Below the pieces are notes generated by a model, which was given only the letters and a program-made list of their open reading frames with translations, ran no database searches and was not told where the DNA came from. From positions 72,779-136,778 of the forward strand of contig QAKH01000048.1 in assembly GCA_003343885.1 (NCBI GenBank): a stretch of DNA of 64,000 bases. The letters run 5' to 3'. The position numbers and the translations under genes are program-made. This document shows, in pieces, positions 1 through 64,000 of this stretch (positions are counted from its first letter, which is position 1; every line of letters starts with the position of its first letter). Source of the stretch: Clostridiales bacterium (GTDB lineage Bacteria; Bacillota; Clostridia; Oscillospirales; CAG-382).

Positions 1-453
1 CTTACTCCCGATATACTAAGGCGGCTTAAAGCTACTGTGACATATTTATGTACCAAAGGCGTTACTGATTTTCACGCCGGCGGAGCTCTGGGTTTTGATA
101 CGCTTGCAGCTATGCAGATTATAGATTTACGCCGCATGTATCAGGACATTCGGCTTATACTTGATTTGCCGTATAAAAATCAGAGTGTAAAGTGGAACAC
201 CAATCAACAAAGAATATATGATTTTATATTATCTGAAGCCGATGAGGTAAGGTATGTTTGCGACAGGGAGATTGACGACAGGTCTGAGGCTCGAAACCTG
301 CTGCTTTTGCGCAACCGTGTTATGGTGGAAAGCAGCCTTTACTGTATTGCGTATTTTTCCGGCAGAATAAAGAGCGGTACAGGATATACGCTTGCTTTTG
401 CTCAAAAAAACGGTTGTGAAATCATAAATCTGTATGATGACTTGGCGGAGTGA
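1..453 (+). CDS. SLOG / DUF1273 (YpsA-like) family protein, 5' end outside window
   Basis: Frame 1 is open from base 1 into the listed ORF 37..453. The GGALGFD ... PY..Q..W ... AD layout and size class resemble YpsA/DUF1273. Confidence 0.6.
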   Translation, partial: LTPDILRRLKATVTYLCTKGVTDFHAGGALGFDTLAAMQIIDLRRMYQDIRLILDLPYKNQSVKWNTNQQRIYDFILSEADEVRYVCDREIDDRSEARNLLLLRNRVMVESSLYCIAYFSGRIKSGTGYTLAFAQKNGCEIINLYDDLAE

Positions 454-554
454 ATAACTTTTCACCGGCAACCAGTAAAAAATTTTTAACCGTTCCGTGC
501 ATTATTTATATATGTCTTTTATATGGTATTAAAATTCAAAACTCATTAAAAAAT

Positions 555-583
555 TTGACATGACGCAATGATTTTGGTAGAAT
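555..583 (+). promoter_or_regulatory. sigma-A type promoter of dnaA
   Basis: TTGACA (555-560), 17-nt spacer, TAGAAT (578-583), 37 nt upstream of the dnaA ATG. GGAG RBS at 609-613. Confidence 0.6.
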
Positions 584-620
584 ATAATGTAAGCTAGTAT
601 TTTGCGAAGGAGACAAAAAA

Positions 621-2039
621 ATGAATTTGGGCGATATTTGGCTTCATGTAATTGATGCTCTTAAAACAAATCACAATCTTTCGGACATAACCGTCAACCT
701 TTGGTTTGACAGCATGGAAATGAAGGAACTCACAAGTGATACGGTATATTTGAGCACGGACAATGACATCAAGAAAAACATTATTGAGTCAAAATATGCC
801 GACATTATAAAAGAAGAACTGAAAAATATTCTTGGTTTTGAAGTAGAAATAGTAATCGTTTCCTGTGAAAATGAATCGTTTGAAGAACAGTACAAGCGTC
901 TTTCCTGCATGGAAAAAAGCGAACGGCTCAAACAGATAGAAAAAAAACTTGACGAAGAATCCGTTTCTGAGTCCTCAGAGTGTCCTTCAAGCCTTATCAT
1001 ATCCCCTTCTCTTCTTCCGGAATATTCACCGGAATATACATTTGACAGCTTTGTAGTTGGACATTCGAACGATTTGGCATATAATATGGCATTATCTGTT
1101 GCCAATCAACCGGCAATGGTTGCAAACCCGCTGTACCTTTACGGTTCCCCGGGACTTGGAAAAACGCATTTGCTTTATGCGATAACCAAAAAGATTTCGG
1201 AGCTTCACCCTGATTACACCATAATATACACAAAAGGCGAAGATTTCACTAATGAGCTTATCGCTTCCCTTGCGAACAAAACTCCTATTCTTTTTAGGGA
1301 GAAATACCGTAATGCAAGCGTACTTCTCATAGATGACATCCAGTTTATAGCTGGAAAAGAAACGATTCAGGAGGAATTTTTCCATACTTATGAAGCACTT
1401 TTTGAGTCGGGAAAACAAATAATCGTTACGTCCGACCGGCTGCCAAAAGACATCAAAACGCTTGAGGAACGTCTGCGTTCCAGATTTGAGCATGGTATTA
1501 TTGTTGACATTCAGCCTCCGGACATGGAACTCAGAGTTGCCATTTTCAAGAGAAAGGCTCAGAATTTGAAAATGGATGTTCCAAACGATGTTCTCATGTA
1601 TCTCGGTGAAAACATAAAAGACAACATCCGTCAGATTGAGGGAGCGCTGAAAAAAATGCGTGCGCTCGCCTTTGTCAACAGAACCGACATTTGCATGGAA
1701 TACGCAAAAGCTGCCGTCAATGACATACTTACTGCAAAAGCAAACATAATAACTCCGGAGAGGGTACTTACATACGTTTCCCAAAAATACAACATTCAGC
1801 CTGAAGATATCCTCGGAAAGAGAAAAACCGATGACATTGTGACTGCTCGTCAGGTAGCCATATATTTGCTGCGAGAGTTAACGGAAATGTCGCACGCTAA
1901 CATCGGTAAATTTTTCAACCGTGACCACTCTACCGTTGTTGCGTCTGTTAATAGAATAAAGGAACGCATGAAAGAGGATTCAAGCTTTGAAGCTCAAATC
2001 GATGAAATGATTAACGATATCAGTTCAATTGTTTATTAA
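621..2039 (+). CDS. dnaA: chromosomal replication initiator protein DnaA
   Basis: 472 aa. Walker A GSPGLGKTHLL, Walker B LLIDDIQF, sensor motifs, and a C-terminal DNA-binding domain (DHSTV ... VN) are present. The linker domain is acidic and Ser-rich. Confidence 0.95.
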   Translation: MNLGDIWLHVIDALKTNHNLSDITVNLWFDSMEMKELTSDTVYLSTDNDIKKNIIESKYADIIKEELKNILGFEVEIVIVSCENESFEEQYKRLSCMEKSERLKQIEKKLDEESVSESSECPSSLIISPSLLPEYSPEYTFDSFVVGHSNDLAYNMALSVANQPAMVANPLYLYGSPGLGKTHLLYAITKKISELHPDYTIIYTKGEDFTNELIASLANKTPILFREKYRNASVLLIDDIQFIAGKETIQEEFFHTYEALFESGKQIIVTSDRLPKDIKTLEERLRSRFEHGIIVDIQPPDMELRVAIFKRKAQNLKMDVPNDVLMYLGENIKDNIRQIEGALKKMRALAFVNRTDICMEYAKAAVNDILTAKANIITPERVLTYVSQKYNIQPEDILGKRKTDDIVTARQVAIYLLRELTEMSHANIGKFFNRDHSTVVASVNRIKERMKEDSSFEAQIDEMINDISSIVY

Positions 2040-2147
2040 CACCTGTTTGCGCTGTAAATATTATACTGTTTTTTTAGTTTGATTTTTTAGACCGATATTT
2101 TATACTGTTTACAGCTGACTGTTTTTGTTTTTTACGGAGGTTAAGAA

Positions 2148-4229
2148 GTGAAATACTTACCAAGGCTTGGAAATAAGCCGCTTCCAATGTCTCCGGACGA
2201 GCTTCCTTACGGAACTACGGTCGATTTCGTGTATGTAACGGGGGACGCATATGTGGACCATCCTTCCTTTGGCACTGCAATAATCGCAAGAGTCCTTGAG
2301 CACGCCGGATTCACGGTCGGCATCATCGCTCAGCCGGACTACAAAAACATGTACAAAGACGGAAGCGGAAAAGGCGTATGCGTATTCGGCAAGCCGAGGC
2401 TCGGTTTTTTAGTAAGCTCCGGCAACATGGATTCGATGGTTGCACACTATACAGCGGCCAAAAAGCGCCGCAGTGAGGACTACTACTCCCCCGGCATGAA
2501 AGCCGGTTTAAGGCCGGACAGGGCAGTAATTGTGTACTGCAACCGTATACGTGAAGCGTACGGCGATATTCCGATAATTATCGGAGGCGTTGAGGCGTCA
2601 CTCAGGCGTTTTGCGCATTACGACTACTGGGACGACCGTGTGCGAAGAAGTGTTCTTATTGATTCCGGTGCGGATATATTAAGCTACGGCATGGGTGAGC
2701 ACTCGGTAGTGCAAATTGCGCAGATGCTTGAAAAAGGTGTTCCGGTAAAAAAAATACGTGGTATCAGAGGTACAGTTTTTACTGCTGAACTTGATTACAA
2801 ACCGGAATTTCCGTTTGTAGACACTTTTAAATACGACGAGCTTAAAAATGACAAGAAGGCCTATGCGAAAGCTTTTCGAATACAGTACTCCAATCAAAGT
2901 CCTTGTGACGGCAAAGCGGTGGTAGAATACTATGACAACAAAAAATTAGTACAAAATCCGCCTTCCCATTTGCTTACACGTGAGGAAATGGACTGGGTTT
3001 ACTCACTGCCCTACACAAGAACCTGGCATCCAAGCTATGACGCACTTGGCGGAATTGCCGCGCTTAAAGAAGTTGAGTTTTCCATAACGCACAACCGGGG
3101 CTGTTTCGGAAGCTGTGCGTTTTGTGCGATAGCGTTCCACCAGGGAAGAAACGTTGTTTCAAGGAGCATTGAGTCGGTTGTGGAAGAAGCAAGACTGCTT
3201 ACAACGCTCAAAGGCTTCAAGGGATATATACACGATATCGGCGGTCCTACCGCAAACTTCAGGTACGGTCCATGCAAGGCGGTGCGTGACGGAGCACGCG
3301 GCGTTTGCAAGGAAAGGCGCTGCCTTGCTCCGGAGCCCTGCAAAAACCTTATCTGCGACCACAGCGAATACGTGGAGCTTCTTGAAAAGGTTGCGGCTTT
3401 GCCGGGAGTAAAAAAGGTGTTTGTCCGCAGCGGCGTAAGGTTTGATTACGCTGTATATGACAAGGACAGCACATTTATTGATGTATTGGTGCGAAAACAC
3501 GTAAGCGGTCAGTTGAAAACCGCCCCGGAACATGTTTCCGACAACGTGCTTTCATATATGGGAAAACCGAAAATTGCCGTATATGAAAAGTTTTGCGACA
3601 AGTATTTTGCCGCCTGCCGCAGAGCGGGACTTGAACAATATATCGTTCCTTATCTTATGTCCTCACATCCGGGAAGCACTTTGGACGATGCCATTGATCT
3701 TGCTTTGTACCTGAAAAAGCACGGCATACGACCGGAACAGGTTCAGGATTTTTATCCCACTCCCGGGACTGCCGCTACCTGCATGTATTACACCGGGCTT
3801 GATCCTTTTACAATGCAGTCGGTAGAGGTAACGCGCGACTATGGGCAAAAACGCATGCAGCGTGCGCTGTTACAGGCGTCAAGACCGGAAAATGCCGGGC
3901 TTGTTGAAAAGGCGATACGGCTTTCAGGGCGTGACGACGCAAAAATTTTACTGCCGCCGCAAATGCGGTACTCCGAAAAGCAACAACGCCGTAATACCGG
4001 GAAACAACAAAATGAGCGAACCAAAGGTAAGCACGTACAAGATAAGTGCCAAACTTACGGACGAAAAAGCGAAAAATCTTCCGGTATATCAAATAAAGGC
4101 AAAACCGGAAAGACAGTGAAAAACGGTGTATCCGGAAGGACTTCTCTTTCACCTTCAAAAGTTAATACAGGAAAAATGTATCAGGATAAGAACAAAAAAA
4201 CAGGACGAAGATACAACAGCGGCCATTAA
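2148..4229 (+). CDS. YgiQ-family radical SAM protein (UPF0313) with basic Lys/Gly-rich C-terminal tail
   Basis: 693 aa with a GTG start 7 nt after GGAGG. Carries the CxxxCxxC motif (GCFGSCAFCAI) and a typical YgiQ N-terminal domain. The last ~90 aa are K/R/G/Q-rich. Confidence 0.85.
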   Translation: MKYLPRLGNKPLPMSPDELPYGTTVDFVYVTGDAYVDHPSFGTAIIARVLEHAGFTVGIIAQPDYKNMYKDGSGKGVCVFGKPRLGFLVSSGNMDSMVAHYTAAKKRRSEDYYSPGMKAGLRPDRAVIVYCNRIREAYGDIPIIIGGVEASLRRFAHYDYWDDRVRRSVLIDSGADILSYGMGEHSVVQIAQMLEKGVPVKKIRGIRGTVFTAELDYKPEFPFVDTFKYDELKNDKKAYAKAFRIQYSNQSPCDGKAVVEYYDNKKLVQNPPSHLLTREEMDWVYSLPYTRTWHPSYDALGGIAALKEVEFSITHNRGCFGSCAFCAIAFHQGRNVVSRSIESVVEEARLLTTLKGFKGYIHDIGGPTANFRYGPCKAVRDGARGVCKERRCLAPEPCKNLICDHSEYVELLEKVAALPGVKKVFVRSGVRFDYAVYDKDSTFIDVLVRKHVSGQLKTAPEHVSDNVLSYMGKPKIAVYEKFCDKYFAACRRAGLEQYIVPYLMSSHPGSTLDDAIDLALYLKKHGIRPEQVQDFYPTPGTAATCMYYTGLDPFTMQSVEVTRDYGQKRMQRALLQASRPENAGLVEKAIRLSGRDDAKILLPPQMRYSEKQQRRNTGKQQNERTKGKHVQDKCQTYGRKSEKSSGISNKGKTGKTVKNGVSGRTSLSPSKVNTGKMYQDKNKKTGRRYNSGH

Positions 4230-4257
4230 TTTGCTAGATGAAAAGATAAGCGGAAGT

Positions 4258-4294
4258 TCAAAAAAGAGAGCGCTCATGCGCAGTGAGCACTCTC
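4258..4294 (-). terminator. intrinsic terminator after the DUF378 gene
   Basis: Hairpin at 4266-4294 (11-bp arms; the single mismatch is a G-U pair on the minus-strand RNA), followed on the minus strand by U6 (A-run 4260-4265). Confidence 0.55.
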
Positions 4295-4374
4295 CCTCTT
4301 CAAATAATATAAAATCTTTTAAATTTTAAAATTACTTTTAGTATTTTATATTTGCGTTTACTTTATTTATAAGC

Positions 4375-4593
4375 TTAAAGCTTTTCTTCTCCGTCGGTAA
4401 TAATATTTCTTTCACGGAACAGCAGGGATATGCACCAAAGTCCGGCAAGACCTACAAGGGCATATATAACACGGCTCACGATGTTGTCTTGTCCTCCGAA
4501 AAGCCAGGCAACGAGGTCAAACTGAAAAAGTCCTATACTTCCCCAGTTGAGCGCTCCGATAATGGTCAGAATAAGAGCTATTCTGTCAAGCAT
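4375..4593 (-). CDS. DUF378 domain small membrane protein
   Basis: 72 aa with two TM segments. GALNWG ... FDLV ... Y.LVG..G signature. GGAG RBS upstream. Confidence 0.75.
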   Translation of the reverse strand: MLDRIALILTIIGALNWGSIGLFQFDLVAWLFGGQDNIVSRVIYALVGLAGLWCISLLFRERNIITDGEEKL

Positions 4594-4791
4594 TTATTTC
4601 ATCTCCTTAATTGACTTCAATCAAAACAAGTTTTCCGTACTGCGGCAAATGCGTTTTTTAGTTCATACGGTACGAAGCAACTCATTTCGCCGATAGTATT
4701 TGCTTATTTAAAAATTTTATACATAAAATTGAGTTAATTGACTTTTGTAAAAAGTTGATTACTTCTGATTACACTTCACGAGGTACAGAAT

Positions 4792-5520
4792 ATGCGAATG
4801 AGAAAAAAGAAAAACGCTGCCAAAAGGCTTGACGCCTGCGCCGACATATTTATAGCAGATCCTGCTTCACAAAAAGGCGCTTGGAAAAAACTTTCCGGCG
4901 GACGTGACATCTATATTGAAATCGGGTGCGGAAAAGGCACTTTTGTTTTTGAGAACGCAAAAAGACACCCTGAGTTGTTCTTTGTGGCATTTGAAAAAGT
5001 AAAAGACGTTATTGTTATGGCAATGGAAAAAGTACATGCTGCAGCTCTTTCAAATGTACTGTTTGTTTGCGATGACGCAGAAAACATTACTGATTTTTTT
5101 GAGGAAAACGAAGTGAACGGTATCTATTTGAATTTTTCCGATCCCTGGCCAAAGAAAAAACATGCGAAGAGAAGACTTACATACATAACTTTTCTCGAAA
5201 AATACAAAAATATTCTCGTGGACGGCGGTAAAATATTTTTCAAAACCGACAACAGACAGCTTTTCGATTTTTCGCTCGAGCAGTTTGCGCTTGCCGGTCT
5301 TGAAATTTCCGACGTTACATACGATCTGCACAATTCCGAGTATGAAAGTGAAAACATTCATACGGAGTATGAGAACAATTTTTCCGCAAAAGGTTTTACA
5401 ATAAATCGTGCGGTTGCGACGGCTAACAAGAAAAATAATTTTGCGGATACCGGTCACGACATAGAAAATAACAAAACAAAATCAGATGAAATTTCCGACA
5501 GGAGTGAAAATAATGTTTGA
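4792..5520 (+). CDS. trmB: tRNA (guanine46-N7)-methyltransferase
   Basis: EIGCGKGTF SAM motif and FSDPWPKKKHAKRR motif. A ~35-aa C-terminal extension is present. Confidence 0.9.
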   Translation: MRMRKKKNAAKRLDACADIFIADPASQKGAWKKLSGGRDIYIEIGCGKGTFVFENAKRHPELFFVAFEKVKDVIVMAMEKVHAAALSNVLFVCDDAENITDFFEENEVNGIYLNFSDPWPKKKHAKRRLTYITFLEKYKNILVDGGKIFFKTDNRQLFDFSLEQFALAGLEISDVTYDLHNSEYESENIHTEYENNFSAKGFTINRAVATANKKNNFADTGHDIENNKTKSDEISDRSENNV

Positions 5521-7474
5521 TTACGTAAGAATTTCCTTGGCTGTACCTCGGCTTTGCGTCGGTTCAGTAAAAAAGAACCTCGAAGATATTCTTTCAAAGA
5601 TTGAAAAAGCGTATACTGCCGGTGCAGATTACATCGTCTTTCCTGAATTATGTCTTACCTCATACACGTGCGCCGATTTATTCTTTCAATCTTCTTTGCA
5701 AAATGAAGTAAAAGAAGCGCTTGAAAAAATCGCACAGGTCACCGAAAAAATCGACGCTGTTGTCATTGCAGGGGCTCCTATAAAAATTGATTCTCAGCTC
5801 TATAACTGTGCGGCGGTATTTTCCGGAGGCAGACTTTGCGCGGTTGTTCCCAAAACTTTCCTGCCGGTTTACAACGAGTTTTATGAAAAACGATGGTTTT
5901 CTTCCGCCTCTGATTTGAGAATTTCCGAAATAAATTCCTCAGATATCGGACTTTCCGCCTCCTACCCTGTTCCGGTTTCAAACAAGCTTGTTTTACAGGG
6001 AAGAAACGGCGAAAAATTCGGAGTCGAGATCTGTGAGGATTTATGGACGCCTATTACTCCCGGAACTCATTTGGCACTTGCAGGAGCGGAGATAATATTT
6101 AATCTGTCCGCAAGCAACGAAACAATCGGCAAGCGTGAATACAGAAGAAACATGGTAAAACAGCAGTCGGCAAGCTGTCTTTGCGCTTATGCTTACGTTT
6201 CCGCGGGCAGCAGTGAATCGACAACCGATCTCATATTCTCAGGTCACTCGGTTGTATGCGAAAACGGAAGCGTTATTTGCGAAAACGAGAACGTCATAGA
6301 TGACGACTACATAATGAACTGCGATGTCGATCTCGGCAAAATAAGAGCTGACAGGCTGAAGTACAAAAGTTTCAAGGACAGTGCGGCACAAGACGAAAAA
6401 GTACAGTCCGTGTTGCAAAAAAAAGTATATGCGCCGGTAACCCATCCGCGTACCGACGATTTCGCCGGACTTTTATATCCGGTTAAAAAACTGCCGTTCG
6501 TACCGGGAGACAAGGCTAAGAGAACCGAACGCTGTCTTTCAATTTTTGAAATGCAGGTTGCAGGTCTTGTAAAAAGGATGTCCGTAGCGGCGCAAAATGT
6601 TGTTGTAGGAGTTTCCGGCGGTCTTGATTCTACGCTTGCTCTGCTCGTGTGCGTTCAGGCAATGAAAAAACTTCGCAGACCTGTTACGAATGTCATCGGT
6701 ATTACAATGCCGTGCTTTGGCACAACGAGCAGAACATACAACAATTCTGTTTCGCTAATGAAAACGCTTGGCGTCACATTTAAGGAAATAAATATAAAAG
6801 AGGCTTGCCTTGCCCATTTTGCCGACATCGGACACGACAGCTCGGTTAAGGATATCACGTATGAAAACGTACAGGCAAGAGAGCGCACGCAGGTTCTGAT
6901 GGACGTTGCAAATGCCAACAATGCGATAGTGTGCGGAACAGGCGATCTCAGCGAGCTTGCGCTCGGATGGTGCACGTACAACGCCGACCATATGAGTATG
7001 TACGGAGTAAATGCCGGTATTCCCAAAACGCTTATTCGCTGGATGATTGAAAGCCTTGCCGAGGCTGATATTTTCAAAGGCTGTTCAGAAATTCTTCTCG
7101 ACGTTGCAGACACTCCGATAAGCCCCGAGCTTCTGCCTCCTGATGAAAACGGAAAAATCGCACAGAAGACCGAAGAGTCTGTCGGTCCCTATGCGCTGCA
7201 CGACTTTTTCCTTTACTATGTTCTGCGTTACGGCTTTTCACCTGAAAAAATTTATTTTCTTGCGTCCCGTGCTTTTGCCGGCGACTTTGACGGGCAGACA
7301 ATAAAAAAATGGCTTAAAAATTTCTATAAAAGATTTTTCACCCAGCAGTTCAAGCGCAGCTGTCTGCCTGACGGCGTAAAAATCGGAAGTGTTTGTCTCT
7401 CGCCAAGAGGTGACTGGAGAATGCCGAGCGACGCGAGTGCCGCAGACTGGCTTGAAAGAGTGGAAAAACTATAA
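5513..7474 (+). CDS. nadE: glutamine-dependent NAD+ synthetase (nitrilase + synthetase domains)
   Basis: N-terminal CN-hydrolase domain (VEICEDLW) and C-terminal VGVSGGLDSTL PP-loop. I chose the ATG at 5513 (RBS GGAGTG at 5501), which overlaps the trmB stop as ATGTTTGA. The track ORF starts at 5486. Confidence 0.9.
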   Translation: MFDYVRISLAVPRLCVGSVKKNLEDILSKIEKAYTAGADYIVFPELCLTSYTCADLFFQSSLQNEVKEALEKIAQVTEKIDAVVIAGAPIKIDSQLYNCAAVFSGGRLCAVVPKTFLPVYNEFYEKRWFSSASDLRISEINSSDIGLSASYPVPVSNKLVLQGRNGEKFGVEICEDLWTPITPGTHLALAGAEIIFNLSASNETIGKREYRRNMVKQQSASCLCAYAYVSAGSSESTTDLIFSGHSVVCENGSVICENENVIDDDYIMNCDVDLGKIRADRLKYKSFKDSAAQDEKVQSVLQKKVYAPVTHPRTDDFAGLLYPVKKLPFVPGDKAKRTERCLSIFEMQVAGLVKRMSVAAQNVVVGVSGGLDSTLALLVCVQAMKKLRRPVTNVIGITMPCFGTTSRTYNNSVSLMKTLGVTFKEINIKEACLAHFADIGHDSSVKDITYENVQARERTQVLMDVANANNAIVCGTGDLSELALGWCTYNADHMSMYGVNAGIPKTLIRWMIESLAEADIFKGCSEILLDVADTPISPELLPPDENGKIAQKTEESVGPYALHDFFLYYVLRYGFSPEKIYFLASRAFAGDFDGQTIKKWLKNFYKRFFTQQFKRSCLPDGVKIGSVCLSPRGDWRMPSDASAADWLERVEKL

Positions 7475-7552
7475 TTTTTTTCCTCTTGCAGAAAAATTAT
7501 GACTTTATAAATTAAAATGCTAAACTAACATAATATTATTTTTCTTGGTATA

Positions 7553-7588
7553 TTCAGCACGGTGAAATATTGCCGTGCTGAACTTTTA
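7553..7588 (+). terminator. intrinsic terminator after nadE
   Basis: TTCAGCACGG / CCGTGCTGAA 10-bp stem (7553-7562 / 7573-7582) followed by a CTTTTA tail. Confidence 0.7.
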
Positions 7589-7719
7589 TACCGGGAAAAT
7601 ACCGAATTTAAGGCTTTTGCAACCATTAGTTGCGGTATTTCAAAGTAAAATTGGTTGCTCCGCAACCGCGTTTAGGTTATACTTTTAGTACCAAAATAAA
7701 GTAAAGGGGTTTATAAGAC

Positions 7720-8343
7720 ATGAAATTCAGCGAAAAAATAATATGGTGCCGCAAAAAATCCGGGTTGTCGCAGGAAATGCTTGCCGAAAAGGTTGGCGTT
7801 TCGAGGCAGGCTGTCAGCAAGTGGGAAACCGGAGAAAGTGAGCCGGAAATATCAAAACTTAAAGTTCTTGCGGAAATTTTCGGTGTTACTGTCGACTGGC
7901 TGTTATCGGAAAGCGAAGAGCCGTATATTAACGAAAACAATTCAGACATCAGAATAGGTGAATCCGTACCCGGGCGGGACGATACTTATTTATCTGCAAA
8001 AGTGTCAACCGGATTTATAAAACGCCTTATACGCCGCTATGGCTGGCTTGCCGGTGTTTACATTGCGGTAATCGGAGTCATTTGGGCAGGAATGGGCGCA
8101 TTGGTAAAATACATTTCCGGCAAAATGCTGTCAGGGTTTTCCTCGGACTTTTTTAACGCCCCCACTTTCCCTGAATCCTCAGACTTTATTAACGCCCCAT
8201 CTTTCCCTGAGTCGGAGATGAACTTTTTTAATCCAGTTGACGTTTTCGGAAGCGTATTTATGGCAGTCGGAATTATTGTCGCTTGCATTGGGATAATTCT
8301 TGCTGTATATTTGAAGAAAAAAGGTGCGAAGGGGCAAAAATAA
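7720..8343 (+). CDS. XRE-family HTH regulator fused to a C-terminal membrane domain
   Basis: The N-terminal 65 aa form a typical Cro/C1 HTH (LSQEMLAEKVGVSRQAVSKWE). Two hydrophobic segments follow (WLAGVYIAVIGVIWAG and FGSVFMAVGIIVACIGIILAVYL). Confidence 0.8.
   Translation: MKFSEKIIWCRKKSGLSQEMLAEKVGVSRQAVSKWETGESEPEISKLKVLAEIFGVTVDWLLSESEEPYINENNSDIRIGESVPGRDDTYLSAKVSTGFIKRLIRRYGWLAGVYIAVIGVIWAGMGALVKYISGKMLSGFSSDFFNAPTFPESSDFINAPSFPESEMNFFNPVDVFGSVFMAVGIIVACIGIILAVYLKKKGAKGQK
8140..8211 (+). repeat. 2 x 36-nt in-frame tandem duplication inside the XRE-membrane gene
   Basis: Units 8140-8175 and 8176-8211 are identical at 31/36 nt. They encode SSDFFNAPTFPE / SSDFINAPSFPE. Confidence 0.9.
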
Positions 8344-8510
8344 CATCATTTAATAAAATAAATATAATCCGGCAAGCAGCCTGCCGACTGCAAAATCTGC
8401 GTTTTGTGAAAATTTGTCAGATAAATCTGCCAAAAAAATAAACATATAAGCAAAACAACCAATGCATTTTTGACTGCACTTCACGCAAACAAAAAATAAG
8501 ACCTTTACTA

Positions 8511-8539
8511 TTGACAGGAAGCCTTTATTATGCTATCAT
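8511..8539 (+). promoter_or_regulatory. sigma-A type promoter of the decarboxylase beta-subunit leader
   Basis: TTGACA (8511-8516), 17-nt spacer, TATCAT (8534-8539). Confidence 0.55.
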
Positions 8540-8546
8540 ATACAGG

Positions 8547-8712
8547 AAAATAATGCTTCCCGTAATAAAAGGGAGTAGCAGCGGGAAACCGTTGCAGGAG
8601 CGTCAGTACGGTTTGGACATTTCTATGAAAGCCTAAGCCCGCGCCTGCATGAAATGCGAGACTTTTATTGTGTAACATGGGTTATACGGTAAGGGCCTTA
8701 TTTTTTTTACAA
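8547..8712 (+). promoter_or_regulatory. structured ~190-nt 5' leader ending in a U8 tract (candidate riboswitch/attenuator)
   Basis: GNRA hairpin GCAGCGG-GAAA-CCGTTGC (8578-8595). A competing pairing exists: AAACCGT (8586-8592) with ACGGTTT (8608-8614). Further hairpins at 8646-8657 and 8670-8687. A closing helix 8634-8640 / 8693-8700 is followed by T8 (8701-8708). Confidence 0.45.
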
Positions 8713-8734
8713 AAAATGTAGAGGAGAAGAAAAA

Positions 8735-9853
8735 ATGGGTTTTTTAGACAAAATCAGCTTTCTTTATAGTGGGCTGCAAGCGCTTGTTGACTGGCGTTAC
8801 GTTGTTATGTGGATAATCGGAGGAATTCTTATCTTCCTCGCCATAAAAAAAGACATGGAACCGACGCTGCTTCTTCCGCTTGGTTTCGGAACAATACTTG
8901 TAAACATTCCTTTTTCAGGAGCAATCGGAACGGAAGGACCTCTTACGACGCTCTTTAACGCAGGTATTGCAAACGAACTTTTCCCGCTTATACTTTTTAT
9001 CGGTATCGGAGCAATGATTGACTTTACTCCCCTTTTGGCAAATCCGAAGCTTATGATATTCGGTGCGGCGGCTCAGTTCGGAATTTTCTTCACTTTCTGT
9101 CTTGCCTCAATATTTTTCGATATCAAAGACGCTGCGTCTATCGGTATTATCGGTGCGGCTGACGGTCCGACAGCGATAGTTGTTGCGCAGACGCTCAATT
9201 CTAAATTTACCGGTGCTATAATGGTTGCGGCATATTCTTACATGGCGCTTGTGCCTATAATACAGCCTCCCGTTATAAAGCTTCTTACCACAAAAAAAGA
9301 AAGACTTATACGCATGCCCTACGCAAATCACGAAGTTTCAAGACTCACAAAAATTCTCTTCCCGATTATTATTACAATAATTGCCGGTCTTGTCGCTCCG
9401 TCTTCCGTTTCACTTATCGGCTTTTTGATGTTCGGTAACTTAATTCGTGAGTGCGGAGTCCTTGATTCCCTTTCAGAAACGGCTCAAAAGGTGCTCGCAA
9501 ATCTTGTTACCATTTTCCTGGGAATTACTATTGCTTGTCAGATGCAGGCTGACAAATTCCTGAAACCGGAAACTCTTCTTATTCTTGCGCTTGGTTTGTT
9601 CGCGTTCATCTTTGATACAGCCGGAGGAGTTCTGGTTGCCAAGTTCTTAAACTTATTCCTTAAAAAGAAGATAAATCCTATGATTGGTGCTGCCGGTATT
9701 TCCGCTTTCCCTATGTCCGGAAGAGTTGTTCATAAAATGGGACTTGCCGAGGATAAGGGCAACTTCTTGCTCATGCATTCAATCGGAGTCAATGTTTCCG
9801 GACAGATTGCGTCTGTTATTGCGGGCGGTTTGATTCTCAACTTCTTTATGTAA
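8735..9853 (+). CDS. sodium ion-translocating decarboxylase, beta subunit (OadB/GcdB/MmdB family)
   Basis: 372 aa polytopic membrane protein with the family-typical N-terminus and GAADGPTAI, GISAFPMS and other conserved blocks. Confidence 0.85.
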   Translation: MGFLDKISFLYSGLQALVDWRYVVMWIIGGILIFLAIKKDMEPTLLLPLGFGTILVNIPFSGAIGTEGPLTTLFNAGIANELFPLILFIGIGAMIDFTPLLANPKLMIFGAAAQFGIFFTFCLASIFFDIKDAASIGIIGAADGPTAIVVAQTLNSKFTGAIMVAAYSYMALVPIIQPPVIKLLTTKKERLIRMPYANHEVSRLTKILFPIIITIIAGLVAPSSVSLIGFLMFGNLIRECGVLDSLSETAQKVLANLVTIFLGITIACQMQADKFLKPETLLILALGLFAFIFDTAGGVLVAKFLNLFLKKKINPMIGAAGISAFPMSGRVVHKMGLAEDKGNFLLMHSIGVNVSGQIASVIAGGLILNFFM

Positions 9854-9871
9854 TATTTGGAGGAATATAAT

Positions 9872-10027
9872 ATGTTTATCAAATTTGACCCGATGGCTTT
9901 TGTTGACAATCTTGTCTACATGGGCGCCGGAATGTTCAGTATTTTTGTAGTAATCGGTATAATAATAGCGGTTGTCGCAATTCTCAACAAGGCTACCGAA
10001 AAGAAAGATGACAAGCAAAACGACTGA
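9872..10027 (+). CDS. OadG-like small subunit (decarboxylase gamma/delta type), 51 aa
   Basis: Not in the ORF track (<60 aa). ATG at 9872 lies 6 nt after GGAGG. Single TM with L.YMG.GM..IF pattern and a charged tail. Stop TGA at 10025-10027. Confidence 0.55.
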   Translation: MFIKFDPMAFVDNLVYMGAGMFSIFVVIGIIIAVVAILNKATEKKDDKQND

Positions 10028-10089
10028 CTGATTGAGCTAAGTTGTTACTATAAAAAATTATTACTATAAACTATTAAAGCGGTGAATGT

Positions 10090-10617
10090 ATGAATATTTG
10101 GCATGATATCTCGCCGGAGCGTATTAAGCCTGAAGACTTCATTTCAGTAATTGAAATTGAAAAGGGCAGCAAAAAGAAGTACGAACTTGACAAGGAAACA
10201 GGTTTTATAATACTTGACAGAATTCTGTACACTTCAACGCACTATCCGGCAAACTACGGCTTTATTCCCCGTACCCTTGCCGATGACGGAGATCCTCTTG
10301 ACGTGCTTGTTTTAAGCAACGAGTCAATCGATCCGTTAGTGCTTGTAAGATGCTATCCGATAGGCGTAATCACTATGCTTGACAACGGCAAAAATGATGA
10401 AAAAATAATTGCTATCCCTTACGAAGATCCGACATATAACACTTACTTTGATATAGCAGATCTCCCTGCGCACATTTTTGAGGAAATGCGTCATTTCTTT
10501 TCAGTTTACAAGCAGCTCGAAGGCAAAAGTACCGCTGTGGATGAGGTACAAGGTCACGAAAAAGCTCTTGAAATTATCCGAAAGAGTTTATCGACGTACT
10601 CAGAGCATTATAACTAA
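10090..10617 (+). CDS. ppa: inorganic pyrophosphatase, family I
   Basis: 175 aa. YPANYGFIP, DGDPLDVLVL and IIAIP motifs are present. Confidence 0.92.
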   Translation: MNIWHDISPERIKPEDFISVIEIEKGSKKKYELDKETGFIILDRILYTSTHYPANYGFIPRTLADDGDPLDVLVLSNESIDPLVLVRCYPIGVITMLDNGKNDEKIIAIPYEDPTYNTYFDIADLPAHIFEEMRHFFSVYKQLEGKSTAVDEVQGHEKALEIIRKSLSTYSEHYN

Positions 10618-10655
10618 TCCCATAGTTTATAAAAACTTTTGCAAAGCAATAAAAT

Positions 10656-10694
10656 ACCGGAGCAGTTCAAAGCGAACCGCTCCGGTTTAATTTT
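10656..10694 (+). terminator. intrinsic terminator after ppa
   Basis: ACCGGAGC / GCTCCGGT stem (10656-10663 / 10679-10686) followed by TTAATTTT. Confidence 0.6.
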
Positions 10695-10712
10695 ATATAT
10701 GCATCAGTATCA

Positions 10713-12935
10713 TTACTGAATAAGCTGCATGTCAAATTCGTTAACGCCGGGTTTAAGAGGAATATAATTGCACTCAAATCTGAACCTGGCATTTACGCCC
10801 TCGGGAATCTCGAATTTATAATATGTATTGGTTTCTCCGCACTTTACAGTAACTCCTATGCGTCCCGAAACAGTTTCGAGGTATCCGCTGTAACTGTTCA
10901 TGCCTCTTACTACTGCCGGATCAATAACTATATTCTTAAATCCGCAGCTTCCCTCTCTTTGGGTTATTCCGAGAATACCGTGGAACAGGTAACGTGTAAC
11001 AGCACCGAACATAGGATGGTTATGCGACATTGTTTTAGCAATATCTCCCCACATATATTCCCAAAGCGTTGTTGCTCCCAATTTTTTCATGTTACCAAAA
11101 GACAACGGCTTTTCCGAAGTAAGCAGGTCATACGCAAGCTGAGCGTTACCGTTTTTAAAGAAAAGTCCGGTAAGGATATCTGTCGCGAATATTCCTGTGT
11201 CATACTCTCTTGTTCTGTTATACTTTTCATACATATTCTTATATGTTCGCTCATCGCCGATACCAAGCTCAACGGCAAAGCAGTTGGCACCCTGATAGTC
11301 TCCGAAGAAATCGCCGGTTTGACTTGATAAATAAGCTGCTCTCATAGCTCGTTTGCTTATCTCTATTTTTTCTCTGTATGACGGAATCAAGTCATCCATT
11401 CCCACAAGACTTGCCATCTCGCACATCTCTTCAAGGCTTCTGATGTAATAGAAGGTGTTGACATAATTCTGAGGAATTATAAATTCGTCCTGTTTGGAAA
11501 ATCCCCAGTCACCGAGGTTCCAGCCGCCTTTTTCCTCGCTTACGATAAAGCCTGCAGAGCTGCGTGAATCAAGATAGCGCATAAAGGCAAGCATACGCGG
11601 AAAATGCTCACGTATAAGGCTGTCGTCGTCATAAATACGGTAATACGCATACGGCACATGTATCATGGCGCAGCCCCAGCCGCCAAGTCCTCCGCCTCCG
11701 CCCTGGAAAGGTGCGGTATGGTTGACATGCCCCGTTATCACACACTGACTGTCTACAATATCCTGCATCCATTTCTTATAAAATGTTCTGCCGTCAAGCA
11801 TAATCATAGCGGCATCTGCGCAGAGCTGACCGTCGCCGGTATATCCGAGGCGCTCTCTTGTCGGGCAGTCAGACGGCACTCCGCAGTGCATATTCTCAAG
11901 CTGGGTTCGCAAATAAGTTTCATACAGCCAGTTGAGTGTTTCGTTATCGCTTTCAAAATGACAAGTTTTGGCAAGGTCAGCGTGTACAACGCAAGCCTCA
12001 ACAGGTTTCGCGTTGTTTGTTAGAGTAAAATACCTGAAGCCGTGCCAGCAAAAATGCGGATGCATGAGGTGCTTTCCGTCTGAAATATAAATATCCCTTT
12101 GAGGTTTTCTGTCCCCGGCGCATGTCACAAGGTAAAGCTGTCCGTTCTCATCAAGCTCCTCGGCATGGTTTATTTCCACCGTTTCCCCGGCGTTTTTACA
12201 TTCAAGAACAACAAAGCCTGTCATATTCACGCCGCAGTCATAAACGGTATAACTGCCAAAATCTCTAACCGGCGTCGGAATGCGTCTTTCAACGATACGA
12301 TCCGGCGGAAAATTCTGAATGTCGTATTCGCACTCCGGAGCTTCCGCTTCGATAGTGTATTCCCAGGCGGAATCATCGTAATCGGCTTTAAAAAGGCTCT
12401 CGTCGTACAGACGCATATCGTGCTTTTCACCGAGGTAAATGCTGTTTTCAAGTATATAGCTTGATTTCCACTTGTTTGAAGTATCGGAAAGAATTTTGCG
12501 TTCACCGTCTTTATCGGTTAAATCTATCTTATAGCACAGCTTAACAGTACCGAAATAGTCGGCATGCTCGTCATGGTTTCCCGTTCTGCCATACCACCCG
12601 TTCCCGAGATGTACGACAAGCGAGTTCCTGCCGTTTACAAGATATTCCTTTATGTCATAGCTTACGGCGTATGTACGATATGAAAACTTGTCATGGATAT
12701 CGTACGAAAGACCTTTGTTTTCACGGTATTGGTAAAGTGAATTTGCCGGAACAAGCAAGTCATCGCTGACTTTTTTTCCGTTTATATACAGTTCAAAGAA
12801 GCCAAGACCGCAGATAACAATATTAGCGCTTGAACATTCGGAAACGTCAAATACTGTACGGATATACGGTGACTCGACTGAATGGTCAGCAGGAGAAATA
12901 AATTTTGATCCCTCAAATATTTGATCAAATCTCAT
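10713..12935 (-). CDS. alpha-L-rhamnosidase (GH78-like), no signal peptide
   Basis: 740 aa. N-terminal rhamnosidase beta-sandwich pattern (GLGFFELYINGKKVSDDLL) and (alpha/alpha)6 region with CPTRERLGYTGDGQ. Confidence 0.8.
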   Translation of the reverse strand: MRFDQIFEGSKFISPADHSVESPYIRTVFDVSECSSANIVICGLGFFELYINGKKVSDDLLVPANSLYQYRENKGLSYDIHDKFSYRTYAVSYDIKEYLVNGRNSLVVHLGNGWYGRTGNHDEHADYFGTVKLCYKIDLTDKDGERKILSDTSNKWKSSYILENSIYLGEKHDMRLYDESLFKADYDDSAWEYTIEAEAPECEYDIQNFPPDRIVERRIPTPVRDFGSYTVYDCGVNMTGFVVLECKNAGETVEINHAEELDENGQLYLVTCAGDRKPQRDIYISDGKHLMHPHFCWHGFRYFTLTNNAKPVEACVVHADLAKTCHFESDNETLNWLYETYLRTQLENMHCGVPSDCPTRERLGYTGDGQLCADAAMIMLDGRTFYKKWMQDIVDSQCVITGHVNHTAPFQGGGGGLGGWGCAMIHVPYAYYRIYDDDSLIREHFPRMLAFMRYLDSRSSAGFIVSEEKGGWNLGDWGFSKQDEFIIPQNYVNTFYYIRSLEEMCEMASLVGMDDLIPSYREKIEISKRAMRAAYLSSQTGDFFGDYQGANCFAVELGIGDERTYKNMYEKYNRTREYDTGIFATDILTGLFFKNGNAQLAYDLLTSEKPLSFGNMKKLGATTLWEYMWGDIAKTMSHNHPMFGAVTRYLFHGILGITQREGSCGFKNIVIDPAVVRGMNSYSGYLETVSGRIGVTVKCGETNTYYKFEIPEGVNARFRFECNYIPLKPGVNEFDMQLIQ

Positions 12936-13018
12936 AGTGATTTACACCCTTTCGGCACCGCTTAAATTTGCGGCGCTTTCATATATTGGAAAATTGTCAA
13001 GCTTTATAAAAGCTTCAC

Positions 13019-13050
13019 GGCAGACAGTCTCAGACAACAGACTGCCCGCC
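13019..13050 (-). terminator. intrinsic terminator after the GH2 gene
   Basis: On the minus-strand RNA this is a 12-bp stem (two G-U pairs) with an 8-nt loop, followed by a U-rich stretch. The same hairpin is poorer on the plus strand. Confidence 0.5.
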
Positions 13051-13066
13051 GTTAGTAAAATATGAA

Positions 13067-16000
13067 TTACTGAATGTGTCCCGGCTTTATTATAATACCG
13101 CAGCGGAAATTCTTTTCGGTAAAGCGGTATTTTTCAAAAGTACGCGGTCCGCAGGAATTTGAACCTATGCCGGTCATTCTCATGTCGGCATATACGTATG
13201 TCTCCTTGTGCGGTACAAGCTCGTAATCATGCGCGGCTTTAGCAATATCCAAAGCGCTGAAATGCTGAGCGTTAAACGAAAACTCTTCGCTGTCATACAT
13301 TTTCATTATCTGGAGTCCGTGACCTGTGAGGTTTCCGACAAAGGCATACCTTGTATCACAGTGGGAAGAATTTTCCTGAGGTCTGATATAATGTTCAAAG
13401 TTGTCGGTTGCGGTGGTACGGAAATATCCTACCTTTGACTGATATTTATGATCGCTGTACGCTTCATAAGGTCCGCAGCCGAAATACTCCACTCTTTCGT
13501 TATCTTCCGGCATTACTATCTCAAGACCGAAGCGAGGAAGCTCATCGTAATTTCCGTCCTTTTCAACCTCAAACTCGAAGCTTATTTCTCCGTCAGAGGA
13601 AACAGTGATATACTGCTTTATTTTCATAACCGGCGCCTTTGCGGGAACGCTTAATGCAACATCCGCAAACAAAGTGACATACTCATCGTCAGCCTTATAC
13701 ATGCCGCAGTCATACACCTTTTGCTCTATGTGGTCAAGTCCCCAAGGCAGCCATGTTCCGTTAGCCATAGGACGGTCGTTGTCCGTCGGAGCACGCCAGA
13801 GATTAAAGTTTACCGGACGGTCAATCATTTCCTTACCGTCATGGACAATACGGACAATTTTACCGGAATTCTTGTCAAATATTACGCAAAGCTCAGCGCA
13901 TACAATTTCAATAAAACCGCCGTCTTCTGTATATTCAACCTTTGAGGGAAGTGATACAGTTTCATCAGGCTCATCAAAGGTTACACTGCCGAGTTCAAAC
14001 TGACACGAGCCCATCTCGAAACCTGCCTGATAGCAAGCAGTATCGGTATTGTAAATGAAGCGTACATTGAGGAAATACTCGCCGTCCTTGTCAAAGTCCG
14101 ACATATCGCACAGCTTATATTTTGCCGTACGGCCTGGTTTTACCGAAACGCCGGGTATTCTGCCGGAACAGATTATCTCTCCGTTGCACTCAACATTCCA
14201 CGCAAGGTCAACATCGGAAAGGCTCTCAAAGAAACGCCAGCTTTTAACAGAAATTTCTATATTATCGCTGTCGAGAAGATTTACTTCGACCGGCATATAT
14301 GCGTTTTTAATCGCACGCATACCGTTGCTGAGAGTTCTGTCTGGGTAAACAAGACCATCCACGCAGAAATTGCCGTCGTGAGGATATTCACCGAAGTCAC
14401 CGCCGTAAGTATAGCGCTTTTTACCGTCGGGACCTGTTATCTCTACCGAGTGGTCGCAAAATTCCCATACATTTCCGCCCATAAACTCGTCATGCGAACG
14501 TATAAGCTCAATATACTCACGTATTCCTCCGGGGCCGTTACCCATCGCGTGGAGGTATTCGCAGAGGTAGAACGGTTTCTTTTTGTCTTCGTCCTTGCTT
14601 GTGATGTAACCAAGACAACCGGCAGGGTCGGTATACATTTCGCTTCGGACATCCACAAGATCAGCGTGACCGGCCACGCACCGTTCACTCTCATAGTGAA
14701 TGTAGGCTTCCGGCATACGCGAAAGAATGTATTCACGCATGGCGTGCTGGTTTCTGCCGCAGCCGGATTCGTTGCCAAGCGACCACATAATGACGCAGCC
14801 TCTGTTTTTATCACGTTCAAACAGCTTCTTTGCTCTGTTTACGTACGCCTTTTCCCAAAGTGAATCCGATGAGAGTCCCGACCAATTGTTTACAACGCAC
14901 ATACCGTGGGTTTCAAGGTCAGCTTCATCTATCATATAGAATCCGTAGATATCGCAAAGCTCCATCATACGAGGATCATTCGGATAATGGGAAGTCCTTA
15001 TTGAATTTATGTTATTCTGCTTAAAGATTTTAAGATCTCTTACAAAATGGTCATACGGTGCGGTGTGCCCGAGAACCGGATGTGAATCATGGCGGTTAAC
15101 GCCTCTGATCTTTACTTTTTTACCGTTTATATAGAATATTTTTCCAACGATTTTTACCTGCTTTACGGCAATATTCTGGTAAATAACCTCGCCGCCGCAG
15201 TAAAAAAGAAGCTTATAGAGCTTAGGCGACTCGTCGTTCCAAAGCACAGGGTTTTGTATTTCAATGACTGTTTTATCTTTTACATACTCGCCCTCTGCTA
15301 TTATATCGTTATTGGGAGCAAGCAGCGTATACTCAGCTTTTGCCTTTCCCACAAAATCAAGTTCAAGGCAAAGTTCTGCTTTACCAAGGTCATCCGACAC
15401 ACTCTGCTTTACATATATATCACGTATATGATTTTTATCTCTTGCCAAAAGATATACTTCCCTGAATATACCCGAAAACCTGAACATATCCTGATCCTCG
15501 AGATAGCTTTGTGCATTCCATTTAACAACCAGAACGGCAATAATGTTTCTGCCTGCCTTTACGGCGCCTGAAACATCAAATTCGCTTGTGCAGTGGCTGA
15601 CTGTTGAATATCCAACAAATTTACCGTTAATCCAGACATAGTGGCATGAGTCAACGCCCTCAAAATTGAGATACACACTCTTTTCTGCAAATCCGTCTGA
15701 AAGATAGAAATCCCTTGTATAAACGGCGCACGGATTTTTATCCGGAATATGAGGCGGATCGACCGGGAAAGGATAATTTGTGTTAGTATACTGAGGTACG
15801 TCGTAACCTTTCGACAGTACGGTCTGCCAGTTACGCGGGACGGTGATAGTTTCTGTGGACTCGAATTCATCTTCAAAATACTCGTCCGTTGTGAAATCCT
15901 CGTCAAGTTCGTTTACGTTTTCATAATATCTGAAGTTCCATTCGCCGCAAAGCGTCTTAAAGTAAGGCGAGCGATTGCGGTCAAGCTTTGACGCGCTGAC

Positions 16001-16093
16001 TGCGTCTGCATACGGGATAAAATATGAACGGGCAGGCTGTTCATTGACTGAAACAATATTAGGGTCCAGATAATATTTTTCAAAAATGCTCAT
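13067..16093 (-). CDS. beta-galactosidase (GH2, LacZ-like), cytoplasmic
   Basis: 1008 aa. WSLGNESG acid/base block, CEYLHAMGNGPGG nucleophile block, and a C-terminal small-chain domain. Confidence 0.88.
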   Translation of the reverse strand: MSIFEKYYLDPNIVSVNEQPARSYFIPYADAVSASKLDRNRSPYFKTLCGEWNFRYYENVNELDEDFTTDEYFEDEFESTETITVPRNWQTVLSKGYDVPQYTNTNYPFPVDPPHIPDKNPCAVYTRDFYLSDGFAEKSVYLNFEGVDSCHYVWINGKFVGYSTVSHCTSEFDVSGAVKAGRNIIAVLVVKWNAQSYLEDQDMFRFSGIFREVYLLARDKNHIRDIYVKQSVSDDLGKAELCLELDFVGKAKAEYTLLAPNNDIIAEGEYVKDKTVIEIQNPVLWNDESPKLYKLLFYCGGEVIYQNIAVKQVKIVGKIFYINGKKVKIRGVNRHDSHPVLGHTAPYDHFVRDLKIFKQNNINSIRTSHYPNDPRMMELCDIYGFYMIDEADLETHGMCVVNNWSGLSSDSLWEKAYVNRAKKLFERDKNRGCVIMWSLGNESGCGRNQHAMREYILSRMPEAYIHYESERCVAGHADLVDVRSEMYTDPAGCLGYITSKDEDKKKPFYLCEYLHAMGNGPGGIREYIELIRSHDEFMGGNVWEFCDHSVEITGPDGKKRYTYGGDFGEYPHDGNFCVDGLVYPDRTLSNGMRAIKNAYMPVEVNLLDSDNIEISVKSWRFFESLSDVDLAWNVECNGEIICSGRIPGVSVKPGRTAKYKLCDMSDFDKDGEYFLNVRFIYNTDTACYQAGFEMGSCQFELGSVTFDEPDETVSLPSKVEYTEDGGFIEIVCAELCVIFDKNSGKIVRIVHDGKEMIDRPVNFNLWRAPTDNDRPMANGTWLPWGLDHIEQKVYDCGMYKADDEYVTLFADVALSVPAKAPVMKIKQYITVSSDGEISFEFEVEKDGNYDELPRFGLEIVMPEDNERVEYFGCGPYEAYSDHKYQSKVGYFRTTATDNFEHYIRPQENSSHCDTRYAFVGNLTGHGLQIMKMYDSEEFSFNAQHFSALDIAKAAHDYELVPHKETYVYADMRMTGIGSNSCGPRTFEKYRFTEKNFRCGIIIKPGHIQ

Positions 16094-16144
16094 AATGTTT
16101 CTCCTTTATTCCTTTATATGAGAGTAGTTATTAAAACCGTTTTA

Positions 16145-16173
16145 ATTGTAACAGTTTGACAAGGTTAAGTCAA
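16145..16173 (-). promoter_or_regulatory. sigma-A type promoter of the GH2 gene
   Basis: Minus strand: TTGACT (16173-16168), 17-nt spacer, TACAAT (16150-16145). Confidence 0.6.
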
Positions 16174-16184
16174 TACAGTTTTGA

Positions 16185-17129
16185 TTATTTGAGCAAATTT
16201 TCAGCAAGAATGAGAAGTGCCGGCATAGTTATAAGACAAAACAGCGTTGATACCCCGACAAGCTTCGCCGCAAGCGTAGAATCGGAATCATATACTTCCG
16301 CAAGCACGGCGGTATTTGCGGCTGCGGGAGATGCACACATTGTCACGCAAACAATCGACAGCGTAAAATCAAAGCTGCTTCCTGCAAGCAAACATATACC
16401 TAACATTGCAAGCGGAACGAGTACAAGTTTAATAAAAGAAAACAAGAGTATTTTCACGTTTTTGAACATATCCGCAAATTTAATCTCTGACATCAAACTT
16501 CCTATGATTATCATAGAAAGAGGAAATGTCATTCCGCCGACCATATCAATTCCTTCGGTTATAACAAGCGGAAACCTGACTCCCGAAACAAAAAGAAGGG
16601 CTCCAAGGACAGTACTTAGAATTCCGGGATTTAAAAAAATCTTTTTGTAGTCTGTTTTTTGTTTTTCCCCGGTGTTCATCAGAGCTACACCATGCGTCCA
16701 GGTAAAAAGGTTGAACGGTATTGTATACACTACGCCGTAAAGCAGTCCATAGTCGGGAAAAATCGCCTGCATTATAGGATACCCCATATATCCGCAGTTC
16801 ATGTACATAAGAGCGAAGGAATAAACCGAGCGCTGTTTGGCGTCCTTTACATGTATAAAAGCAAGTCTGCTTACAAAAATCATGGCGGCATGTATAATCA
16901 TGGACATTATGAACACTTTACCTGCCAGCACGATTACCGAGCTTTCAGGTGCTGCCTGAAGTGATGCGACAATAAGGCACGGATTTGTTATGTATGCAAG
17001 CAGCCCTGACAAAGCCTTTGTCGATCTGCCGTCAAGTATTTTGCTTTTTCCGGCGATATACCCGAAAATCATTGCGATAAAGAGTACCGTAATTTTTTCG
17101 CACACCTTTATTCCGTAAACGCCCAACAT
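16185..17129 (-). CDS. AEC (auxin efflux carrier) family transporter
   Basis: 314 aa, ~10 TM, with the family-typical N-terminus and two-lobe layout. Confidence 0.75.
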   Translation of the reverse strand: MLGVYGIKVCEKITVLFIAMIFGYIAGKSKILDGRSTKALSGLLAYITNPCLIVASLQAAPESSVIVLAGKVFIMSMIIHAAMIFVSRLAFIHVKDAKQRSVYSFALMYMNCGYMGYPIMQAIFPDYGLLYGVVYTIPFNLFTWTHGVALMNTGEKQKTDYKKIFLNPGILSTVLGALLFVSGVRFPLVITEGIDMVGGMTFPLSMIIIGSLMSEIKFADMFKNVKILLFSFIKLVLVPLAMLGICLLAGSSFDFTLSIVCVTMCASPAAANTAVLAEVYDSDSTLAAKLVGVSTLFCLITMPALLILAENLLK

Positions 17130-17215
17130 ACTTCAAATCCTTTCGTTGTCTCAAACTGCCTAACTTATACAGCTGCTCTTAATCAGTTTTACACCTTAAT
17201 CCTTTTTTGTATCCG

Positions 17216-17929
17216 CTATCCTATCAAACTCATAAGGTAATTTATCGGGGCAAGCAGAACCGGAGCAAAAATTAAAGCCGGAAGCATATTTGCAACCTTT
17301 ATCTTTGTGAGTCCTATCAAATTCAAACCTAACGCGATAATCATAACCGAGCCGACGCAGAGCAGTTCAGCTTGCGCAGGTTCTGAAAGCATCGGGGCTA
17401 TTAGACCGGCAAGCACTACCAGCGCTCCTTGAAAAACAAATACGAATACGGAGGCAAAAACAACCCCGATACCGAGAGAAGAAGCAAGTATGAACGATGA
17501 AATCAAGTCAAGAACGGATTTTGTAAAAAGCAAGGTATTATCTCCTCTGATTCCGGCATCAAGCGAACCCACTATTGTCATTGAGCCGACGCAAAACAAC
17601 AGACTTGCAGTCATAAACGCCTGGGCAATATTCATTTTTTCATTGTTTTTACTGTTTTTCGAAAATCTTTTTTCTATGTATCTGCCAAGTTTGTTTATGC
17701 CGCCATCAATGTTTAGAGCTGTACCAAGCGCAGTTCCGATTACAAGCGACAATATAAGCACCAAAGTATTTTCTCCGTTAAGAGAACCATCAATACCGAT
17801 ATAAATCGTACAAAGTCCGATTGCCGTCATAATCGCAGAGGTATACTTTTCATTTATAAAGCGTGCAAAAAGCAGTCCGCAGATACTTCCGACAAGTACT
17901 GTTACTGTATTAGCTATAACTCCTATCAC
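17216..17929 (-). CDS. DUF554 (YdfK/YqgA-like) membrane protein
   Basis: 237 aa with a GTG start. N-terminal IGVIANT..VLVGS..G pattern and polytopic topology. Confidence 0.7.
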   Translation of the reverse strand: MIGVIANTVTVLVGSICGLLFARFINEKYTSAIMTAIGLCTIYIGIDGSLNGENTLVLILSLVIGTALGTALNIDGGINKLGRYIEKRFSKNSKNNEKMNIAQAFMTASLLFCVGSMTIVGSLDAGIRGDNTLLFTKSVLDLISSFILASSLGIGVVFASVFVFVFQGALVVLAGLIAPMLSEPAQAELLCVGSVMIIALGLNLIGLTKIKVANMLPALIFAPVLLAPINYLMSLIG

Positions 17930-18008
17930 GCATATCCTTCTTTCTGATACATAGTAGATACATACTGTTAATGTTACAAAATCTATATGCTGCGTAAAAA
18001 ACTGAGTA

Positions 18009-18037
18009 TTGACCTTAAGGTAAAAATATTATATACT
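18009..18037 (+). promoter_or_regulatory. sigma-A type promoter of dut
   Basis: TTGACC (18009-18014), 17-nt spacer, TATACT (18032-18037). Confidence 0.55.
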
Positions 18038-18066
18038 GTTTTTAATAAGAATGGAGAGATAAATAA

Positions 18067-18510
18067 ATGACACAAATCGAAATAAAAATCAAAAAACTTG
18101 ACAAAGACGCCGTAATACCGACATACGGAACAATGTTTTCCGCCGGTGCGGACTTATACGCCCTTGCAAAAGAACCTGTCGTCATAAAACCCGGAGAAAC
18201 CGTACTGATACACACCGGACTCGCTTTTGAAATATGTGAGGGGTATGGTGGTTTTGTATTCGCACGCAGCGGACTTGCCACAAAAAAAGGTCTTGCCCCG
18301 GCGAACAATGTAGGAGTAATCGACAGCGACTACCGCGGGGAGCTGATGATACCTCTGCACAACTCCTCAGGGACAGATGCGACAATATCAAACGGTGAAA
18401 GGGTTGCTCAGATTGTTTTTCTCCCGTACGGGACTGCGCATTTTATCGAAACGGACGAGCTTGACGACACTGTCCGAGGCTGCGGCGGATTCGGCTCAAG
18501 CGGTGTATAG
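18067..18510 (+). CDS. dut: dUTP diphosphatase
   Basis: 147 aa. The five dUTPase motifs are visible (AGADLY, ARSGLA, GVIDSDYRGE, RVAQ, RGCGGFGSSG). Confidence 0.93.
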   Translation: MTQIEIKIKKLDKDAVIPTYGTMFSAGADLYALAKEPVVIKPGETVLIHTGLAFEICEGYGGFVFARSGLATKKGLAPANNVGVIDSDYRGELMIPLHNSSGTDATISNGERVAQIVFLPYGTAHFIETDELDDTVRGCGGFGSSGV

Positions 18511-18645
18511 AGTGCGTCGATAGCGTCGATAGATAGTATCGATAGCATAAACCGGATACAAAAGGCAGGTACAAGACGGGCTAAGCATAGTGACCTAATT
18601 TGGAGTATCTCAAGTTTGCATCAAATACATGATTATATTATACAA

Positions 18646-18671
18646 ATGCGGACGGCATAAGCCGTCCGCAT
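18646..18671. terminator. bidirectional hairpin between the convergent dut and acidic-tail protein genes
   Basis: Perfect 11-bp stem ATGCGGACGGC / GCCGTCCGCAT with an ATAA loop. The flanks are only modestly T-rich. Confidence 0.6.
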
Positions 18672-18689
18672 TATATTTAAGGTTTTAAA

Positions 18690-19709
18690 TCAGTTTTCAG
18701 CGGAAGCTGTATCATCTGCCGCATTATCAGCGTCGTCAGAAGTAGTTTCTGCGCCTTCGTCGGCAGCATTATTTTCCGACTCTGTTCCGTCGGCTGCATC
18801 TGCACCTGTTTCAACAGTTTCTTCCCCGGCGTCGTTTACGGAATCATCCGTTTGAGTGTCGGCAGAGTCATCTCCTGTTGATGCTGTTTCATCGGTTGTT
18901 TCTTCAGTTGTTTCATCGGTTGAAGATTCATCAGACGATGTTTCTCCCTCTCCCTCAGCTTCTGCGGCAAGCTCTTCATAGTACTCGGCAAGTGTCTGCT
19001 CTACATAAGACATATTGTTTATATCAATAGTGCCGTCTTCTGCGGGCTCTATATAATAGCTTGCGCTTACTATAACCTTATCCTGAATATAGTCTAACGG
19101 AGACCAGTCTTCAATGCTGTTATTATTCAAGCTTATCTGACGAACATTTTCTGCGTTGAGTCCGGCAAAGCCGGCAACCTCTGTGAGACCGCAGGTATCA
19201 ACAGACGCCTCAACAAGAGAGGTAAGTCCGGAAAATACAGATGAATCAGTAAACTTTACACCATAAAACTCAGCGATTTTTGCTCCGGTAAAATACTTTA
19301 CGTCATCCATAAGCGGCTTTTCGTCGGTTTCAAAATATGAGTAGTTTATAAGATCGTCAAAGTTATATTCAGAAACATCTTCTCCTGCGTCGGCTTTATC
19401 GAGATACTCGAGATAAATCTCTGCGAGTCCGTCTTTACCAGTGATTACCGTGCAAACTCCGGAATTTGCATCATAGTTAGCAGATATAAATTCAATTGCC
19501 GCCAAATCCTCTTCTTTTATAAAAGCCGGTGCTTTTCCAAGATTCTCGGACAAAGCAGCTGCAAAATCCTGATTTTCAAGAAAAGCCGACTTTGATGTAA
19601 GCTCTTCATAAAGAACGCAGCCAATAGCCGCAGCTACTACGATTATTGCTATAAGCATTACCCAAAATGATGTTTGCTGTCTTTTTTGTTTACCAGTCAC
19701 TTGTGCCAT
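18690..19709 (-). CDS. N-terminally membrane-anchored protein with LRR-like segment and ~95-aa acidic D/E/T/S/A tail
   Basis: Start moved to the internal ATG at 19709 (MAQVTGKQKRQQ..) because GGAGGATATT lies immediately upstream. The track's 99-aa extension crosses the intergenic region. One TM segment (WVMLIAIIVVAAAIGCVL). Confidence 0.6.
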   Translation of the reverse strand: MAQVTGKQKRQQTSFWVMLIAIIVVAAAIGCVLYEELTSKSAFLENQDFAAALSENLGKAPAFIKEEDLAAIEFISANYDANSGVCTVITGKDGLAEIYLEYLDKADAGEDVSEYNFDDLINYSYFETDEKPLMDDVKYFTGAKIAEFYGVKFTDSSVFSGLTSLVEASVDTCGLTEVAGFAGLNAENVRQISLNNNSIEDWSPLDYIQDKVIVSASYYIEPAEDGTIDINNMSYVEQTLAEYYEELAAEAEGEGETSSDESSTDETTEETTDETASTGDDSADTQTDDSVNDAGEETVETGADAADGTESENNAADEGAETTSDDADNAADDTASAEN

Positions 19710-19947
19710 AATATCCTCCAAATGATTAAATACTTTCACCAAAAGTGAAAAAACTACGAGTTGTATTATACCACGTATGTAACAAAAATGCAACTGTTTT
19801 TTTCTTTTTTTAAGTCTCACGCAAAAATCGTATTTTAAAATAAATATTGATTTACGACACGGTATTTCGACCTTTTTTTCAAAACCGCGGTGATAAAATG
19901 ATGAAAAACAGAAATTAATACGGAAATGAAAAAGGAAGGAACAAAAA

Positions 19948-22335
19948 ATGCAACAGGCAAAACAAAGTAAAAGGAAGCCAAATAAAACCCGTAACGTAAG
20001 TTTCATGTCAAAAACAGCTCAGCTCTTTTCAAAGGCAAGGATTTTTTCGTTTAACTCGGCAAGTGTAATTGCAAACGCCGTAAAGAAAACCGCCGCCGTC
20101 AAAGGTCTTGATCTTTCGGAAGTTCGTGATTATACTTTTGCTCTTGCAAAATCCATTCTCGGCTTTTTGCTCGGAATGGCTGCGCTTCCACAGGGTATAC
20201 GCCCTTTTGGTATTTCTCTGCTTTGCTCTATGTCAGACAGCAGAAGTGTTTTTTTTACATATATCGGCTGTGCGTTATCCTGTATTACTTACGGAGACAG
20301 CGCTCTTTCCTCATTCATAGTATATTTTATGCTTTTTGCCGCAAGAAAAGCGTTTACCGAGTCAAAATACGGGGAACAATTAAACGTACGTATACTCGAA
20401 AGCGCTGCCGCAAGCACGGCAATAGGTATAATACGTATAAGCACGTCCGCAGAGCATGCCGTATATTCTTACATAGCATTTCTCTGTCTTGCCTGCATTT
20501 CCTGTGCGTTCACCTATTTCTTCAGCATACTGTTCAACAAGGCGGCGATCTCCGCGGCGCGTATAAGCACAAAAAGCATTTGTTCCTATGCTCTTATGGG
20601 AGCGCTTGTCTGCTCTCTTTCCGGAGTAAATGTTTTGGGATTTGATCTTCAGCTCGTCGCGGCTTGTCTTATCACTCTTACCTACGCTGTGGCAAACGGA
20701 TTCCTTCACGCCGGCATTGTTGGATTTATTTGCGGAATTGCCTGCGCAAGTCCCATTGTTTCCGCATCACTCGGATTGAGCGGAATAATTGCCGCACTAA
20801 TGTTTTCAAAAAGTATTTTTGCCTCGCTCATATCGTTTGCCTGCGCTTTTCTGATATGCGGAGCGTACAGTGCAGATTTAGGGCACACAGTGACGCTCGT
20901 ACCGTCGGTGGCGTGCAGCTGCGTCCTGTTCTTCCCTGCCTGCGGATTTTTGCCGGAAGCCTTGAGGTTAAGCAAAGGAGCTCGTACAAAGTCAAGCGCG
21001 GTCGCAAAGAAGCAGGTACGCAAACAGCAAAAAGAACTTGCGGAGGCGTTTTTTTCCCTTTCGGAAATGTTTTCAAAGTTAGCGGAAAAGCAAAAATATC
21101 CGCTGATTGAGGATGTGGAACTTGCGGTGGACAAGGCTTTTTCCTCAACGTGCGGCAAATGTGCACTAAATGAGATGTGCTATGCAAAGAGAAAAACGGA
21201 CGTCAAACAACTCAAACAGAATTTATATTCGGTACTGTGTGCAAGGTCGGTGGTTCCGGAAGATTTCGGGGAGCATATGAGCGACAAATGCATACGTTTG
21301 CAAAATCTTTGCGACGAACTTAACAGCAGTTATTCCGGACTTTGTGTTGACTGCTCTAAAGACAACCGTACCGCACTTCTGTGCGCTCAATACTCCGGTA
21401 TGGCGCGGCTAATTCTTGACTCGGAAAAACGCAGCAACGAGGACACTGAACGAGACATTCAATTTGAAAAAGCCGTTTCAAGCGCTCTCTCGAAGGCTGA
21501 CATTCCGTTTTCAAACGTGTGCGTATTCTCTGACAGAGAAAAGCGCACGCACATAAGCGGCATAAGCATCGACAAGTTTCCTTTTGGTGCGGAAGAGTTT
21601 AAAAAATATATTTTTGCCTCTTGCGGAGTAAAAATAAGTCAGCCGGATTTTGACATATCCGAAAAAAGCGAAACTGTCTTACGTTTTAAGCGAATTCCTG
21701 TAATATCGGTTGAATATTCACAAGCCTGCGCATCCAAGAAAAACGAGGATATCAGCGGAGACACGGTTTCTTTTCTGCACCACGAAAACAATACTTTTCA
21801 TGCGCTTTTATGCGATGGTATGGGAAGTGGAATAGGCGCCGCGACTGCTTCTCGGATTTCTACCGTTTTCATGGAAAAACTGCTCGGAGCCGGCGTCAAA
21901 AAAGAAGTTGCCTTTGAACTGCTAAACAACGTACTTCTTTCCCAGAGCGGCGAATGCTTTTCGACGGTTGATTTATTTGAAGCTGATTTATTGACGGGAA
22001 GATGCATGTTTATAAAAGCGGGAGCGGCTCCCACTTACATTCTGAGAGATTCAAAGCTCTTTAAAATTTTTTCTGCAACTCCTCCCGTAGGTATACTCTC
22101 CTCTTTTTCCGCAGAAAGCACAAGGTTTGACATAGAACCGGACGACGTTATTATAATGCTGTCGGATGGTGTTGTGCAAAACGGTGAAGACAGCACCTGG
22201 CTTAGTGAAATTGTTAAAATAGACAAGCTAAACGACCCGTCTGTTCTCGCCGGCAAAATCTTGGAAAAATCCCAAAGTATTAACACACGTCCGGATGATA
22301 TGAGCGTTGCTGTTATCCGAGTCAAAAAAGCCTAA
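19948..22335 (+). CDS. spoIIE: stage II sporulation protein E (membrane PP2C phosphatase)
   Basis: 795 aa with ~10 N-terminal TM segments and a C-terminal PP2C domain (GDTVSF ... LCDGMGSG ... MLSDGV ... DDMSVAVIR). The exact start is uncertain (19948 or the ATG at 20005). Confidence 0.88.
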   Translation: MQQAKQSKRKPNKTRNVSFMSKTAQLFSKARIFSFNSASVIANAVKKTAAVKGLDLSEVRDYTFALAKSILGFLLGMAALPQGIRPFGISLLCSMSDSRSVFFTYIGCALSCITYGDSALSSFIVYFMLFAARKAFTESKYGEQLNVRILESAAASTAIGIIRISTSAEHAVYSYIAFLCLACISCAFTYFFSILFNKAAISAARISTKSICSYALMGALVCSLSGVNVLGFDLQLVAACLITLTYAVANGFLHAGIVGFICGIACASPIVSASLGLSGIIAALMFSKSIFASLISFACAFLICGAYSADLGHTVTLVPSVACSCVLFFPACGFLPEALRLSKGARTKSSAVAKKQVRKQQKELAEAFFSLSEMFSKLAEKQKYPLIEDVELAVDKAFSSTCGKCALNEMCYAKRKTDVKQLKQNLYSVLCARSVVPEDFGEHMSDKCIRLQNLCDELNSSYSGLCVDCSKDNRTALLCAQYSGMARLILDSEKRSNEDTERDIQFEKAVSSALSKADIPFSNVCVFSDREKRTHISGISIDKFPFGAEEFKKYIFASCGVKISQPDFDISEKSETVLRFKRIPVISVEYSQACASKKNEDISGDTVSFLHHENNTFHALLCDGMGSGIGAATASRISTVFMEKLLGAGVKKEVAFELLNNVLLSQSGECFSTVDLFEADLLTGRCMFIKAGAAPTYILRDSKLFKIFSATPPVGILSSFSAESTRFDIEPDDVIIMLSDGVVQNGEDSTWLSEIVKIDKLNDPSVLAGKILEKSQSINTRPDDMSVAVIRVKKA

Positions 22336-22387
22336 ACAATGTGCGTAAAAGCGTATGTCTGTACGCTTTAGCCTATAACTCATCCTA

Positions 22388-22445
22388 TAAAAGCCTTTTT
22401 TCCAAGTCAAGCTATTTGCCTGGGGAAAAAGGCTTTTTTACGTTT
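22388..22445 (+). terminator. intrinsic terminator after spoIIE
   Basis: AAAAGCCTTTTTTCC ... GGGGAAAAAGGCTTTT long stem followed by TTTA..TTTTAT. Confidence 0.65.
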
Positions 22446-22527
22446 TATCCTTTTTTAAGACACAATAGTACAATATAAGAAATATTTTTTCAAAAATAGC
22501 TATGAATTGTTAAATTTGAAAAAATAC

Positions 22528-22556
22528 TTGAAATTCATTACCTCGTGTGGTAAAAT
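22528..22556 (+). promoter_or_regulatory. sigma-A type promoter of the V-type ATPase operon
   Basis: TTGAAA (22528-22533), 17-nt spacer, TAAAAT (22551-22556). Confidence 0.55.
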
Positions 22557-22603
22557 ATCTCGAAAATATGAGTTACATATATTATATATAGTGTAAGGCA
22601 AAG

Positions 22604-22637
22604 AGGCTTTTATGTGTTCTGCATAAAGCCTATTTTT
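22604..22637 (+). terminator. terminator-like hairpin inside the V-ATPase operon leader
   Basis: AGGCTTTTATG / CATAAAGCCT stem (10 bp, one bulged T), 7-nt loop, then ATTTTTA. It lies between the predicted promoter and the first gene. Confidence 0.5.
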
Positions 22638-22679
22638 AAATCTTTGCGGGCTTTTTCCGCTTGGAAAGGTTGACTGATT

Positions 22680-22994
22680 TTGATAAACGATAATCTGCTT
22701 GAAATTATTAACGCCGACAAACGTGCCAGAGAGCGTATCTCTGATTCATCAAAGTTTGACGCACGCTCAAAACAAATGCTTGAAGAGGCTAAGGCTCGTC
22801 TTGAAGAAAAATACGATAAAGATGCTAAGCAAAAAATTCAAGCTTCCGCAAAAGAGCACGAAAAGCTGTTGGAGTTGACAGCTGAAACGTATGAAACCCG
22901 GTTAAGAGAAACAGAAAAAAATATAGAACAGCTTACAGAAAAGAAAAAAAACGAGTGGGTAAGCATGATAATACGCAGCGTTACTGAAATATGA
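22680..22994 (+). CDS. V/A-type ATPase peripheral-stalk small subunit (G/H-like coiled-coil protein)
   Basis: 104 aa with a TTG start 9 nt after GGAAAGG. Highly charged heptad-like sequence. It is the first gene of the ATPase operon. Confidence 0.5.
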   Translation: MINDNLLEIINADKRARERISDSSKFDARSKQMLEEAKARLEEKYDKDAKQKIQASAKEHEKLLELTAETYETRLRETEKNIEQLTEKKKNEWVSMIIRSVTEI

Positions 22995-23039
22995 CAATCG
23001 TTATGCTTTGGATCGCAAACACAAAAGGAGGAAGAATGC

Positions 23040-24083
23040 ATGGCTAACATCAGTGCGTTATCTTCTAAGGCTTTGTATGCAAAAGCCAAGGCTTGCTACG
23101 CTTCCCATATGACACCCGACGACTACGTTCGCTTGAGTTCGCTGTCAAGTCTTGAAGAGTTTGTTTCTCATTTAAAGAACAAAACCCAGTACTCCGCCGC
23201 TTTTGAAGGGCTGGGAGGTTCCGGGCACCTCACAAGGCAGCATGTGGAAGCAATTATAAGGCGAATGTTTTTTCTAAGGCTTGAAAAACTGGTAAGATAC
23301 GCAAATCTCTGTGACAATTACGTGAGCGATTATTTTTTGGCAAGACACGAGTGTGAATGTATAGTGCGCCGGCTGAGACAGTCCGGAGAATACACGCTTG
23401 ACAGTTACTTTGTTTATATGCCGGAGGGCTTCTTTACATCTACCGGTTTTGACATATACGCACTTGAACATGCAAGGTCGCAGGAAGAACTGCTTGAGGT
23501 GCTCCACGGCACTGATTACGGCAAGCTTTTGGACAATATTTTAAAGAGCGGTGCCGGAAGTTTGATTGCGGAAAATGTAATTTACGGATATTTATTTGAG
23601 CATAGTGCCAAAGGCTTTAAAAAGAAGCTTGAGAAAAAAGAATACGAGGAAATTGAGCGTATTCTCGCGATGTTTTCGGATATGATTACCATCAACAATC
23701 TTTACCGCATAAAAAAGTTCTACCCGGACTGTGCGGATAAGCTTTTGATTCATGTTTATACCTCAAATCTCACGCGTATTTCCGACATACAGCTTGACAA
23801 AATGAAAAAAGCGAAAGACGTAACTGAATTTACGGCTCAACTCGAAAAAACTTGCTATAAACAGGCCGCGACACTTTTACGTGGCAGCGAGTCTGCTTTA
23901 TTTACAAAACAATACATTTACAATGAATGTAAGCGGCTCTTTACAATAAGCGACAAAGCCGCAGTCAGTGCGCTTTGCTATTCGTATCTAATAACGAACG
24001 AAGCATCAAACCTCATTGTCCTTACTGAAGCGTTAAGCGCCGGTGTAAGTCAAGAGCGCATGTTGAAATTACTTGTTACATGA
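23040..24083 (+). CDS. ntpC: V-type ATP synthase subunit C (V0 d-type)
   Basis: 347 aa, all-helical, with the typical size and position. AAAGGAGG RBS. Confidence 0.75.
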   Translation: MANISALSSKALYAKAKACYASHMTPDDYVRLSSLSSLEEFVSHLKNKTQYSAAFEGLGGSGHLTRQHVEAIIRRMFFLRLEKLVRYANLCDNYVSDYFLARHECECIVRRLRQSGEYTLDSYFVYMPEGFFTSTGFDIYALEHARSQEELLEVLHGTDYGKLLDNILKSGAGSLIAENVIYGYLFEHSAKGFKKKLEKKEYEEIERILAMFSDMITINNLYRIKKFYPDCADKLLIHVYTSNLTRISDIQLDKMKKAKDVTEFTAQLEKTCYKQAATLLRGSESALFTKQYIYNECKRLFTISDKAAVSALCYSYLITNEASNLIVLTEALSAGVSQERMLKLLVT

Positions 24084-24149
24084 CGGATTGATCTGCAAAG
24101 TTTTACTTGCAAAATTTCCGTAGGTACGGAAAGGAAGGATATATTTCAG

Positions 24150-26087
24150 ATGGCAATAGAAAAAATGAACGTTGCCAGGATCAGCGGCAATCTCGAAATG
24201 CTGGACAAAACCCTTGACGAGATATGTTCCGCGGGAGTCTTTCAGCCGGAATCGGCAGAGAGTTTTTATTCTGCCGGCATGGGGCTTATACCCTTTGACG
24301 ATGAAAACATCGCGTCCCAAAGAATGGCTGAACTCGAAGCACTTGCGGCTAACGCCGGCATTCATCTTCGTGTCCGCGGAAAATACGATGACGAAGGAGA
24401 CGCAGATAAAGACGAGACGTTTTTCGGCGAACTTTCACAAAAGTTAAAAAGTTATGCCGAAGAAAAAAACGCCTTGACAGAACAGATAGAGTTGTGCAAC
24501 AACGCTATTGCAAACTACAATCACTTCAAGGAACTTGACGTCGACCTCGGTGAAATCAACGCTTGCCGGTACGTTAAACCGAGATTCGGTCATCTTCCGA
24601 AAAAAGCGTATGAAAAAATTTCGGAATACTCGAAAGACCACCCGTACATCAGCTTTTTTCCCTGTTCCTTTGACAATGACGAATGCTGGGGCGTTTATTT
24701 CGCTCCGAAAGAAAAGGTATCTGAGGTTGACGGTGTGTTTGCCTCTCTGCTATTCCAGAAAATCATTCGTTCGGACGTCACCGGAACGATAAAAGAACTG
24801 ATAAGCGGACTTGAAGCAAATGTTGAGATCGTAAAAAAACAGATTGAAAAGCTTGACGCTGACGCGGCTAAGATGTGCAAGGACGAGGAAGAACACATGA
24901 GTCTTTACTACTCAAAGCTTTCCCGTGACTGCGCAAAGCACGACATAAAGTCACTTGCTTTTCACAACAAGGAGTATTTCTTTATCGCCGGCTGGGTACC
25001 TGAAAAAAATGCCGCTGAATTTGAAAAACGCCTCGAAAAGCTTGGCGGAGACGTCACGGCAGAGATAAGTCCTCCGGATGAGACTCTTAAGGTCAAGCCT
25101 CCGGTACGCATGACAGGATTTGCAAAAATCCTGCGGCACATTGTCGAACCATACACGTTCTACGTCGACATGTACGGAACGCCGTCCTACAATGATTTAG
25201 ACATCACGGCTTTTGTTGCCGTAACTTACACAGTTCTTTTCGGAATGATGTTCGGCGACATGGGGCAAGGGTTGGTATTAAGCATTGTCGGTGCGCTCAT
25301 GTGGAAGATAAAGCGAATGGGGCTTGGTCGTATCTTGGTTCCCTGCGGAATATCTTCGATGTTTTTCGGCTTTATTTTCGGCTCGGTATTCGGATACGAA
25401 CATTTGCTTGATCCTGTTTACAAGGCTATCGGCTGGAAAGGCAAACCGATCGAGGTATTCGAGAGCGTAAACTTAGTGCTTTTGTTAGCAATTGCGATAG
25501 GCGTTGCGCTTGTTATATGCGCTATCCTTATAAATATTGTCGGATGTATAAAAAGACGGTGCTTTGCTGAGGCACTGCTTAGCCAGAACGGCTTATGCGG
25601 ATTGCTTCTTTATCTTTGCGGAGCAAATTTAGCTTCCGGCTTTATGGGCGGCTTTTCTCCCATTAACACAGCCGTTTGCGGAATTGTCATTGCGGTATGC
25701 GCCGTAATACTTGTCATTAAGGAACCGCTCATTGAGGGATTTGATCACCATCACTTTGAAAAGCCTGAAAGCATGGTCGATTTCCTGCTTCAGAATATTT
25801 TCGAGCTTGTTGAATATATATTGTCGTACATGAGCAACACCGTTTCGTTCTTGCGAGTCGGAGCGTTTGTACTTGTTCATGCCGGTATGATGATGGTTGT
25901 ATTCTCTCTTGCCGGGGAAAGCGAAAACATAATAGTTATTATTTTGGGAAATGTACTTGTAATTGCGCTTGAGGGACTTCTTACGGGAATTCAGGCACTC
26001 AGACTTGAATACTACGAAATGTTCAGCCGTTTCTATATCGGCGACGGCCGCAAGTTTACACCTGTTAAAATGAAGAAAAAATCTTAA
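24150..26087 (+). CDS. ntpI: V-type ATP synthase subunit I (a-type stator)
   Basis: 645 aa. Soluble N-terminal half plus ~7 TM segments, with a conserved C-terminal block (SFLRVGAFVLVH, LRLEYYEMFSRFY). Confidence 0.88.
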   Translation: MAIEKMNVARISGNLEMLDKTLDEICSAGVFQPESAESFYSAGMGLIPFDDENIASQRMAELEALAANAGIHLRVRGKYDDEGDADKDETFFGELSQKLKSYAEEKNALTEQIELCNNAIANYNHFKELDVDLGEINACRYVKPRFGHLPKKAYEKISEYSKDHPYISFFPCSFDNDECWGVYFAPKEKVSEVDGVFASLLFQKIIRSDVTGTIKELISGLEANVEIVKKQIEKLDADAAKMCKDEEEHMSLYYSKLSRDCAKHDIKSLAFHNKEYFFIAGWVPEKNAAEFEKRLEKLGGDVTAEISPPDETLKVKPPVRMTGFAKILRHIVEPYTFYVDMYGTPSYNDLDITAFVAVTYTVLFGMMFGDMGQGLVLSIVGALMWKIKRMGLGRILVPCGISSMFFGFIFGSVFGYEHLLDPVYKAIGWKGKPIEVFESVNLVLLLAIAIGVALVICAILINIVGCIKRRCFAEALLSQNGLCGLLLYLCGANLASGFMGGFSPINTAVCGIVIAVCAVILVIKEPLIEGFDHHHFEKPESMVDFLLQNIFELVEYILSYMSNTVSFLRVGAFVLVHAGMMMVVFSLAGESENIIVIILGNVLVIALEGLLTGIQALRLEYYEMFSRFYIGDGRKFTPVKMKKKS

Positions 26088-26141
26088 GGATACAATTAAA
26101 ACTCAATTTTTAAACCATTTGACTATGAAAGGAATTTTATC

Positions 26142-26627
26142 ATGATTACATTTATTCTTTGCACACTTTTGGTTCTTATTCCCGCACTTCTCCTCTTTTC
26201 CGCCGTTGTTTGCTTTAAGAGAATGTCTTCCGGAACTGCTCCGAGAAAGGCTGCGCGTTTTAATATCGGCGTTTTCGCTTGTCTTATAGTACTTGTAGCT
26301 CTCACTTCAGTTTCAGTATTTGCTGCAGGTGAGGATGCAGACACTGCCGGAACAAATGAACAAGCTCAGGCTGCCGATGAAGCCGTTGAAACCGAAACAG
26401 CGTCATCTGATTCATCAAAGGGTATGGGACTTCTTGCAGCCGGTCTTGTTACCGGTCTTGCAGGCATAGGCGGCGGTATCGCCGTTGCAGCCGGTGCGCC
26501 TGCCGCGATTGCTGCGACCAGCGAAGATCCGAAGTCTTTCGGTAAATCTATCATTTTCGTTGCTCTTGGTGAATCTATAGCTCTTTACGGCGTCGTTATC
26601 GCAATCCTTATCCTCCAAAAGGTTTAA
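26142..26627 (+). CDS. ntpK: V-type ATP synthase proteolipid (K/c) with non-canonical ~94-aa N-terminal extension
   Basis: The C-terminal 67 aa form a single c-hairpin (GLAGIGGGIAVAAG ... ALGESIALYGVVIAILIL). Upstream are two hydrophobic segments and an acidic linker. GAAAGGA RBS precedes 26142. Alternative starts at 26223 or 26424. Confidence 0.7.
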   Translation: MITFILCTLLVLIPALLLFSAVVCFKRMSSGTAPRKAARFNIGVFACLIVLVALTSVSVFAAGEDADTAGTNEQAQAADEAVETETASSDSSKGMGLLAAGLVTGLAGIGGGIAVAAGAPAAIAATSEDPKSFGKSIIFVALGESIALYGVVIAILILQKV

Positions 26628-26651
26628 AACTACTGAAAGGTCAGATCCGAG

Positions 26652-26957
26652 ATGAAATTTTTTCTGATTACCGATGATGCTGACACCTGTGTCGGAATGC
26701 GCCTTGCCGGCATTAACTCAGTTCTTGTCCATGACGCGCAAAAAGCAGAAAAGGCACTGGATGATGCAGTTAGTGACAATGACACAGGCATGATACTTAT
26801 TACGGCAAAGGTCAAAAGTTTTTGTTCCGAGAAAGTACGTAAAATAGCCGCAGGAAATCGTCCGATTATTGTGGAAATTCCGGATTCTTCAAACGCGGCA
26901 AGCTCTTCCGGTGCGATAAGCGATTATATCCGTTCAACTATCGGTATCAGTGTTTGA
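26652..26957 (+). CDS. V-type ATP synthase subunit F
   Basis: 101 aa. MKFFLI.D.DT..G.RLAGI N-terminus is typical of subunit F. Confidence 0.8.
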   Translation: MKFFLITDDADTCVGMRLAGINSVLVHDAQKAEKALDDAVSDNDTGMILITAKVKSFCSEKVRKIAAGNRPIIVEIPDSSNAASSSGAISDYIRSTIGISV

Positions 26958-26971
26958 GGAGGACATAACTT

Positions 26972-27571
26972 TTGGATAAAAACATATATGACAGCACGAG
27001 TTTGATTATTGAAAGCATTGAAAATCAGTCGCGTGCCGAGCAGAAGAATATAGAGGAGCTCTCCGAAAAGTTATACAAGGAAAAAGCGGCGGCTCTCGAA
27101 AAAGAAATATCAGACAAGTATGACGCATTGGTGGAATATGAGCTTGAAAAACAGCGCATAGACGCAAACAAAAAGGCATCTGCTCTTGAGTCTGAAAACA
27201 AGGCGGCTCTCGCTGAAATGAGGAAAAAAGTCACCGACGAGGTTTTTGCCGGCGCTTTTGAAGGCATAAAGCGTTTTGTTCAGACCGACGCATACGCCGA
27301 GTTTCTTGAAAAAAGCGCTTCTTCAATGAGCGGACTGTATGACGGAAAGGCTGAAATACTTATCCGAAAAGCAGACGACGGATTCAAGCCGCTTATACTG
27401 AAAGCTTTCGGAAAGCCTGCGGATTTTGTTTACGATGATTCCATTGTTTTGGGCGGTATAAAAGTGCATTTTGCAGACAAAGCTGTTATTGCCGACGACT
27501 GCCTCGACTCAAGACTTGAAGCCCAAAAGAAAAACTTTATCAACACAAGCGGCTTAGGATTCAAGAGGTGA
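26972..27571 (+). CDS. V-type ATP synthase subunit E
   Basis: 199 aa with a TTG start. Long N-terminal charged helix and a globular C-terminus (GGIKV ... D.SLD.RLE). Confidence 0.75.
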   Translation: MDKNIYDSTSLIIESIENQSRAEQKNIEELSEKLYKEKAAALEKEISDKYDALVEYELEKQRIDANKKASALESENKAALAEMRKKVTDEVFAGAFEGIKRFVQTDAYAEFLEKSASSMSGLYDGKAEILIRKADDGFKPLILKAFGKPADFVYDDSIVLGGIKVHFADKAVIADDCLDSRLEAQKKNFINTSGLGFKR

Positions 27572-27576
27572 TTTAA

Positions 27577-29370
27577 TTGGCTGAAAATAATAATAAAACA
27601 AGCGCACTGATATACGGTGTAAACGGCCCGATTGTTACAATAAAGGGCAAAACCGATTTCAGCATGCTCGAAATGGTGTATGTCGGTCAAAAGCGCCTCA
27701 TTGGTGAAGTAATCCGAATTGAACGTGATTTTACGACTATACAGGTATACGAAGAAACAACCTCGCTTAGAGCCGGTGAGCCGGTTATCGGCACGGGCGC
27801 CTCGTTAAGCGTAACGCTCGGCCCGGGAATAATGGGCAACATTTTTGACGGTATCCAACGTCCTCTGCGTGTTCTTGAGGGCGAATTCGGCGCGTTTATC
27901 GGACGTGGTGCAAATGTGGCATCACTTGACGAAACAAAAAAGTGGAATGTGACATTTTGCATTAAGCCAGGAGATACACTAAGCGGCGGTCAGGTCTTTG
28001 CTACGCTTCCCGAAACGGATATAATAACTCACAAGGTTATGTTGTCCCCGTTACTTTCCGGAAAAATAACCTGGGTTGCTCCTAACGGTGAGTACACGGT
28101 AAAGGACGAAATTGCGAAGCTTGAGGATGCAAGCGGTAATATTCATACACTGACTCTTGAACAGCGTTGGCCGATTCGTACACCAAGACCTATCTATTCA
28201 AGACTTCCCTCAAACACTCCGCTTATTACCGGACAGCGTATTATCGACTCCCTCTTCCCCATCGCTAAAGGCGGTGCGGCGGCTATTCCGGGCGGATTCG
28301 GTACCGGTAAAACAACAACGCAGCATCAGCTTGCGAAGTGGTGTGACGCTGACATAATCATTTATGTCGGATGCGGCGAGCGAGGCAACGAAATGACTCA
28401 GGTTCTTACTGAATTTTCCGAGCTTACCGACCCGAAATCCGGAAAGCCTCTGCTTGACAGGACGGTGCTTATCGCCAATACTTCAAACATGCCTGTGGCG
28501 GCTCGTGAGGCTTCAATATACACAGGTATCACTCTTGCCGAGTATTACAGAGATATGGGATATGACACGGCAATAATGGCGGATTCTACTTCACGTTGGG
28601 CTGAGGCACTGCGTGAGATATCCGGACGTCTTGAAGAAATGCCGGCTGACGAAGGTTTCCCGGCTTATCTGCTGTCAAGGCTTGCGGAGTTTTACGAACG
28701 TTCCGGACGTGTTGAAACTCTTTCCGGCAAGCAAGGTTCTGTAAGCATTATAGGGGCAGTCAGCCCGCAGGGTTCTGACTTTTCCGAGCCGGTTACTCAG
28801 AACACGAAGCGTTTTATAAGATGCTTCTGGGCGCTTGATAAAAATCTGGCGTACGCAAGACATTTTCCGGCAATTAACTGGAACGACTCATACAGCGAAT
28901 ATGTAAACGATTTTTCCGGCTGGTACCGTGAGAACGTAGGTGCGGATTTTCTTTCATGCCGTGAGGAATTATGCAGTATTCTTTCAGAAGAAAACAAGCT
29001 CATGGAAATTGTAAAGTTAATCGGTGCCGATGTGCTTCCTGATGATCAGAAATTGGTTATTGAAGTTGCTCACGTCATACGCAGCGGCTTTTTACAGCAG
29101 GAATATTTCAGCAAAAACGACGCTTTTGTTCCTATGAAAAAACAGCTTGCTATGATGTCCGTAATTCTTAAATATTATCACAAGATGCGTGACGCCGTTG
29201 CTTTGCAGATTCCTATTTCAAAGCTTCTCGCTTTGGGAATTTCCGAAAAACTTATCGGCATGAAGCACGATGTACCCGAAAACGATTTGTCGCTGATTGA
29301 CAAATACGCTTCCGAAATAGACACCGAACTGAATGCGCTTATTAAATCAAGAGGAGGAGACACCATATGA
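27577..29370 (+). CDS. ntpA: V-type ATP synthase catalytic subunit A
   Basis: 597 aa with a TTG start 6 nt after AGAGGTG. Walker A GGFGTGKT, the non-homologous region and [14 protein letters not shown] are present. The size is normal, so no intein. Confidence 0.95.
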
Positions 29371-30734
29371 TAATACGTCATTTGAAAACCGAACGTATAA
29401 ACGGTTCTCTTATCACTCTTGACGGTGTTAAAGAGGCTTCTTTCGACGAGGTTGCTACGCTTTACCTGTCGGACGGTACAAAGAGGACGGGCAGAGTCGT
29501 AAAAATTGAGGGTGAAACCGTTACTTTGCAGGTTTTTGAAGGTTCAAGAGGGATTTCCGCTTTCAACACAAGTACGGTTTTTGAAGGAAGTCCTATTGAG
29601 CTTGCTCTGTCTCCTGAGATACTCGGAAGAGTTTTTGACGGGCTTGGCAGACCGATTGACAGTTTAGGAGAAATTTATCCGCACGTTGTAAGAGATGTAA
29701 ACGGCGCTCCGATAAATCCTGTTTCACGTGAATATCCGAGAAACTTCATTCAGACCGGAATATCGTCAATAGACGCGCTTGCTACGCTTGTTCGCGGTCA
29801 AAAGCTGCCGATATTTTCCGGATACGGAATGAAGCACAACGAGCTTGCCGCTCAGATTGCAAAACAGTCTACCATTGCTGACAACGATGATTTTGCTATT
29901 GTTTTTGCCGCAATGGGCGTAAAAAATGACGTTGCCCAATATTTCCGCAGTCAATTTGAAGACGCAAACGCGAACAGCAAGGTTGTTATGTTTCTCAATT
30001 TATCAAACGACCCGATTATTGAAAGAATAATCACTCCGAGATGTGCTCTGACCGCTGCGGAATATTTGGCATTTGATCTCGGCATGAATATTCTTGTAAT
30101 TTTAACCGACATGACGGCTTACGCCGAGGCATTGCGTGAATTCAGTTCTTCAAAGGGTGACATACCCGGAAGAAAAGGTTTTCCGGGCTATCTGTACTCA
30201 GACTTTGCTTCACTGTATGAAAGAGCCGGTATGCTTGCAGGCAAAAAAGGCTCGGTTACACAGATCCCGATACTTACCATGCCTAACGATGACATTACCC
30301 ACCCGATTCCTGACCTTACCGGCTATATAACCGAAGGACAGATAGTTCTTGACAGAGAGCTTGACGCAAAAGGTATCTATCCGCCGGTAAACGTTCTGCC
30401 GAGCCTGTCGAGACTTATGAAGGACGGTATCGGAAAAGGCTTTACAAGAGAGGACCACGCTCCTCTTGCTAATCAGCTTATGGCATCGTATTCAAAAGTC
30501 CAGGAAGCAAGAGCTCTTGCCTCAGTTATAGGAGAAGACGAATTGTCTCCGGAAGATAAGCTTTTAATGGAATTCGGCAAAGCTTTTGAAACTCAGTTTA
30601 TAAATCAATCTTTCACGGAAAACCGTACACTTGACCAAACGCTTGATTTAGGCTGGAAGCTAATTTCCATGCTGCCAAAGAAAATGCTTGACAGAGTTGA
30701 CGGCAAGATTCTTGACCGTTACTACCGCGGCTAA
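29367..30734 (+). CDS. ntpB: V-type ATP synthase subunit B
   Basis: 455 aa, overlapping ntpA by 4 nt. Typical B-subunit blocks are present ([20 protein letters not shown]). Confidence 0.95.
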
Positions 30735-30756
30735 GATTGAAAGGAGTAATTTACAC

Positions 30757-31575
30757 ATGACAGGATTTGCCATGCGTATATTCATCGGCGTACTGCTCGG
30801 ACTTGGCGCCGTTCTTCCCGGTATTTCCGGAGGAGTTCTTTGCGTTATGTTCGGGCTTTACAAGCCGATAATCGAGTTTTTGTCTCATCCGAAAAAATCT
30901 TTTAAGAAGTATGCCGGTTTGCTGCTTCCCGTATTTATTGGGTTAGTACTCGGTTTTGTCTTAGTTGCAAGACTTTTGGCGTTTCTTCTGGAAAGATACG
31001 AAAATATATCCGTCTGCCTGTTTGTCGGACTTATTATAGGCATGTTCCCCTCCCTGCTTAAGGAAGCCGGGAAAAACGGGCGAAACAAATTCTCGGTTAT
31101 TTCATTTATTGCCGCTTTTTTAATTATTCTCACACTTCTCATAGGACTTCATATGATGTCCGTAAAATTAGAGCCAAGCTTTATATGGTACGTTTTCTGC
31201 GGTCTATGCCTTGCTGTGAGTATAATTGTCCCCGGAATGAGCTTTTCCACACTCCTTATGCCGTTAGGATTATATACTCCGTTTGTTGACGGAATAGGAC
31301 GTCTTAACTTTTCAGTAATAATACCTGCGTTTTTAGGAGCGATAGTGACGCTTATACTGTTTTCAAAGCTTGTAAACATGCTCTTTGAAAAGCATTACTC
31401 GGTCGCCTTTCACGCTGTAGCCGGAGTTGTAGCTGCTGCCACTCTTGTTATTGTGCCGTTTCCAAGTTTTGTTTCAGGCGGAATCGTAAGCTTTGCCTCA
31501 AACACTGCGGCTTTGGTTTTGGGCGCGGTTGTTGCGTACGCTTTATCGAAGCTTGACAACGGAGAAAGAGAATAA
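30757..31575 (+). CDS. DUF368 family polytopic membrane protein (PopT-type candidate undecaprenyl-phosphate translocase)
   Basis: Start taken at ATG 30757 (AAGGAG at 30741); the track ORF starts at 30688, inside ntpB. The signature PGISGGVL...G.Y and its internal repeat PGMSFSTLLMPLGLY are present. ~8 TM. Confidence 0.75.
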   Translation: MTGFAMRIFIGVLLGLGAVLPGISGGVLCVMFGLYKPIIEFLSHPKKSFKKYAGLLLPVFIGLVLGFVLVARLLAFLLERYENISVCLFVGLIIGMFPSLLKEAGKNGRNKFSVISFIAAFLIILTLLIGLHMMSVKLEPSFIWYVFCGLCLAVSIIVPGMSFSTLLMPLGLYTPFVDGIGRLNFSVIIPAFLGAIVTLILFSKLVNMLFEKHYSVAFHAVAGVVAAATLVIVPFPSFVSGGIVSFASNTAALVLGAVVAYALSKLDNGERE

Positions 31576-31664
31576 CATTTTTATAAACAAACTATATTCG
31601 ACAATTTCTGAATTACAGTGAATACATATTTACCGATTTAATTACAATTATTGGAGTTAATAAA

Positions 31665-32288
31665 ATGGCTGGAATTGTTCCGACAAAAAGCAACCTTATG
31701 GCTGCCCAAAAGTCGCTTAAACTTGCCAAGCTCGGATATGAGCTTATGGACAGAAAGAAAAATATACTGATCAAGGATTTATTATCTCTGACCGACAAGG
31801 CAAAACAAATTCGTAAAGAAACCGACGAGGCGTACAAAAAGGCTTATAACAGCCTTCAAAATGCAGAAATGACGCTTGGACGGTGCGGAACGTTTGCAAT
31901 GAGCATTCCCTTTGACGAAAGCCTTGACATATCTTCAAGGAGCGATATGGGAGTGGAGTTGGCTAAAATAAGCCATTCCGAGTCTGAGCTTTATCCGTAT
32001 TTCGGTTTTGACTGCACAAACTCATATCTTGACGAAGCGTATATTTATTTCAACGAAGCGAAAAACAAAACTGTTGCTCTGGCTGAAATTGAGACTGACG
32101 TATGCCGTCTTGCTGATGCGATAAGGAAAACGCAGAAAAGAGCAAACGCTTTATCAAATGTACAAATTCCGGCGCTGACTGAAAAAATTAAAGCTATTAC
32201 CGAGGCTTTGGATGAAAAAGAACGTGAAGAATTTTCTCGTATGAAGGTCATCAAAACAGCGGCAGAAAAAAACTCTCTTTCGCAATAA
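31665..32288 (+). CDS. ntpD: V-type ATP synthase subunit D
   Basis: 207 aa. VPTKSNLM..Q..L..A..G..L...K N-terminus and coiled-coil rotor-stalk pattern. Confidence 0.9.
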   Translation: MAGIVPTKSNLMAAQKSLKLAKLGYELMDRKKNILIKDLLSLTDKAKQIRKETDEAYKKAYNSLQNAEMTLGRCGTFAMSIPFDESLDISSRSDMGVELAKISHSESELYPYFGFDCTNSYLDEAYIYFNEAKNKTVALAEIETDVCRLADAIRKTQKRANALSNVQIPALTEKIKAITEALDEKEREEFSRMKVIKTAAEKNSLSQ

Positions 32289-32310
32289 TTTATAATTTTA
32301 TCTGCAAATA

Positions 32311-32350
32311 AATATCCGGCAAGATGTTATCTCTTGCCGGATATTTTTCT
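32311..32350. terminator. bidirectional intrinsic terminator between the V-ATPase operon and the convergent nine-gene locus
   Basis: Perfect 14-bp stem AATATCCGGCAAGA / TCTTGCCGGATATT, 7-nt loop, then TTTTCT on the plus strand and a U-rich stretch on the minus strand. Confidence 0.8.
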
Positions 32351-33181
32351 CTACCTATCCTTGCATACTTTTACATTAGATTTTTCACAGGCAACATATC
32401 CGTCTTTTATGGAAAAAAAAGCGCATCTCTCATCAGTGTGGGAATTTTCAGTCTTAATATCCGCTTTTTTTAGTGCTTTTGCACGGATTAGCATATACTC
32501 GTTATTTCCGTCGTTATAATAACAATCGTACCCATAAAACGCTCGTAAAACAAGCTCGGCTTTTTCATATTCCGTATCCGGATATATTGTGTACATACTC
32601 TTGTCCGGCATTTCAAGATATTCCGCCGCACCGCTTTGCGGTACGGCATTTTTATATGCCTCATCAAAATTTTCTATCAGATAGCTAAGCATTTCCGGCA
32701 GGAGCGCGTATACTTTTTGCATAAAAGTTTCAAGATTTTCCTTCTCTTCGAGTACAAAAGACCGCTGAACGACTATATCTCCGGTGTCAAAGCCTTCGGC
32801 AATTTTATGAATTGTAACTCCGCTTTCACGTTCTCTTCTCAAAATCGCTATGGGCATCGGCCATCCGCCTCTTCCCTTGGGAAGAAGAGACGGGTGAATA
32901 TTAAGCGTAGGTATATCAGGGAAAACAGGAATCTTATAGTAATACCCGGCGCAAAAAACTGCCTCACAGCCTTTTTCTTTAAGCCGCACAAAATCGGCAA
33001 TTGTTATTCTGTCAAGCTTATATGGAACGCCGGCATTTTGTGCGATACTGATTACCTTACTGTTGAATTCAGTTAAATTATCAGTCCGGCAGGTAAAAAG
33101 CTCTAACAGTTCACAGCCTTCGGACAAAAGTATTTCGAGTGCAGGAGCAAACAAATCAATCCCGATATAGGCAATTTTCAA
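32351..33181 (-). CDS. Fmt-type formyltransferase family protein (short, non-canonical C-terminal domain)
   Basis: 276 aa with a TTG start overlapping the upstream stop (TTGA). Catalytic motifs NIHPSLLPKGRGGWP and FDTGDIV are present. The N-terminal MKIAYIG beta-strand matches the Fmt fold start. Confidence 0.75.
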   Translation of the reverse strand: MKIAYIGIDLFAPALEILLSEGCELLELFTCRTDNLTEFNSKVISIAQNAGVPYKLDRITIADFVRLKEKGCEAVFCAGYYYKIPVFPDIPTLNIHPSLLPKGRGGWPMPIAILRRERESGVTIHKIAEGFDTGDIVVQRSFVLEEKENLETFMQKVYALLPEMLSYLIENFDEAYKNAVPQSGAAEYLEMPDKSMYTIYPDTEYEKAELVLRAFYGYDCYYNDGNNEYMLIRAKALKKADIKTENSHTDERCAFFSIKDGYVACEKSNVKVCKDR

Positions 33182-35145
33182 AGCACATCATCCCTTCGCT
33201 TTTCTATGACAAATACCGATGTATACGGCTTCATAATCAGCTCATTTTTCTTTTCTATGACGTTTCCGCTGCTGTTGCACCAAATTTCGAAATCAGAACC
33301 GTCAGAGAGCTTAATCTTTAAAGAATTATCGCTGTCACCGGTATTTATAATATAGTAAATCCGAACGCCGTCTCTTTCATACGGACTTACAAAGATATTT
33401 GCTTTATTATCTGACTCAATTTCTATTCCGTATGCAATCTTTTCGGCAAGAATTTCTGCCGGATTTTCACAAATATCAACCGAGAGCAAGTCGGGCTTTG
33501 AGCCTGCGTACAGTACACATCCTCCGGCAAGTTGAAAATCACTTATTTTTTTCTCGAGCAAATCATCAACATATTTTACTCCCGGCATTACGACACAGCT
33601 GATTTCCAAACCATTACATACAAGGCAATTATTAACTATATCCGCATCTTTTATCCACTCTGCATCGATAATCGTAAAATCAAGCTGTTTTTTACAAATA
33701 TCCGTATACAGTTTGAACATGGTCTGTTCCGCAAATGTTTCGGTATCTGTAATTTGGGCGCCGGAATTTATACCGATACAATCGGGATGGTAATATCCTT
33801 GGAACGTTTCAATAGGATAATACATGCCAATTTTACCGCACCATCTGCAACTTCTGAGAACATATGCAGCTCTTGCAAAATAATCGGCATAATACTTGAA
33901 GCTGCCTTGAAGTCTTTCCGGTGAGAGATAAGAGTTGATATGGTTTATTCCCGACATGAAAATCAGATCCATTGTTCCTATTTCCTGTTCGAGAGTATAG
34001 TCCTGATTCCCGTTATACTGTACAAGCGGACATATCTCAACCATGACCTTTTCTGTTTTACCCGTCATTCTTGCCGCACTTCCAACGTATTTTGCAGCCA
34101 TAGCAAACTGGAACGACTTATTGTATTTGAAAGCTTCAGGATCGCCTGTAAGCATGTCAACACCGGGATAGTCAAAAGTTTTAAGACACTTCATGAGATT
34201 TCCATACAAGGGCACATGCATGGAAATACATTCCTCAAGCAGGCAGTGTCCGGAGAATTTGACTGAATGTGTGCGGCACCATACTTGAATTTGCTTGAAA
34301 AACGCGTCATTTACCATTTCAGAAACGGTCTGCCAAAACATGAGTTTACTTTTTAAAAATCTGTCTGATTTATCAAACAACTCATGTATTATCTTAAAAA
34401 AGCTGACACCGTGCATTTGATAAAAGACTTCCGGCAATTTTTCCTGCCATGGCAAAAAAGCACGTTCCATATTTTTGTAACAATTAACATACGCACTCAT
34501 AAGGCTTGGCTCATCTGTAAAAACTGCCTCAAACTCGGAAAAATTACTAAGACTTTCAAAATATTTATCGTATGTGCACTTAATAAACGCATCTACTGCG
34601 TCCTTATCAAGTAAGTTCGGATATCTCCTGGGACCCCAGCCGCAATTCTGTGCGTGACTGCCTTCAAAAACTGATTTTACTGCAAAGCACAAGTCTGCTC
34701 CGTTGACGGATTTTTCAGAGAAATTCACCGGTGAACCGTCTTTTTTGCAGGCATAAATAACTTTATCATATTCATCGTCAAGCTTAAAATCAGTGCCGTT
34801 TAATTCAAACACTGTAAAGCCCTTGGCTTCAAATTCCGGATGTTCTTTTAAGGTAAGTCCGTCAGCGCTTCCACTCGGATATCCTTTTTCGTCATACATC
34901 CAGACGCCAATATTATTTTTCTTGCACACATCTATATTTTTATCAAGTGTAACAAAATCCTCATCGCACTGCAAATATTTAGCTTTATCAGTTTTATCGT
35001 TATGCCAATTTACATTTGTGACTATGCCGCCGAAACCCAAGTCAGAAATGTCCACGAGGTATTTTTCCATATCTTCCGGCAATGCATGAGACAATCTATA
35101 TATTCTATATTCATTTGGCGGGTTTAGAAAAATATTTTTATTCAT
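33178..35145 (-). CDS. cytoplasmic glycoside-hydrolase-like protein, family not assignable by eye
   Basis: Start moved to ATG 35145 (GGAGG upstream). The N-terminal NPPNEYR ... GFGGIVTNV ... WMYDEKGYPSG ... FTDEPS pattern recalls uncharacterised TIM-barrel glycosidases. No signal peptide. Confidence 0.5.
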   Translation of the reverse strand: MNKNIFLNPPNEYRIYRLSHALPEDMEKYLVDISDLGFGGIVTNVNWHNDKTDKAKYLQCDEDFVTLDKNIDVCKKNNIGVWMYDEKGYPSGSADGLTLKEHPEFEAKGFTVFELNGTDFKLDDEYDKVIYACKKDGSPVNFSEKSVNGADLCFAVKSVFEGSHAQNCGWGPRRYPNLLDKDAVDAFIKCTYDKYFESLSNFSEFEAVFTDEPSLMSAYVNCYKNMERAFLPWQEKLPEVFYQMHGVSFFKIIHELFDKSDRFLKSKLMFWQTVSEMVNDAFFKQIQVWCRTHSVKFSGHCLLEECISMHVPLYGNLMKCLKTFDYPGVDMLTGDPEAFKYNKSFQFAMAAKYVGSAARMTGKTEKVMVEICPLVQYNGNQDYTLEQEIGTMDLIFMSGINHINSYLSPERLQGSFKYYADYFARAAYVLRSCRWCGKIGMYYPIETFQGYYHPDCIGINSGAQITDTETFAEQTMFKLYTDICKKQLDFTIIDAEWIKDADIVNNCLVCNGLEISCVVMPGVKYVDDLLEKKISDFQLAGGCVLYAGSKPDLLSVDICENPAEILAEKIAYGIEIESDNKANIFVSPYERDGVRIYYIINTGDSDNSLKIKLSDGSDFEIWCNSSGNVIEKKNELIMKPYTSVFVIEKRRDDVL

Positions 35146-35160
35146 ACAAAACCTCCGCAA

Positions 35161-35199
35161 AAATAACAAAGCGGCAAGCTCCCAACCGGAAGCTGCCGC
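35161..35199 (-). terminator. intra-operon terminator/attenuator-like hairpin
   Basis: Minus-strand RNA: GCGGCAGCUUCC-GGUU-GGGAGCU(U)UGCCGC (12 bp, one bulge) followed by UUUGUUAUUUUU, immediately before the RBS of the GH-like gene. Confidence 0.55.
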
Positions 35200-35212
35200 T
35201 TTTGCATTATTA

Positions 35213-36226
35213 TTAACCAACGATACCTGAACGCTCGATACCTTCGACGAAAGATCTCTGTGCGAACAAGAAGATTATGAACAGCGGCAAAATTACCAAA
35301 AGTCCACTGGTATTTGTTATTGCGGACTCCCACAAAGTTGTTGCCGCATAATCGATCTTCAAGCTCGGCGGAATTTTTGTTACTATGTTCGTAAGCAACG
35401 GTTCCGCGCTCGCTGTAAAGAAAGGAGATGCCGTATAGAATGTATCCGTCCACTGCCATGAGAATGAGAACATAAACACGGTTGTCATCATAGGTACTGA
35501 CAGCGGCATAATTATACGGAAGAATGTTTCAAACACGCCGGTTCCGTCAATATACGCTGCTTCTTCAAGCTCATCCGGCACGCCTTTATAGAACTGTCTG
35601 AATATGAATATATACAAACCGTTCTTAAATGCAAGACCTGTAAGCGAAAGTATGTACAGAGGTATTTCCGTATTTAACAAGCTTATTGTTCCGCCTGTAA
35701 ACAGCTTTATAATTCCCAACACGTCAAAGTAACGGAATTTCATAAACATTGAAAGCAACAATGTATCATGAGGAATCAAAAGTGTGATAATTACCGCAAT
35801 AAACAGGATGTTTCTGCCCTTAAACTTAAACTTAGCAAATCCATAACCGATTATTGCGCATATAAGCGTCTGGAACAATCCGCACAGTATTGATATTCTC
35901 GCAGTATTGAACAGTGCCTGCCAATACTTATTCTCTTTTATTATGAACACCCACTGGTCAAGCGTCGGATTTTTGGAAATCAGTTTTACCGTCTGATCCG
36001 TAAAGTCCGTTGTGCTCATAAATGAAGCGGCTATTTTTGTTATAAAAGGATAAAGGATAATATAGGAAATACCTACAAGGAGAACATATCTAAGTATAGC
36101 CCAAATTACCTTGCCGAGAAAGTTAAGCGAAAACACTTTTTGCTTAAATCTTTCAGCTGCACCAACTTTTCCTTCAAAGTTTATGCGCATTTCTTTTCTC
36201 GAAATTTTTCTTGTCTGCTGATCCAT
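35213..36226 (-). CDS. ABC transporter permease (CUT1 MalG/LplC-like) with ~45-aa N-terminal cytoplasmic extension
   Basis: Start moved to ATG 36226 (AAAGGAGG upstream). EAA loop EEAAYIDGTGVFETFFRIIMPL is present. Confidence 0.8.
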   Translation of the reverse strand: MDQQTRKISRKEMRINFEGKVGAAERFKQKVFSLNFLGKVIWAILRYVLLVGISYIILYPFITKIAASFMSTTDFTDQTVKLISKNPTLDQWVFIIKENKYWQALFNTARISILCGLFQTLICAIIGYGFAKFKFKGRNILFIAVIITLLIPHDTLLLSMFMKFRYFDVLGIIKLFTGGTISLLNTEIPLYILSLTGLAFKNGLYIFIFRQFYKGVPDELEEAAYIDGTGVFETFFRIIMPLSVPMMTTVFMFSFSWQWTDTFYTASPFFTASAEPLLTNIVTKIPPSLKIDYAATTLWESAITNTSGLLVILPLFIIFLFAQRSFVEGIERSGIVG

Positions 36227-36245
36227 TTCTATGTTCCTCCTTTCC

Positions 36246-37220
36246 TTAATCCTTACGCTGATAGAAAACAAACAGTGATATTATTCCTGCAACCGCAGCT
36301 ATAAGCACCAAAACGACTAAGAAATATATCCAAGACATTGCCGAGCTCAAAACTCGCGCGTCTCTCGTCGTACCTTCGTAGATTCTATTTATATACGTCA
36401 TAACTTCATTTGACTTTGAAGTAAACGAGTCTATAACGGTATAAATTGTATTTACGAGGATCATCGGGCTTATCATCGGGAAGGTTATCTTCCAGAATGT
36501 TTCCCATCCTGTTGCGCCGTCCATTGTACAGGACTCGTATATAGCGGGAGATATTGACTGCAATCCTGCTAAGAATATAAGCATTTGTACGCCGGAACGG
36601 TTTACTATATTGAATATGTTATTTACAACATCAACAACGTATACAACCAGTTCTGTACCTACCGCCATATTTCCAAGCAATGATGTTACGTCAAGCGCAC
36701 TGATAATATCGGTTCCGCCGTTCAGCGCATCTGACGCTCCGGTGTCTATACCGCCGGAATTCATGTACGTCATTACCGCATTTGACTGGTCAATCTGGTC
36801 TATAAGACCGGTTGTAAGAATAACCGGGATAAAGAATATCGCTCTGAATACCGCTCTTCCCACCATTTTTTGATTCAAGACTATTGCCATAAACAATGAG
36901 AATATAACGATTGCCGGTACATCCAACACCAACTGCTTCAAGCTCGATGTCAGCACTCTTACAAAGTTTGCGTCGTTGAACAATGCTTTGCTGTAATTTT
37001 CCCAACCTACAAATTCCAGCTCATATCCTCCTCCGCCACCGCCCTGGTTGGTGAGTATGTTTATTTCACTGAAACTGAACTGTACCGATTGGAAAAGCAT
37101 CGGGATATACAGAAGTACAAATCCGATTACAAAGGGAAGTACGAACAGCCATCCCGCTCTCGACTTCTTTGCGTCAAGAGAGGCAACTTTTTTCTTTTTC
37201 GGTTGAATAGCCTTATTCAT
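36246..37220 (-). CDS. ABC transporter permease (CUT1 MalF/LplB-like)
   Basis: 324 aa. EAA loop YESCTMDGATGWETFWKITFPM. Contains an unusual GGGGGG stretch in the first external loop. Confidence 0.8.
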   Translation of the reverse strand: MNKAIQPKKKKVASLDAKKSRAGWLFVLPFVIGFVLLYIPMLFQSVQFSFSEINILTNQGGGGGGYELEFVGWENYSKALFNDANFVRVLTSSLKQLVLDVPAIVIFSLFMAIVLNQKMVGRAVFRAIFFIPVILTTGLIDQIDQSNAVMTYMNSGGIDTGASDALNGGTDIISALDVTSLLGNMAVGTELVVYVVDVVNNIFNIVNRSGVQMLIFLAGLQSISPAIYESCTMDGATGWETFWKITFPMISPMILVNTIYTVIDSFTSKSNEVMTYINRIYEGTTRDARVLSSAMSWIYFLVVLVLIAAVAGIISLFVFYQRKD

Positions 37221-37240
37221 TATTTTACACCCCTTCCCTT

Positions 37241-40200
37241 TTACTCAGCTATTTGCGTTGTTTCTTCTTCAGCCATCAGCAGCTCTTCATCCGCTGCGTC
37301 AAACTGCACATAGCTCATTGCCGGTACACTTAGTGTTCCAACCTGAACATCATGAGTATTGTAGTTGAGAAGGAATCCTACTCCGTTTTCATAGACTACT
37401 TTTACTATTCGAGTATCAAGTGTTTCATGATCGACAATGTATGAATACTTAACCTGTTTCATAGCCTGATTAAATGAATTATATGTATTTATCAAGTCTT
37501 CTTTCCAGATGTCGTAACCTATGGCGTAATATTTGCTGAATTGCTCAAACTGTTTAAGCTCAGAAGTGTTTTCTTTAGAGAGAATGAAGTAGAGGTTTGC
37601 GCCGTTTTCTATCGCCTTTAATACGCTGTAATCGTAATCGCCGTCAAGGTTTATTGCGCTTCCGCTGAATTCCACATTTCCATGGAGAACCATTCCCAAG
37701 AACGGGATTGATTCGCTCGTATTGATGTTAAGGCTGCTATCAAGCGGTACATTCAAAATATGGTCAACATATGGCAATGTATAAGCGTTGCCTCCTGAAA
37801 CCATAAGGCTTTCGTTATCGCTTTCCATTTCAGACAATGTATTTGAAACAATTGTCTTTACATCTTCTCTGTTAAGAGCATAATCTTCGTTATGGTCAGA
37901 ACTGAGTTCTGAACCGAGAGTACCTACGCTTAATCCCTGTGCGCCAAGCTCTAAAAGATCGTCTTTTATATCTTCATAGAACTTTCTCATGGACGTGGGA
38001 GAAATAATCAATGATCCTTCCTCTTCAAATCCCTGGTACAAAGGACTATATCTTCTGTATGCTGCACTTCGGTCATCAATTGTTTTTACCGAATCGTCCT
38101 TATAGTCAAATCCGTCAAACCAGTCGAGAGTATCAACATAGACAAAATCCAAATCCGGATAGAGACTTACACTGTTCTCTTCGGCATACTCAGCCAGTTC
38201 CTTAAATCCGTCTTTGCCGCCGATGGATTTTTCGACCTTAAGCTTTGCGGGAGCTGTATGCTCCATTCCGCCGTTATACCAGCCTGTAAGGCGTACATTA
38301 ATATTCTCTACTCCGCTCTGCGCTAATTCCTCCAACATTTCTCTTGTCTGCTCAAATGTTGTGAGAGGAGTCTGCATTTCAACAGGGAAACCTATAAACT
38401 TTTCAGTAGTTTTTATTGTTCCGAAAGTTTCAAGATAAAGCGAAACATCCTCAGTCTTGTCATTTTCCGCAGTCATTTTTTCAAATGTTCCGGTTTCAAT
38501 AAGGTAATCCCTGATTTCAGCCGCCATATCATTATAATCGGCGCCATCTCCGGTTATCGGGAATATACGCAAAGTATAGTTTCCTGTATATCTTCTGTCA
38601 CTCTGTACCGTCCACACTGCTGAACCGGTGGTTGATATTCCTTCGAGGACATAAGAGTCGGTAGGCTTGGGATAGAAGGTTGTATAAACAGAGCTATACT
38701 TATGAACCGTTCCGCCATGGTCAGCTGTAATTTCCGCCATTGCGTCGCCTTCAACGAGGTATGCAACGTATCCGGCTGTTACGGTTTCAACCTCTTCTTG
38801 GTCATTTTCGTCTATTGGCGCAGACTGTTCATCAGGTATTGTTTCATCAACAGTTTCATCAACAGATTCGTCTACAGCTTCATCGGTCTGTTCAGAATCC
38901 GCAATATCAGCAGCCTCGTCATCAGAAGTCACATCATCAGTTACTGTCTCATCAGTTTCAGATGTTTCCGATATTTCTTCGGTTTCATCAGTTTCAGAGG
39001 TTTCAGCCGTTTCAAGCGCTGTGGCAGCGTCGTCTGTTTCAGTTTCAGTTTCTGTTTCCGCCTGGGCAGTATCAGTTGACTGCTCAGTATCAGTTTCAGA
39101 AACCTCACCAGTGGTATCCTCAGTTTCTTCTATGGGAGTATTATCCACAACCGGTTCAGTTTCCTCATCCTCATCAGCTACGACCGGCTTGGTTTCCATT
39201 ACGCCGAACGCCGGGAGGCGCATTGTTTCCTGAGTGCTTCCGGTAATGGAGTGGAAAGAGTAATCACGTCCGTAAAGCTTACCGGTAAGGGTGAAAGAAC
39301 GGGAAGCAATGTCCTCAAAACGAGTTATTGTACCGGAACCGTCAGGAATGAAAGTAAATCCGGTATTTTCATTGCTGCCGGCACAAAAATACGGCAGGAA
39401 TTTTACACTCTCAAGAGTATAGTTAGAAGAATCATAACGAATACTGCTTGCAGGAAGTCTTATTTCAAGTCCCAGGTCATCAAGATTGTATTCTATGGCA
39501 AAACGGAAGAGCGCAGGAGCTGCCGATGTGTCAACATAATTCAGCATTTCATACATTTCTTCTACCTTAGAATAGTCATCGTAGTACGTATTCTTGATAT
39601 ATCCTTCAAGTTCAAGCAGCTCACGGTTACCTACACCGGAGTCAAGGACATAAATGGCATACTTTTCAGTTATCGGCCATTTGGTTTTCGTAGAGTCGAT
39701 TGTCGCTGCCGACTGTCCGGGCTGGTTTATATCCTTAAGGGTATAATATGCAAGAAGTTTATCATACTCTCTTGAGCCTTCCTCCAAGTAACCGAGGATA
39801 TTTTGCTCAAACGCATTTTTTTCAATTTGCCAAGGTACAATATACTTTACTGCCTCACGGCCAATTGTATACTCGACGCGCAGACCTGTTCGGGTTGTAG
39901 ACATTGTAATCTGCTTAGATTCCTCAGAAGCAAATGCTGCATCTGAAAAGCTATTCAGGCTTACGATCGTACCGGTTGAGTCACTGTACGAAAGAATTAT
40001 CTGGGAAAGCAACTGCGCCTTCACGGCGTCTGAAGATTTGGAGGTTGCAACGTCATAAGGGTTAGTCAGCATTATCTGACCTGTTGCCTTTACAAGTATT
40101 CCAACTTCTCCGGTTTCTTCCAAGCCATATATCGCATATTCATCATTTTCAAAATACAGAAGCATTGTTTCAAGCTTTGCCTGGGCGCTGTCAAAAGGCT

Positions 40201-40366
40201 CGCCTAAATAATCAAAGGTTTCTTCCTCTTCTGTCGCTTCTTCGCCTTCTTCTGTTTCCGTGTCAGTTGTTTCTTCGGCAAAGACTCCTATCGTTGCCAA
40301 CGGGCTGAAAAGCGACATTATCATGATGAGCGAAAGAATATATATTACAAGATTTTTCAACTTCAT
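37241..40366 (-). CDS. large secreted or N-terminally anchored protein (from memory this architecture is labelled DUF5696; unverified) with internal acidic insert
   Basis: Start moved to ATG 40366 (AAGGAG upstream). Signal/anchor MKLKNLVIYILSLIMIMSLFSPLATIGVFA. The C-terminal half has TIM-barrel-like blocks (NINVRLTGWYNGG, LYPDLDF). Acidic insert at 38782-39180. Confidence 0.55.
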   Translation of the reverse strand: MKLKNLVIYILSLIMIMSLFSPLATIGVFAEETTDTETEEGEEATEEEETFDYLGEPFDSAQAKLETMLLYFENDEYAIYGLEETGEVGILVKATGQIMLTNPYDVATSKSSDAVKAQLLSQIILSYSDSTGTIVSLNSFSDAAFASEESKQITMSTTRTGLRVEYTIGREAVKYIVPWQIEKNAFEQNILGYLEEGSREYDKLLAYYTLKDINQPGQSAATIDSTKTKWPITEKYAIYVLDSGVGNRELLELEGYIKNTYYDDYSKVEEMYEMLNYVDTSAAPALFRFAIEYNLDDLGLEIRLPASSIRYDSSNYTLESVKFLPYFCAGSNENTGFTFIPDGSGTITRFEDIASRSFTLTGKLYGRDYSFHSITGSTQETMRLPAFGVMETKPVVADEDEETEPVVDNTPIEETEDTTGEVSETDTEQSTDTAQAETETETETDDAATALETAETSETDETEEISETSETDETVTDDVTSDDEAADIADSEQTDEAVDESVDETVDETIPDEQSAPIDENDQEEVETVTAGYVAYLVEGDAMAEITADHGGTVHKYSSVYTTFYPKPTDSYVLEGISTTGSAVWTVQSDRRYTGNYTLRIFPITGDGADYNDMAAEIRDYLIETGTFEKMTAENDKTEDVSLYLETFGTIKTTEKFIGFPVEMQTPLTTFEQTREMLEELAQSGVENINVRLTGWYNGGMEHTAPAKLKVEKSIGGKDGFKELAEYAEENSVSLYPDLDFVYVDTLDWFDGFDYKDDSVKTIDDRSAAYRRYSPLYQGFEEEGSLIISPTSMRKFYEDIKDDLLELGAQGLSVGTLGSELSSDHNEDYALNREDVKTIVSNTLSEMESDNESLMVSGGNAYTLPYVDHILNVPLDSSLNINTSESIPFLGMVLHGNVEFSGSAINLDGDYDYSVLKAIENGANLYFILSKENTSELKQFEQFSKYYAIGYDIWKEDLINTYNSFNQAMKQVKYSYIVDHETLDTRIVKVVYENGVGFLLNYNTHDVQVGTLSVPAMSYVQFDAADEELLMAEEETTQIAE

Positions 40367-40382
40367 TTTTCTGCTCCTTTCG

Positions 40383-42605
40383 CTATACACGGTACGACAG
40401 TTCTGTAATAATGGCGGAAATGAATGACACAATCTTTCCGACAAGACTTGAGAACAACACGCCTATAAACATTATAAACGCCATACCTACTATTGTGAAA
40501 ATTGTTATTGTTACATTTTTAAAGAGTGTGTAATCGTGAATTACCATTGTACCGAAGAACAACAGGTATCCCACCCAAAAATATGCAACACCCATTCCGA
40601 GAGTCAGAAGTGAAGCTTCATTAAGCGATACAATATTTGACAACAACGTTGTCAGAATTAAAAACGCAGGGAGCGGGAACAAAGCGTAACATGTTGTTAT
40701 ATAAATATCTTTCATGCTGCCTTCTCCGTCGAAGAGCGTTGTCAGACACCAGTTTGCGACAACCCAAAGGATTATCGGGAGAAGTATGGAAGCTATTGAA
40801 AGGAAAATATTCATTTCGGTCGGATGCGGATCAATAAGGTATGCCTTTCCTACCAAAGAATATATATAGGAAATAATTGTTACAACCAATATAATGGTTG
40901 CGCCCTTTACAGATGCTCTCTTTTCATGTTTAATATCCCAAAAACCGTCGAACGGATGGAACATTGCGTGGAATCCGTAAAGAAGCTCTTCCTTTACTGT
41001 TCGTTTTGGCTTTTGAACCTGTCCAAGGACATTTATCTTATGTGCATACTTGAATATCTTGCTGAGAATTATAAAGAACACTACTACAACTACCGGAACA
41101 ACAAGGGCATATTTTTCAACCCAAGCTTTTCTTACCTGTTGGAAAGCCTCCGAGTAGTTTTCCGTATCATACGCATACTTGTATGACTCCATAGCTTCTT
41201 CATATTTGCCCTGTCTGTACAAGCTCTGACCGATTCCTATGTAAGACATATCAAAATTGGAGTTTCTCTGAAGAATATTTTCCCATCTCGATGCCGCTTC
41301 ATCATACAATCTGTCTCTCTGGAGCCTGAGAACTTCTATAAGCTCATCACCGTATGAGGTTCTCTTGAAAACAGTTATATTATCGTTTTCCTTATCAAGA
41401 ACCAACATATTAGAATCGGCGTAGTCAATCGCCTGCACCATTGTAAGGTTACCAAGCTGGCTTCCCTTATCGCCGAATGCGAACAAAAGGTTTCCGTCCT
41501 CATCATAGGTGAATATCTTCTGACGTTTCTGGTCAATTATTGACCATGTTCCTTCCGGTCCGAGGGCTATATCAACTATCGTTGACGGACCGGTTATTGT
41601 ATAGTTTGGAGTAGCGGTTGTAGTTACGTTAATTTCTCCGGAAGGCGGATAGAAGCCTGCACGTTTCATAACGTCCTGACCGCTTGGGTTAAGCTTCTTA
41701 GCCGGAGAAAACTTACTGTCGGTATTTTTCGAAGTAATTGCACTCATCAAATCATTTTCGTCAATTGCCGCAGTTGTTGCATAGACAAAGCCCTTTTCGT
41801 CAATATTTATATTATTAAACTCAAGAGAAACTATAGATGTAGATTTCTGCTGCTGTTCCTTGGTCTGGAAACGACGCCAAATCATATCCATAAGCGACAT
41901 TGACTGAGTCTGGGTTCCCAAGAATCCGGTAAACTCTCCGTCATGGTTCATCGAGATAATACCCTGATATGTGGTTGAAGAAACTACATATATATAACCT
42001 GATGTGCCGACTGCAACTGCAACCGGTTTATAAATGTGGTTATCCGGAAAAACTTCGCTTTTAGGTTCCTCAATAATTCTTATGAAGTCGCCTTTTTTAT
42101 ACTCATCGGTATCGACAGTAGAAAAGACAAGTATTCTTGCTGCGTCGGTGTCGCATACATAAAGCTCACTGTCAGTTGCGAACAGTCCGCGGGGAGTTGT
42201 GATGCTATCCGGAACGCCCCAGTTATTCACAAATGTCGTAAGTTCATATTCGAGTGAATATTTGCATGTCTCAAAATCATAGCGAACTGCCAAAACACGC
42301 GGTGTTTCGCCTGAATCAGAAATGTACAGCATTCCGTCCCATTCGCTGTAATATTCATCCTCTTCCACAGACTTTTTCAAAACTGAACCGACGCAAAAAT
42401 CATATGGCTCACTTATCGGCTCTTCGAGTCCGAGGGTTGATGAGGAAATGGTTTCATACGGTACATATGCATGCGGAGACTCAACGTAGTTTCCGTCTAT
42501 GTCGTAAGTATAAGTTGAATACGGTATTATTGCTCCTGCCGGTATAGTTCCTGCTATCATCAATATGCAGACTGCAAGGAGAAACACGCTTCTTAACTTT
42601 TTCAT
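40383..42605 (-). CDS. signal peptide + beta-propeller (NHL-like) + TPR-like segment + C-terminal Yip1-type 5-TM domain
   Basis: 740 aa. The N-terminal ~480 aa carry repeated ...G.IYV.D / ...D..GN.... blades. YRQGKYEEAMESYKYA forms a TPR-like hairpin. The HPFDGFWDIK entry motif is followed by five TM helices. Confidence 0.55.
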   Translation of the reverse strand: MKKLRSVFLLAVCILMIAGTIPAGAIIPYSTYTYDIDGNYVESPHAYVPYETISSSTLGLEEPISEPYDFCVGSVLKKSVEEDEYYSEWDGMLYISDSGETPRVLAVRYDFETCKYSLEYELTTFVNNWGVPDSITTPRGLFATDSELYVCDTDAARILVFSTVDTDEYKKGDFIRIIEEPKSEVFPDNHIYKPVAVAVGTSGYIYVVSSTTYQGIISMNHDGEFTGFLGTQTQSMSLMDMIWRRFQTKEQQQKSTSIVSLEFNNINIDEKGFVYATTAAIDENDLMSAITSKNTDSKFSPAKKLNPSGQDVMKRAGFYPPSGEINVTTTATPNYTITGPSTIVDIALGPEGTWSIIDQKRQKIFTYDEDGNLLFAFGDKGSQLGNLTMVQAIDYADSNMLVLDKENDNITVFKRTSYGDELIEVLRLQRDRLYDEAASRWENILQRNSNFDMSYIGIGQSLYRQGKYEEAMESYKYAYDTENYSEAFQQVRKAWVEKYALVVPVVVVVFFIILSKIFKYAHKINVLGQVQKPKRTVKEELLYGFHAMFHPFDGFWDIKHEKRASVKGATIILVVTIISYIYSLVGKAYLIDPHPTEMNIFLSIASILLPIILWVVANWCLTTLFDGEGSMKDIYITTCYALFPLPAFLILTTLLSNIVSLNEASLLTLGMGVAYFWVGYLLFFGTMVIHDYTLFKNVTITIFTIVGMAFIMFIGVLFSSLVGKIVSFISAIITELSYRV

Positions 42606-42618
42606 ATCTATCTCCTCC

Positions 42619-43482
42619 TTAGTCTTTCATACCTGAACTTGCCATTGTTTCAATAATGTTGCTCTGCGTTACAACGAATACTGTTACAGGAACAAGCATC
42701 ATGATTACGGTTGCCGCCGCAGAAGCTCCGGAACGTACTATACCGCCGGCAAGTATCTGCTGAATTGCATAGTTAAATGTTTTGAGTTCCTCACTGTATA
42801 TGTACACTGAAGTTCCCGTATTCCACAAGCCTTGGAAAGAATACACGATAAGTGTCAGCCACGCCGGCTTAACCATCGGCATTACAATTCTCCAATAGAT
42901 TGTAAATTCCTTCGCGCCGTCAAGACGGGCTGATTCAAGTACTGAGTCCGGTACGGTTGATTCCATAAACTGTCTCATGAGGTAGAAGCCGAGCGTTGAA
43001 CCGAACGCCGGGACAATCAATGACCAGTATGTATCAATCCATCCAAGTGCGGACATTATTATGAAGTTTGAAAGAGAAGTTACAGTTGCATGGAACATCA
43101 ACGAGTAATAAACCAACTGGAACATGCCTTTTCTTCCGGGGAAGTTGATTTTTGTCATTGCGTATGCCGCAAGTGACGCAAACAGCAAGTGTCCGAATGT
43201 TCCGCCTACCGCAACAAGGGCGGTATTGAAAATATATCTTGAGAACGGAACCCAGCTCTCACTCATCAATCTGAAGAGTTCCTGGAAGTTCTTCAAGCTC
43301 GGATTCTTTACCAAAAAGCGAGGCGGGAACATCCACAATTCGTCAAGCGGTTTTAACGACTGGGATATTGCGTACACCATAGGTAAGAACATGAACAATC
43401 CGAATATAATAAGCAACAGATTTATTCCGACATCGCCGCCGACGGAACGGTTAAATGAACGTCTTTTTATCTTAAATTTCAT
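42619..43482 (-). CDS. ABC transporter permease (CUT1 MalG/LplC-like)
   Basis: 287 aa, 6 TM. EAA loop ESARLDGAKEFTIYWRIVMP. Confidence 0.85.
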   Translation of the reverse strand: MKFKIKRRSFNRSVGGDVGINLLLIIFGLFMFLPMVYAISQSLKPLDELWMFPPRFLVKNPSLKNFQELFRLMSESWVPFSRYIFNTALVAVGGTFGHLLFASLAAYAMTKINFPGRKGMFQLVYYSLMFHATVTSLSNFIIMSALGWIDTYWSLIVPAFGSTLGFYLMRQFMESTVPDSVLESARLDGAKEFTIYWRIVMPMVKPAWLTLIVYSFQGLWNTGTSVYIYSEELKTFNYAIQQILAGGIVRSGASAAATVIMMLVPVTVFVVTQSNIIETMASSGMKD

Positions 43483-43483
43483 A

Positions 43484-44434
43484 TCATTTACCTACCTTCG
43501 ACAACATTTTATTTACGAGAAGGTTTGCTCCGATCATTATTGCAAACAGGATTGTCGCAATTGCCGACGCATAACCGACTTCCCATCTTTGGTTACCATA
43601 GTCTTCAAGATGATGCATAATTGTATGTGCTGCGTAATCAACGCTTGGGAATCCGCAAAGAGCGGTAACGATAGCTCCGAAACCAAACGAACCGGTTATT
43701 GACATGATTGCCGCAAACATCATCTGGTTCTTCATTACCGGCAGTGTTACATACCACAATTCCTGCCATCTGTTCTTAACGCCGTCAACGGCAGCTGCTT
43801 CATAAAGCGACTTATCAACAACCTGGAAACCTGCGATAAACGACAGGAACGAAGTTCCGAGAGATGTCCACAGTGCTACCAATATTACGAGCGTCATTAT
43901 ATAGTCCGTATCCTGAAACCACAAAATCGGGCTGTTGATGATACCAAGCTTCATAAGTGTTCCGTTTACCCAGCCGTACTGGTCACTGGAAAACAGTGTC
44001 TGCCAAATCAAATATACCTGACCGGAAATACTCGGTGCGTAAAAGATAAGTGTTACAACCGCACGGATTTTCGGCGTCAGCTCGTTTATAAACCAAGCAA
44101 ACATAAGGCACAGCAGGTACGATACAGGACCTGTCATTGTTGCGAATATCAAAGTATTGCTGCATGCAAGAAGAAATATATCGTCGTCAAGCAGCAGTCT
44201 TATATAGTTATCCAAGCCGACAAAAACAGGCATTTCAAGCATATTAAACTGCGTCAAACTCAACAGCAGAGACACAACGACCGGAACGACCGTGAATGTG
44301 AGAAACACAAGATAATACGGAGCCACCATAAGGTATCCTACTTTGTGCAATTTCATTTCACGGAGAGTCCACTGCCATTTTGTCATATCTTTTCTCAGCT
44401 TCGGCGCCTTTTGAGCGCTGACCTTTTCTGACAT
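43484..44434 (-). CDS. ABC transporter permease (CUT1 MalF/LplB-like)
   Basis: EAA loop YEAAAVDGVKNRWQELWYVTLP. I chose ATG 44434 (GAGGAG 8 nt upstream) over the track's GTG at 44443. Confidence 0.85.
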   Translation of the reverse strand: MSEKVSAQKAPKLRKDMTKWQWTLREMKLHKVGYLMVAPYYLVFLTFTVVPVVVSLLLSLTQFNMLEMPVFVGLDNYIRLLLDDDIFLLACSNTLIFATMTGPVSYLLCLMFAWFINELTPKIRAVVTLIFYAPSISGQVYLIWQTLFSSDQYGWVNGTLMKLGIINSPILWFQDTDYIMTLVILVALWTSLGTSFLSFIAGFQVVDKSLYEAAAVDGVKNRWQELWYVTLPVMKNQMMFAAIMSITGSFGFGAIVTALCGFPSVDYAAHTIMHHLEDYGNQRWEVGYASAIATILFAIMIGANLLVNKMLSKVGK

Positions 44435-44470
44435 TGATTCCACTCCTCGATTTTCCTTTATTTATATGTG

Positions 44471-47400
44471 TTAATTATTTGTCTCGTTTTCAGCAAGCTT
44501 TTCTTTATAAGCTTCCGCAGTTAAGAATCCGTACTCTTCACGTTTTCTCGTAAGCTCGTTGTCAATGTCATCGATATATCCGAGCATTGCTTCCGACTCT
44601 ACTTCGCCGTCGTCAACAACTGCGTAGAATGCAAAGTTTGTGTATCTTGCCACTATATAGTTACCGGGAGACATCGGAGTGCCTTTCAATGACTTAAACT
44701 GCTGATCAAGATTTTTCTTTTCCTGAGCAGTCCACGATTGCCCCTTCAAAGCCTCTACGTTTGCGGTGTTATATTTTGCTGCGGTTCCCATTATTGCTAC
44801 CTGTTCTTTTCCGAAACGCTCCTGAACAGGAGTGCTTACCCACCACTGGAGATATTTCCATGAGTTCTGTGCTCTTACAGAATCGGTTACATCCTGGTCA
44901 GCTGATATATCGTCAACCGCGTCCTTCATCATCATAACAGCGCCGACAGTTATAGGCGTTGTATGGTCGATTGTTCCGTCTGCCTGTTCAACACCGGGCA
45001 GCTGAACAAATTCCCAAAGTCCGCTGATTTCCGGTGCAAATACTTTCAACTGGTTATACATTGTATAGTTTTGTATCGCAATCGGCAGCTCACCGGTTCT
45101 GAATCTGTTAGCAAAATCGTAAGTTACAGGCTGACTGTAAAGAGTAAACCATTCCGTCATACGCTGGAATGCATCGAGCGCTCCATTACTGCCAAGGTTG
45201 GTTTCAATACCTACGGTACGCAGATATTCTCTGTCGTTCTGGTCAATCTCATCTGTTCCGTAATCTTCGTAATCGTAGCTTGACTTAAACCATTCTTCGC
45301 CGGTCTGATACATTCTGATCTGAGTAAGCGCCTGTGAGAAGCCCATCTCAAGTTTATTTTCAGACAGTGCTCTGATTACGTCTTCAACGTCGTCCCAGGT
45401 CTGGGGAACTTCAAGTCCGAGTTCAATGAAGATATCTTTTCTGTAAAACAGCATCGGGAAATCCATTGTAGAAGGAAGTCCGTATGTAACAACGCCGTTT
45501 CTTTCAACGCCCTTAACGACCTTAAATTCTGCATCGCCGTCTTCGCTTATCGGAAGCTCTTCTCCGACAAACTCACGTCTGTCCGGGTCAAGAACGGTCA
45601 ATGGAACGAAAGCTTCTTCATTGAACAGGTTAACTACTTCGCTGTAACCCATTACGTTTTCGCCCATATAATCGTTTTCGTTTTCAAAATAATTCAGCGG
45701 AATTACAGCATTTCTTATACCGTAACCTACCGGGTCAGCGTCCATGGAAACATCCGGTCCGTTTCCGGCAAGAGTTGCAGGAAGAAGAGTACCGGCAGCA
45801 ATAAGTTTCAGGTTAACCGAAACGCCGTACTCTGCCGTAAAGCTGTCATCAACCATCTGACGCATGATCTGTGCCTGGTCACGTCCGTTTGTTATCCACA
45901 CTTCTATTGAGTTAGGATCGTTTTCGTCGTAAGCAGTACTTGCACCCATGGAGTTATAGTCGACAAAGAAAGACATAATGAACGAGCCGAGCTCATGACC
46001 GATTGCTTCAAACAAACCGGCTTCCGCTTTCGGAAGAGAGTCGTTTTCCGCAGACTGGAAGAGTATGTAGTCAAGCTGGAGAGGCTGAGCCGATGTGGAC
46101 AAGAGCCAAGTACCAAGGCTTCCTATATAACTCTTATAGTTTTCAAGGTTAACGGCTATCTTGCTCTGATCATTTCCCATGATATCAAGAAGATACGCAA
46201 CTCTGTCCAAAATAACGGTATTTTCACCTTTTTCACCGATTGTCTCTTCCAAGAGTGCCGACATATCATACAAAAGTTCAGACTCTTCTCTCATTCCTCT
46301 GAGAACCTCGGGAATAAGTTTCGCGAACTCATAGTCTGTATATTCGTCAGGTTCGGAACCGGTAATCATAAGTATCTTTCTATAATACTCATTGAGGCGG
46401 TCCGTGCTGGCATCTATTGTCTGAAGTATAGATGCCATATATCCGAGCACTACTTCAAGTTCAATTGTATGCGTACCGGCTTCAAGATAAAACTCAAACT
46501 CAGTCGTTCCGTCATTAAGCGGAAGAGTCTGCCAGTCGCTATTATAATTAAATTGAAGTAATTTTGCTTCGCTGAACGGATATTCACCGTCAATCTTCAA
46601 TGAACGTGAGGAAAACAGACCTGCGTTTACCGTTTGCTTGAAACGCGGAATTATTTTATACATTCCGGTTTCGGGGATCTCCACTTCCCACTGTATCCAT
46701 TGTCCGGTAATCTTCCACTTATCGCCGCCGTTACCGCCTATGGTATTAAGAAGTGTAGCTTTTGTGCTCTGCGGTTCGGTAATAGCGGAGGTTCTGTCGT
46801 TCATTGCATATATTACCTGCTCGGATGTCTTAAGCGGAGTCTCAGCATTTATTTTAACTGATACATTTTCGCTCAATTTCGGAGCATCCTTATGTGCGGC
46901 AAGATACTCCTCATATGTAGGAAGAACTTCAGCAGTATGAAGCTTTATAGAAGCGATTTTTAACGGTTCACTCGCCGATTCAAAAGCGATTGTGTGCTCG
47001 CCTTCGTCCAAGTAAAACTTAAAAGGCTCCGAATAAAACGCCTGTGAATCGATAAGAGTTTGTGTTCTCCACTCCGGGGCCTCCTCTTTCACGGGACGCA
47101 TTTCGTTTTCATTTATATCTTTCTTGAACGTTCTCTCGGTTCTTGAATATCCGTTTTCTTCAACATCTACCCAAACACGGGTAAAGTTCATATATCTGGC
47201 TTCATTGAACGGTATTTCATCATCGATGAGAAATATTCTTTCTATCGTCGATCCGTTTCCTTCAATTGGATAATACTCAACTGTCACAGAATACATTGCC
47301 GTTTCAGGAACGTCGATTTTATAAACCAGCTTTCCTTCGTCCGTTGTCGTAACCGTTCCGCAAGTGATTTCTTTTCCTTCGCGAACAACCGTATCCTTTT

Positions 47401-47698
47401 CATTGACGGTGATTACTCCCTCTGAAAGTTCCTTGTCGTACTGAGTAACGTCAACTACGATTTCCTCTGACGCGTCCGGAACAAGAGCATAGTCCTCGAT
47501 ATACTCCGCATATGTCAGCGAAACCATCAAATCCTTCATATCGTCTAAGGAATTGAGAGTATACGACGTATCGTCAACAACGGCCGTCTGTTCGGTCGCT
47601 TCCTCGGCATAAGCCGACACGCCCGCCAAAGACTGCACCAACATGCTCGCCAGAATTATTCCAGAAACGATTCTGCTTTTGCGTTTAGCATTATTCAT
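44471..47698 (-). CDS. giant extracellular solute-binding protein: signal peptide + two CBM-like beta-sandwich repeats + helical linker + SBP (family 1) domain
   Basis: Start moved to ATG 47698 (GGAGGAAAACAGC upstream). Signal peptide ends ..GVSAYA/EE. There is an internal duplication (VPETAMY..IDDEIPFNEAR..FYLDEGEHTIAFE vs IPETGMY..IDGEYPFSEAK..FYLEAGTHTIELE). The C-terminal ~450 aa are SBP-like. Confidence 0.65.
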   Translation of the reverse strand: MNNAKRKSRIVSGIILASMLVQSLAGVSAYAEEATEQTAVVDDTSYTLNSLDDMKDLMVSLTYAEYIEDYALVPDASEEIVVDVTQYDKELSEGVITVNEKDTVVREGKEITCGTVTTTDEGKLVYKIDVPETAMYSVTVEYYPIEGNGSTIERIFLIDDEIPFNEARYMNFTRVWVDVEENGYSRTERTFKKDINENEMRPVKEEAPEWRTQTLIDSQAFYSEPFKFYLDEGEHTIAFESASEPLKIASIKLHTAEVLPTYEEYLAAHKDAPKLSENVSVKINAETPLKTSEQVIYAMNDRTSAITEPQSTKATLLNTIGGNGGDKWKITGQWIQWEVEIPETGMYKIIPRFKQTVNAGLFSSRSLKIDGEYPFSEAKLLQFNYNSDWQTLPLNDGTTEFEFYLEAGTHTIELEVVLGYMASILQTIDASTDRLNEYYRKILMITGSEPDEYTDYEFAKLIPEVLRGMREESELLYDMSALLEETIGEKGENTVILDRVAYLLDIMGNDQSKIAVNLENYKSYIGSLGTWLLSTSAQPLQLDYILFQSAENDSLPKAEAGLFEAIGHELGSFIMSFFVDYNSMGASTAYDENDPNSIEVWITNGRDQAQIMRQMVDDSFTAEYGVSVNLKLIAAGTLLPATLAGNGPDVSMDADPVGYGIRNAVIPLNYFENENDYMGENVMGYSEVVNLFNEEAFVPLTVLDPDRREFVGEELPISEDGDAEFKVVKGVERNGVVTYGLPSTMDFPMLFYRKDIFIELGLEVPQTWDDVEDVIRALSENKLEMGFSQALTQIRMYQTGEEWFKSSYDYEDYGTDEIDQNDREYLRTVGIETNLGSNGALDAFQRMTEWFTLYSQPVTYDFANRFRTGELPIAIQNYTMYNQLKVFAPEISGLWEFVQLPGVEQADGTIDHTTPITVGAVMMMKDAVDDISADQDVTDSVRAQNSWKYLQWWVSTPVQERFGKEQVAIMGTAAKYNTANVEALKGQSWTAQEKKNLDQQFKSLKGTPMSPGNYIVARYTNFAFYAVVDDGEVESEAMLGYIDDIDNELTRKREEYGFLTAEAYKEKLAENETNN

Positions 47699-47857
47699 GC
47701 TGTTTTCCTCCTGCCTTGATTTGTGAATAACTAAAAGCGATTTCAGCAATTTACTCATACGTCGAGACCTACTTTTCCCTGTGCCGCACACCGGAAATTT
47801 ATTCTTCGTCCCGGCAAAAAAGCAAAAAATGCCCAAGCCGCCTATTTACATACAAAT

Positions 47858-47886
47858 AGCATATCACTTGAGGCACTTTTTGTCAA
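47858..47886 (-). promoter_or_regulatory. candidate sigma-A promoter of the nine-gene locus
   Basis: Minus strand: TTGACA (47886-47881), 17-nt spacer, TATGCT (47863-47858). The -35 is embedded in the inverted repeat TTGTCA-agag-TGACAA (47880-47895). Confidence 0.45.
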
Positions 47887-48324
47887 GAGTGACAATTTCT
47901 TGAGACGATTGTTGTCGAATTGGTATATTTATGTGAAAAATGAACGAAATATTCACATTTGAATTGATATGAAAATTTTATATATTATCAATATTGCACA
48001 ATTAAATGGATTATTATTTAAAACATAATCAACCAAGTTTGAAATCCCTTGATTTTAACGCATTTTTTGTTAATTTTGAATACCAATTCACTGGAAAAGT
48101 AAATTTTTAAATTAACCTATTTTTTAAGTAAAATTTAAGGTTTACATAAATTTTGCAAAAAATGTAAACTTTTCAGTTGTTTACATAGGTATTTTGTTCA
48201 CTTCTTTTGTACATTGTTACCAATTTTTGACACGTTTTTTCTACGCGTTGGAAGTTTTGACAAAGACGAGTAAAAATCAGAAAGTTGATTTCAGTTGTCA
48301 CCGAGTTAATCTTATAACGGTTAC

Positions 48325-50247
48325 TCATATGAGAGTATCCAAAAGCTGATACATTTTTTCCAATTCTTCCTCTATCTCATGAGCACGTCCGAACAGTTCG
48401 TTCACCTTTACGTAGTCCGACGCACATTCTTCCTGCCGGCGCTGATTTTCTGACAGTTCATTTTCAAGCTCAGAAATTCTTTTTTCCGTATCGGCTATCT
48501 GCTTTTCAAGCCGGCGGGCTTTGCTCTTCTGCTCTTTGGCTTTCAGATAATCTTCTTTTCCGGAAGAAGTGCTTCCGGCTCCGCCTTTATCTTTTGAAAC
48601 ATCCGAAACATCTGCCTTTGCCGAAACCTTATTTTTGTACTCGACGAAAGATTCGTAGCTGCCCTCAAAGCACATACATCCGTCGCTTCTCATTTCAAGG
48701 ATTCTGTTAGCTAATTTTTTTATGAAATACCTGTCGTGCGAAACGGCAAGTATTGTGCCGCCGTATTCGCCTAAAGCCTGTTCAAGTACTTCGCGCGACG
48801 GAGAGTCGAGATGGTTGGTAGGTTCATCAAGTATGAGCATATCGCTCTTTTCGAGCATGAGTTTGGCAAATGTGAGCCTTGCTTTTTCTCCACCTGAAAG
48901 TACGCTTATTTGTTTAAAGACATCGTCCGCAGTAAACAAAAAACATGCGAGAGCCGAACGTATCTCTGTCTGCGTCTTATCCGGGAAGCAGTCCCAAAGT
49001 TCGTCAATAACGGTATTATCAGGATTAAGACCTTGCTGTTCCTGGTCATAGTAACCTATGCGAAGTCCGTCGGCGTATTCAAAGACTCCAAAGTCCTGCC
49101 GTATTCTTGCGCAGAGAATTTTTAACAGAGTCGATTTGCCAATCCCATTTTCGCCGACTACAAACATTCTGTCTTTCCCATGCACCATAAAAGAAAGATC
49201 CTCGAACAGCTTTTTGCCGGGATAAGATTTTGATAAGCCTTTGACTTCAAGCAGTTTATAAGGTGTTTTAACGTTTTCATCGGTTAAAAAGCTGAACTTA
49301 ATACTTGACGGAAGATTTTTGGGTTTATCTATCTTTTCCATCCTGTCTATGGCTTTCAGTCTGCTTTCAGCCGCAATTATGTTACGTTCCCTTCCCCAGC
49401 GTCTCTGATTCTCGACAAAGGCTTCAAGTCTTGCAATTTCTTTTTGCTGAAGTTCATAATGCTTGAGATCATTCTTCCTGTCGGCTTCCTTTCTTTCAAC
49501 ATACTGCGTATAGGGGCATGTATAAAGTTTACCGCCGCCGTTTTCAATCTCAAAAGTTTTGTTTGTGACCTTATCCAGAAAATATCTGTCATGCGAAACA
49601 ACTATTAACGTTTTTTTATACGAAGCAAGATAGTTTTCAAGCCATTCGATAGCTGATATATCAAGATGGTTGGTCGGCTCGTCAAGCACAAGTATATCGG
49701 GTTCAGACAAAAGCAGTCGTGATATAGCAAGCCTTGTTTTCTGTCCGCCTGAAAACTCATTTATTTTCATGGAATGTTTATCTTTGCCAAAGCCCATTGC
49801 TTCAAGCATTGAGGAAATTCGACTTTTATACTCATATCCGCCGTCACGCTTGAACTTTTCCTCGCTTGCCGTATATCTTGACGCAAGCGACATTCTCTCA
49901 TTTTCGTCAAGCGAAGGATCATTCATTTTCTCAACAAGTTCCGAGAGATATTTTTCAAGTGAAACAAGTGCCGGAAACGAGAGCAGCATCTCATCGTACA
50001 CAGTATTTTCGGAAACAAGTCCCGTATCCTGTTCAAGAAACCCGAGAGTCTTTCCGGCAGCAATATACACTTCACCGGAGGAAGGCGTTATACGTCCTGA
50101 TATCATTTTTAAAAACATTGATTTTCCCGCTCCGTTGACTCCGACAACTCCTATCTTGTCGCCGTCGGCAACTCCGAGCGAAATTTTATCCAATATGACG
50201 TCCGTCCCAAAGGACAATGTCAATTCAGAAGCACTAAGTATTATCAA
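48325..50247 (-). CDS. ABC-F family ATPase (Uup/YdiF-like; two ABC domains + C-terminal coiled coil)
   Basis: 640 aa with a TTG start overlapping the upstream stop (TTGA). Two Walker A motifs (GVNGAGKS, GENGIGKS), two LSGG signatures, a ~60-aa inter-domain linker and no TM domain. Confidence 0.88.
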   Translation of the reverse strand: MIILSASELTLSFGTDVILDKISLGVADGDKIGVVGVNGAGKSMFLKMISGRITPSSGEVYIAAGKTLGFLEQDTGLVSENTVYDEMLLSFPALVSLEKYLSELVEKMNDPSLDENERMSLASRYTASEEKFKRDGGYEYKSRISSMLEAMGFGKDKHSMKINEFSGGQKTRLAISRLLLSEPDILVLDEPTNHLDISAIEWLENYLASYKKTLIVVSHDRYFLDKVTNKTFEIENGGGKLYTCPYTQYVERKEADRKNDLKHYELQQKEIARLEAFVENQRRWGRERNIIAAESRLKAIDRMEKIDKPKNLPSSIKFSFLTDENVKTPYKLLEVKGLSKSYPGKKLFEDLSFMVHGKDRMFVVGENGIGKSTLLKILCARIRQDFGVFEYADGLRIGYYDQEQQGLNPDNTVIDELWDCFPDKTQTEIRSALACFLFTADDVFKQISVLSGGEKARLTFAKLMLEKSDMLILDEPTNHLDSPSREVLEQALGEYGGTILAVSHDRYFIKKLANRILEMRSDGCMCFEGSYESFVEYKNKVSAKADVSDVSKDKGGAGSTSSGKEDYLKAKEQKSKARRLEKQIADTEKRISELENELSENQRRQEECASDYVKVNELFGRAHEIEEELEKMYQLLDTLI

Positions 50248-51107
50248 AGTTTATTTCCTTTCCTTACTTTCCTGTAAAACGCAGGCGACAAATCATACTT
50301 TCGCTTGAACAGCCGATAAAAATAAGTTACATTATTAAATCCGCAGTCAAGCGCTATTTCTATTATCGGTCTGTCTGTACCGATAAGCATTTCAGCCGCT
50401 TTTTCAAGCCGTTTTTTATTTATATATTCACTGAAACTTAGCCCTGTATTCTTCTTGAACAATCTTCCGAGATATTTCTCGTTGAGGTAAAAAACATTAG
50501 CCAAGTTCTTAAGTGATATTTCTCCTGAGTAATAGGCGTCGGCATAATCTATTACCGCAAATTCAGCCCTTGTATTTCTGCCTTCCCTGTCAAAAGTGCT
50601 GCACGGGTAAGCAAGGCTATAAGTTTTCACTGCGTCCGAAACGGTTTCAGCTAAATTTTTATAATATTCCGTATCTTCCGTTTGTTCAAGAAGATGCCGG
50701 TAAAGCACAGCTTTTTTGCTTCTTTTTTCATTTTTATTATATATTCCGCCGACAAAAACAACATATTCGGTCTTATCTCCGTTTTTTACCGGAGATACCG
50801 CCTCATAGCATCCGTGAACACAAGTACCGCCGTATGTCTTGCCGGTAACTACTGCTTTATTTATTGCCAGTTCCTTACACGCAAGACATTTTTCAAGAGC
50901 AGTTCTCGTATTCTTCATGGTTTGACAAAAAGGATGAGAGTGTATTATTCTGTCAGCGCTGAGGAACATTTCCCCACTTACGGGATTTCTCGTTAGCGGA
51001 AGCACTGTAATACGGATATTCTTGCCGTACTCTAATGCTGCCAACAGTTTTTCAAGCCGCGACCCGTCCAAAACACTCACCACCATTAAAATACACTTGA
51101 AGTCCAT
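50244..51107 (-). CDS. AraC-family regulator with PocR-like Cys-rich sensory domain
   Basis: 287 aa. HPFCQ...CLAC...GGTCVHGCYEAVSPV resembles PocR. C-terminal double HTH (IALDCGFNNVTYFYRLFKRKY). Confidence 0.75.
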   Translation of the reverse strand: MDFKCILMVVSVLDGSRLEKLLAALEYGKNIRITVLPLTRNPVSGEMFLSADRIIHSHPFCQTMKNTRTALEKCLACKELAINKAVVTGKTYGGTCVHGCYEAVSPVKNGDKTEYVVFVGGIYNKNEKRSKKAVLYRHLLEQTEDTEYYKNLAETVSDAVKTYSLAYPCSTFDREGRNTRAEFAVIDYADAYYSGEISLKNLANVFYLNEKYLGRLFKKNTGLSFSEYINKKRLEKAAEMLIGTDRPIIEIALDCGFNNVTYFYRLFKRKYDLSPAFYRKVRKGNKL

Positions 51108-51271
51108 TTATCGGCTTTATTTGCAAAAAATGTATCTTTTGTTCAATATTATATTTCAAAAATAGAAGAAAATCAAGTATCAATGTGATAAAATTCCGTT
51201 AGATATACCAAGTAGGAACGCAAAATATATTTTAACTGTTACACATTGTAATTGAAAGGAACGGTATCAAA

Positions 51272-52537
51272 ATGAACACAAATTATGACCTTATAGTAGC
51301 CGGCGGCGGACTTACCGGCGTCGCAGCCTCTGTTTGCGCCGCAAGACGCGGATTAAAGGTTTTGCTTGCCGAAGCTTCCGGATGTCTTGGCGGCGCCATA
51401 TCGCAAAACCTTGTTTTCCCGTTTATGCCCTACATAACTACTGCCGACGTCGGCGGAAAAAAGGAAAAAGTAGTTTTGTCACGCGGCTTTTTCGAAGAAT
51501 TATGCAAAATGCTTGAAGAAAAGGGTCAACTCTTGCATACCAGCCACTTCAACTCGGAGTATGTCAAGGTATGCCTCGATTCACTTGTTGAAGAAAGCGG
51601 CGTAGACGTGTTGTTCCACGCAAATGTCTGCAAGGCAAACACAAAAGACGGAAAAATTGAATCGGTAGATATAGCTACCAAGTCCGGACTTGTAACTTTC
51701 TACTCAAAATATTTTATCGACGCCACCGGCGACGGAGATCTTATGGCATTTGCCGGATGTGAGTACACAATAGGAAGAGCCAAAGACAATCTCTGTCAGC
51801 CTATGACTCTTTGCTTTCGTGTTACCGGAGTAGACGATGCGGCATTTGACAAGGATTTCCCCAACATTACACCTTTATACAGAAAATACAAAGAAGAAGG
51901 CAAAATAAAGAATATAAGGGAAGATGTTCTTCTTTTCAGAGATATGGGAAAAGGCGTCGTACACTTCAACTCAACAAGAATAGTAAAGCACAATCCTGTT
52001 GATCCTGTTGAACTCAGCAAAGCAGAAATATTGGCAAGAAAGCAAATGGTAGAGCTTTTTGAATTTTTGAAAGAGAACTTTGAAAGCTTTAAAGACAGCA
52101 CACTTTCTTTCTCAGCAATTTCCATAGGTGTCAGGGAAAGCAGAAAACTCATCGGAACTTATGTTCTTACCGAAAACGACCTTCTTGAATGCCGCCGTTT
52201 TGATGACTCGATTGCCGTAGGAAACTATGATATTGACATTCACAATCCTGAGGGTGAAGGCACTTCCCACCACTACTTTGAACCGGGACAGTATTATACA
52301 ATTCCCTACCGCAGTATGGTTCCCAAAGAATTAGACAATCTCCTTGTTTCGGGAAGATGTCTTTCGGCTACCCACGAAGCTCAGGCATCTGTACGCATTA
52401 TGCCGATATGCTGCTGCCTTGGAGAAGCGGCTGGGCTTGCATGTGCGCTTGCCGCAAAAGACGGACGCTCAGTACAGTCGGTGGATATTGATGCTCTTCA
52501 CAAAATGCTTGATGAGAATGGCGCTAAGTACTTTTAA
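51272..52537 (+). CDS. FAD-dependent oxidoreductase (FAD_oxidored/GidA-like family often found in glycan loci)
   Basis: 421 aa. DLIVAGGGLTGVAASVCAARRG dinucleotide-binding fold and DATGDGDL motif. Confidence 0.7.
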   Translation: MNTNYDLIVAGGGLTGVAASVCAARRGLKVLLAEASGCLGGAISQNLVFPFMPYITTADVGGKKEKVVLSRGFFEELCKMLEEKGQLLHTSHFNSEYVKVCLDSLVEESGVDVLFHANVCKANTKDGKIESVDIATKSGLVTFYSKYFIDATGDGDLMAFAGCEYTIGRAKDNLCQPMTLCFRVTGVDDAAFDKDFPNITPLYRKYKEEGKIKNIREDVLLFRDMGKGVVHFNSTRIVKHNPVDPVELSKAEILARKQMVELFEFLKENFESFKDSTLSFSAISIGVRESRKLIGTYVLTENDLLECRRFDDSIAVGNYDIDIHNPEGEGTSHHYFEPGQYYTIPYRSMVPKELDNLLVSGRCLSATHEAQASVRIMPICCCLGEAAGLACALAAKDGRSVQSVDIDALHKMLDENGAKYF

Positions 52538-52601
52538 TTTAGCCAAGCACCTCTAATTTATAAGTATATTTCAAATAAAAAGCATTACCATACAGAAACG
52601 C

Positions 52602-52635
52602 GGGACCTCTTAAAAGGTGGTCCCTGTTTCTTGAT
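52602..52635 (+). terminator. intrinsic terminator after the FAD oxidoreductase gene
   Basis: GGGACC / GGTCCC stem (52602-52607 / 52618-52623) followed by TGTTTCTTGATTTT. Confidence 0.5.
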
Positions 52636-52743
52636 TTTGCCTTTCATTGGAAAAGTAACATTATCTTAACATTTTTTTTGACTGATATATTATAATGTTA
52701 AGTAACATCAAAGATTTGTTATTAAAAATAAAGGAGTAATAGT

Positions 52744-53472
52744 ATGATAAAGGTTACTGTGTACAATGAATTTGTACATGAAAAAGAACAGGAAAATGTA
52801 AAAAAGGTATATCCGAACGGTATGCATGCCGCAATCAAAGAGTTTTTGGAAGCTGACGGTCGTTTTACAGTTAAAACAGCAACTCTTGATATGCCGGAAC
52901 ACGGACTTACCAAGGAAGTACTGGACGACACGGATGTACTTATATGGTGGGGACACTGTGCTCATCATCTCGTTTCAGACGAAGTCGTTGAAAGAGTATA
53001 CAACAAGGTTCTGTCAGGCATGGGAATGGTTGTTCTTCATTCGGGACATTTCTCAAAGATTTTCAAAAAACTCAACGGTACGGGCTGCAATCTTAAATGG
53101 CGTGAAAGCGGAGACAAGGAGAGAATCTGGATAACTGCTCCTTCTCACCCAATTGCAGCTGGTTTGCCGGAACATTTCGAACTTGAGCACGAGGAAACAT
53201 ACGGAGAGCATTTTGATATAGCAAAGCCGGACGAAGTTGTATTCACAAGCTGGTTTTCCGGAGGAGAAGTATTCAGAAGCGGCTGCACGTTTACCCGCGG
53301 AAACGGCCGTATATTCTATTTCCGTCCCGGTCACGAGTCATTCCCTACTTTCTATGATGAAAATGTTCAGAAAGTAATCAAGAATGCGACAGCATGGGCA
53401 GCTCAGCCGAAAGGTATTTTCCAAACATACGGACATTACCCTTCTCTTGAAGCTGACGGAGGCAATGAGTGA
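52744..53472 (+). CDS. ThuA-domain protein (trehalose-utilisation-like, class I glutamine amidotransferase-like fold)
   Basis: 242 aa. [19 protein letters not shown] and VVLHSGH blocks are typical of ThuA. Confidence 0.8.
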
Positions 53473-53900
53473 TAGGCGCCATGGTTTACGCTATTATTGA
53501 CGCACTCAGCGATATTGAAGAACTCATAACTGTTGCCTACGCCGAAAAGCCCTGCGACCTTGCTGTTTGGTTTTTGGAAGAGGTAAACGACACCGCTGAC
53601 ATGTACTTAAGTGATGACAAGGGTTTTGAAAAGCTTGATAAAATCACTAACTCCATGGACATACTTACGCATGAGGATGCCTGTGAGCTTTCCGACATAA
53701 ACGGGCTTACAGTAGACATTGCAGACATATCCATTAGTGTAATCGGAGCTTTTTACAACTACGAGGAAATGAAAAAGGCGCTTGAAGAATTTGTTTCGGA
53801 CAAGCCGAAGTTCAAGAAAATACAGGTCCCGGACAATCCATACGAGTCAAATTCCGTTATCGACTCGCTCAACCGTGCACTTGTGAAGGCAGCAATTTAA
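53469..53900 (+). CDS. acidic hypothetical protein
   Basis: 143 aa. GTG 53469 lies 6 nt after GGAGG and overlaps the thuA stop (GTGA); an alternative ATG is at 53481. I recognise no motif. Confidence 0.45.
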
Positions 53901-53985
53901 AAAAGGCTGACGGGATAGGTTCCGGCATAAGCAAAAAACGACGGAAGGTAAAATCGGAATTCCGAGAAATCAATATGCTTGAAAA

Positions 53986-54624
53986 ATGAGCGAATTTTTC
54001 GAAAAAAGGTTAGACGGCTACGATGAGCATATGATGACGGACATCGGTCGGCAGACGAATTTTATCCATTTACGGCACAGCGGCTGCCGACTGCGCAGGG
54101 CTGCCGTATTCTCGACCTCGGCTGTGGTACGGAATTGGAATTGGAAGAATTTTTTCTGCGCAATCTGTCCGCAAAGGTTACGGGAATCGATTTGTCGCAG
54201 GGAATGCTGTCCGCTCTCCGAAAGAAATTCGCGGATAAAGAAATTTCCTTGATTAAAGGCTCCTATTTTGATGTGCCTTCCGGTACCCGGGTGTTTGACG
54301 ATGCGGTATCGGTTGAAAGCCTTCGTCATTTTACCATGGAAGAAAAGATATCTCTGTACGCGAAACTGCACGCTTCGCTCAAAAACGACGGATATTTCAT
54401 TCTGACCGACTATTTTTCGCTGTCAGACGAGGAGGAACAAAACTGCCAACGAAATTTACTTGCACTGAAAGCGGAACAAGGCATTTCCGATAACGAGTTT
54501 TATCATTACGATATTCCTCTTACCGTAGAACACGAAACGGAAGCGCTTTTTTAAGGCGGGATTTACAAAAGTCGAAGTTATGCGCCATTGGGGCGCGACA
54601 TATACCTTGAAGGCGGAGCGATAA
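53986..54624 (+). pseudogene. class I SAM-dependent methyltransferase disrupted by two compensating frameshifts
   Basis: Frame 1 encodes MSEFFEKRLDGYDEHMMTDI. Frame 0 encodes ..ADEFYPFTAQRLPTAQGCRILDLGCGTELELEEFF... to 54554. Frame 1 resumes as KAGFTKVEVMRHWGATYTLKAER* (stop 54622-54624). The shifts lie near 54040-54056 and at the T6 run 54546-54552. Confidence 0.7.
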
Positions 54625-54695
54625 ATATTAGTTTGTAAAAATTGGAAAATATTTTATCCGTATGACAAATTGGAATTTCAAAGGAGGTTTCTTTG

Positions 54696-54869
54696 ATGAA
54701 AAATAAAATCAAACGAGCGGTTATTTCGGTAGTTATATTTGCAGTGATTTACATATTGTCTGGCTATATCATTGATTGGCGTTGGGCTTCCTATGATGCC
54801 ATGGCAATTGTATTTTTAGCTGCTGTTATAGGTGCAGGGTGCTATTGGATTGGCAGTAACGAACGATAA
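54696..54869 (+). CDS. small membrane protein, 57 aa
   Basis: Not in the ORF track. ATG lies 8 nt after AAGGAGG. Two hydrophobic helices. Confidence 0.5.
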   Translation: MKNKIKRAVISVVIFAVIYILSGYIIDWRWASYDAMAIVFLAAVIGAGCYWIGSNER

Positions 54870-54925
54870 AATTCCCGTTTGCTGAACCGTAAAGCACATA
54901 TTCACAAGTTAATGAGGTGACAGTT

Positions 54926-55357
54926 ATGAAAAAAACTGTAGGGGTTGTTTGCCTTTTTTTAATGATTGGTACACTTATTTCTTGTTCTTCTGGATTGACT
55001 GAAAAAGAAGATATAATAAAATTATTTGATAAGAACGAAACATTATTTATAGAAGCTGTTCAAACCAAAAATTTTGAACGAGTTGAGAACATCAGAGGTA
55101 TTCAAAGTGTAACAGTTTCTGAATACCCTGATTATATTGATTTCTCTTGTGGTGGTTATGGAATGGGAAGTCAAACCGGCTACTATGGTTTTTTCTATTC
55201 TCCGGACGACAACGTTACTGCTGTGGATGTGGCAGGTCCAAGAGATGAATTAGTTGAAGATGGGAATGGTTACAGATGGGAAGAAAAAAACGGTGATAAT
55301 ATTTATTATGTAGAACAGATTGGCGACCACTTTTTCTATTATGAAGCACATTTTTAA
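54926..55357 (+). CDS. putative lipoprotein
   Basis: MKKTVGVVCLFLMIGTLISC with an LISC lipobox. I chose ATG 54926 (GAGGTG upstream) over the track's GTG at 54917. Confidence 0.6.
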   Translation: MKKTVGVVCLFLMIGTLISCSSGLTEKEDIIKLFDKNETLFIEAVQTKNFERVENIRGIQSVTVSEYPDYIDFSCGGYGMGSQTGYYGFFYSPDDNVTAVDVAGPRDELVEDGNGYRWEEKNGDNIYYVEQIGDHFFYYEAHF

Positions 55358-55424
55358 ATCACACAAATTCCGGTTTATTGAATCGAAAAGTATATACTCA
55401 CAAATTTAAAATACACTAAAAAAT

Positions 55425-55448
55425 GAACCTGCCGCAACGGACAGGTTC
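55425..55448. terminator. bidirectional terminator between the lipoprotein gene and azlD
   Basis: GAACCTG / CAGGTTC stem with a 10-nt loop. T-rich on the plus side (GCTTGTTTGTTTT) and ATTTTTT on the minus side. Confidence 0.55.
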
Positions 55449-55480
55449 GCTTGTTTGTTTTGGAAAATAACAGCCGTTTT

Positions 55481-55801
55481 TTACATAAGTCTTTGGATAA
55501 GCTCCGCGACAAAAACAGCGCTGCACGCCGAAAGAGCGACGGACAGAAGCCCTTTTTCAAAAAACGCCATTATCAGCGCGACGGCGGTTCCGGCAAGTGC
55601 CGAGTACACGTTCGCGGTGGAATAAAACACCGCAGGTATTGTCATCGCGGCAAGCACCGCGTAAGGAATATAATACAGAAACGATCTTACAAAACGGTTT
55701 TGGATTTTTTTGCGGAAAACTATAAACGGAACTGCTCTGATAAGGTATGTAACCCCTGCCATAACGGCTACGCTTTCCAAAAAGTAAAGACCATCTATCA
55801 T
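55481..55801 (-). CDS. azlD: branched-chain amino acid transport protein AzlD
   Basis: 106 aa, 3-4 TM, with a typical AzlD N-terminus (..AGVTYLIRAVPF..F). Confidence 0.8.
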   Translation of the reverse strand: MIDGLYFLESVAVMAGVTYLIRAVPFIVFRKKIQNRFVRSFLYYIPYAVLAAMTIPAVFYSTANVYSALAGTAVALIMAFFEKGLLSVALSACSAVFVAELIQRLM

Positions 55802-55836
55802 GAAACTACGTCTTCCTTTCGAATAGTTTTATATAC

Positions 55837-56559
55837 TCAATTGCGGTCGTCTACCGGTTTTATTACCGCTCCGAGAACCGCCGCGAGCACCGAACAGATT
55901 ATGATGACAAATCCGGAGGACACGTCTGAAAGCACCGGAACAAACTTGAACAGGCAAGATAAAACCGCCGCTGCCGCCACGACTATGCTTATGGCACAGG
56001 ATTTTTTCATAGGCGGTATAAACACGGCTAAAAACATACCGTATATAGCAATTCCGAGGGCACTGCGAACTGCGTCCGGGAGCAATGCTCCGGCTGCCGC
56101 TCCGATAAGAGTTCCGGATGACCAGCCTAAAAACGGCGCAAGGATAAGTCCAAGCATATATTTTTTTCCGAGCTCGGCCGGTTTTGCGCTTGCTACGGCA
56201 AATATCTCGTCCGTATTTCCGAAGGCAATAAGAAATCTATCTCTAAACCGTACGCTTTTGTGCATTTTTTGTGAAAGGGATATTGACATAAGCGCATACC
56301 GCATGTTGATAACAAGCTGAGTCAACGCCATTTCCAAAAGCGTGCCTCCTGCAAGCATTACGTCAAGTCCAGCTATTTGTCCTGCCGAAGTAAGATTGGT
56401 CATTGATATGAGAAGCGCTTCTGCCGCAGACAATCCGCCTTCTGTTGCCATCATTCCAAAGGTGAAAGCAACCGACAGGTATCCGAGCGCAATTGGAATA
56501 CCGTCCGATATTCCTTTTCTGAAACTGTTAATAAAACTTATGCGGTTTTCTTGCTGCAT
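55837..56559 (-). CDS. azlC: AzlC-family branched-chain amino acid permease
   Basis: F..G..DGIPIALGY..V.F.FG motif. Start taken at ATG 56559 (GGAAGGGA upstream); the track ORF begins at 56580. Confidence 0.8.
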   Translation of the reverse strand: MQQENRISFINSFRKGISDGIPIALGYLSVAFTFGMMATEGGLSAAEALLISMTNLTSAGQIAGLDVMLAGGTLLEMALTQLVINMRYALMSISLSQKMHKSVRFRDRFLIAFGNTDEIFAVASAKPAELGKKYMLGLILAPFLGWSSGTLIGAAAGALLPDAVRSALGIAIYGMFLAVFIPPMKKSCAISIVVAAAAVLSCLFKFVPVLSDVSSGFVIIICSVLAAVLGAVIKPVDDRN

Positions 56560-56713
56560 CTCGACTGTCCCTTCCGACAAAAGAAACCGGCGGTACTGCC
56601 GTCGGCTGTTATTACCAACTCTCTGCCGTTCACTGAGTTTTATTTATTACTGATGATTATTTCTTGTTATATCGGTTGTTTAACATAACATATCGTTTCG
56701 TTAAATCGTTCCT

Positions 56714-56754
56714 GACAAACAAGAAAGTCCCGCACACAAAAACGTGTCGAGACT
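56714..56754 (-). terminator. intrinsic terminator after tRNA-Thr
   Basis: Minus-strand RNA: AGUCUCGACAC-GUUUUU-GUGU(G)CGGGACU (11 bp, one bulge) followed by UUUCUUGUUUGU. Confidence 0.6.
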
Positions 56755-56760
56755 CTCTGC

Positions 56761-56836
56761 TGGAGCTGGTAGCCGGACTTGAACCGGCGACCTGTTGATT
56801 ACGAATCAACTGCTCTACCAACTGAGCCATACCAGC
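56761..56836 (-). tRNA. tRNA-Thr (anticodon CGU), CCA encoded
   Basis: The reverse complement reads GCTGGTATGGCTCAGTTGGTAGAGCAGTTGATTCGTAATCAACAGGTCGCCGGTTCAAGTCCGGCTACCAGCTCCA. It forms a cloverleaf with a 7-bp acceptor stem, anticodon loop TTCGTAA and T-loop GGTTCAAGTCC. Confidence 0.93.
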
Positions 56837-57052
56837 AACTTTACCGTGTTAGTATATCACTTGGGCGGTGTTTTGTCAATATCTTTTTAGTATTTTTGAT
56901 TACATTTTTCGGACTTTTTTACAATTTGCGTAATTGTAAATTTTTAGAAAAAAACCGCTGAATTATTGGAAACTTTTTTATTGAACAATTGTAAAAAATG
57001 CTTTTCTTTGCATATTTTGTTGTATTTTTTTTGCTGTAACGCCTGGAAAACC

Positions 57053-57081
57053 TTGACTTTTTCGGAAACTCATGGTATATT
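57053..57081 (+). promoter_or_regulatory. sigma-A type promoter of rpoBC
   Basis: TTGACT (57053-57058), 17-nt spacer, TATATT (57076-57081). Confidence 0.55.
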
Positions 57082-57202
57082 GTTATACTGCATTATAATT
57101 GACTGATAATGGTTTGTTTCCTTATTATATTTATATGTTTCAGACCGTTTTTCAGTAAAGATTTTTCACCGACCGAGAATTTGAATGGAGTGATAGCATA
57201 CC

Positions 57203-60200
57203 ATGGTGAAGCCTTGCAAGCTCGGCAACAACATTCGATACAGCTTTTCAAAGATTGACGAAAAGCTGGAAATGCCGAACCTCATCGAGGTTCAAAAGGA
57301 ATCGTATGAATGGTTCCTTAAAGAGGGCATGAAAGAAGTCCTTGATGACGTTTCTCCCCTTGTCGACTACACGGGTAATCTGTTTATTGAGTTTGTTGAT
57401 TTTTCTATCGACAAGACTCCCAAATATCCCGTGGAAGAATGTAAGGAGCGTGACGTTAACTACGCTGCGCATCTTCGCGTTACCGTCCGTCTTTCAAACA
57501 AAGAAACGGGCGAAGTTCAGGAATCGGAAGTATTCATGGGCGATTTTCCGCTTATGACAGAACAAGGAACTTTCATCATCAACGGTGCCGAAAGAGTCGT
57601 TGTTTCTCAGATTGTCCGTTCGCCGGGCATATACTACGAGTCAACCGACGATAAGTCAGGCAAAAAGCTTTTAGCTTCAACCGTAATTCCTTACAGAGGC
57701 GCTTGGCTCGAATATGAAACCGACGCAAACGATGTTTTCTATGTAAGAATCGACAAAAACAGAAAACTTCCGGTGACAATTTTCCTGCGCGCGCTCGGTC
57801 TCGGCACTTCAAAGCAACTCCTTGACATGTTCGGCGAAGATGATTACATCAAAGCTACCCTTACCAAGGATCTCATGGAAAGTGAAGCACAGAAGAACGG
57901 AACTTCGGCTCAGGATGAGGCTCTTAAAGAGATTTACAAAAAACTTCGTCCCGGAGATCCTGCCATAGTTGAGTCCGCTCAGATACTCATCAACAACCTG
58001 TTCTTTGATGCAAAGAGATATGATATTTCAGCGGTAGGCCGTTACAAGTTTAACAAAAAGCTTGCCCTTGCCAGAAGAATTGCAGGATTCAAGCTTGCAT
58101 CTCCTGCAATCAATCCGTTCACAGGTGAAGTGATATGCGACGAAGGAACGCTTCTTAACCGTGAAATGGCAGAAAAGATTGAAAAATCCGGCTGCTACGA
58201 GGTTGAGTTATATACTCAAGAAGTTGACAATCCCCGCGTCTTCAAAGTTTTCTCGAACAAAATGGCGGACATGTTCGAAATAGGCGTTATTCCTGAAGGT
58301 TATGATCTTTCTTCCTTGAATGTTTCGGAAAAGGTTCAGGTAGACGTACTCCGCGACATTCTTGATAAAACAGGCAACGAAGAAGAATTCATCGCTGCGT
58401 TCAACGAGAGAAGAAATGAGCTTATACCAAAGCATATTACCCGCGACGACATTTATGCGTCCGTAAACTACATGCTCTGCATAGCTCACGGCTGTGGTAC
58501 GGTTGATGACATCGACCATCTTGGTAACAGACGTCTTCGCAGTGTCGGCGAGCTTCTTCAGAATCAGATGAGAATCGGATTTACCCGTATGGAAAAGCTT
58601 GTAAAAGAGCGTATGACCATGCAGGACTCCGAAAATCTGACTCCTCAGAATCTTATAAATATTCGTCCGATAGTTTCGGCAATAAAGGAATTTTTCGGTT
58701 CCTCTCCCCTTTCTCAGTTCATGGATCAGGCAAACCCGCTTGCCGAGCTTACTCACAAGAGACGTCTTTCGGCTCTCGGTCCCGGCGGTCTTTCCAGAGA
58801 CAGAGCTTCTTTCGAAGTCCGTGACGTTCACTACACGCATTACGGAAGAATGTGTCCTATCGAGACTCCTGAAGGTCCGAACATCGGTCTTATATCTTAT
58901 CTTTCCACTTATGCAAAGATAAACAAATTTGGCTTTATAGAGGCGCCTTACCGCAAGGTTGACAAGCAGACCGGTATTGTTACCGACGAGGTTGTCTATA
59001 TGACCGCTGACGTTGAGGACGAATACGTAGTTGCACAGGCGAACGAGTCTCTTGACGAAAACGGACGCTTTAAAAATAACCGTGTTACCGTTCGTATCCG
59101 TGAAGAGATAACGGAAGTTGAAAAAGAGCGTGTTGACTACATGGATGTATCGCCTAAGATGGTGGTATCCGTCGCAACCGCTATGATCCCCTTCCTTGAA
59201 AACGATGACAACTCCCGTGCGCTCATGGGATCAAACATGCAGAAACAGGCAGTTCCGCTTATGATGACCGAAAGCCCGATTGTCGGAACAGGTATGGAAT
59301 ACAAGGCGGCTGTTGACTCAGGCGTTGTTGTTGTTGCTAAGGCTGACGGACTTGTTGAGGCTGCAAGCGGAGACAAAATTGAAGTTCGAGAGGACGACGG
59401 AAACGTACGCACCTACCACCTTATCAAGTTCAAGCGTTCAAACCAGGGCACCTGTGTTAACCAGCGCCCGATCGTATTCAAGGGCGAACGTGTTACAAAA
59501 GGTCAGGTTATTGCCGATGGTCCCGCTACTTCAAACGGAGAAGTTTCACTCGGTAAAAACGCTCTTATCGGTTTCATGACCTGGGAAGGCTACAACTACG
59601 AGGACGCTGTTCTCCTTAACGAAAGACTTGTACGAGATGACGTTTATACGTCAATACACATAGAAGAGTATTCACACGAAGCAAGAGATACAAAGCTCGG
59701 ACCGGAAGAAATCACCCGCGATATTCCTAACGTCGGCGAGGATGCGCTCAAGTACCTCACTTCAAGCGGTGTTATCAGTATTGGTGCTGAGGTTCACGCC
59801 GGTGATATACTTGTCGGAAAGGTAACTCCGAAAGGCGAAACCGAATTGACCGCTGAAGAGCGTTTGCTCCGTGCAATTTTCGGTGAAAAGGCAAGAGAAG
59901 TAAGAGATACTTCACTGCGTTTGCCTCACGGTGAAAGCGGAATTGTCGTAGACGTTCGTGAATTCTCAAGAGAAAATTCAGACGAGCTTCCTCCCGGAGT
60001 AAACAAGGTTGTTCGCGTTTATATTGCACAGAAGAGAAAGATTTCCGTCGGTGACAAAATGGCCGGACGTCACGGAAACAAAGGTGTCGTTTCCCGTATT
60101 CTTCCTCCGGAAGATATGCCGTTCCTGCCTGACGGTACTCCTCTTGATATAGTTCTTAATCCGCTGGGCGTTCCGTCCCGTATGAATATCGGACAGGTGC

Positions 60201-60964
60201 TTGAAGTTCATCTCGGAATAGCTGCGAAAAAGCTCGGCTGGAAAATAATGACTCCTGTATTTGACGGAGCTAACGAGCAGGATATTGCTGAGTGTCTCAA
60301 GCAAGCCGGCATGAGAGAAGACGGAAAGACCGTTCTCTACGACGGACGTACAGGAGAACAGTTTGACAACCCTGTTACCGTCGGTATCATGTATTACCTC
60401 AAGCTCCATCACCTTGTTGACGATAAGATTCACGCCCGTTCAACAGGTCCTTACTCACTTGTTACGCAGCAGCCTCTCGGCGGTAAAGCTCAGTTCGGCG
60501 GACAGCGTTTCGGAGAAATGGAAGTTTGGGCTCTCGAAGCTTACGGTGCAGCTTACACACTTCAGGAAATACTCACCGTTAAGTCTGACGACGTTATCGG
60601 ACGTGTAAAGGCATACGAAGCAATAGTAAAAGGACAGAACATCCCGACACCGGGTGTGCCTGAGTCATTTAAGGTTCTTATCCGTGAGCTTCAGTCATTG
60701 GCTCTCGACGTCAGGGTTCTTGACAAGGACGGAAACGAAATTACGCTCAAGGAAAGCAGTGCCGAAGAATTAGACGGCATGAAAAATATCGTTTCCGAAG
60801 ATCTCGGAGAAAATGTTGTAACAGATATAGACAATTTCATAATTGAAGATGAAAACGGAGATGCAGTTGAAGGCGAGGACAGCGACGACGATTACTCCGA
60901 CGACTACTCCGACGATTATTCCGATGACATGTTTGGCGGCGAAGATGACGGACTTGATATCTGA
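57203..60964 (+). CDS. rpoB: DNA-directed RNA polymerase subunit beta, with ~70-aa acidic C-terminal extension
   Basis: 1253 aa with conserved blocks throughout (e.g. [31 protein letters not shown]). The tail ends [28 protein letters not shown]. Confidence 0.97.
60887..60922 (+). repeat. 3 x 12-nt in-frame tandem repeat (DDYS)3 in the rpoB tail
   Basis: GACGATTACTCC / GACGACTACTCC / GACGATTATTCC are consecutive. Confidence 0.9.
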
Positions 60965-61005
60965 TGCTTGCAAATTTCTAACGAAAAGGAGCAATGTATA
61001 AGCTG

Positions 61006-64000
61006 ATGGCACAAAATGAACACAATGAATTTGAAGCTATAAAAATCGGTCTTGCTTCTCCCGAGATGATTCGCAAATGGTCATACGGAGAGGTAAAAAA
61101 ACCGGAAACCATTAACTACCGCACTCTTAAGCCTGAAAAAGACGGCTTGTACTGTGAGCGCATTTTCGGTCCGCAAAAAGACTGGGAATGTCACTGCGGA
61201 AAGTACAAGAGAGTACGTTACAAAGGCAAGGTCTGCGAAAAATGCCACGTTGAAATAACCACGAACAAGGTTCGCCGTGAGAGAATGGGGCACATCGAGC
61301 TTGCCTGCCCCGTTTCCCACATTTGGTATTTCAGGGCTATTCCGTCAAGAATGGGACTTTTGCTTGACGTTTCCCCTCGTTTGCTCGAAAAAGTACTGTA
61401 TTTTGCACAGTACATCGTAATTGATCCCGGTGAAGCTACCGGTCTTGAAAAGATGCAGCTTCTCACCGAACAGGAATACAATCAGAAGTATGAGTATTAC
61501 GGAGATGAATTCCGTGTCGGAATGGGTGCTGAGGCGATAAAGGAGCTTTTATCCGAGATAGACTGTGAAAAGCTTTCCGCTGAACTCCAGGCTGAGCTTG
61601 AAACAGCTGTCGGACAAAAGAGAGTACGCCTTATCAAGCGTCTTGAAGTTGTGGAAGCCTTCCGCCAGTCCGGAAACAAGCCCGAATGGATGATTTTGGA
61701 CGTTGTACCGGTAATTCCTCCGGACATTCGTCCTATGGTTCAGCTTGACGGCGGACGTTTTGCAACAAGCGACCTCAACGACCTTTACAGACGTGTTATA
61801 AACAGAAACAACCGTTTAAAGAAAATGATGGAGTTAACTGCTCCGGACATTATTATCCGTAACGAGAAGAGAATGCTTCAGGAAGCTGTTGACGCCCTTA
61901 TCGACAACGGCAGAAGAGGTCGTCCCGTAACCGGTCCTAACAACCGTCCGCTCAAATCTCTTTCCGAGATGCTTCGCGGTAAGCAGGGACGTTTCCGTCA
62001 GAACCTGCTCGGAAAACGTGTTGACTATTCCGGACGTTCGGTTATAGTTGTCGGTCCTGATCTTAAGATTTATCAGTGCGGTCTTCCTAAGGAAATGGCT
62101 CTTGAACTCTTCAAGCCGTTTGTTATGAAAAGACTTGTAGAAACCGGCAAAGCTTCCAATATAAAGGATGCTAAAAAACGTGTTGAACGTGTAAGTCCTG
62201 AAGTTTGGGACGCTCTTGAGCATGTTATCAAGGATCATCCTGTTCTTCTAAATCGTGCGCCTACCCTTCACAGACTTTCTATTCAGGCATTTGAGCCGGT
62301 TCTCGTTGAGGGACGTGCTATAAAGCTTCATCCGCTCGTTTGTACGGCGTTCAACGCCGACTTCGACGGTGACCAGATGCCGGTTCACGTTCCGTTGTCC
62401 GCAGAGGCTCAAAGCGAGGCACGCTTCCTTATGCTTTCTGCAAACAACCTGTTAAAGCCGGTTAACGGTCATGCCGTTACCGTTCCGTCGCAGGACATGG
62501 TTCTCGGTTCCTACTACCTCACTCTTCTCAAGCACGGCGAACCCGGTGAGGGTAAGATTTTCCGTGACTATGATGAAGCTATGATGGCTTATTCGGTAGG
62601 TGAGCTCGGACTTCACGCCCCGATAAAGGTAAGAATCACAAAAACACTCGACGACGGCACTGTAAAGAGCGCAATTGTTGACGCTACTTTAGGAAGGCTT
62701 ATATTCAACCAGCCTATTCCGCAGGATTTGCATTTTATTGAAAGAGATGAAACCAACGAGCTTGATCTTGAAATTAACTTTGTCGTTACCAAGGATGAGC
62801 TTGGACAAATAGTTGACCGTTCCATCAAATACCATGGAATAAGCAAAACCGCTGAGCTGCTTGACAAGATAAAGGCGATGGGCTTTAAGTATTCGACAAA
62901 AGGCTCAATCTCTATATCAGTTTCGGATATGACTGTACCTCCTCAGAAGAAAGTCATTATAGCTGAAGGCGAAAAACAGGTTGAAATGATTTCAAAGATG
63001 TACAAACGAGGACTTCTGTCTAACGAAGAGAGAAGAGACCGTGTCATCAAAATCTGGGAAGACGCTACCAAGGACGTTACCACCGCTCTTCAAAACAACC
63101 TTGATGAATTTAACAGCATCAAGATGATGGCGGACTCCGGTGCCCGCGGTTCTATTAAGCAGATTCGTCAGCTTGCCGGTATGCGTGGACTTATGGCTTC
63201 AACCTCCGGTAAAACAATTGAACTTCCTATTAAGGCTAACTTCCGTGAAGGTCTTAATATTTTGGAATACTTTATAGCGGCGCGCGGTGCGCGTAAAGGT
63301 CTTGCCGACACTGCTTTGCGTACGGCTGACTCCGGATACCTTACAAGACGTCTTGTTGATGTTTCACAGGACGTTATCGTCCGTGAGGAAAACTGCCATG
63401 ACACAGTCGGACTTTGGGTCAGCGCTATCAAGGATAACAACGAGCTCATTGAGCCGTTGGCTGACAGACTCCTCGGCAGATACATCATCGGCGATATCAC
63501 AGATCCTAACACCGGTGAGCTTATTGCTGCTGACGATACAATGCTTGATGAAAATCAGGTAAACAAGATAATAGCAGCCGGAATAGAAAAGGTACACATT
63601 CGTTCAGTTCTCAACTGCCATGCTAAACACGGCACATGTATTCACTGTTACGGTGCGGACCTTGCTTCAGGAAATCCTGTCAACATCGGTGAGGCTGTCG
63701 GAATTATTGCCGCTCAGTCCATCGGTGAGCCGGGTACACAGCTTACCATGCGTACCTTCCATACCGGTGGTATTGCCGGCGGAGATATCACACAGGGTCT
63801 TCCCCGTGTTGAAGAGCTTTTCGAAGCAAGACGTCCTAAAAAGACATCAGTTGTTGCTGATTTTGACGGACAGATATCTATTGAAGAAGACAAAAAAGCA
63901 AGACACGTCAAGCTCACTAACGCACAAACCGGCGAAGAGAAGATGTATATTATACCGTTCGGTACGAGAATGGTTGTACAGGACGGCGACTACGTTGTCA
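61006..64000 (+). CDS. rpoC: DNA-directed RNA polymerase subunit beta' (3' end outside window)
   Basis: Open frame from ATG 61006 (or 60994) to the window end; absent from the ORF track because there is no stop. Translation [40 protein letters not shown].., zinc-finger CHCGKY..CEKC and NADFDGDQM are present. Confidence 0.95.

Follow-up and report, generated by a model that had tools for sequence, protein, structure and literature searches.

A DUF368/PopT-family gene lodged between ntpB and ntpD in a V-type ATPase operon of one uncultured gut genus

Membrane proteins of the DUF368 family are undecaprenyl-phosphate (Und-P) translocases, according to the two founding studies of the family (PMC9876793; preprint 10.1101/2022.02.03.479048). 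PopT homologues from five distant bacteria are reported to complement in Bacillus subtilis (preprint 10.1101/2022.02.03.479048), so that the translocase function appears to be conserved across the family. How these proteins are energized is a matter of dispute. Sit et al. report that DUF368 matters most under alkaline conditions with a low proton-motive force (PMF), and they speculate on the use of a sodium gradient or of some other non-proton gradient (PMC9876793). By contrast, Roney and Rudner favour energy-independent scrambling in their account (preprint 10.1101/2022.02.03.479048). In such a dispute, a conserved linkage between a DUF368 gene and the genes of an ion pump would be a clue. 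The published DUF368 neighbourhoods are archaeal N-glycosylation (aglB) clusters, whereas the neighbourhood described here is a V-type ATPase operon. No paper on a linkage between DUF368 and V-type ATPase genes came out of our search of the literature, supplementary tables of the two founding studies aside.

The closest precedent is found in Enterococcus hirae. There, ntpJ, coding for the K+ transporter KtrB, is a gene for a membrane transporter that is not a subunit of the enzyme, and it forms the last gene of a V-type ATPase operon. It is described as polycistronic with the ATPase genes, on the basis of a Northern blot, as co-expressed with them when Na+ is high or the pH alkaline, and as functionally independent of the ATPase (PMC12604602). 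This linkage, too, is lineage-specific: in E. faecalis OG1RF, about 1 Mbp is reported to separate ntpJ from the cluster (PMC12604602). The activity of the enterococcal V-type Na+-ATPase is itself tied to alkaline conditions in published accounts (PMC9945522; PMC12604602). The gene that we consider here is likewise that of a non-subunit membrane transporter placed in a V-type ATPase operon. The two cases differ in position, two core subunit genes (B and D) flanking our gene whereas ntpJ closes its operon; in cargo, a putative lipid carrier in place of K+; and in the nature of the evidence, co-transcription being deduced from sequence in our case.

The window, by which we mean the whole stretch of 64,000 nucleotides that was analysed, belongs to an assembly of 2.75 Mb in 118 contigs, 91% complete. 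The DUF368 open reading frame (protein P0001, 272 aa) occupies positions 30757-31575 of its plus strand, from an ATG at 30757 to a TAA at 31575, and it is the ninth among ten frames of the same strand. The stop of ntpB falls at 30734, leaving a gap of 22 nt before the ATG, and ntpD starts at 31665, 89 nt after the DUF368 stop; the range initially annotated, 30735-31664, corresponds to the gene with both its spacers. The first spacer (30735-30756, plus strand) holds a ribosome binding site, GAAAGGAG, 10 nt 5' of the ATG, and is unstructured, with a minimum free energy of 0 kcal/mol and a z-score of +2.06. The second (31576-31664, plus strand) is AT-rich, with a GGAG before ntpD, and has a z-score of +0.41, 126 of 200 shuffled sequences folding at least equally well. 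Neither gap thus folds better than shuffled sequence. The frame, the two gaps, the ribosome binding site proper to the gene and the lack of a hairpin on either side had all been described in the initial annotation, and the coordinates agree with it.

The operon that harbours this gene lies entirely on the plus strand. A consensus scan places a promoter-like site (TTGAAA, 17 nt, TAAAAT, with a TG) at 22528-22556, which is a candidate operon promoter only. The operon opens with a frame of 104 aa (22680-22994) that has a TTG start and no match in Pfam or NCBIfam. The upstream V-type ATPase genes (23040-29370), recognized by Pfam PF01992, PF01496, PF00137, PF01990, PF00006 and others, code for subunits C/d (23040-24083), I (24150-26087), K or c (26142-26627) and F (26652-26957), then comes a frame of 199 aa in the place of subunit E (26972-27571), without a match in Pfam or NCBIfam, and subunit A (27577-29370; NCBIfam NF003220, 843 bits for a cut-off of 470). 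Subunit B, 455 aa, is encoded by ntpB (29367-30734; PF00006, E 2.1e-75; NF003235, 695.8 bits for a cut-off of 349), and subunit D, 207 aa, by ntpD, the last gene of the operon (31665-32288; PF01813, E 7.8e-49; TIGR00309, 115.9 bits for a cut-off of 72.25). Behind it, a hairpin with a stem of 15 bp and a U-rich tail (32310-32346, listed without strand) is the likely operon terminator, with -24.1 kcal/mol, a z-score of -7.07 and none of 200 shuffles folding as well; it sits between the convergent ntpD and a gene at 32351-33181 on the minus strand.

The frame assigned to the c/K subunit displays an oddity of its own. It is 161 aa long, and only residues about 77-158 match the K-subunit models, which have some 100 positions. 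Its first 95 residues comprise two hydrophobic stretches and an acidic linker of low complexity. A start at M94 would leave 334 nt non-coding after ntpI. The N-terminal part could be an unusual extension or a separate small frame.

Between the candidate promoter and the terminator, the DUF368 gene has no signal of its own, which is the arrangement expected of a passenger transporter. In neither of its gaps did the consensus scan find a site resembling a promoter or a terminator, and no Rfam match was present in window 22000-33000 at E up to 1. Co-transcription of the gene with those of the ATPase is well supported by this anatomy, because the gaps are short in eight genomes, because both are free of hairpins and because a strong terminator stands behind ntpD.

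The protein is a genuine member of its family. Two copies of the DUF368 signature were noticed at the outset and they are indeed there, LPGISGG...FGLYKP at residues 20-37 and VPGMSFS...LGLYTP at residues 158-175. An HMM search had been set beforehand as the test of membership, and it yields 154.9 bits for PF04018 (cut-off 26, E 3.6e-45). The match covers residues 14-240 and profile positions 1-236 of 246, and a scan of the whole genome agrees with it. PF04018, described as VCA0040-like and 'undecaprenyl phosphate translocase-like', is the sole Pfam family matched; no homology to any V-ATPase subunit was found. An internal repeat is seen when one half of the protein is aligned with the other (E 4e-8), and all six positions that are invariant across an alignment of 75 family members, P21, G22, S24, P159, G160 and G223, are kept. 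An AlphaFold2 model built on this 75-sequence alignment (pLDDT 94.0, pTM 0.88) predicts the same order in both halves, a helix, the loop of the PGxS motif, two short helices, then long helices.

The family profile, the duplicated PGxS motif and the internal repeat are shared with PopT of Staphylococcus aureus (SAOUHSC_00846) and with VCA0040 of Vibrio cholerae. The predicted polytopic fold, with short helices after the motif loops, may correspond to the two-fold symmetry and re-entrant loops of a published AlphaFold-based description. The kinship is nevertheless distant, as the NCBI PopT equivalog models NF052563 and NF052564 give 83.6 and 74.9 bits, below their cut-off of 400. By the NCBI rule, the protein is a member of the family, a distant relative of the characterized proteins and not their equivalog, and its activity is putative. 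A search among solved structures gave no sequence relative (0 matches), and Foldseek returned no significant fold match, the best being ZIP transporters and BacA at E 0.19-0.5. Since the invariant positions of the 75-sequence alignment are kept, it is a reasonable inference that the protein is an Und-P translocase. The window's genome has this one DUF368 gene and, besides, one gene with a DedA/VTT domain.

An insertion unique to one strain was among the findings that, according to the initial annotation, would speak against it. The insertion is not unique. The window comes from an uncultured Oscillospiraceae-like gut genus, and 60 relatives were compared. An orthologue of the DUF368 gene is present in 7 of the 12 other genomes of the genus, at 58-67% identity and with every frame intact. 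With the window's own genome, this makes eight species-level genomes where the order B-DUF368-D is seen, that is, 8/8 of the genus genomes bearing this type of operon, and the survey of related genomes met it nowhere else. In the remaining five genomes (68-95% complete), both this operon type and a match to PF04018 are lacking, and four of these five carry a DedA gene. Operon and DUF368 gene are present or absent together, since eight genomes have both and five have neither. A scan of metagenomes with a single protein retrieved three further loci, all with the order A-B-DUF368-D at 65-67% identity; they probably come from species that the count of genus genomes includes already, and thus are not independent. 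A scan of genome contigs produced nine loci. Six have the arrangement of the genus and may overlap with genomes already counted; the other three, outside the genus (43-60% identity), lie elsewhere, 0/3 with an ATPase neighbour.

In the seven other genus genomes, the flanking genes are 84-87% (ntpB) and 71-73% (ntpD) identical to those of the window, the spacer before the DUF368 gene ranges from 2 to 89 nt and that behind it from 21 to 43 nt. In two genomes the DUF368 start codon comes 2-3 nt past the ntpB stop. A ribosome binding site precedes ntpD in seven of the eight genomes, the match in G006 being merely AAGGAAGGAA. The gene is under purifying selection, with a pairwise dN/dS of 0.05-0.22 where dS is not saturated; as a case in point, the copies of G012 and G010 differ by a dN of 0.032 for a dS of 0.294. 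All copies of the genus form one clade (SH-aLRT 99) on a stem branch of 0.14, and their lengths, 263-272 aa with the starts chosen, match those of the sister clade.

There are no direct or inverted repeats bracketing the gene, only short chance matches. Its GC content (0.433) and GC3 (0.421) do not stand out from the operon, where GC3 ranges from 0.35 to 0.50, nor from the window. The clade to which it belongs is sister to a taxonomically mixed clade. A recent transfer of the gene was considered and rejected, GC and GC3 being those of the operon; the tree neither requires nor excludes transfer. As the gene has no bracketing repeats, an operon-like composition and a mixed sister clade, we infer a single insertion event between ntpB and ntpD, which would have taken place in an ancestral member of the genus.

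Outside the genus, V-type ATPase operons behave as the initial annotation had it, going from A to B to D without interruption. In 22 of 22 ntpD loci of other genera, 12 of them type-1 loci, ntpB is directly followed by ntpD. Conversely, the 20 DUF368 loci that the relatives have outside the genus are all without an ATPase neighbour within 1.5 kb. The family was sampled through 164 genomes, 38 having a DUF368 match at E 1e-40 or better; 0/18 further DUF368 loci had an ATPase neighbour, and 0/30 other DUF368 loci of these 164 genomes showed the order B-DUF368-D. For the order, 401 sampled genomes yielded close homologues (E 1e-60 or better) in 16 genomes other than that of the window, and 0/16 of these stand beside ATPase genes. 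More generally, no recurrent presence in V-ATPase operons was seen across lineages, with 0/57 regions and 0/13 loci having ATPase neighbours.

The closest homologues outside the genus have neighbours that are unrelated to one another, among which a sodium:solute symporter with Spo0A, an ABC ATPase with MatE, an HTH regulator with a diacylglycerol kinase, and TrkA. A gene with a TrkA domain, a regulator of K+ uptake, adjoins the DUF368 gene in two genera of the family besides this one (L073:779-1465 and L079:2332-3708); with two cases, this adjacency may be due to chance. The close homologues of the order (loci L153-L165 and L011-L013; 44-59% identity) are found in 16 of 400 other genomes. Because they are rare yet scattered over nine families, this suggests that the subclade moved horizontally among gut Clostridia.

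The picture that fits these observations best, to which we give a probability of about 0.7, is that of an ordinary DUF368/PopT translocase, inserted once, read through together with the ATPase genes and working independently of them. The gene would have entered the ntpB-ntpD junction a single time, in one of the two V-type ATPase operons and in the ancestor of a species group within the genus, and would have been kept there under purifying selection. Transcription would start at the operon promoter, pass through the gene and stop at the terminator behind ntpD. Since the gene brings no signals for transcription with it, the protein would be made whenever this ATPase is made. In the membrane, it would then work on its own, an independence to which the precedent of ntpJ and comparative genomics both point. 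Retention at the B-D junction, down to an NtpD identity of 71%, could reflect selection for the linkage itself and not mere tolerance. Sharing the regulation of the ATPase might also be useful to the translocase. This is plausible because the expression of the enterococcal V-ATPase and the importance of DUF368 in V. cholerae are both tied to alkaline, high-sodium and low-PMF conditions, though we hold such a benefit to be rather doubtful.

Of what had been proposed initially, membership in DUF368 and the position within the operon stand; the further ideas that the translocase is energized by the ATPase, or that it has a role related to this enzyme, find no support. Neither is indicated, because the linkage exists in no other lineage sampled, because the two genes do not co-occur in excess and because the invariant positions are kept. 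An energetic coupling deserves to be spelled out nevertheless. The translocase would be driven by, or tuned to, the Na+ or H+ gradient of the co-expressed V-ATPase, and the operon would be retained because it supplies power for carrier recycling at times of low PMF. The alkaline regime of the enterococcal enzyme, as reported in PMC9945522 and PMC12604602, speaks for it, as does a linkage kept in all eight genomes under purifying selection. A comparison within one class, with flanks of 1.5-3 kb, makes it unlikely. Among 399 genomes scored, 116 have a match to PF04018 (130 places) and 250 have NtpD; outside the window's genome, none of 129 DUF368 places was found with an ATPase neighbour, among the NtpD matches listed.

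This count has three components. Forty-eight of the 129 places are in 42 genomes without an NtpD match, and 23 are in 21 genomes where every listed NtpD match is on a different contig or separated by 147 kb or more. The 58 others (57 regions, with 3 kb on each side) gave no tblastn match to nine operon proteins besides DUF368; these regions were fetched because 150 of 347 NtpD places were listed, and the tally was partly read by hand from tables. According to the same hand tally of 399 genomes, DUF368 and NtpD occur together in 74 of the 116 DUF368 genomes for 72.7 expected, hence no excess among the matches listed, while 42 of the 116 do without any NtpD match. A single origin, and the absence of ATPase genes beside the 16 homologues of the order, argue in the same direction, as does the energy-independent scrambling proposed by Roney and Rudner in the preprint. 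Furthermore, an ion gradient is delocalized, so that using it does not require the genes to be linked.

The c subunits may add to this. The genome has a second V-type ATPase operon on another contig (C85, about 6100-14200; L147), with an NtpD only 30% identical to that of the window. No F-type c subunit was found in the 91%-complete assembly, V-type c subunits only. It is the c subunit of the C85 operon that resembles NtpK of E. hirae, as a double hairpin with PGTQG and VETYA motifs, against a single hairpin in the window operon, where a V takes the place of the Thermus Q in an alignment with the Thermus subunit. Such a comparison bears on ion specificity only through the residues presumed to bind Na+. 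Coupling of the DUF368 protein to the ATPase, energetic or physical, is without support.

The position might also be devoid of regulatory meaning, the gene being a neutral passenger transcribed mainly from an unrecognized promoter at the end of ntpB. A promoter could lie inside the 3' part of that gene. The consensus scan was limited to sigma-70-type sites, a weak site with 9 of 12 positions lies inside ntpB (30066-30094), and the spacer before the DUF368 gene varies widely among genomes. Several facts render this explanation quite improbable. A similar weak site (31129-31157) turns up further on, and promoter-like sites across the region are at chance level, with 25 found for 18.8 +/- 4.2 expected. 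In two genomes of the genus, the DUF368 start nearly touches the ntpB stop. Finally, as there is no terminator before ntpD, a transcript of that kind would still enter this gene. The last explanation, that the protein has become a partner of the V-ATPase in the membrane, serving assembly, control of ion leaks or anchoring, and is no longer mainly a translocase, has its position between two core subunit genes in eight of eight genomes as sole support, and we find it most improbable in view of the invariant family positions all kept, a short stem branch and a low dN/dS without a sign of shift, lengths equal to those of the sister clade, the lack of homology to ATPase subunits, and an orthologous ATPase that works without DUF368 in the other lineages examined (the 12 type-1 loci of 22).

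What, then, does the linkage tell us? Having, in the samples compared, a single origin and being confined to one genus, it speaks for co-expression and for no general functional tie. What is new is a member of DUF368 in a lineage-specific operon position; the kind of position is already known from ntpJ, and we have here a second example of a V-ATPase operon with a transporter gene as passenger. This calls for caution in inferring function from a single embedded gene. It is a long shot that the B-DUF368-D operon points to an ion-coupled DUF368 protein, with Und-P recycling powered or gated in this genus by the gradient of the V-ATPase. If it did, ion coupling would provide a genetic handle on whether PopT acts as an energized flippase or as a passive scramblase. 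In any event the genus, with eight species having the operon-plus-DUF368 unit and five without it, is a natural system for testing the co-regulation of carrier recycling with an ion pump.

The borders of the operon show two further features. At its upstream end, window 22600-22680 (plus strand) contains two hairpins, the first followed by a run of U, between the promoter-like site and the first operon frame (z -1.49); they could serve to terminate transcription of the SpoIIE gene upstream (19948-22335), or could be part of a leader. At the other end, a frame of 680 aa on the minus strand (33178-35220), without a Pfam match, stands beside two genes for ABC permeases of the sugar type; its resemblance to an alpha-L-rhamnosidase model is faint (25.6 bits for a cut-off of 1300, E 2.9e-6).

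Follow-up and report, generated by a model that had tools for sequence, protein, structure and literature searches.

The gut Clostridia locus described here contains a copy of a seven-gene module that is widely conserved; it lies in a window (the whole stretch of DNA analyzed) of 64,000 nt, and the full unit comprises this core plus two lineage-specific cytoplasmic enzymes encoded by g8 and g9 (Table 1). The core runs from a giant solute-binding protein (SBP) through a first permease pair, an NHL-TPR-Yip1 membrane protein, and a DUF5696 protein to a second permease pair, and on balance it probably constitutes a machine for surface capture, trimming, and dual ABC import of a complex glycan. All nine open reading frames, with start codons picked by the ribosome-binding site upstream, are co-directional on the minus strand (32351-47698) between a promoter at one end and a terminator at the other. 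The intergenic gaps from g1 to g8 are 27, 1, 13, 16, 20, 19, and 67 nt, those within the core (g1-g7) spanning 1-27 nt, and g8 and g9 overlap by 4 nt. These coordinates bear out the nine co-directional genes, gaps, and single overlap listed in an earlier note on this DNA, and its domain assignments also matched (four BPD_transp_1 permeases, Yip1 with NHL/TPR, DUF5696, and Formyl_trans_N). As that note had stated, both a transport ATPase and a regulator are absent within the nine genes; the ABC protein encoded upstream is of the ABC-F type without a membrane domain.

Table 1. Features of the locus, with positions in the window.
Feature	Coordinates	Strand	Description
Candidate promoter	47858..47886	-	TTGACA, 17 nt, extended -10 TG-n-TATGCT
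5' leader	47699..47857	-	~150 nt; 3' end is ribosome-binding site AGGAGG
g1	44471..47698	-	Giant binding protein, 1075 aa; signal sequence, CBM-like repeats, SBP_bac_1
g2	43484..44443	-	MalF/UgpA-type permease (A1), EAA loop; BPD_transp_1
g3	42619..43482	-	MalG/UgpE-type permease (B1), EAA loop; BPD_transp_1
g4	40383..42605	-	Membrane protein, 740 aa; Pfam Yip1 51.6 bits + TPR
g5	37241..40366	-	Secreted DUF5696 protein, 1041 aa; PF18952 E = 1.7e-155
g6	36246..37220	-	Second MalF-type permease (A2), EAA loop; BPD_transp_1; 24% identical to A1
g7	35213..36226	-	Second MalG-type permease (B2), EAA loop; BPD_transp_1; 22% identical to B1
Terminator-like hairpin	35160..35202	-	U-rich tail; in the 67-nt gap g7/g8, precisely where the seven-gene core ends
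g8	33178..35145	-	GH106-like cytoplasmic protein, 655 aa; no signal peptide; accessory gene
g9	32351..33181	-	Formyltransferase-fold protein, 276 aa; Formyl_trans_N E = 3.4e-16; accessory gene
Bidirectional intrinsic terminator	32305..32350	.	Common to the convergent V-type ATPase operon

The candidate promoter was the second-best promoter-like site in a consensus scan. Its hexamers and an inverted repeat overlapping the -35 box (TTGTCA-N4-TGACAA) do not vary when aligned with six related loci, in contrast to the diverging DNA around them; scan rank and near-invariance in the six related genomes uphold the single candidate promoter proposed earlier. The 5' leader had no match to any Rfam family. 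A hairpin had also been noted in the 67-nt gap and is indeed present, but it is better described as terminator-like and as marking the end of the core, with a stem of ~15 bp followed by UUUGUUAUUUUU and a fold of -28.3 kcal/mol (z = -3.4). Before g8-g9 it probably serves as a partial terminator or attenuator, and the ribosome-binding site of g8 lies so close to it that a promoter between them would not fit. For the closing hairpin (~32310-32346) the folding energy is -26.1 kcal/mol, with z = -8.5 relative to shuffled sequences, in agreement with the strong bidirectional terminator assigned previously.

Among the related genomic loci fetched, 77 in total (64 complete and 13 cut by contig ends), every one has the seven core genes in identical order and orientation. 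Of the nine genes grouped in the earlier note, only the seven of the core are co-conserved throughout; g8 and g9 occur in a subset only: g8 follows the core in L003, L006, and L079/L080 alone, and the core is followed by g9 in about 10 loci. Both genes are lineage-specific add-ons, absent from most relatives and situated behind the terminator-like hairpin. One-to-one orthologues in the same order were found in two cultured species, Paenibacillus cellulosilyticus of the class Bacilli (KACC 14175; NZ_CP054609) and the Lachnospiraceae member Butyrivibrio fibrisolvens (D1 pNP243; NZ_CP146964), whose annotations confirmed the earlier note's statement that YIP1 family and DUF5696 proteins stand beside an extracellular SBP in other Firmicutes. 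Identity to both modules is 28-34% for the SBP (aligned almost end to end in Butyrivibrio, and starting at residue 118 in Paenibacillus), 35-59% for A1/B1, 25-39% for NHL-Yip1, 24-27% for DUF5696, and 31-42% for A2/B2. The Paenibacillus module has a MalK-type ATPase gene (ABC_tran + OB_MalK + TOBE_2) directly upstream that the window locus lacks, whereas in Butyrivibrio the NHL and Yip1 parts are two separate genes and the module is flanked by genes for a GH43 protein, a histidine kinase, a response regulator, and two extra SBPs (~500 aa), the latter standing after the second permease pair. Unlike the window locus, both modules are without the GH106-like gene, the formyltransferase gene, and the acidic linker of DUF5696.

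In the giant binding protein g1, two CBM-like beta-sandwich repeats stand in tandem (~110-300 and ~330-470; internal-repeat E = 3e-9), and a helical stretch (~470-590) separates them from the C-terminal SBP_bac_1 domain of the CUT1 type. Its family profile matched the sugar SBP Lin1841 (5ysb) at profile positions 586-904 with a best E = 2.5e-21, its relatives match CBM35/CBM6, and among 30 orthologues SBP_bac_1/8 was detected in 17, Golvesin_C in 10, and CBM_35 in six. Signal sequences are present in g1 and g5. That of g1 has no lipobox, and a convincing lipobox or LPXTG motif is also missing from most of its orthologues. Since most orthologues of g1 and g5 carry neither a lipobox nor a sortase motif, some other means must hold the two proteins at the surface. 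All four permeases combine BPD_transp_1 domains with EAA coupling loops, which by sequence are features of ABC importers; g2 gave UgpA and GlcT as best NCBIfam matches and is 64-95% identical among related loci. With identities of only 22-24%, A1/A2 and B1/B2 are old paralogues whose specificities presumably differ, and no separate SBP accompanies the second pair in the Oscillospiraceae version.

In g4 (AF2 model, pLDDT 81.7), a signal helix precedes a six-bladed NHL beta-propeller (about 30-415), which TPR helices (417-499) connect to one transmembrane helix (about 500-527); the Yip1 part (546-739) is a membrane bundle of five helices. The hydropathy profile is consistent with this layout. 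Foldseek matched the NHL domains of TRIM71, Thin, and Brat (TM 0.73-0.76). A precedent for a role beside a transporter is the Yip1-family protein YknW of Bacillus YknWXYZ, which modulates assembly of its ABC transporter (PMC4887032).

The modeled fold of g5 (pLDDT 82, pTM 0.78) resembles GH129/GH101 in three domains, with residues 400-524 forming a disordered D/E/T-rich linker that interrupts the fold. The top Foldseek match was ZgGH129 (5opq; E = 3.6e-27, TM 0.69), followed by NagBb (5wzn; E = 9e-21, TM 0.72) and then FpGalactosaminidase and the related families GH101 and GH31. The likeness to GH129, which includes the alpha-N-acetylgalactosaminidase NagBb and the 3,6-anhydro-D-galactosidase ZgGH129, covers the overall fold along the whole chain, whereas sequence identity is ~10% and the Pfam class of g5 is DUF5696 rather than a GH family. 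The family profile matched the NagBb sequence weakly (E = 0.002) around the barrel GW..G motif, and no mapping of candidate catalytic acids onto GH129 residues was obtained. Residues D342, D368, D751, R833, N860, H895, and E920 are invariant in the family; D824 is >90% conserved (N in one relative, L033), and conservation of D868 and D876 is lost in Butyrivibrio. Glycosidase catalysis by DUF5696 is putative. The extra sequence of long homologues consists of Ala-rich helical insertions only, and no fusions joining different module proteins were found.

Although g8 itself has no Pfam match, its relatives at <=43% identity carry PF17132, as do 15 of the 23 family members. Two solved GH106 structures, 6q2f (E = 1.8e-11) and 5mqm (E = 2.9e-9), are matched by the family profile. 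The g9 protein contains the motifs NxHxSLLP and DTGD, and in the PDB it is closest to PurN, the ArnA N-domain, and sugar N-formyltransferases. Assignment of g9 as housekeeping Fmt was rejected, the fmt equivalog score being 75 bits against a cut-off of 201.5.

In the proposed mechanism, the CBM-like repeats of g1 would keep a glycan, polymeric or branched, on the cell surface, where the secreted GH129/GH101-like protein may trim or cleave it. Oligosaccharides would then pass from the single SBP domain to two MalF/MalG-type translocators, A1B1 and A2B2, both powered by a MalK/MsmK-type ATPase presumably encoded elsewhere in the genome. The NHL-TPR-Yip1 protein could serve as scaffold or assembly factor in a physical complex, keeping the two unanchored extracellular proteins beside the translocators. 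Transcription reading through a leaky terminator would, in this lineage, also express g8 and g9, which may act on the imported product in the cytoplasm. The role in glycan capture, processing, and import put forward in the earlier note draws support from the CUT1-type SBP with CBM-like repeats, the fold of g5, and the GH106-like g8. Against it, the flanks of the Oscillospiraceae relatives are housekeeping (LexA, MnmA, RNase H, ComEC, HolA, UvrA, ABC-F, RibF, and PBP) and hold no conserved CAZyme, sugar regulator, or ATPase, which weakens a reading as a classical polysaccharide-utilization locus for this lineage. Arabinoxylan or xylan is suggested as substrate solely for the Butyrivibrio and Caldicellulosiruptor versions.

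The low identity between the permease pairs would also fit two ordinary, independent CUT1 importers that flank two unrelated surface proteins, with NHL-Yip1 and DUF5696 otherwise employed, no joint machine, and an order merely inherited. The extra SBP genes after the second pair in Butyrivibrio agree with this, as does the treatment of XloEFG and AxoFGE by the C. bescii authors as separate transporters, each with its own SBP. Such independence is nevertheless unlikely, given the tight core spacing, the second pair without its own SBP in Oscillospiraceae, and a seven-gene order kept across Bacilli, Lachnospirales, and Oscillospirales; retention over such distances while the flanks change is not sufficiently explained by inheritance alone. 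The layout [g1-A1-B1]-g4-[g5-A2-B2], with A2B2 lacking an SBP in this lineage, raises a variant in which DUF5696 is a catalytically dead glycosidase fold acting as a second, non-canonical delivery protein or lid for A2B2, the Yip1 scaffold joining two binding-protein and permease cassettes. Strict conservation is missing at the nucleophile and acid/base positions expected on barrel strands 4 and 6, yet the invariance of D342, D368, D751, and E920 among relatives only ~25% identical fits a conserved active site and SBP genes do follow A2B2 in other lineages, leaving this variant very unlikely.

The surroundings of the Oscillospiraceae version, namely the housekeeping flanks, their lack of a conserved regulator or CAZyme, and the place of the window locus in the dnaA-rpoB region of the chromosome, would suit envelope housekeeping, i.e., recovery or remodeling of fragments of the cell's own wall glycopolymer, capsule, or exopolysaccharide rather than foraging. 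The near-consensus conserved promoter is in line with this, and g9 is like sugar N-formyltransferases and ArnA, enzymes of cell-surface glycan biosynthesis. In this reading g8/g9 might act on an unusual sugar from that polymer, N-formylated or rhamnose-containing. However, most relatives are without g8 and g9, the Butyrivibrio module adjoins GH43 and two-component system genes, the C. bescii look-alike is xylan-induced and adjoins xylanases, and an inverted repeat lies across the -35 box, suggesting regulated rather than constitutive expression; an envelope role is thus improbable.

Among known systems, the capture, trimming, and import machine proposed here resembles the opening of the C. bescii (Caldicellulosiruptor/Anaerocellum) xylan degradation locus, with xloEFG, Athe_0177 (NHL), Athe_0178 ("GH129"), and axoFGE and its C. 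saccharolyticus counterpart Csac_2419-2412 (PMC8579813). By order and annotation, both contain an SBP, two permeases, an NHL protein, a "GH129" protein, and two further permeases; both belong to the CUT1 family, and the C. bescii ATPase (msmK) is encoded elsewhere (PMC8579813). The C. bescii locus differs in a second SBP (AxoE) and in its continuation into secreted xylanases, while the window locus adjoins neither xylanase nor regulator genes and has the GH106-like and formyltransferase genes instead. Both xylan and Avicel induce the xloEFG-axoFGE locus (PMC8579813), which belongs to the XynR/AraR regulon (PMC12285236, PMC5658599). This work covers expression and regulation only (PMC8579813, PMC12285236, PMC5658599) and gives no role to the NHL or putative extracellular "GH129" proteins (PMC8579813). 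The earlier view of the core as experimentally uncharacterized thus stands insofar as DUF5696 (PF18952) is named in no paper of the searched literature, and is qualified by these studies of the look-alike set. YknWXYZ likewise co-encodes a Yip1-family membrane protein with an ABC transporter, but YknW has no NHL/TPR ectodomain and YknYZ, which works with a membrane fusion protein, is an exporter of the MacB type and has no role in sugar uptake.

Canonical Gram-positive CUT1 importers (MalEFG/MsmEFG with shared MsmK/MsmX) share with the window locus SBP_bac_1, MalF/MalG-type permeases, and EAA loops, and in both the ATPase gene stands outside the operon. Their SBP is ~420 aa, whereas that of the module is ~1075 aa, carries CBM-like repeats, and mostly has no lipid anchor; one SBP for two permease pairs, and an obligatory Yip1 protein and large secreted glycosidase-fold protein between the pairs, further set the window locus apart. 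The Sus-like utilisomes of Bacteroidota comprise SusCD, surface glycan-binding proteins, and surface glycoside hydrolases that are co-encoded and physically associated. Their logic of surface binding, cleavage, and import is proposed to parallel that of the module, although the proteins and envelope are unrelated and import proceeds via a TonB-dependent outer-membrane transporter rather than the ABC importer of the module.

Seven genes of the studied locus formed a conserved core comprising a giant binding protein (g1, SBP), a first permease pair (A1/B1), an NHL-TPR-Yip1 membrane protein (g4), a DUF5696 protein (g5), and a second permease pair (A2/B2), followed by the add-on genes g8 and g9. 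With start codons taken as those placed behind a ribosome-binding site, ORF calls on the minus strand bore out the nine-gene layout, gaps, and 4-nt overlap described in an earlier note, with intergenic distances from g1 to g8 of 27, 1, 13, 16, 20, 19, and 67 nt and 4 nt shared by g8 and g9. The strong bidirectional terminator that the same note had placed at the end of the locus was recovered as a hairpin of -26.1 kcal/mol (z = -8.5) common to the convergent V-type ATPase operon, and its candidate promoter was backed by a phylogenetic footprint across six related genomes in which the hexamers and the inverted repeat were invariant and the adjoining DNA variable. The repeat at the -35 box may be an operator of some regulator. 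The 67-nt gap directly after g7, the last core gene, contained a GC-rich hairpin of ~15 bp (35160-35202; -28.3 kcal/mol, z = -3.4) followed by UUUGUUAUUUUU, and its sequence looks like an intrinsic terminator or attenuator. No riboswitch or other known RNA was detected in the leader of the locus, and matches to CcpA cre sites in the window were not above chance, the sole leader match carrying a mismatch. A second conserved inverted repeat (AATTTCCA...TGTAGAAATT) lay at ~48235-48255 on the minus strand, between the ABC-F and SBP genes and ~350 nt upstream of the promoter.

Features of the nine-gene locus, in window coordinates
Feature	Position	Strand	Description
g1	44471-47698	-	1075 aa; giant binding protein
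g2	43484-44443	-	permease A1
g3	42619-43482	-	permease B1
g4	40383-42605	-	NHL-TPR-Yip1 membrane protein
g5	37241-40366	-	1041 aa; DUF5696 protein
g6	36246-37220	-	permease A2
g7	35213-36226	-	permease B2
g8	33178-35145	-	GH106-like
g9	32351-33181	-	276 aa; formyltransferase fold
Promoter-like site	47858-47886	-	TTGACA, 17 nt, TG-n-TATGCT
Perfect inverted repeat	47870-47886	-	TTGTCA-N4-TGACAA; overlaps -35 box; invariant in six related genomes

Relatives of g5 were present in 496 genomes of a scan with one genome per species, mostly uncultured gut and rumen Clostridia, and the DUF5696 family comprised ~5,900 clusters at 50% identity. In the synteny sample, consisting of the best 77 loci from the scan (all uncultured gut or rumen Clostridia), the order SBP, A1, B1, NHL-Yip1, DUF5696, A2, B2 on one strand was retained in 77/77; all seven core genes were found in 64 loci, and in the other 13 the missing genes fell beyond the contig end. 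Identity to the window proteins went down to 33-45% for the extracellular proteins and was still 50-70% for the permeases. The g8 and g9 pair followed the core only in L003, L006, and L079/L080, g9 without g8 followed it in ~7 further loci, and most loci had neither. The nine-gene unit of the earlier note therefore held for the seven co-conserved genes and not for g8 and g9, which occurred in a subset only.

The window spans dnaA to rpoB, and the core in related genomes was flanked by housekeeping genes for ABC-F, UvrA, LexA, MnmA, RNase H, a class-V aminotransferase, ComEC, HolA, RibF, and a PBP. CAZymes, sugar regulators, and transport ATPases did not recur in these flanks. The ABC-F gene preceded the module in ~25 related loci, confined to the closer relatives, and in the window (48325-51107 region, minus strand) it shared 4 nt with an upstream AraC/PocR regulator gene. 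The latter was rejected as regulator of the locus as it was not kept beside the module in related loci. Elsewhere in the window, a GH78 alpha-L-rhamnosidase and a GH2 beta-galactosidase were encoded at 10713-16093 (minus strand), ~20 kb from the locus, which means that the genome encodes further enzymes for rhamnosides and galactosides. A VCA0040-like ORF (30688-31575, plus strand; undecaprenyl phosphate translocase-like by Pfam) was situated inside the V-type ATPase gene row, overlapping the end of an ATP synthase alpha/beta-family ORF (29367-30734) and followed by the subunit D gene.

All four permeases scored above the Pfam cut-off for BPD_transp_1 and displayed EAA coupling loops in their translations. 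Pfam and NCBIfam typed them as two UgpA/MalF and two UgpE/MalG proteins, with UgpA/UgpE and MalF/MalG as the best NCBIfam matches, and the 22-24% identity between A1B1 and A2B2 identifies the pairs as old paralogues on sequence grounds. A MalK/MsmK-type ATPase was not found among the subset of window ORFs scanned; Gram-positive CUT1 systems usually share one ATPase encoded elsewhere. The upstream ABC protein was rejected as the missing ATPase because it carried ABC_tran_Xtn (the ABC-F linker) and lacked TOBE/OB_MalK.

The binding protein g1 had no Pfam match on its own and matched the Lin1841 sugar SBP (5ysb) weakly as a single sequence (E = 1.3e-5). A profile of 30 orthologues again gave Lin1841 as the best PDB match (E = 2.5e-21, profile positions 586-904), and among these orthologues SBP_bac_1/8 was passed by 17 (E < 0.01), Golvesin_C by 10, and CBM_35 by six. 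Its N-terminal half contained a pair of mutually similar modules (E = 3e-9), after which came a helical stretch. Both g1 and g5 carried N-terminal signal sequences, and most of their orthologues had no convincing lipobox or sortase motif. Such absence of an anchor is unusual among Gram-positive binding proteins.

Pfam matched g4 to Yip1 (PF04893; 51.6 bits, cut-off 28.6) and to TPR, and its orthologues exceeded the NHL threshold. The AlphaFold model (pLDDT 81.7) displayed a signal helix, a six-bladed NHL propeller, TPR helices, one TM helix, and a five-helix Yip1 bundle, in agreement with the five hydrophobic helices in residues 564-718. In Foldseek, the propeller matched the NHL domains of TRIM71, Thin, and Brat (E down to 8e-13, TM 0.73-0.76). 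A Yip1-family protein has been described to modulate assembly of the ABC transporter YknWXYZ (PMC4887032). Given this precedent and the lack of an obvious anchor on g1 and g5, the simplest role for g4 would be that of a scaffold in the membrane, its NHL/TPR ectodomain keeping g1 and/or g5 beside the translocators.

The g5 protein was a clear member of DUF5696 (PF18952; 519.4 bits, cut-off 25.6, E = 1.7e-155). Its single sequence found nothing in the PDB, and an 82-sequence family profile reached the GH129 enzyme NagBb weakly (E = 0.002, ~125 residues, NagBb 228-360). The AF2 model (pLDDT 82, pTM 0.78) aligned with whole GH129 chains, namely ZgGH129 (5opq; E = 3.6e-27, TM 0.69) and NagBb (5wzn; E = 9e-21, TM 0.72), the TM scores being normalized to the GH129 chain; FpGalactosaminidase, GH101, and GH31 followed below. 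The three-domain GH129 fold was predicted accordingly by the model as an N-terminal beta-sandwich, a (beta/alpha)8 barrel, and a C-terminal beta-sandwich. A GH129 enzyme would be expected to act as a retaining alpha-glycosidase with a conserved Asp nucleophile and Glu acid/base on the barrel. In the g5 family D751 and E920 were invariant and D824 near-invariant, and these are candidate catalytic residues only; D342, D368, R833, N860, and H895 were invariant as well. No fusions joining different module proteins were observed; homologues of 1400-2500 aa (P0382, P0418, P0449, P0384, and P0460) held just Ala-rich helical insertions of up to ~1000 aa, probably coiled-coil, immediately before the last beta-sandwich. 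The 120-aa D/E/T-rich acidic linker of g5 (residues 400-524), disordered in the model, occupied a different position from these insertions.

Regarding the add-on genes, g8 had no signal peptide, no Pfam match, and no hit in a single-sequence PDB search, and matched the NCBIfam BT4145 rhamnosidase model weakly (E = 2.9e-6). Of its 23 family members, 15 matched PF17132 (Glyco_hydro_106), a domain borne by more distant members, and the family profile reached the solved structures of the GH106 enzymes 6q2f (E = 1.8e-11) and 5mqm (E = 2.9e-9). The g8 protein is a divergent relative and a putative GH106-like enzyme. Pfam and PDB matches assigned g9 the formyltransferase fold and motifs, and methionyl-tRNA formyltransferase (Fmt) was rejected as an identity, with 75.1 bits against an equivalog cut-off of 201.5 and only fold and motifs shared. 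Relatives of g8 were also present in unrelated contexts. One of these, 49% identical and away from any DUF5696 module (L081/L082, 10001-11941), neighbored a glycyl-radical (PFL-like) enzyme, DUF1861, a GH67N/DUF4838 protein, and a GH4 gene, which may represent a different catabolic cluster using the same GH106-like enzyme.

The same module was identified by tblastn against annotated plasmid and chromid records in two cultured bacteria, namely Paenibacillus cellulosilyticus and Butyrivibrio fibrisolvens D1. Their annotations read extracellular solute-binding protein, two permeases, YIP1 family protein, DUF5696 domain-containing protein, and two permeases, verifying the gene set that the earlier note had named, and all seven genes were one-to-one orthologous in both, the giant SBP included at full length. 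Differences were evident around this core. Paenibacillus encodes a MalK-type ATPase directly upstream of the module, unlike the window locus. Butyrivibrio carries the NHL and Yip1 parts as two distinct genes, and ahead of its module lie a GH43 gene plus a histidine kinase and a response regulator in divergent orientation. Only three Butyrivibrio-like loci emerged from a single-protein metagenome scan, and an alignment of distant members contained no segment of sufficient conservation to serve as a query. A metagenomic relative, 74% identical, had the same layout as Butyrivibrio. In Butyrivibrio (L084 15613-19043) and this relative (L086 14635-18103), A2B2 is followed by two ordinary ~500-aa SBP genes.

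A look-alike (Athe_0174-0181; Csac_2419-2412 in C. saccharolyticus) heads the xylan degradation locus of Caldicellulosiruptor bescii, which opens with xloEFG, an "NHL repeat-containing protein" (Athe_0177), a gene called "GH129" by the authors, and axoFGE (PMC8579813); judged by gene order and annotations, it is likely the same module. These genes were induced on xylan and Avicel and placed in the XynR/AraR regulons, with msmK encoded elsewhere (PMC8579813), XynR binding to the operator was measured (PMC12285236), and the C. saccharolyticus orthologues responded to xylan-rich biomass (PMC5658599). This expression and regulation of the Caldicellulosiruptor locus was the only published information found on such modules, and the reports found gave no role to the NHL protein or the "GH129" gene. 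The literature searched contained no papers naming DUF5696 or PF18952 and nothing relevant on Yip1 with SBP/permease or on NHL repeats with SBP, xylan, or glycoside hydrolase. C. bescii carries one SBP (AxoE) after the second pair, Butyrivibrio two, and the Oscillospiraceae loci none, suggesting loss of the second SBP in the Oscillospiraceae lineage. For Butyrivibrio, with its GH43 neighbor, and for C. bescii, with its xylanases, the gene context suggests arabinoxylan as the substrate, and the GH106-like gene weakly hints at a rhamnose-containing glycan here.

In the most likely mechanism, the CBM-like repeats of g1 would hold a polymer or branched oligosaccharide; from cleavage onward, we infer that GH129-like g5 would cut the held glycan, the SBP domain of g1 would hand over the products, and the two different permease pairs would import them via a shared MalK-type ATPase. 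In this lineage, transcription reading through the hairpin behind g7 would express g8 and g9, whose proteins would process the imported product in the cytoplasm. It is possible, albeit rather doubtful, that the seven proteins assemble with the shared ATPase into a stable machine at the cell surface, which would be the Gram-positive equivalent of the Bacteroidota utilisome. In it, the Yip1 bundle with its NHL/TPR ectodomain would dock the GH129-like enzyme and the giant CBM-bearing SBP above two different ABC translocators such that one capture and cleavage station feeds two channels.

Less probably, the locus encodes two independent importers with two bystander genes, in line with the gene naming of the C. 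bescii authors and the extra SBPs in Butyrivibrio, but this leaves unexplained why seven genes are kept together across classes amid changing surroundings. A housekeeping role in envelope glycan recycling, likewise less probable, would fit the housekeeping flanks, absent regulator, and formyltransferase but is at odds with the catabolic gene neighborhoods of other lineages. In a further reading of low probability, DUF5696 would be a non-catalytic delivery protein for the second permease pair; the positions expected for a catalytic pair are not strictly conserved, yet relatives of just 25% identity still share several invariant acids.

The module is likely a major carbohydrate acquisition route in Gram-positive degraders of fiber or host glycans, since its seven genes are kept as a set in organisms as far apart as Paenibacillus and Oscillospiraceae. 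Should the surface machine exist, it would represent an architecture new to binding-protein-dependent ABC importers, in which each SBP serves two permease pairs and an additional membrane subunit is obligatory. The picture of ABC sugar importers would then be extended by an accessory subunit in the membrane, an enzyme attached to the transporter, and dual translocators. A new glycoside hydrolase family, or a subfamily of GH129, would probably be established, and the NHL protein and "GH129" gene heading the Caldicellulosiruptor xylan locus would acquire a testable function.

Compared to known systems, the locus contained the SBP and the BPD_transp_1 subunits with EAA loops of a CUT1 importer and lacked its MalK/MsmK ATPase. 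It was not classed as a polysaccharide utilization locus, having a transporter and putative CAZymes and no regulator inside or conserved beside it, while the orthologous Butyrivibrio locus combined transporter, CAZyme, and regulator. The observation in the earlier note was confirmed and its interpretation supported in part. The locus is no new kind of system, being one of the CUT1 ABC importer loci and encoding glycosidase-fold proteins besides. Its module architecture, which combines a giant CBM-SBP lacking an anchor with two permease pairs, an obligatory NHL-Yip1 protein, and a GH129-like protein, is distinct and very widespread.
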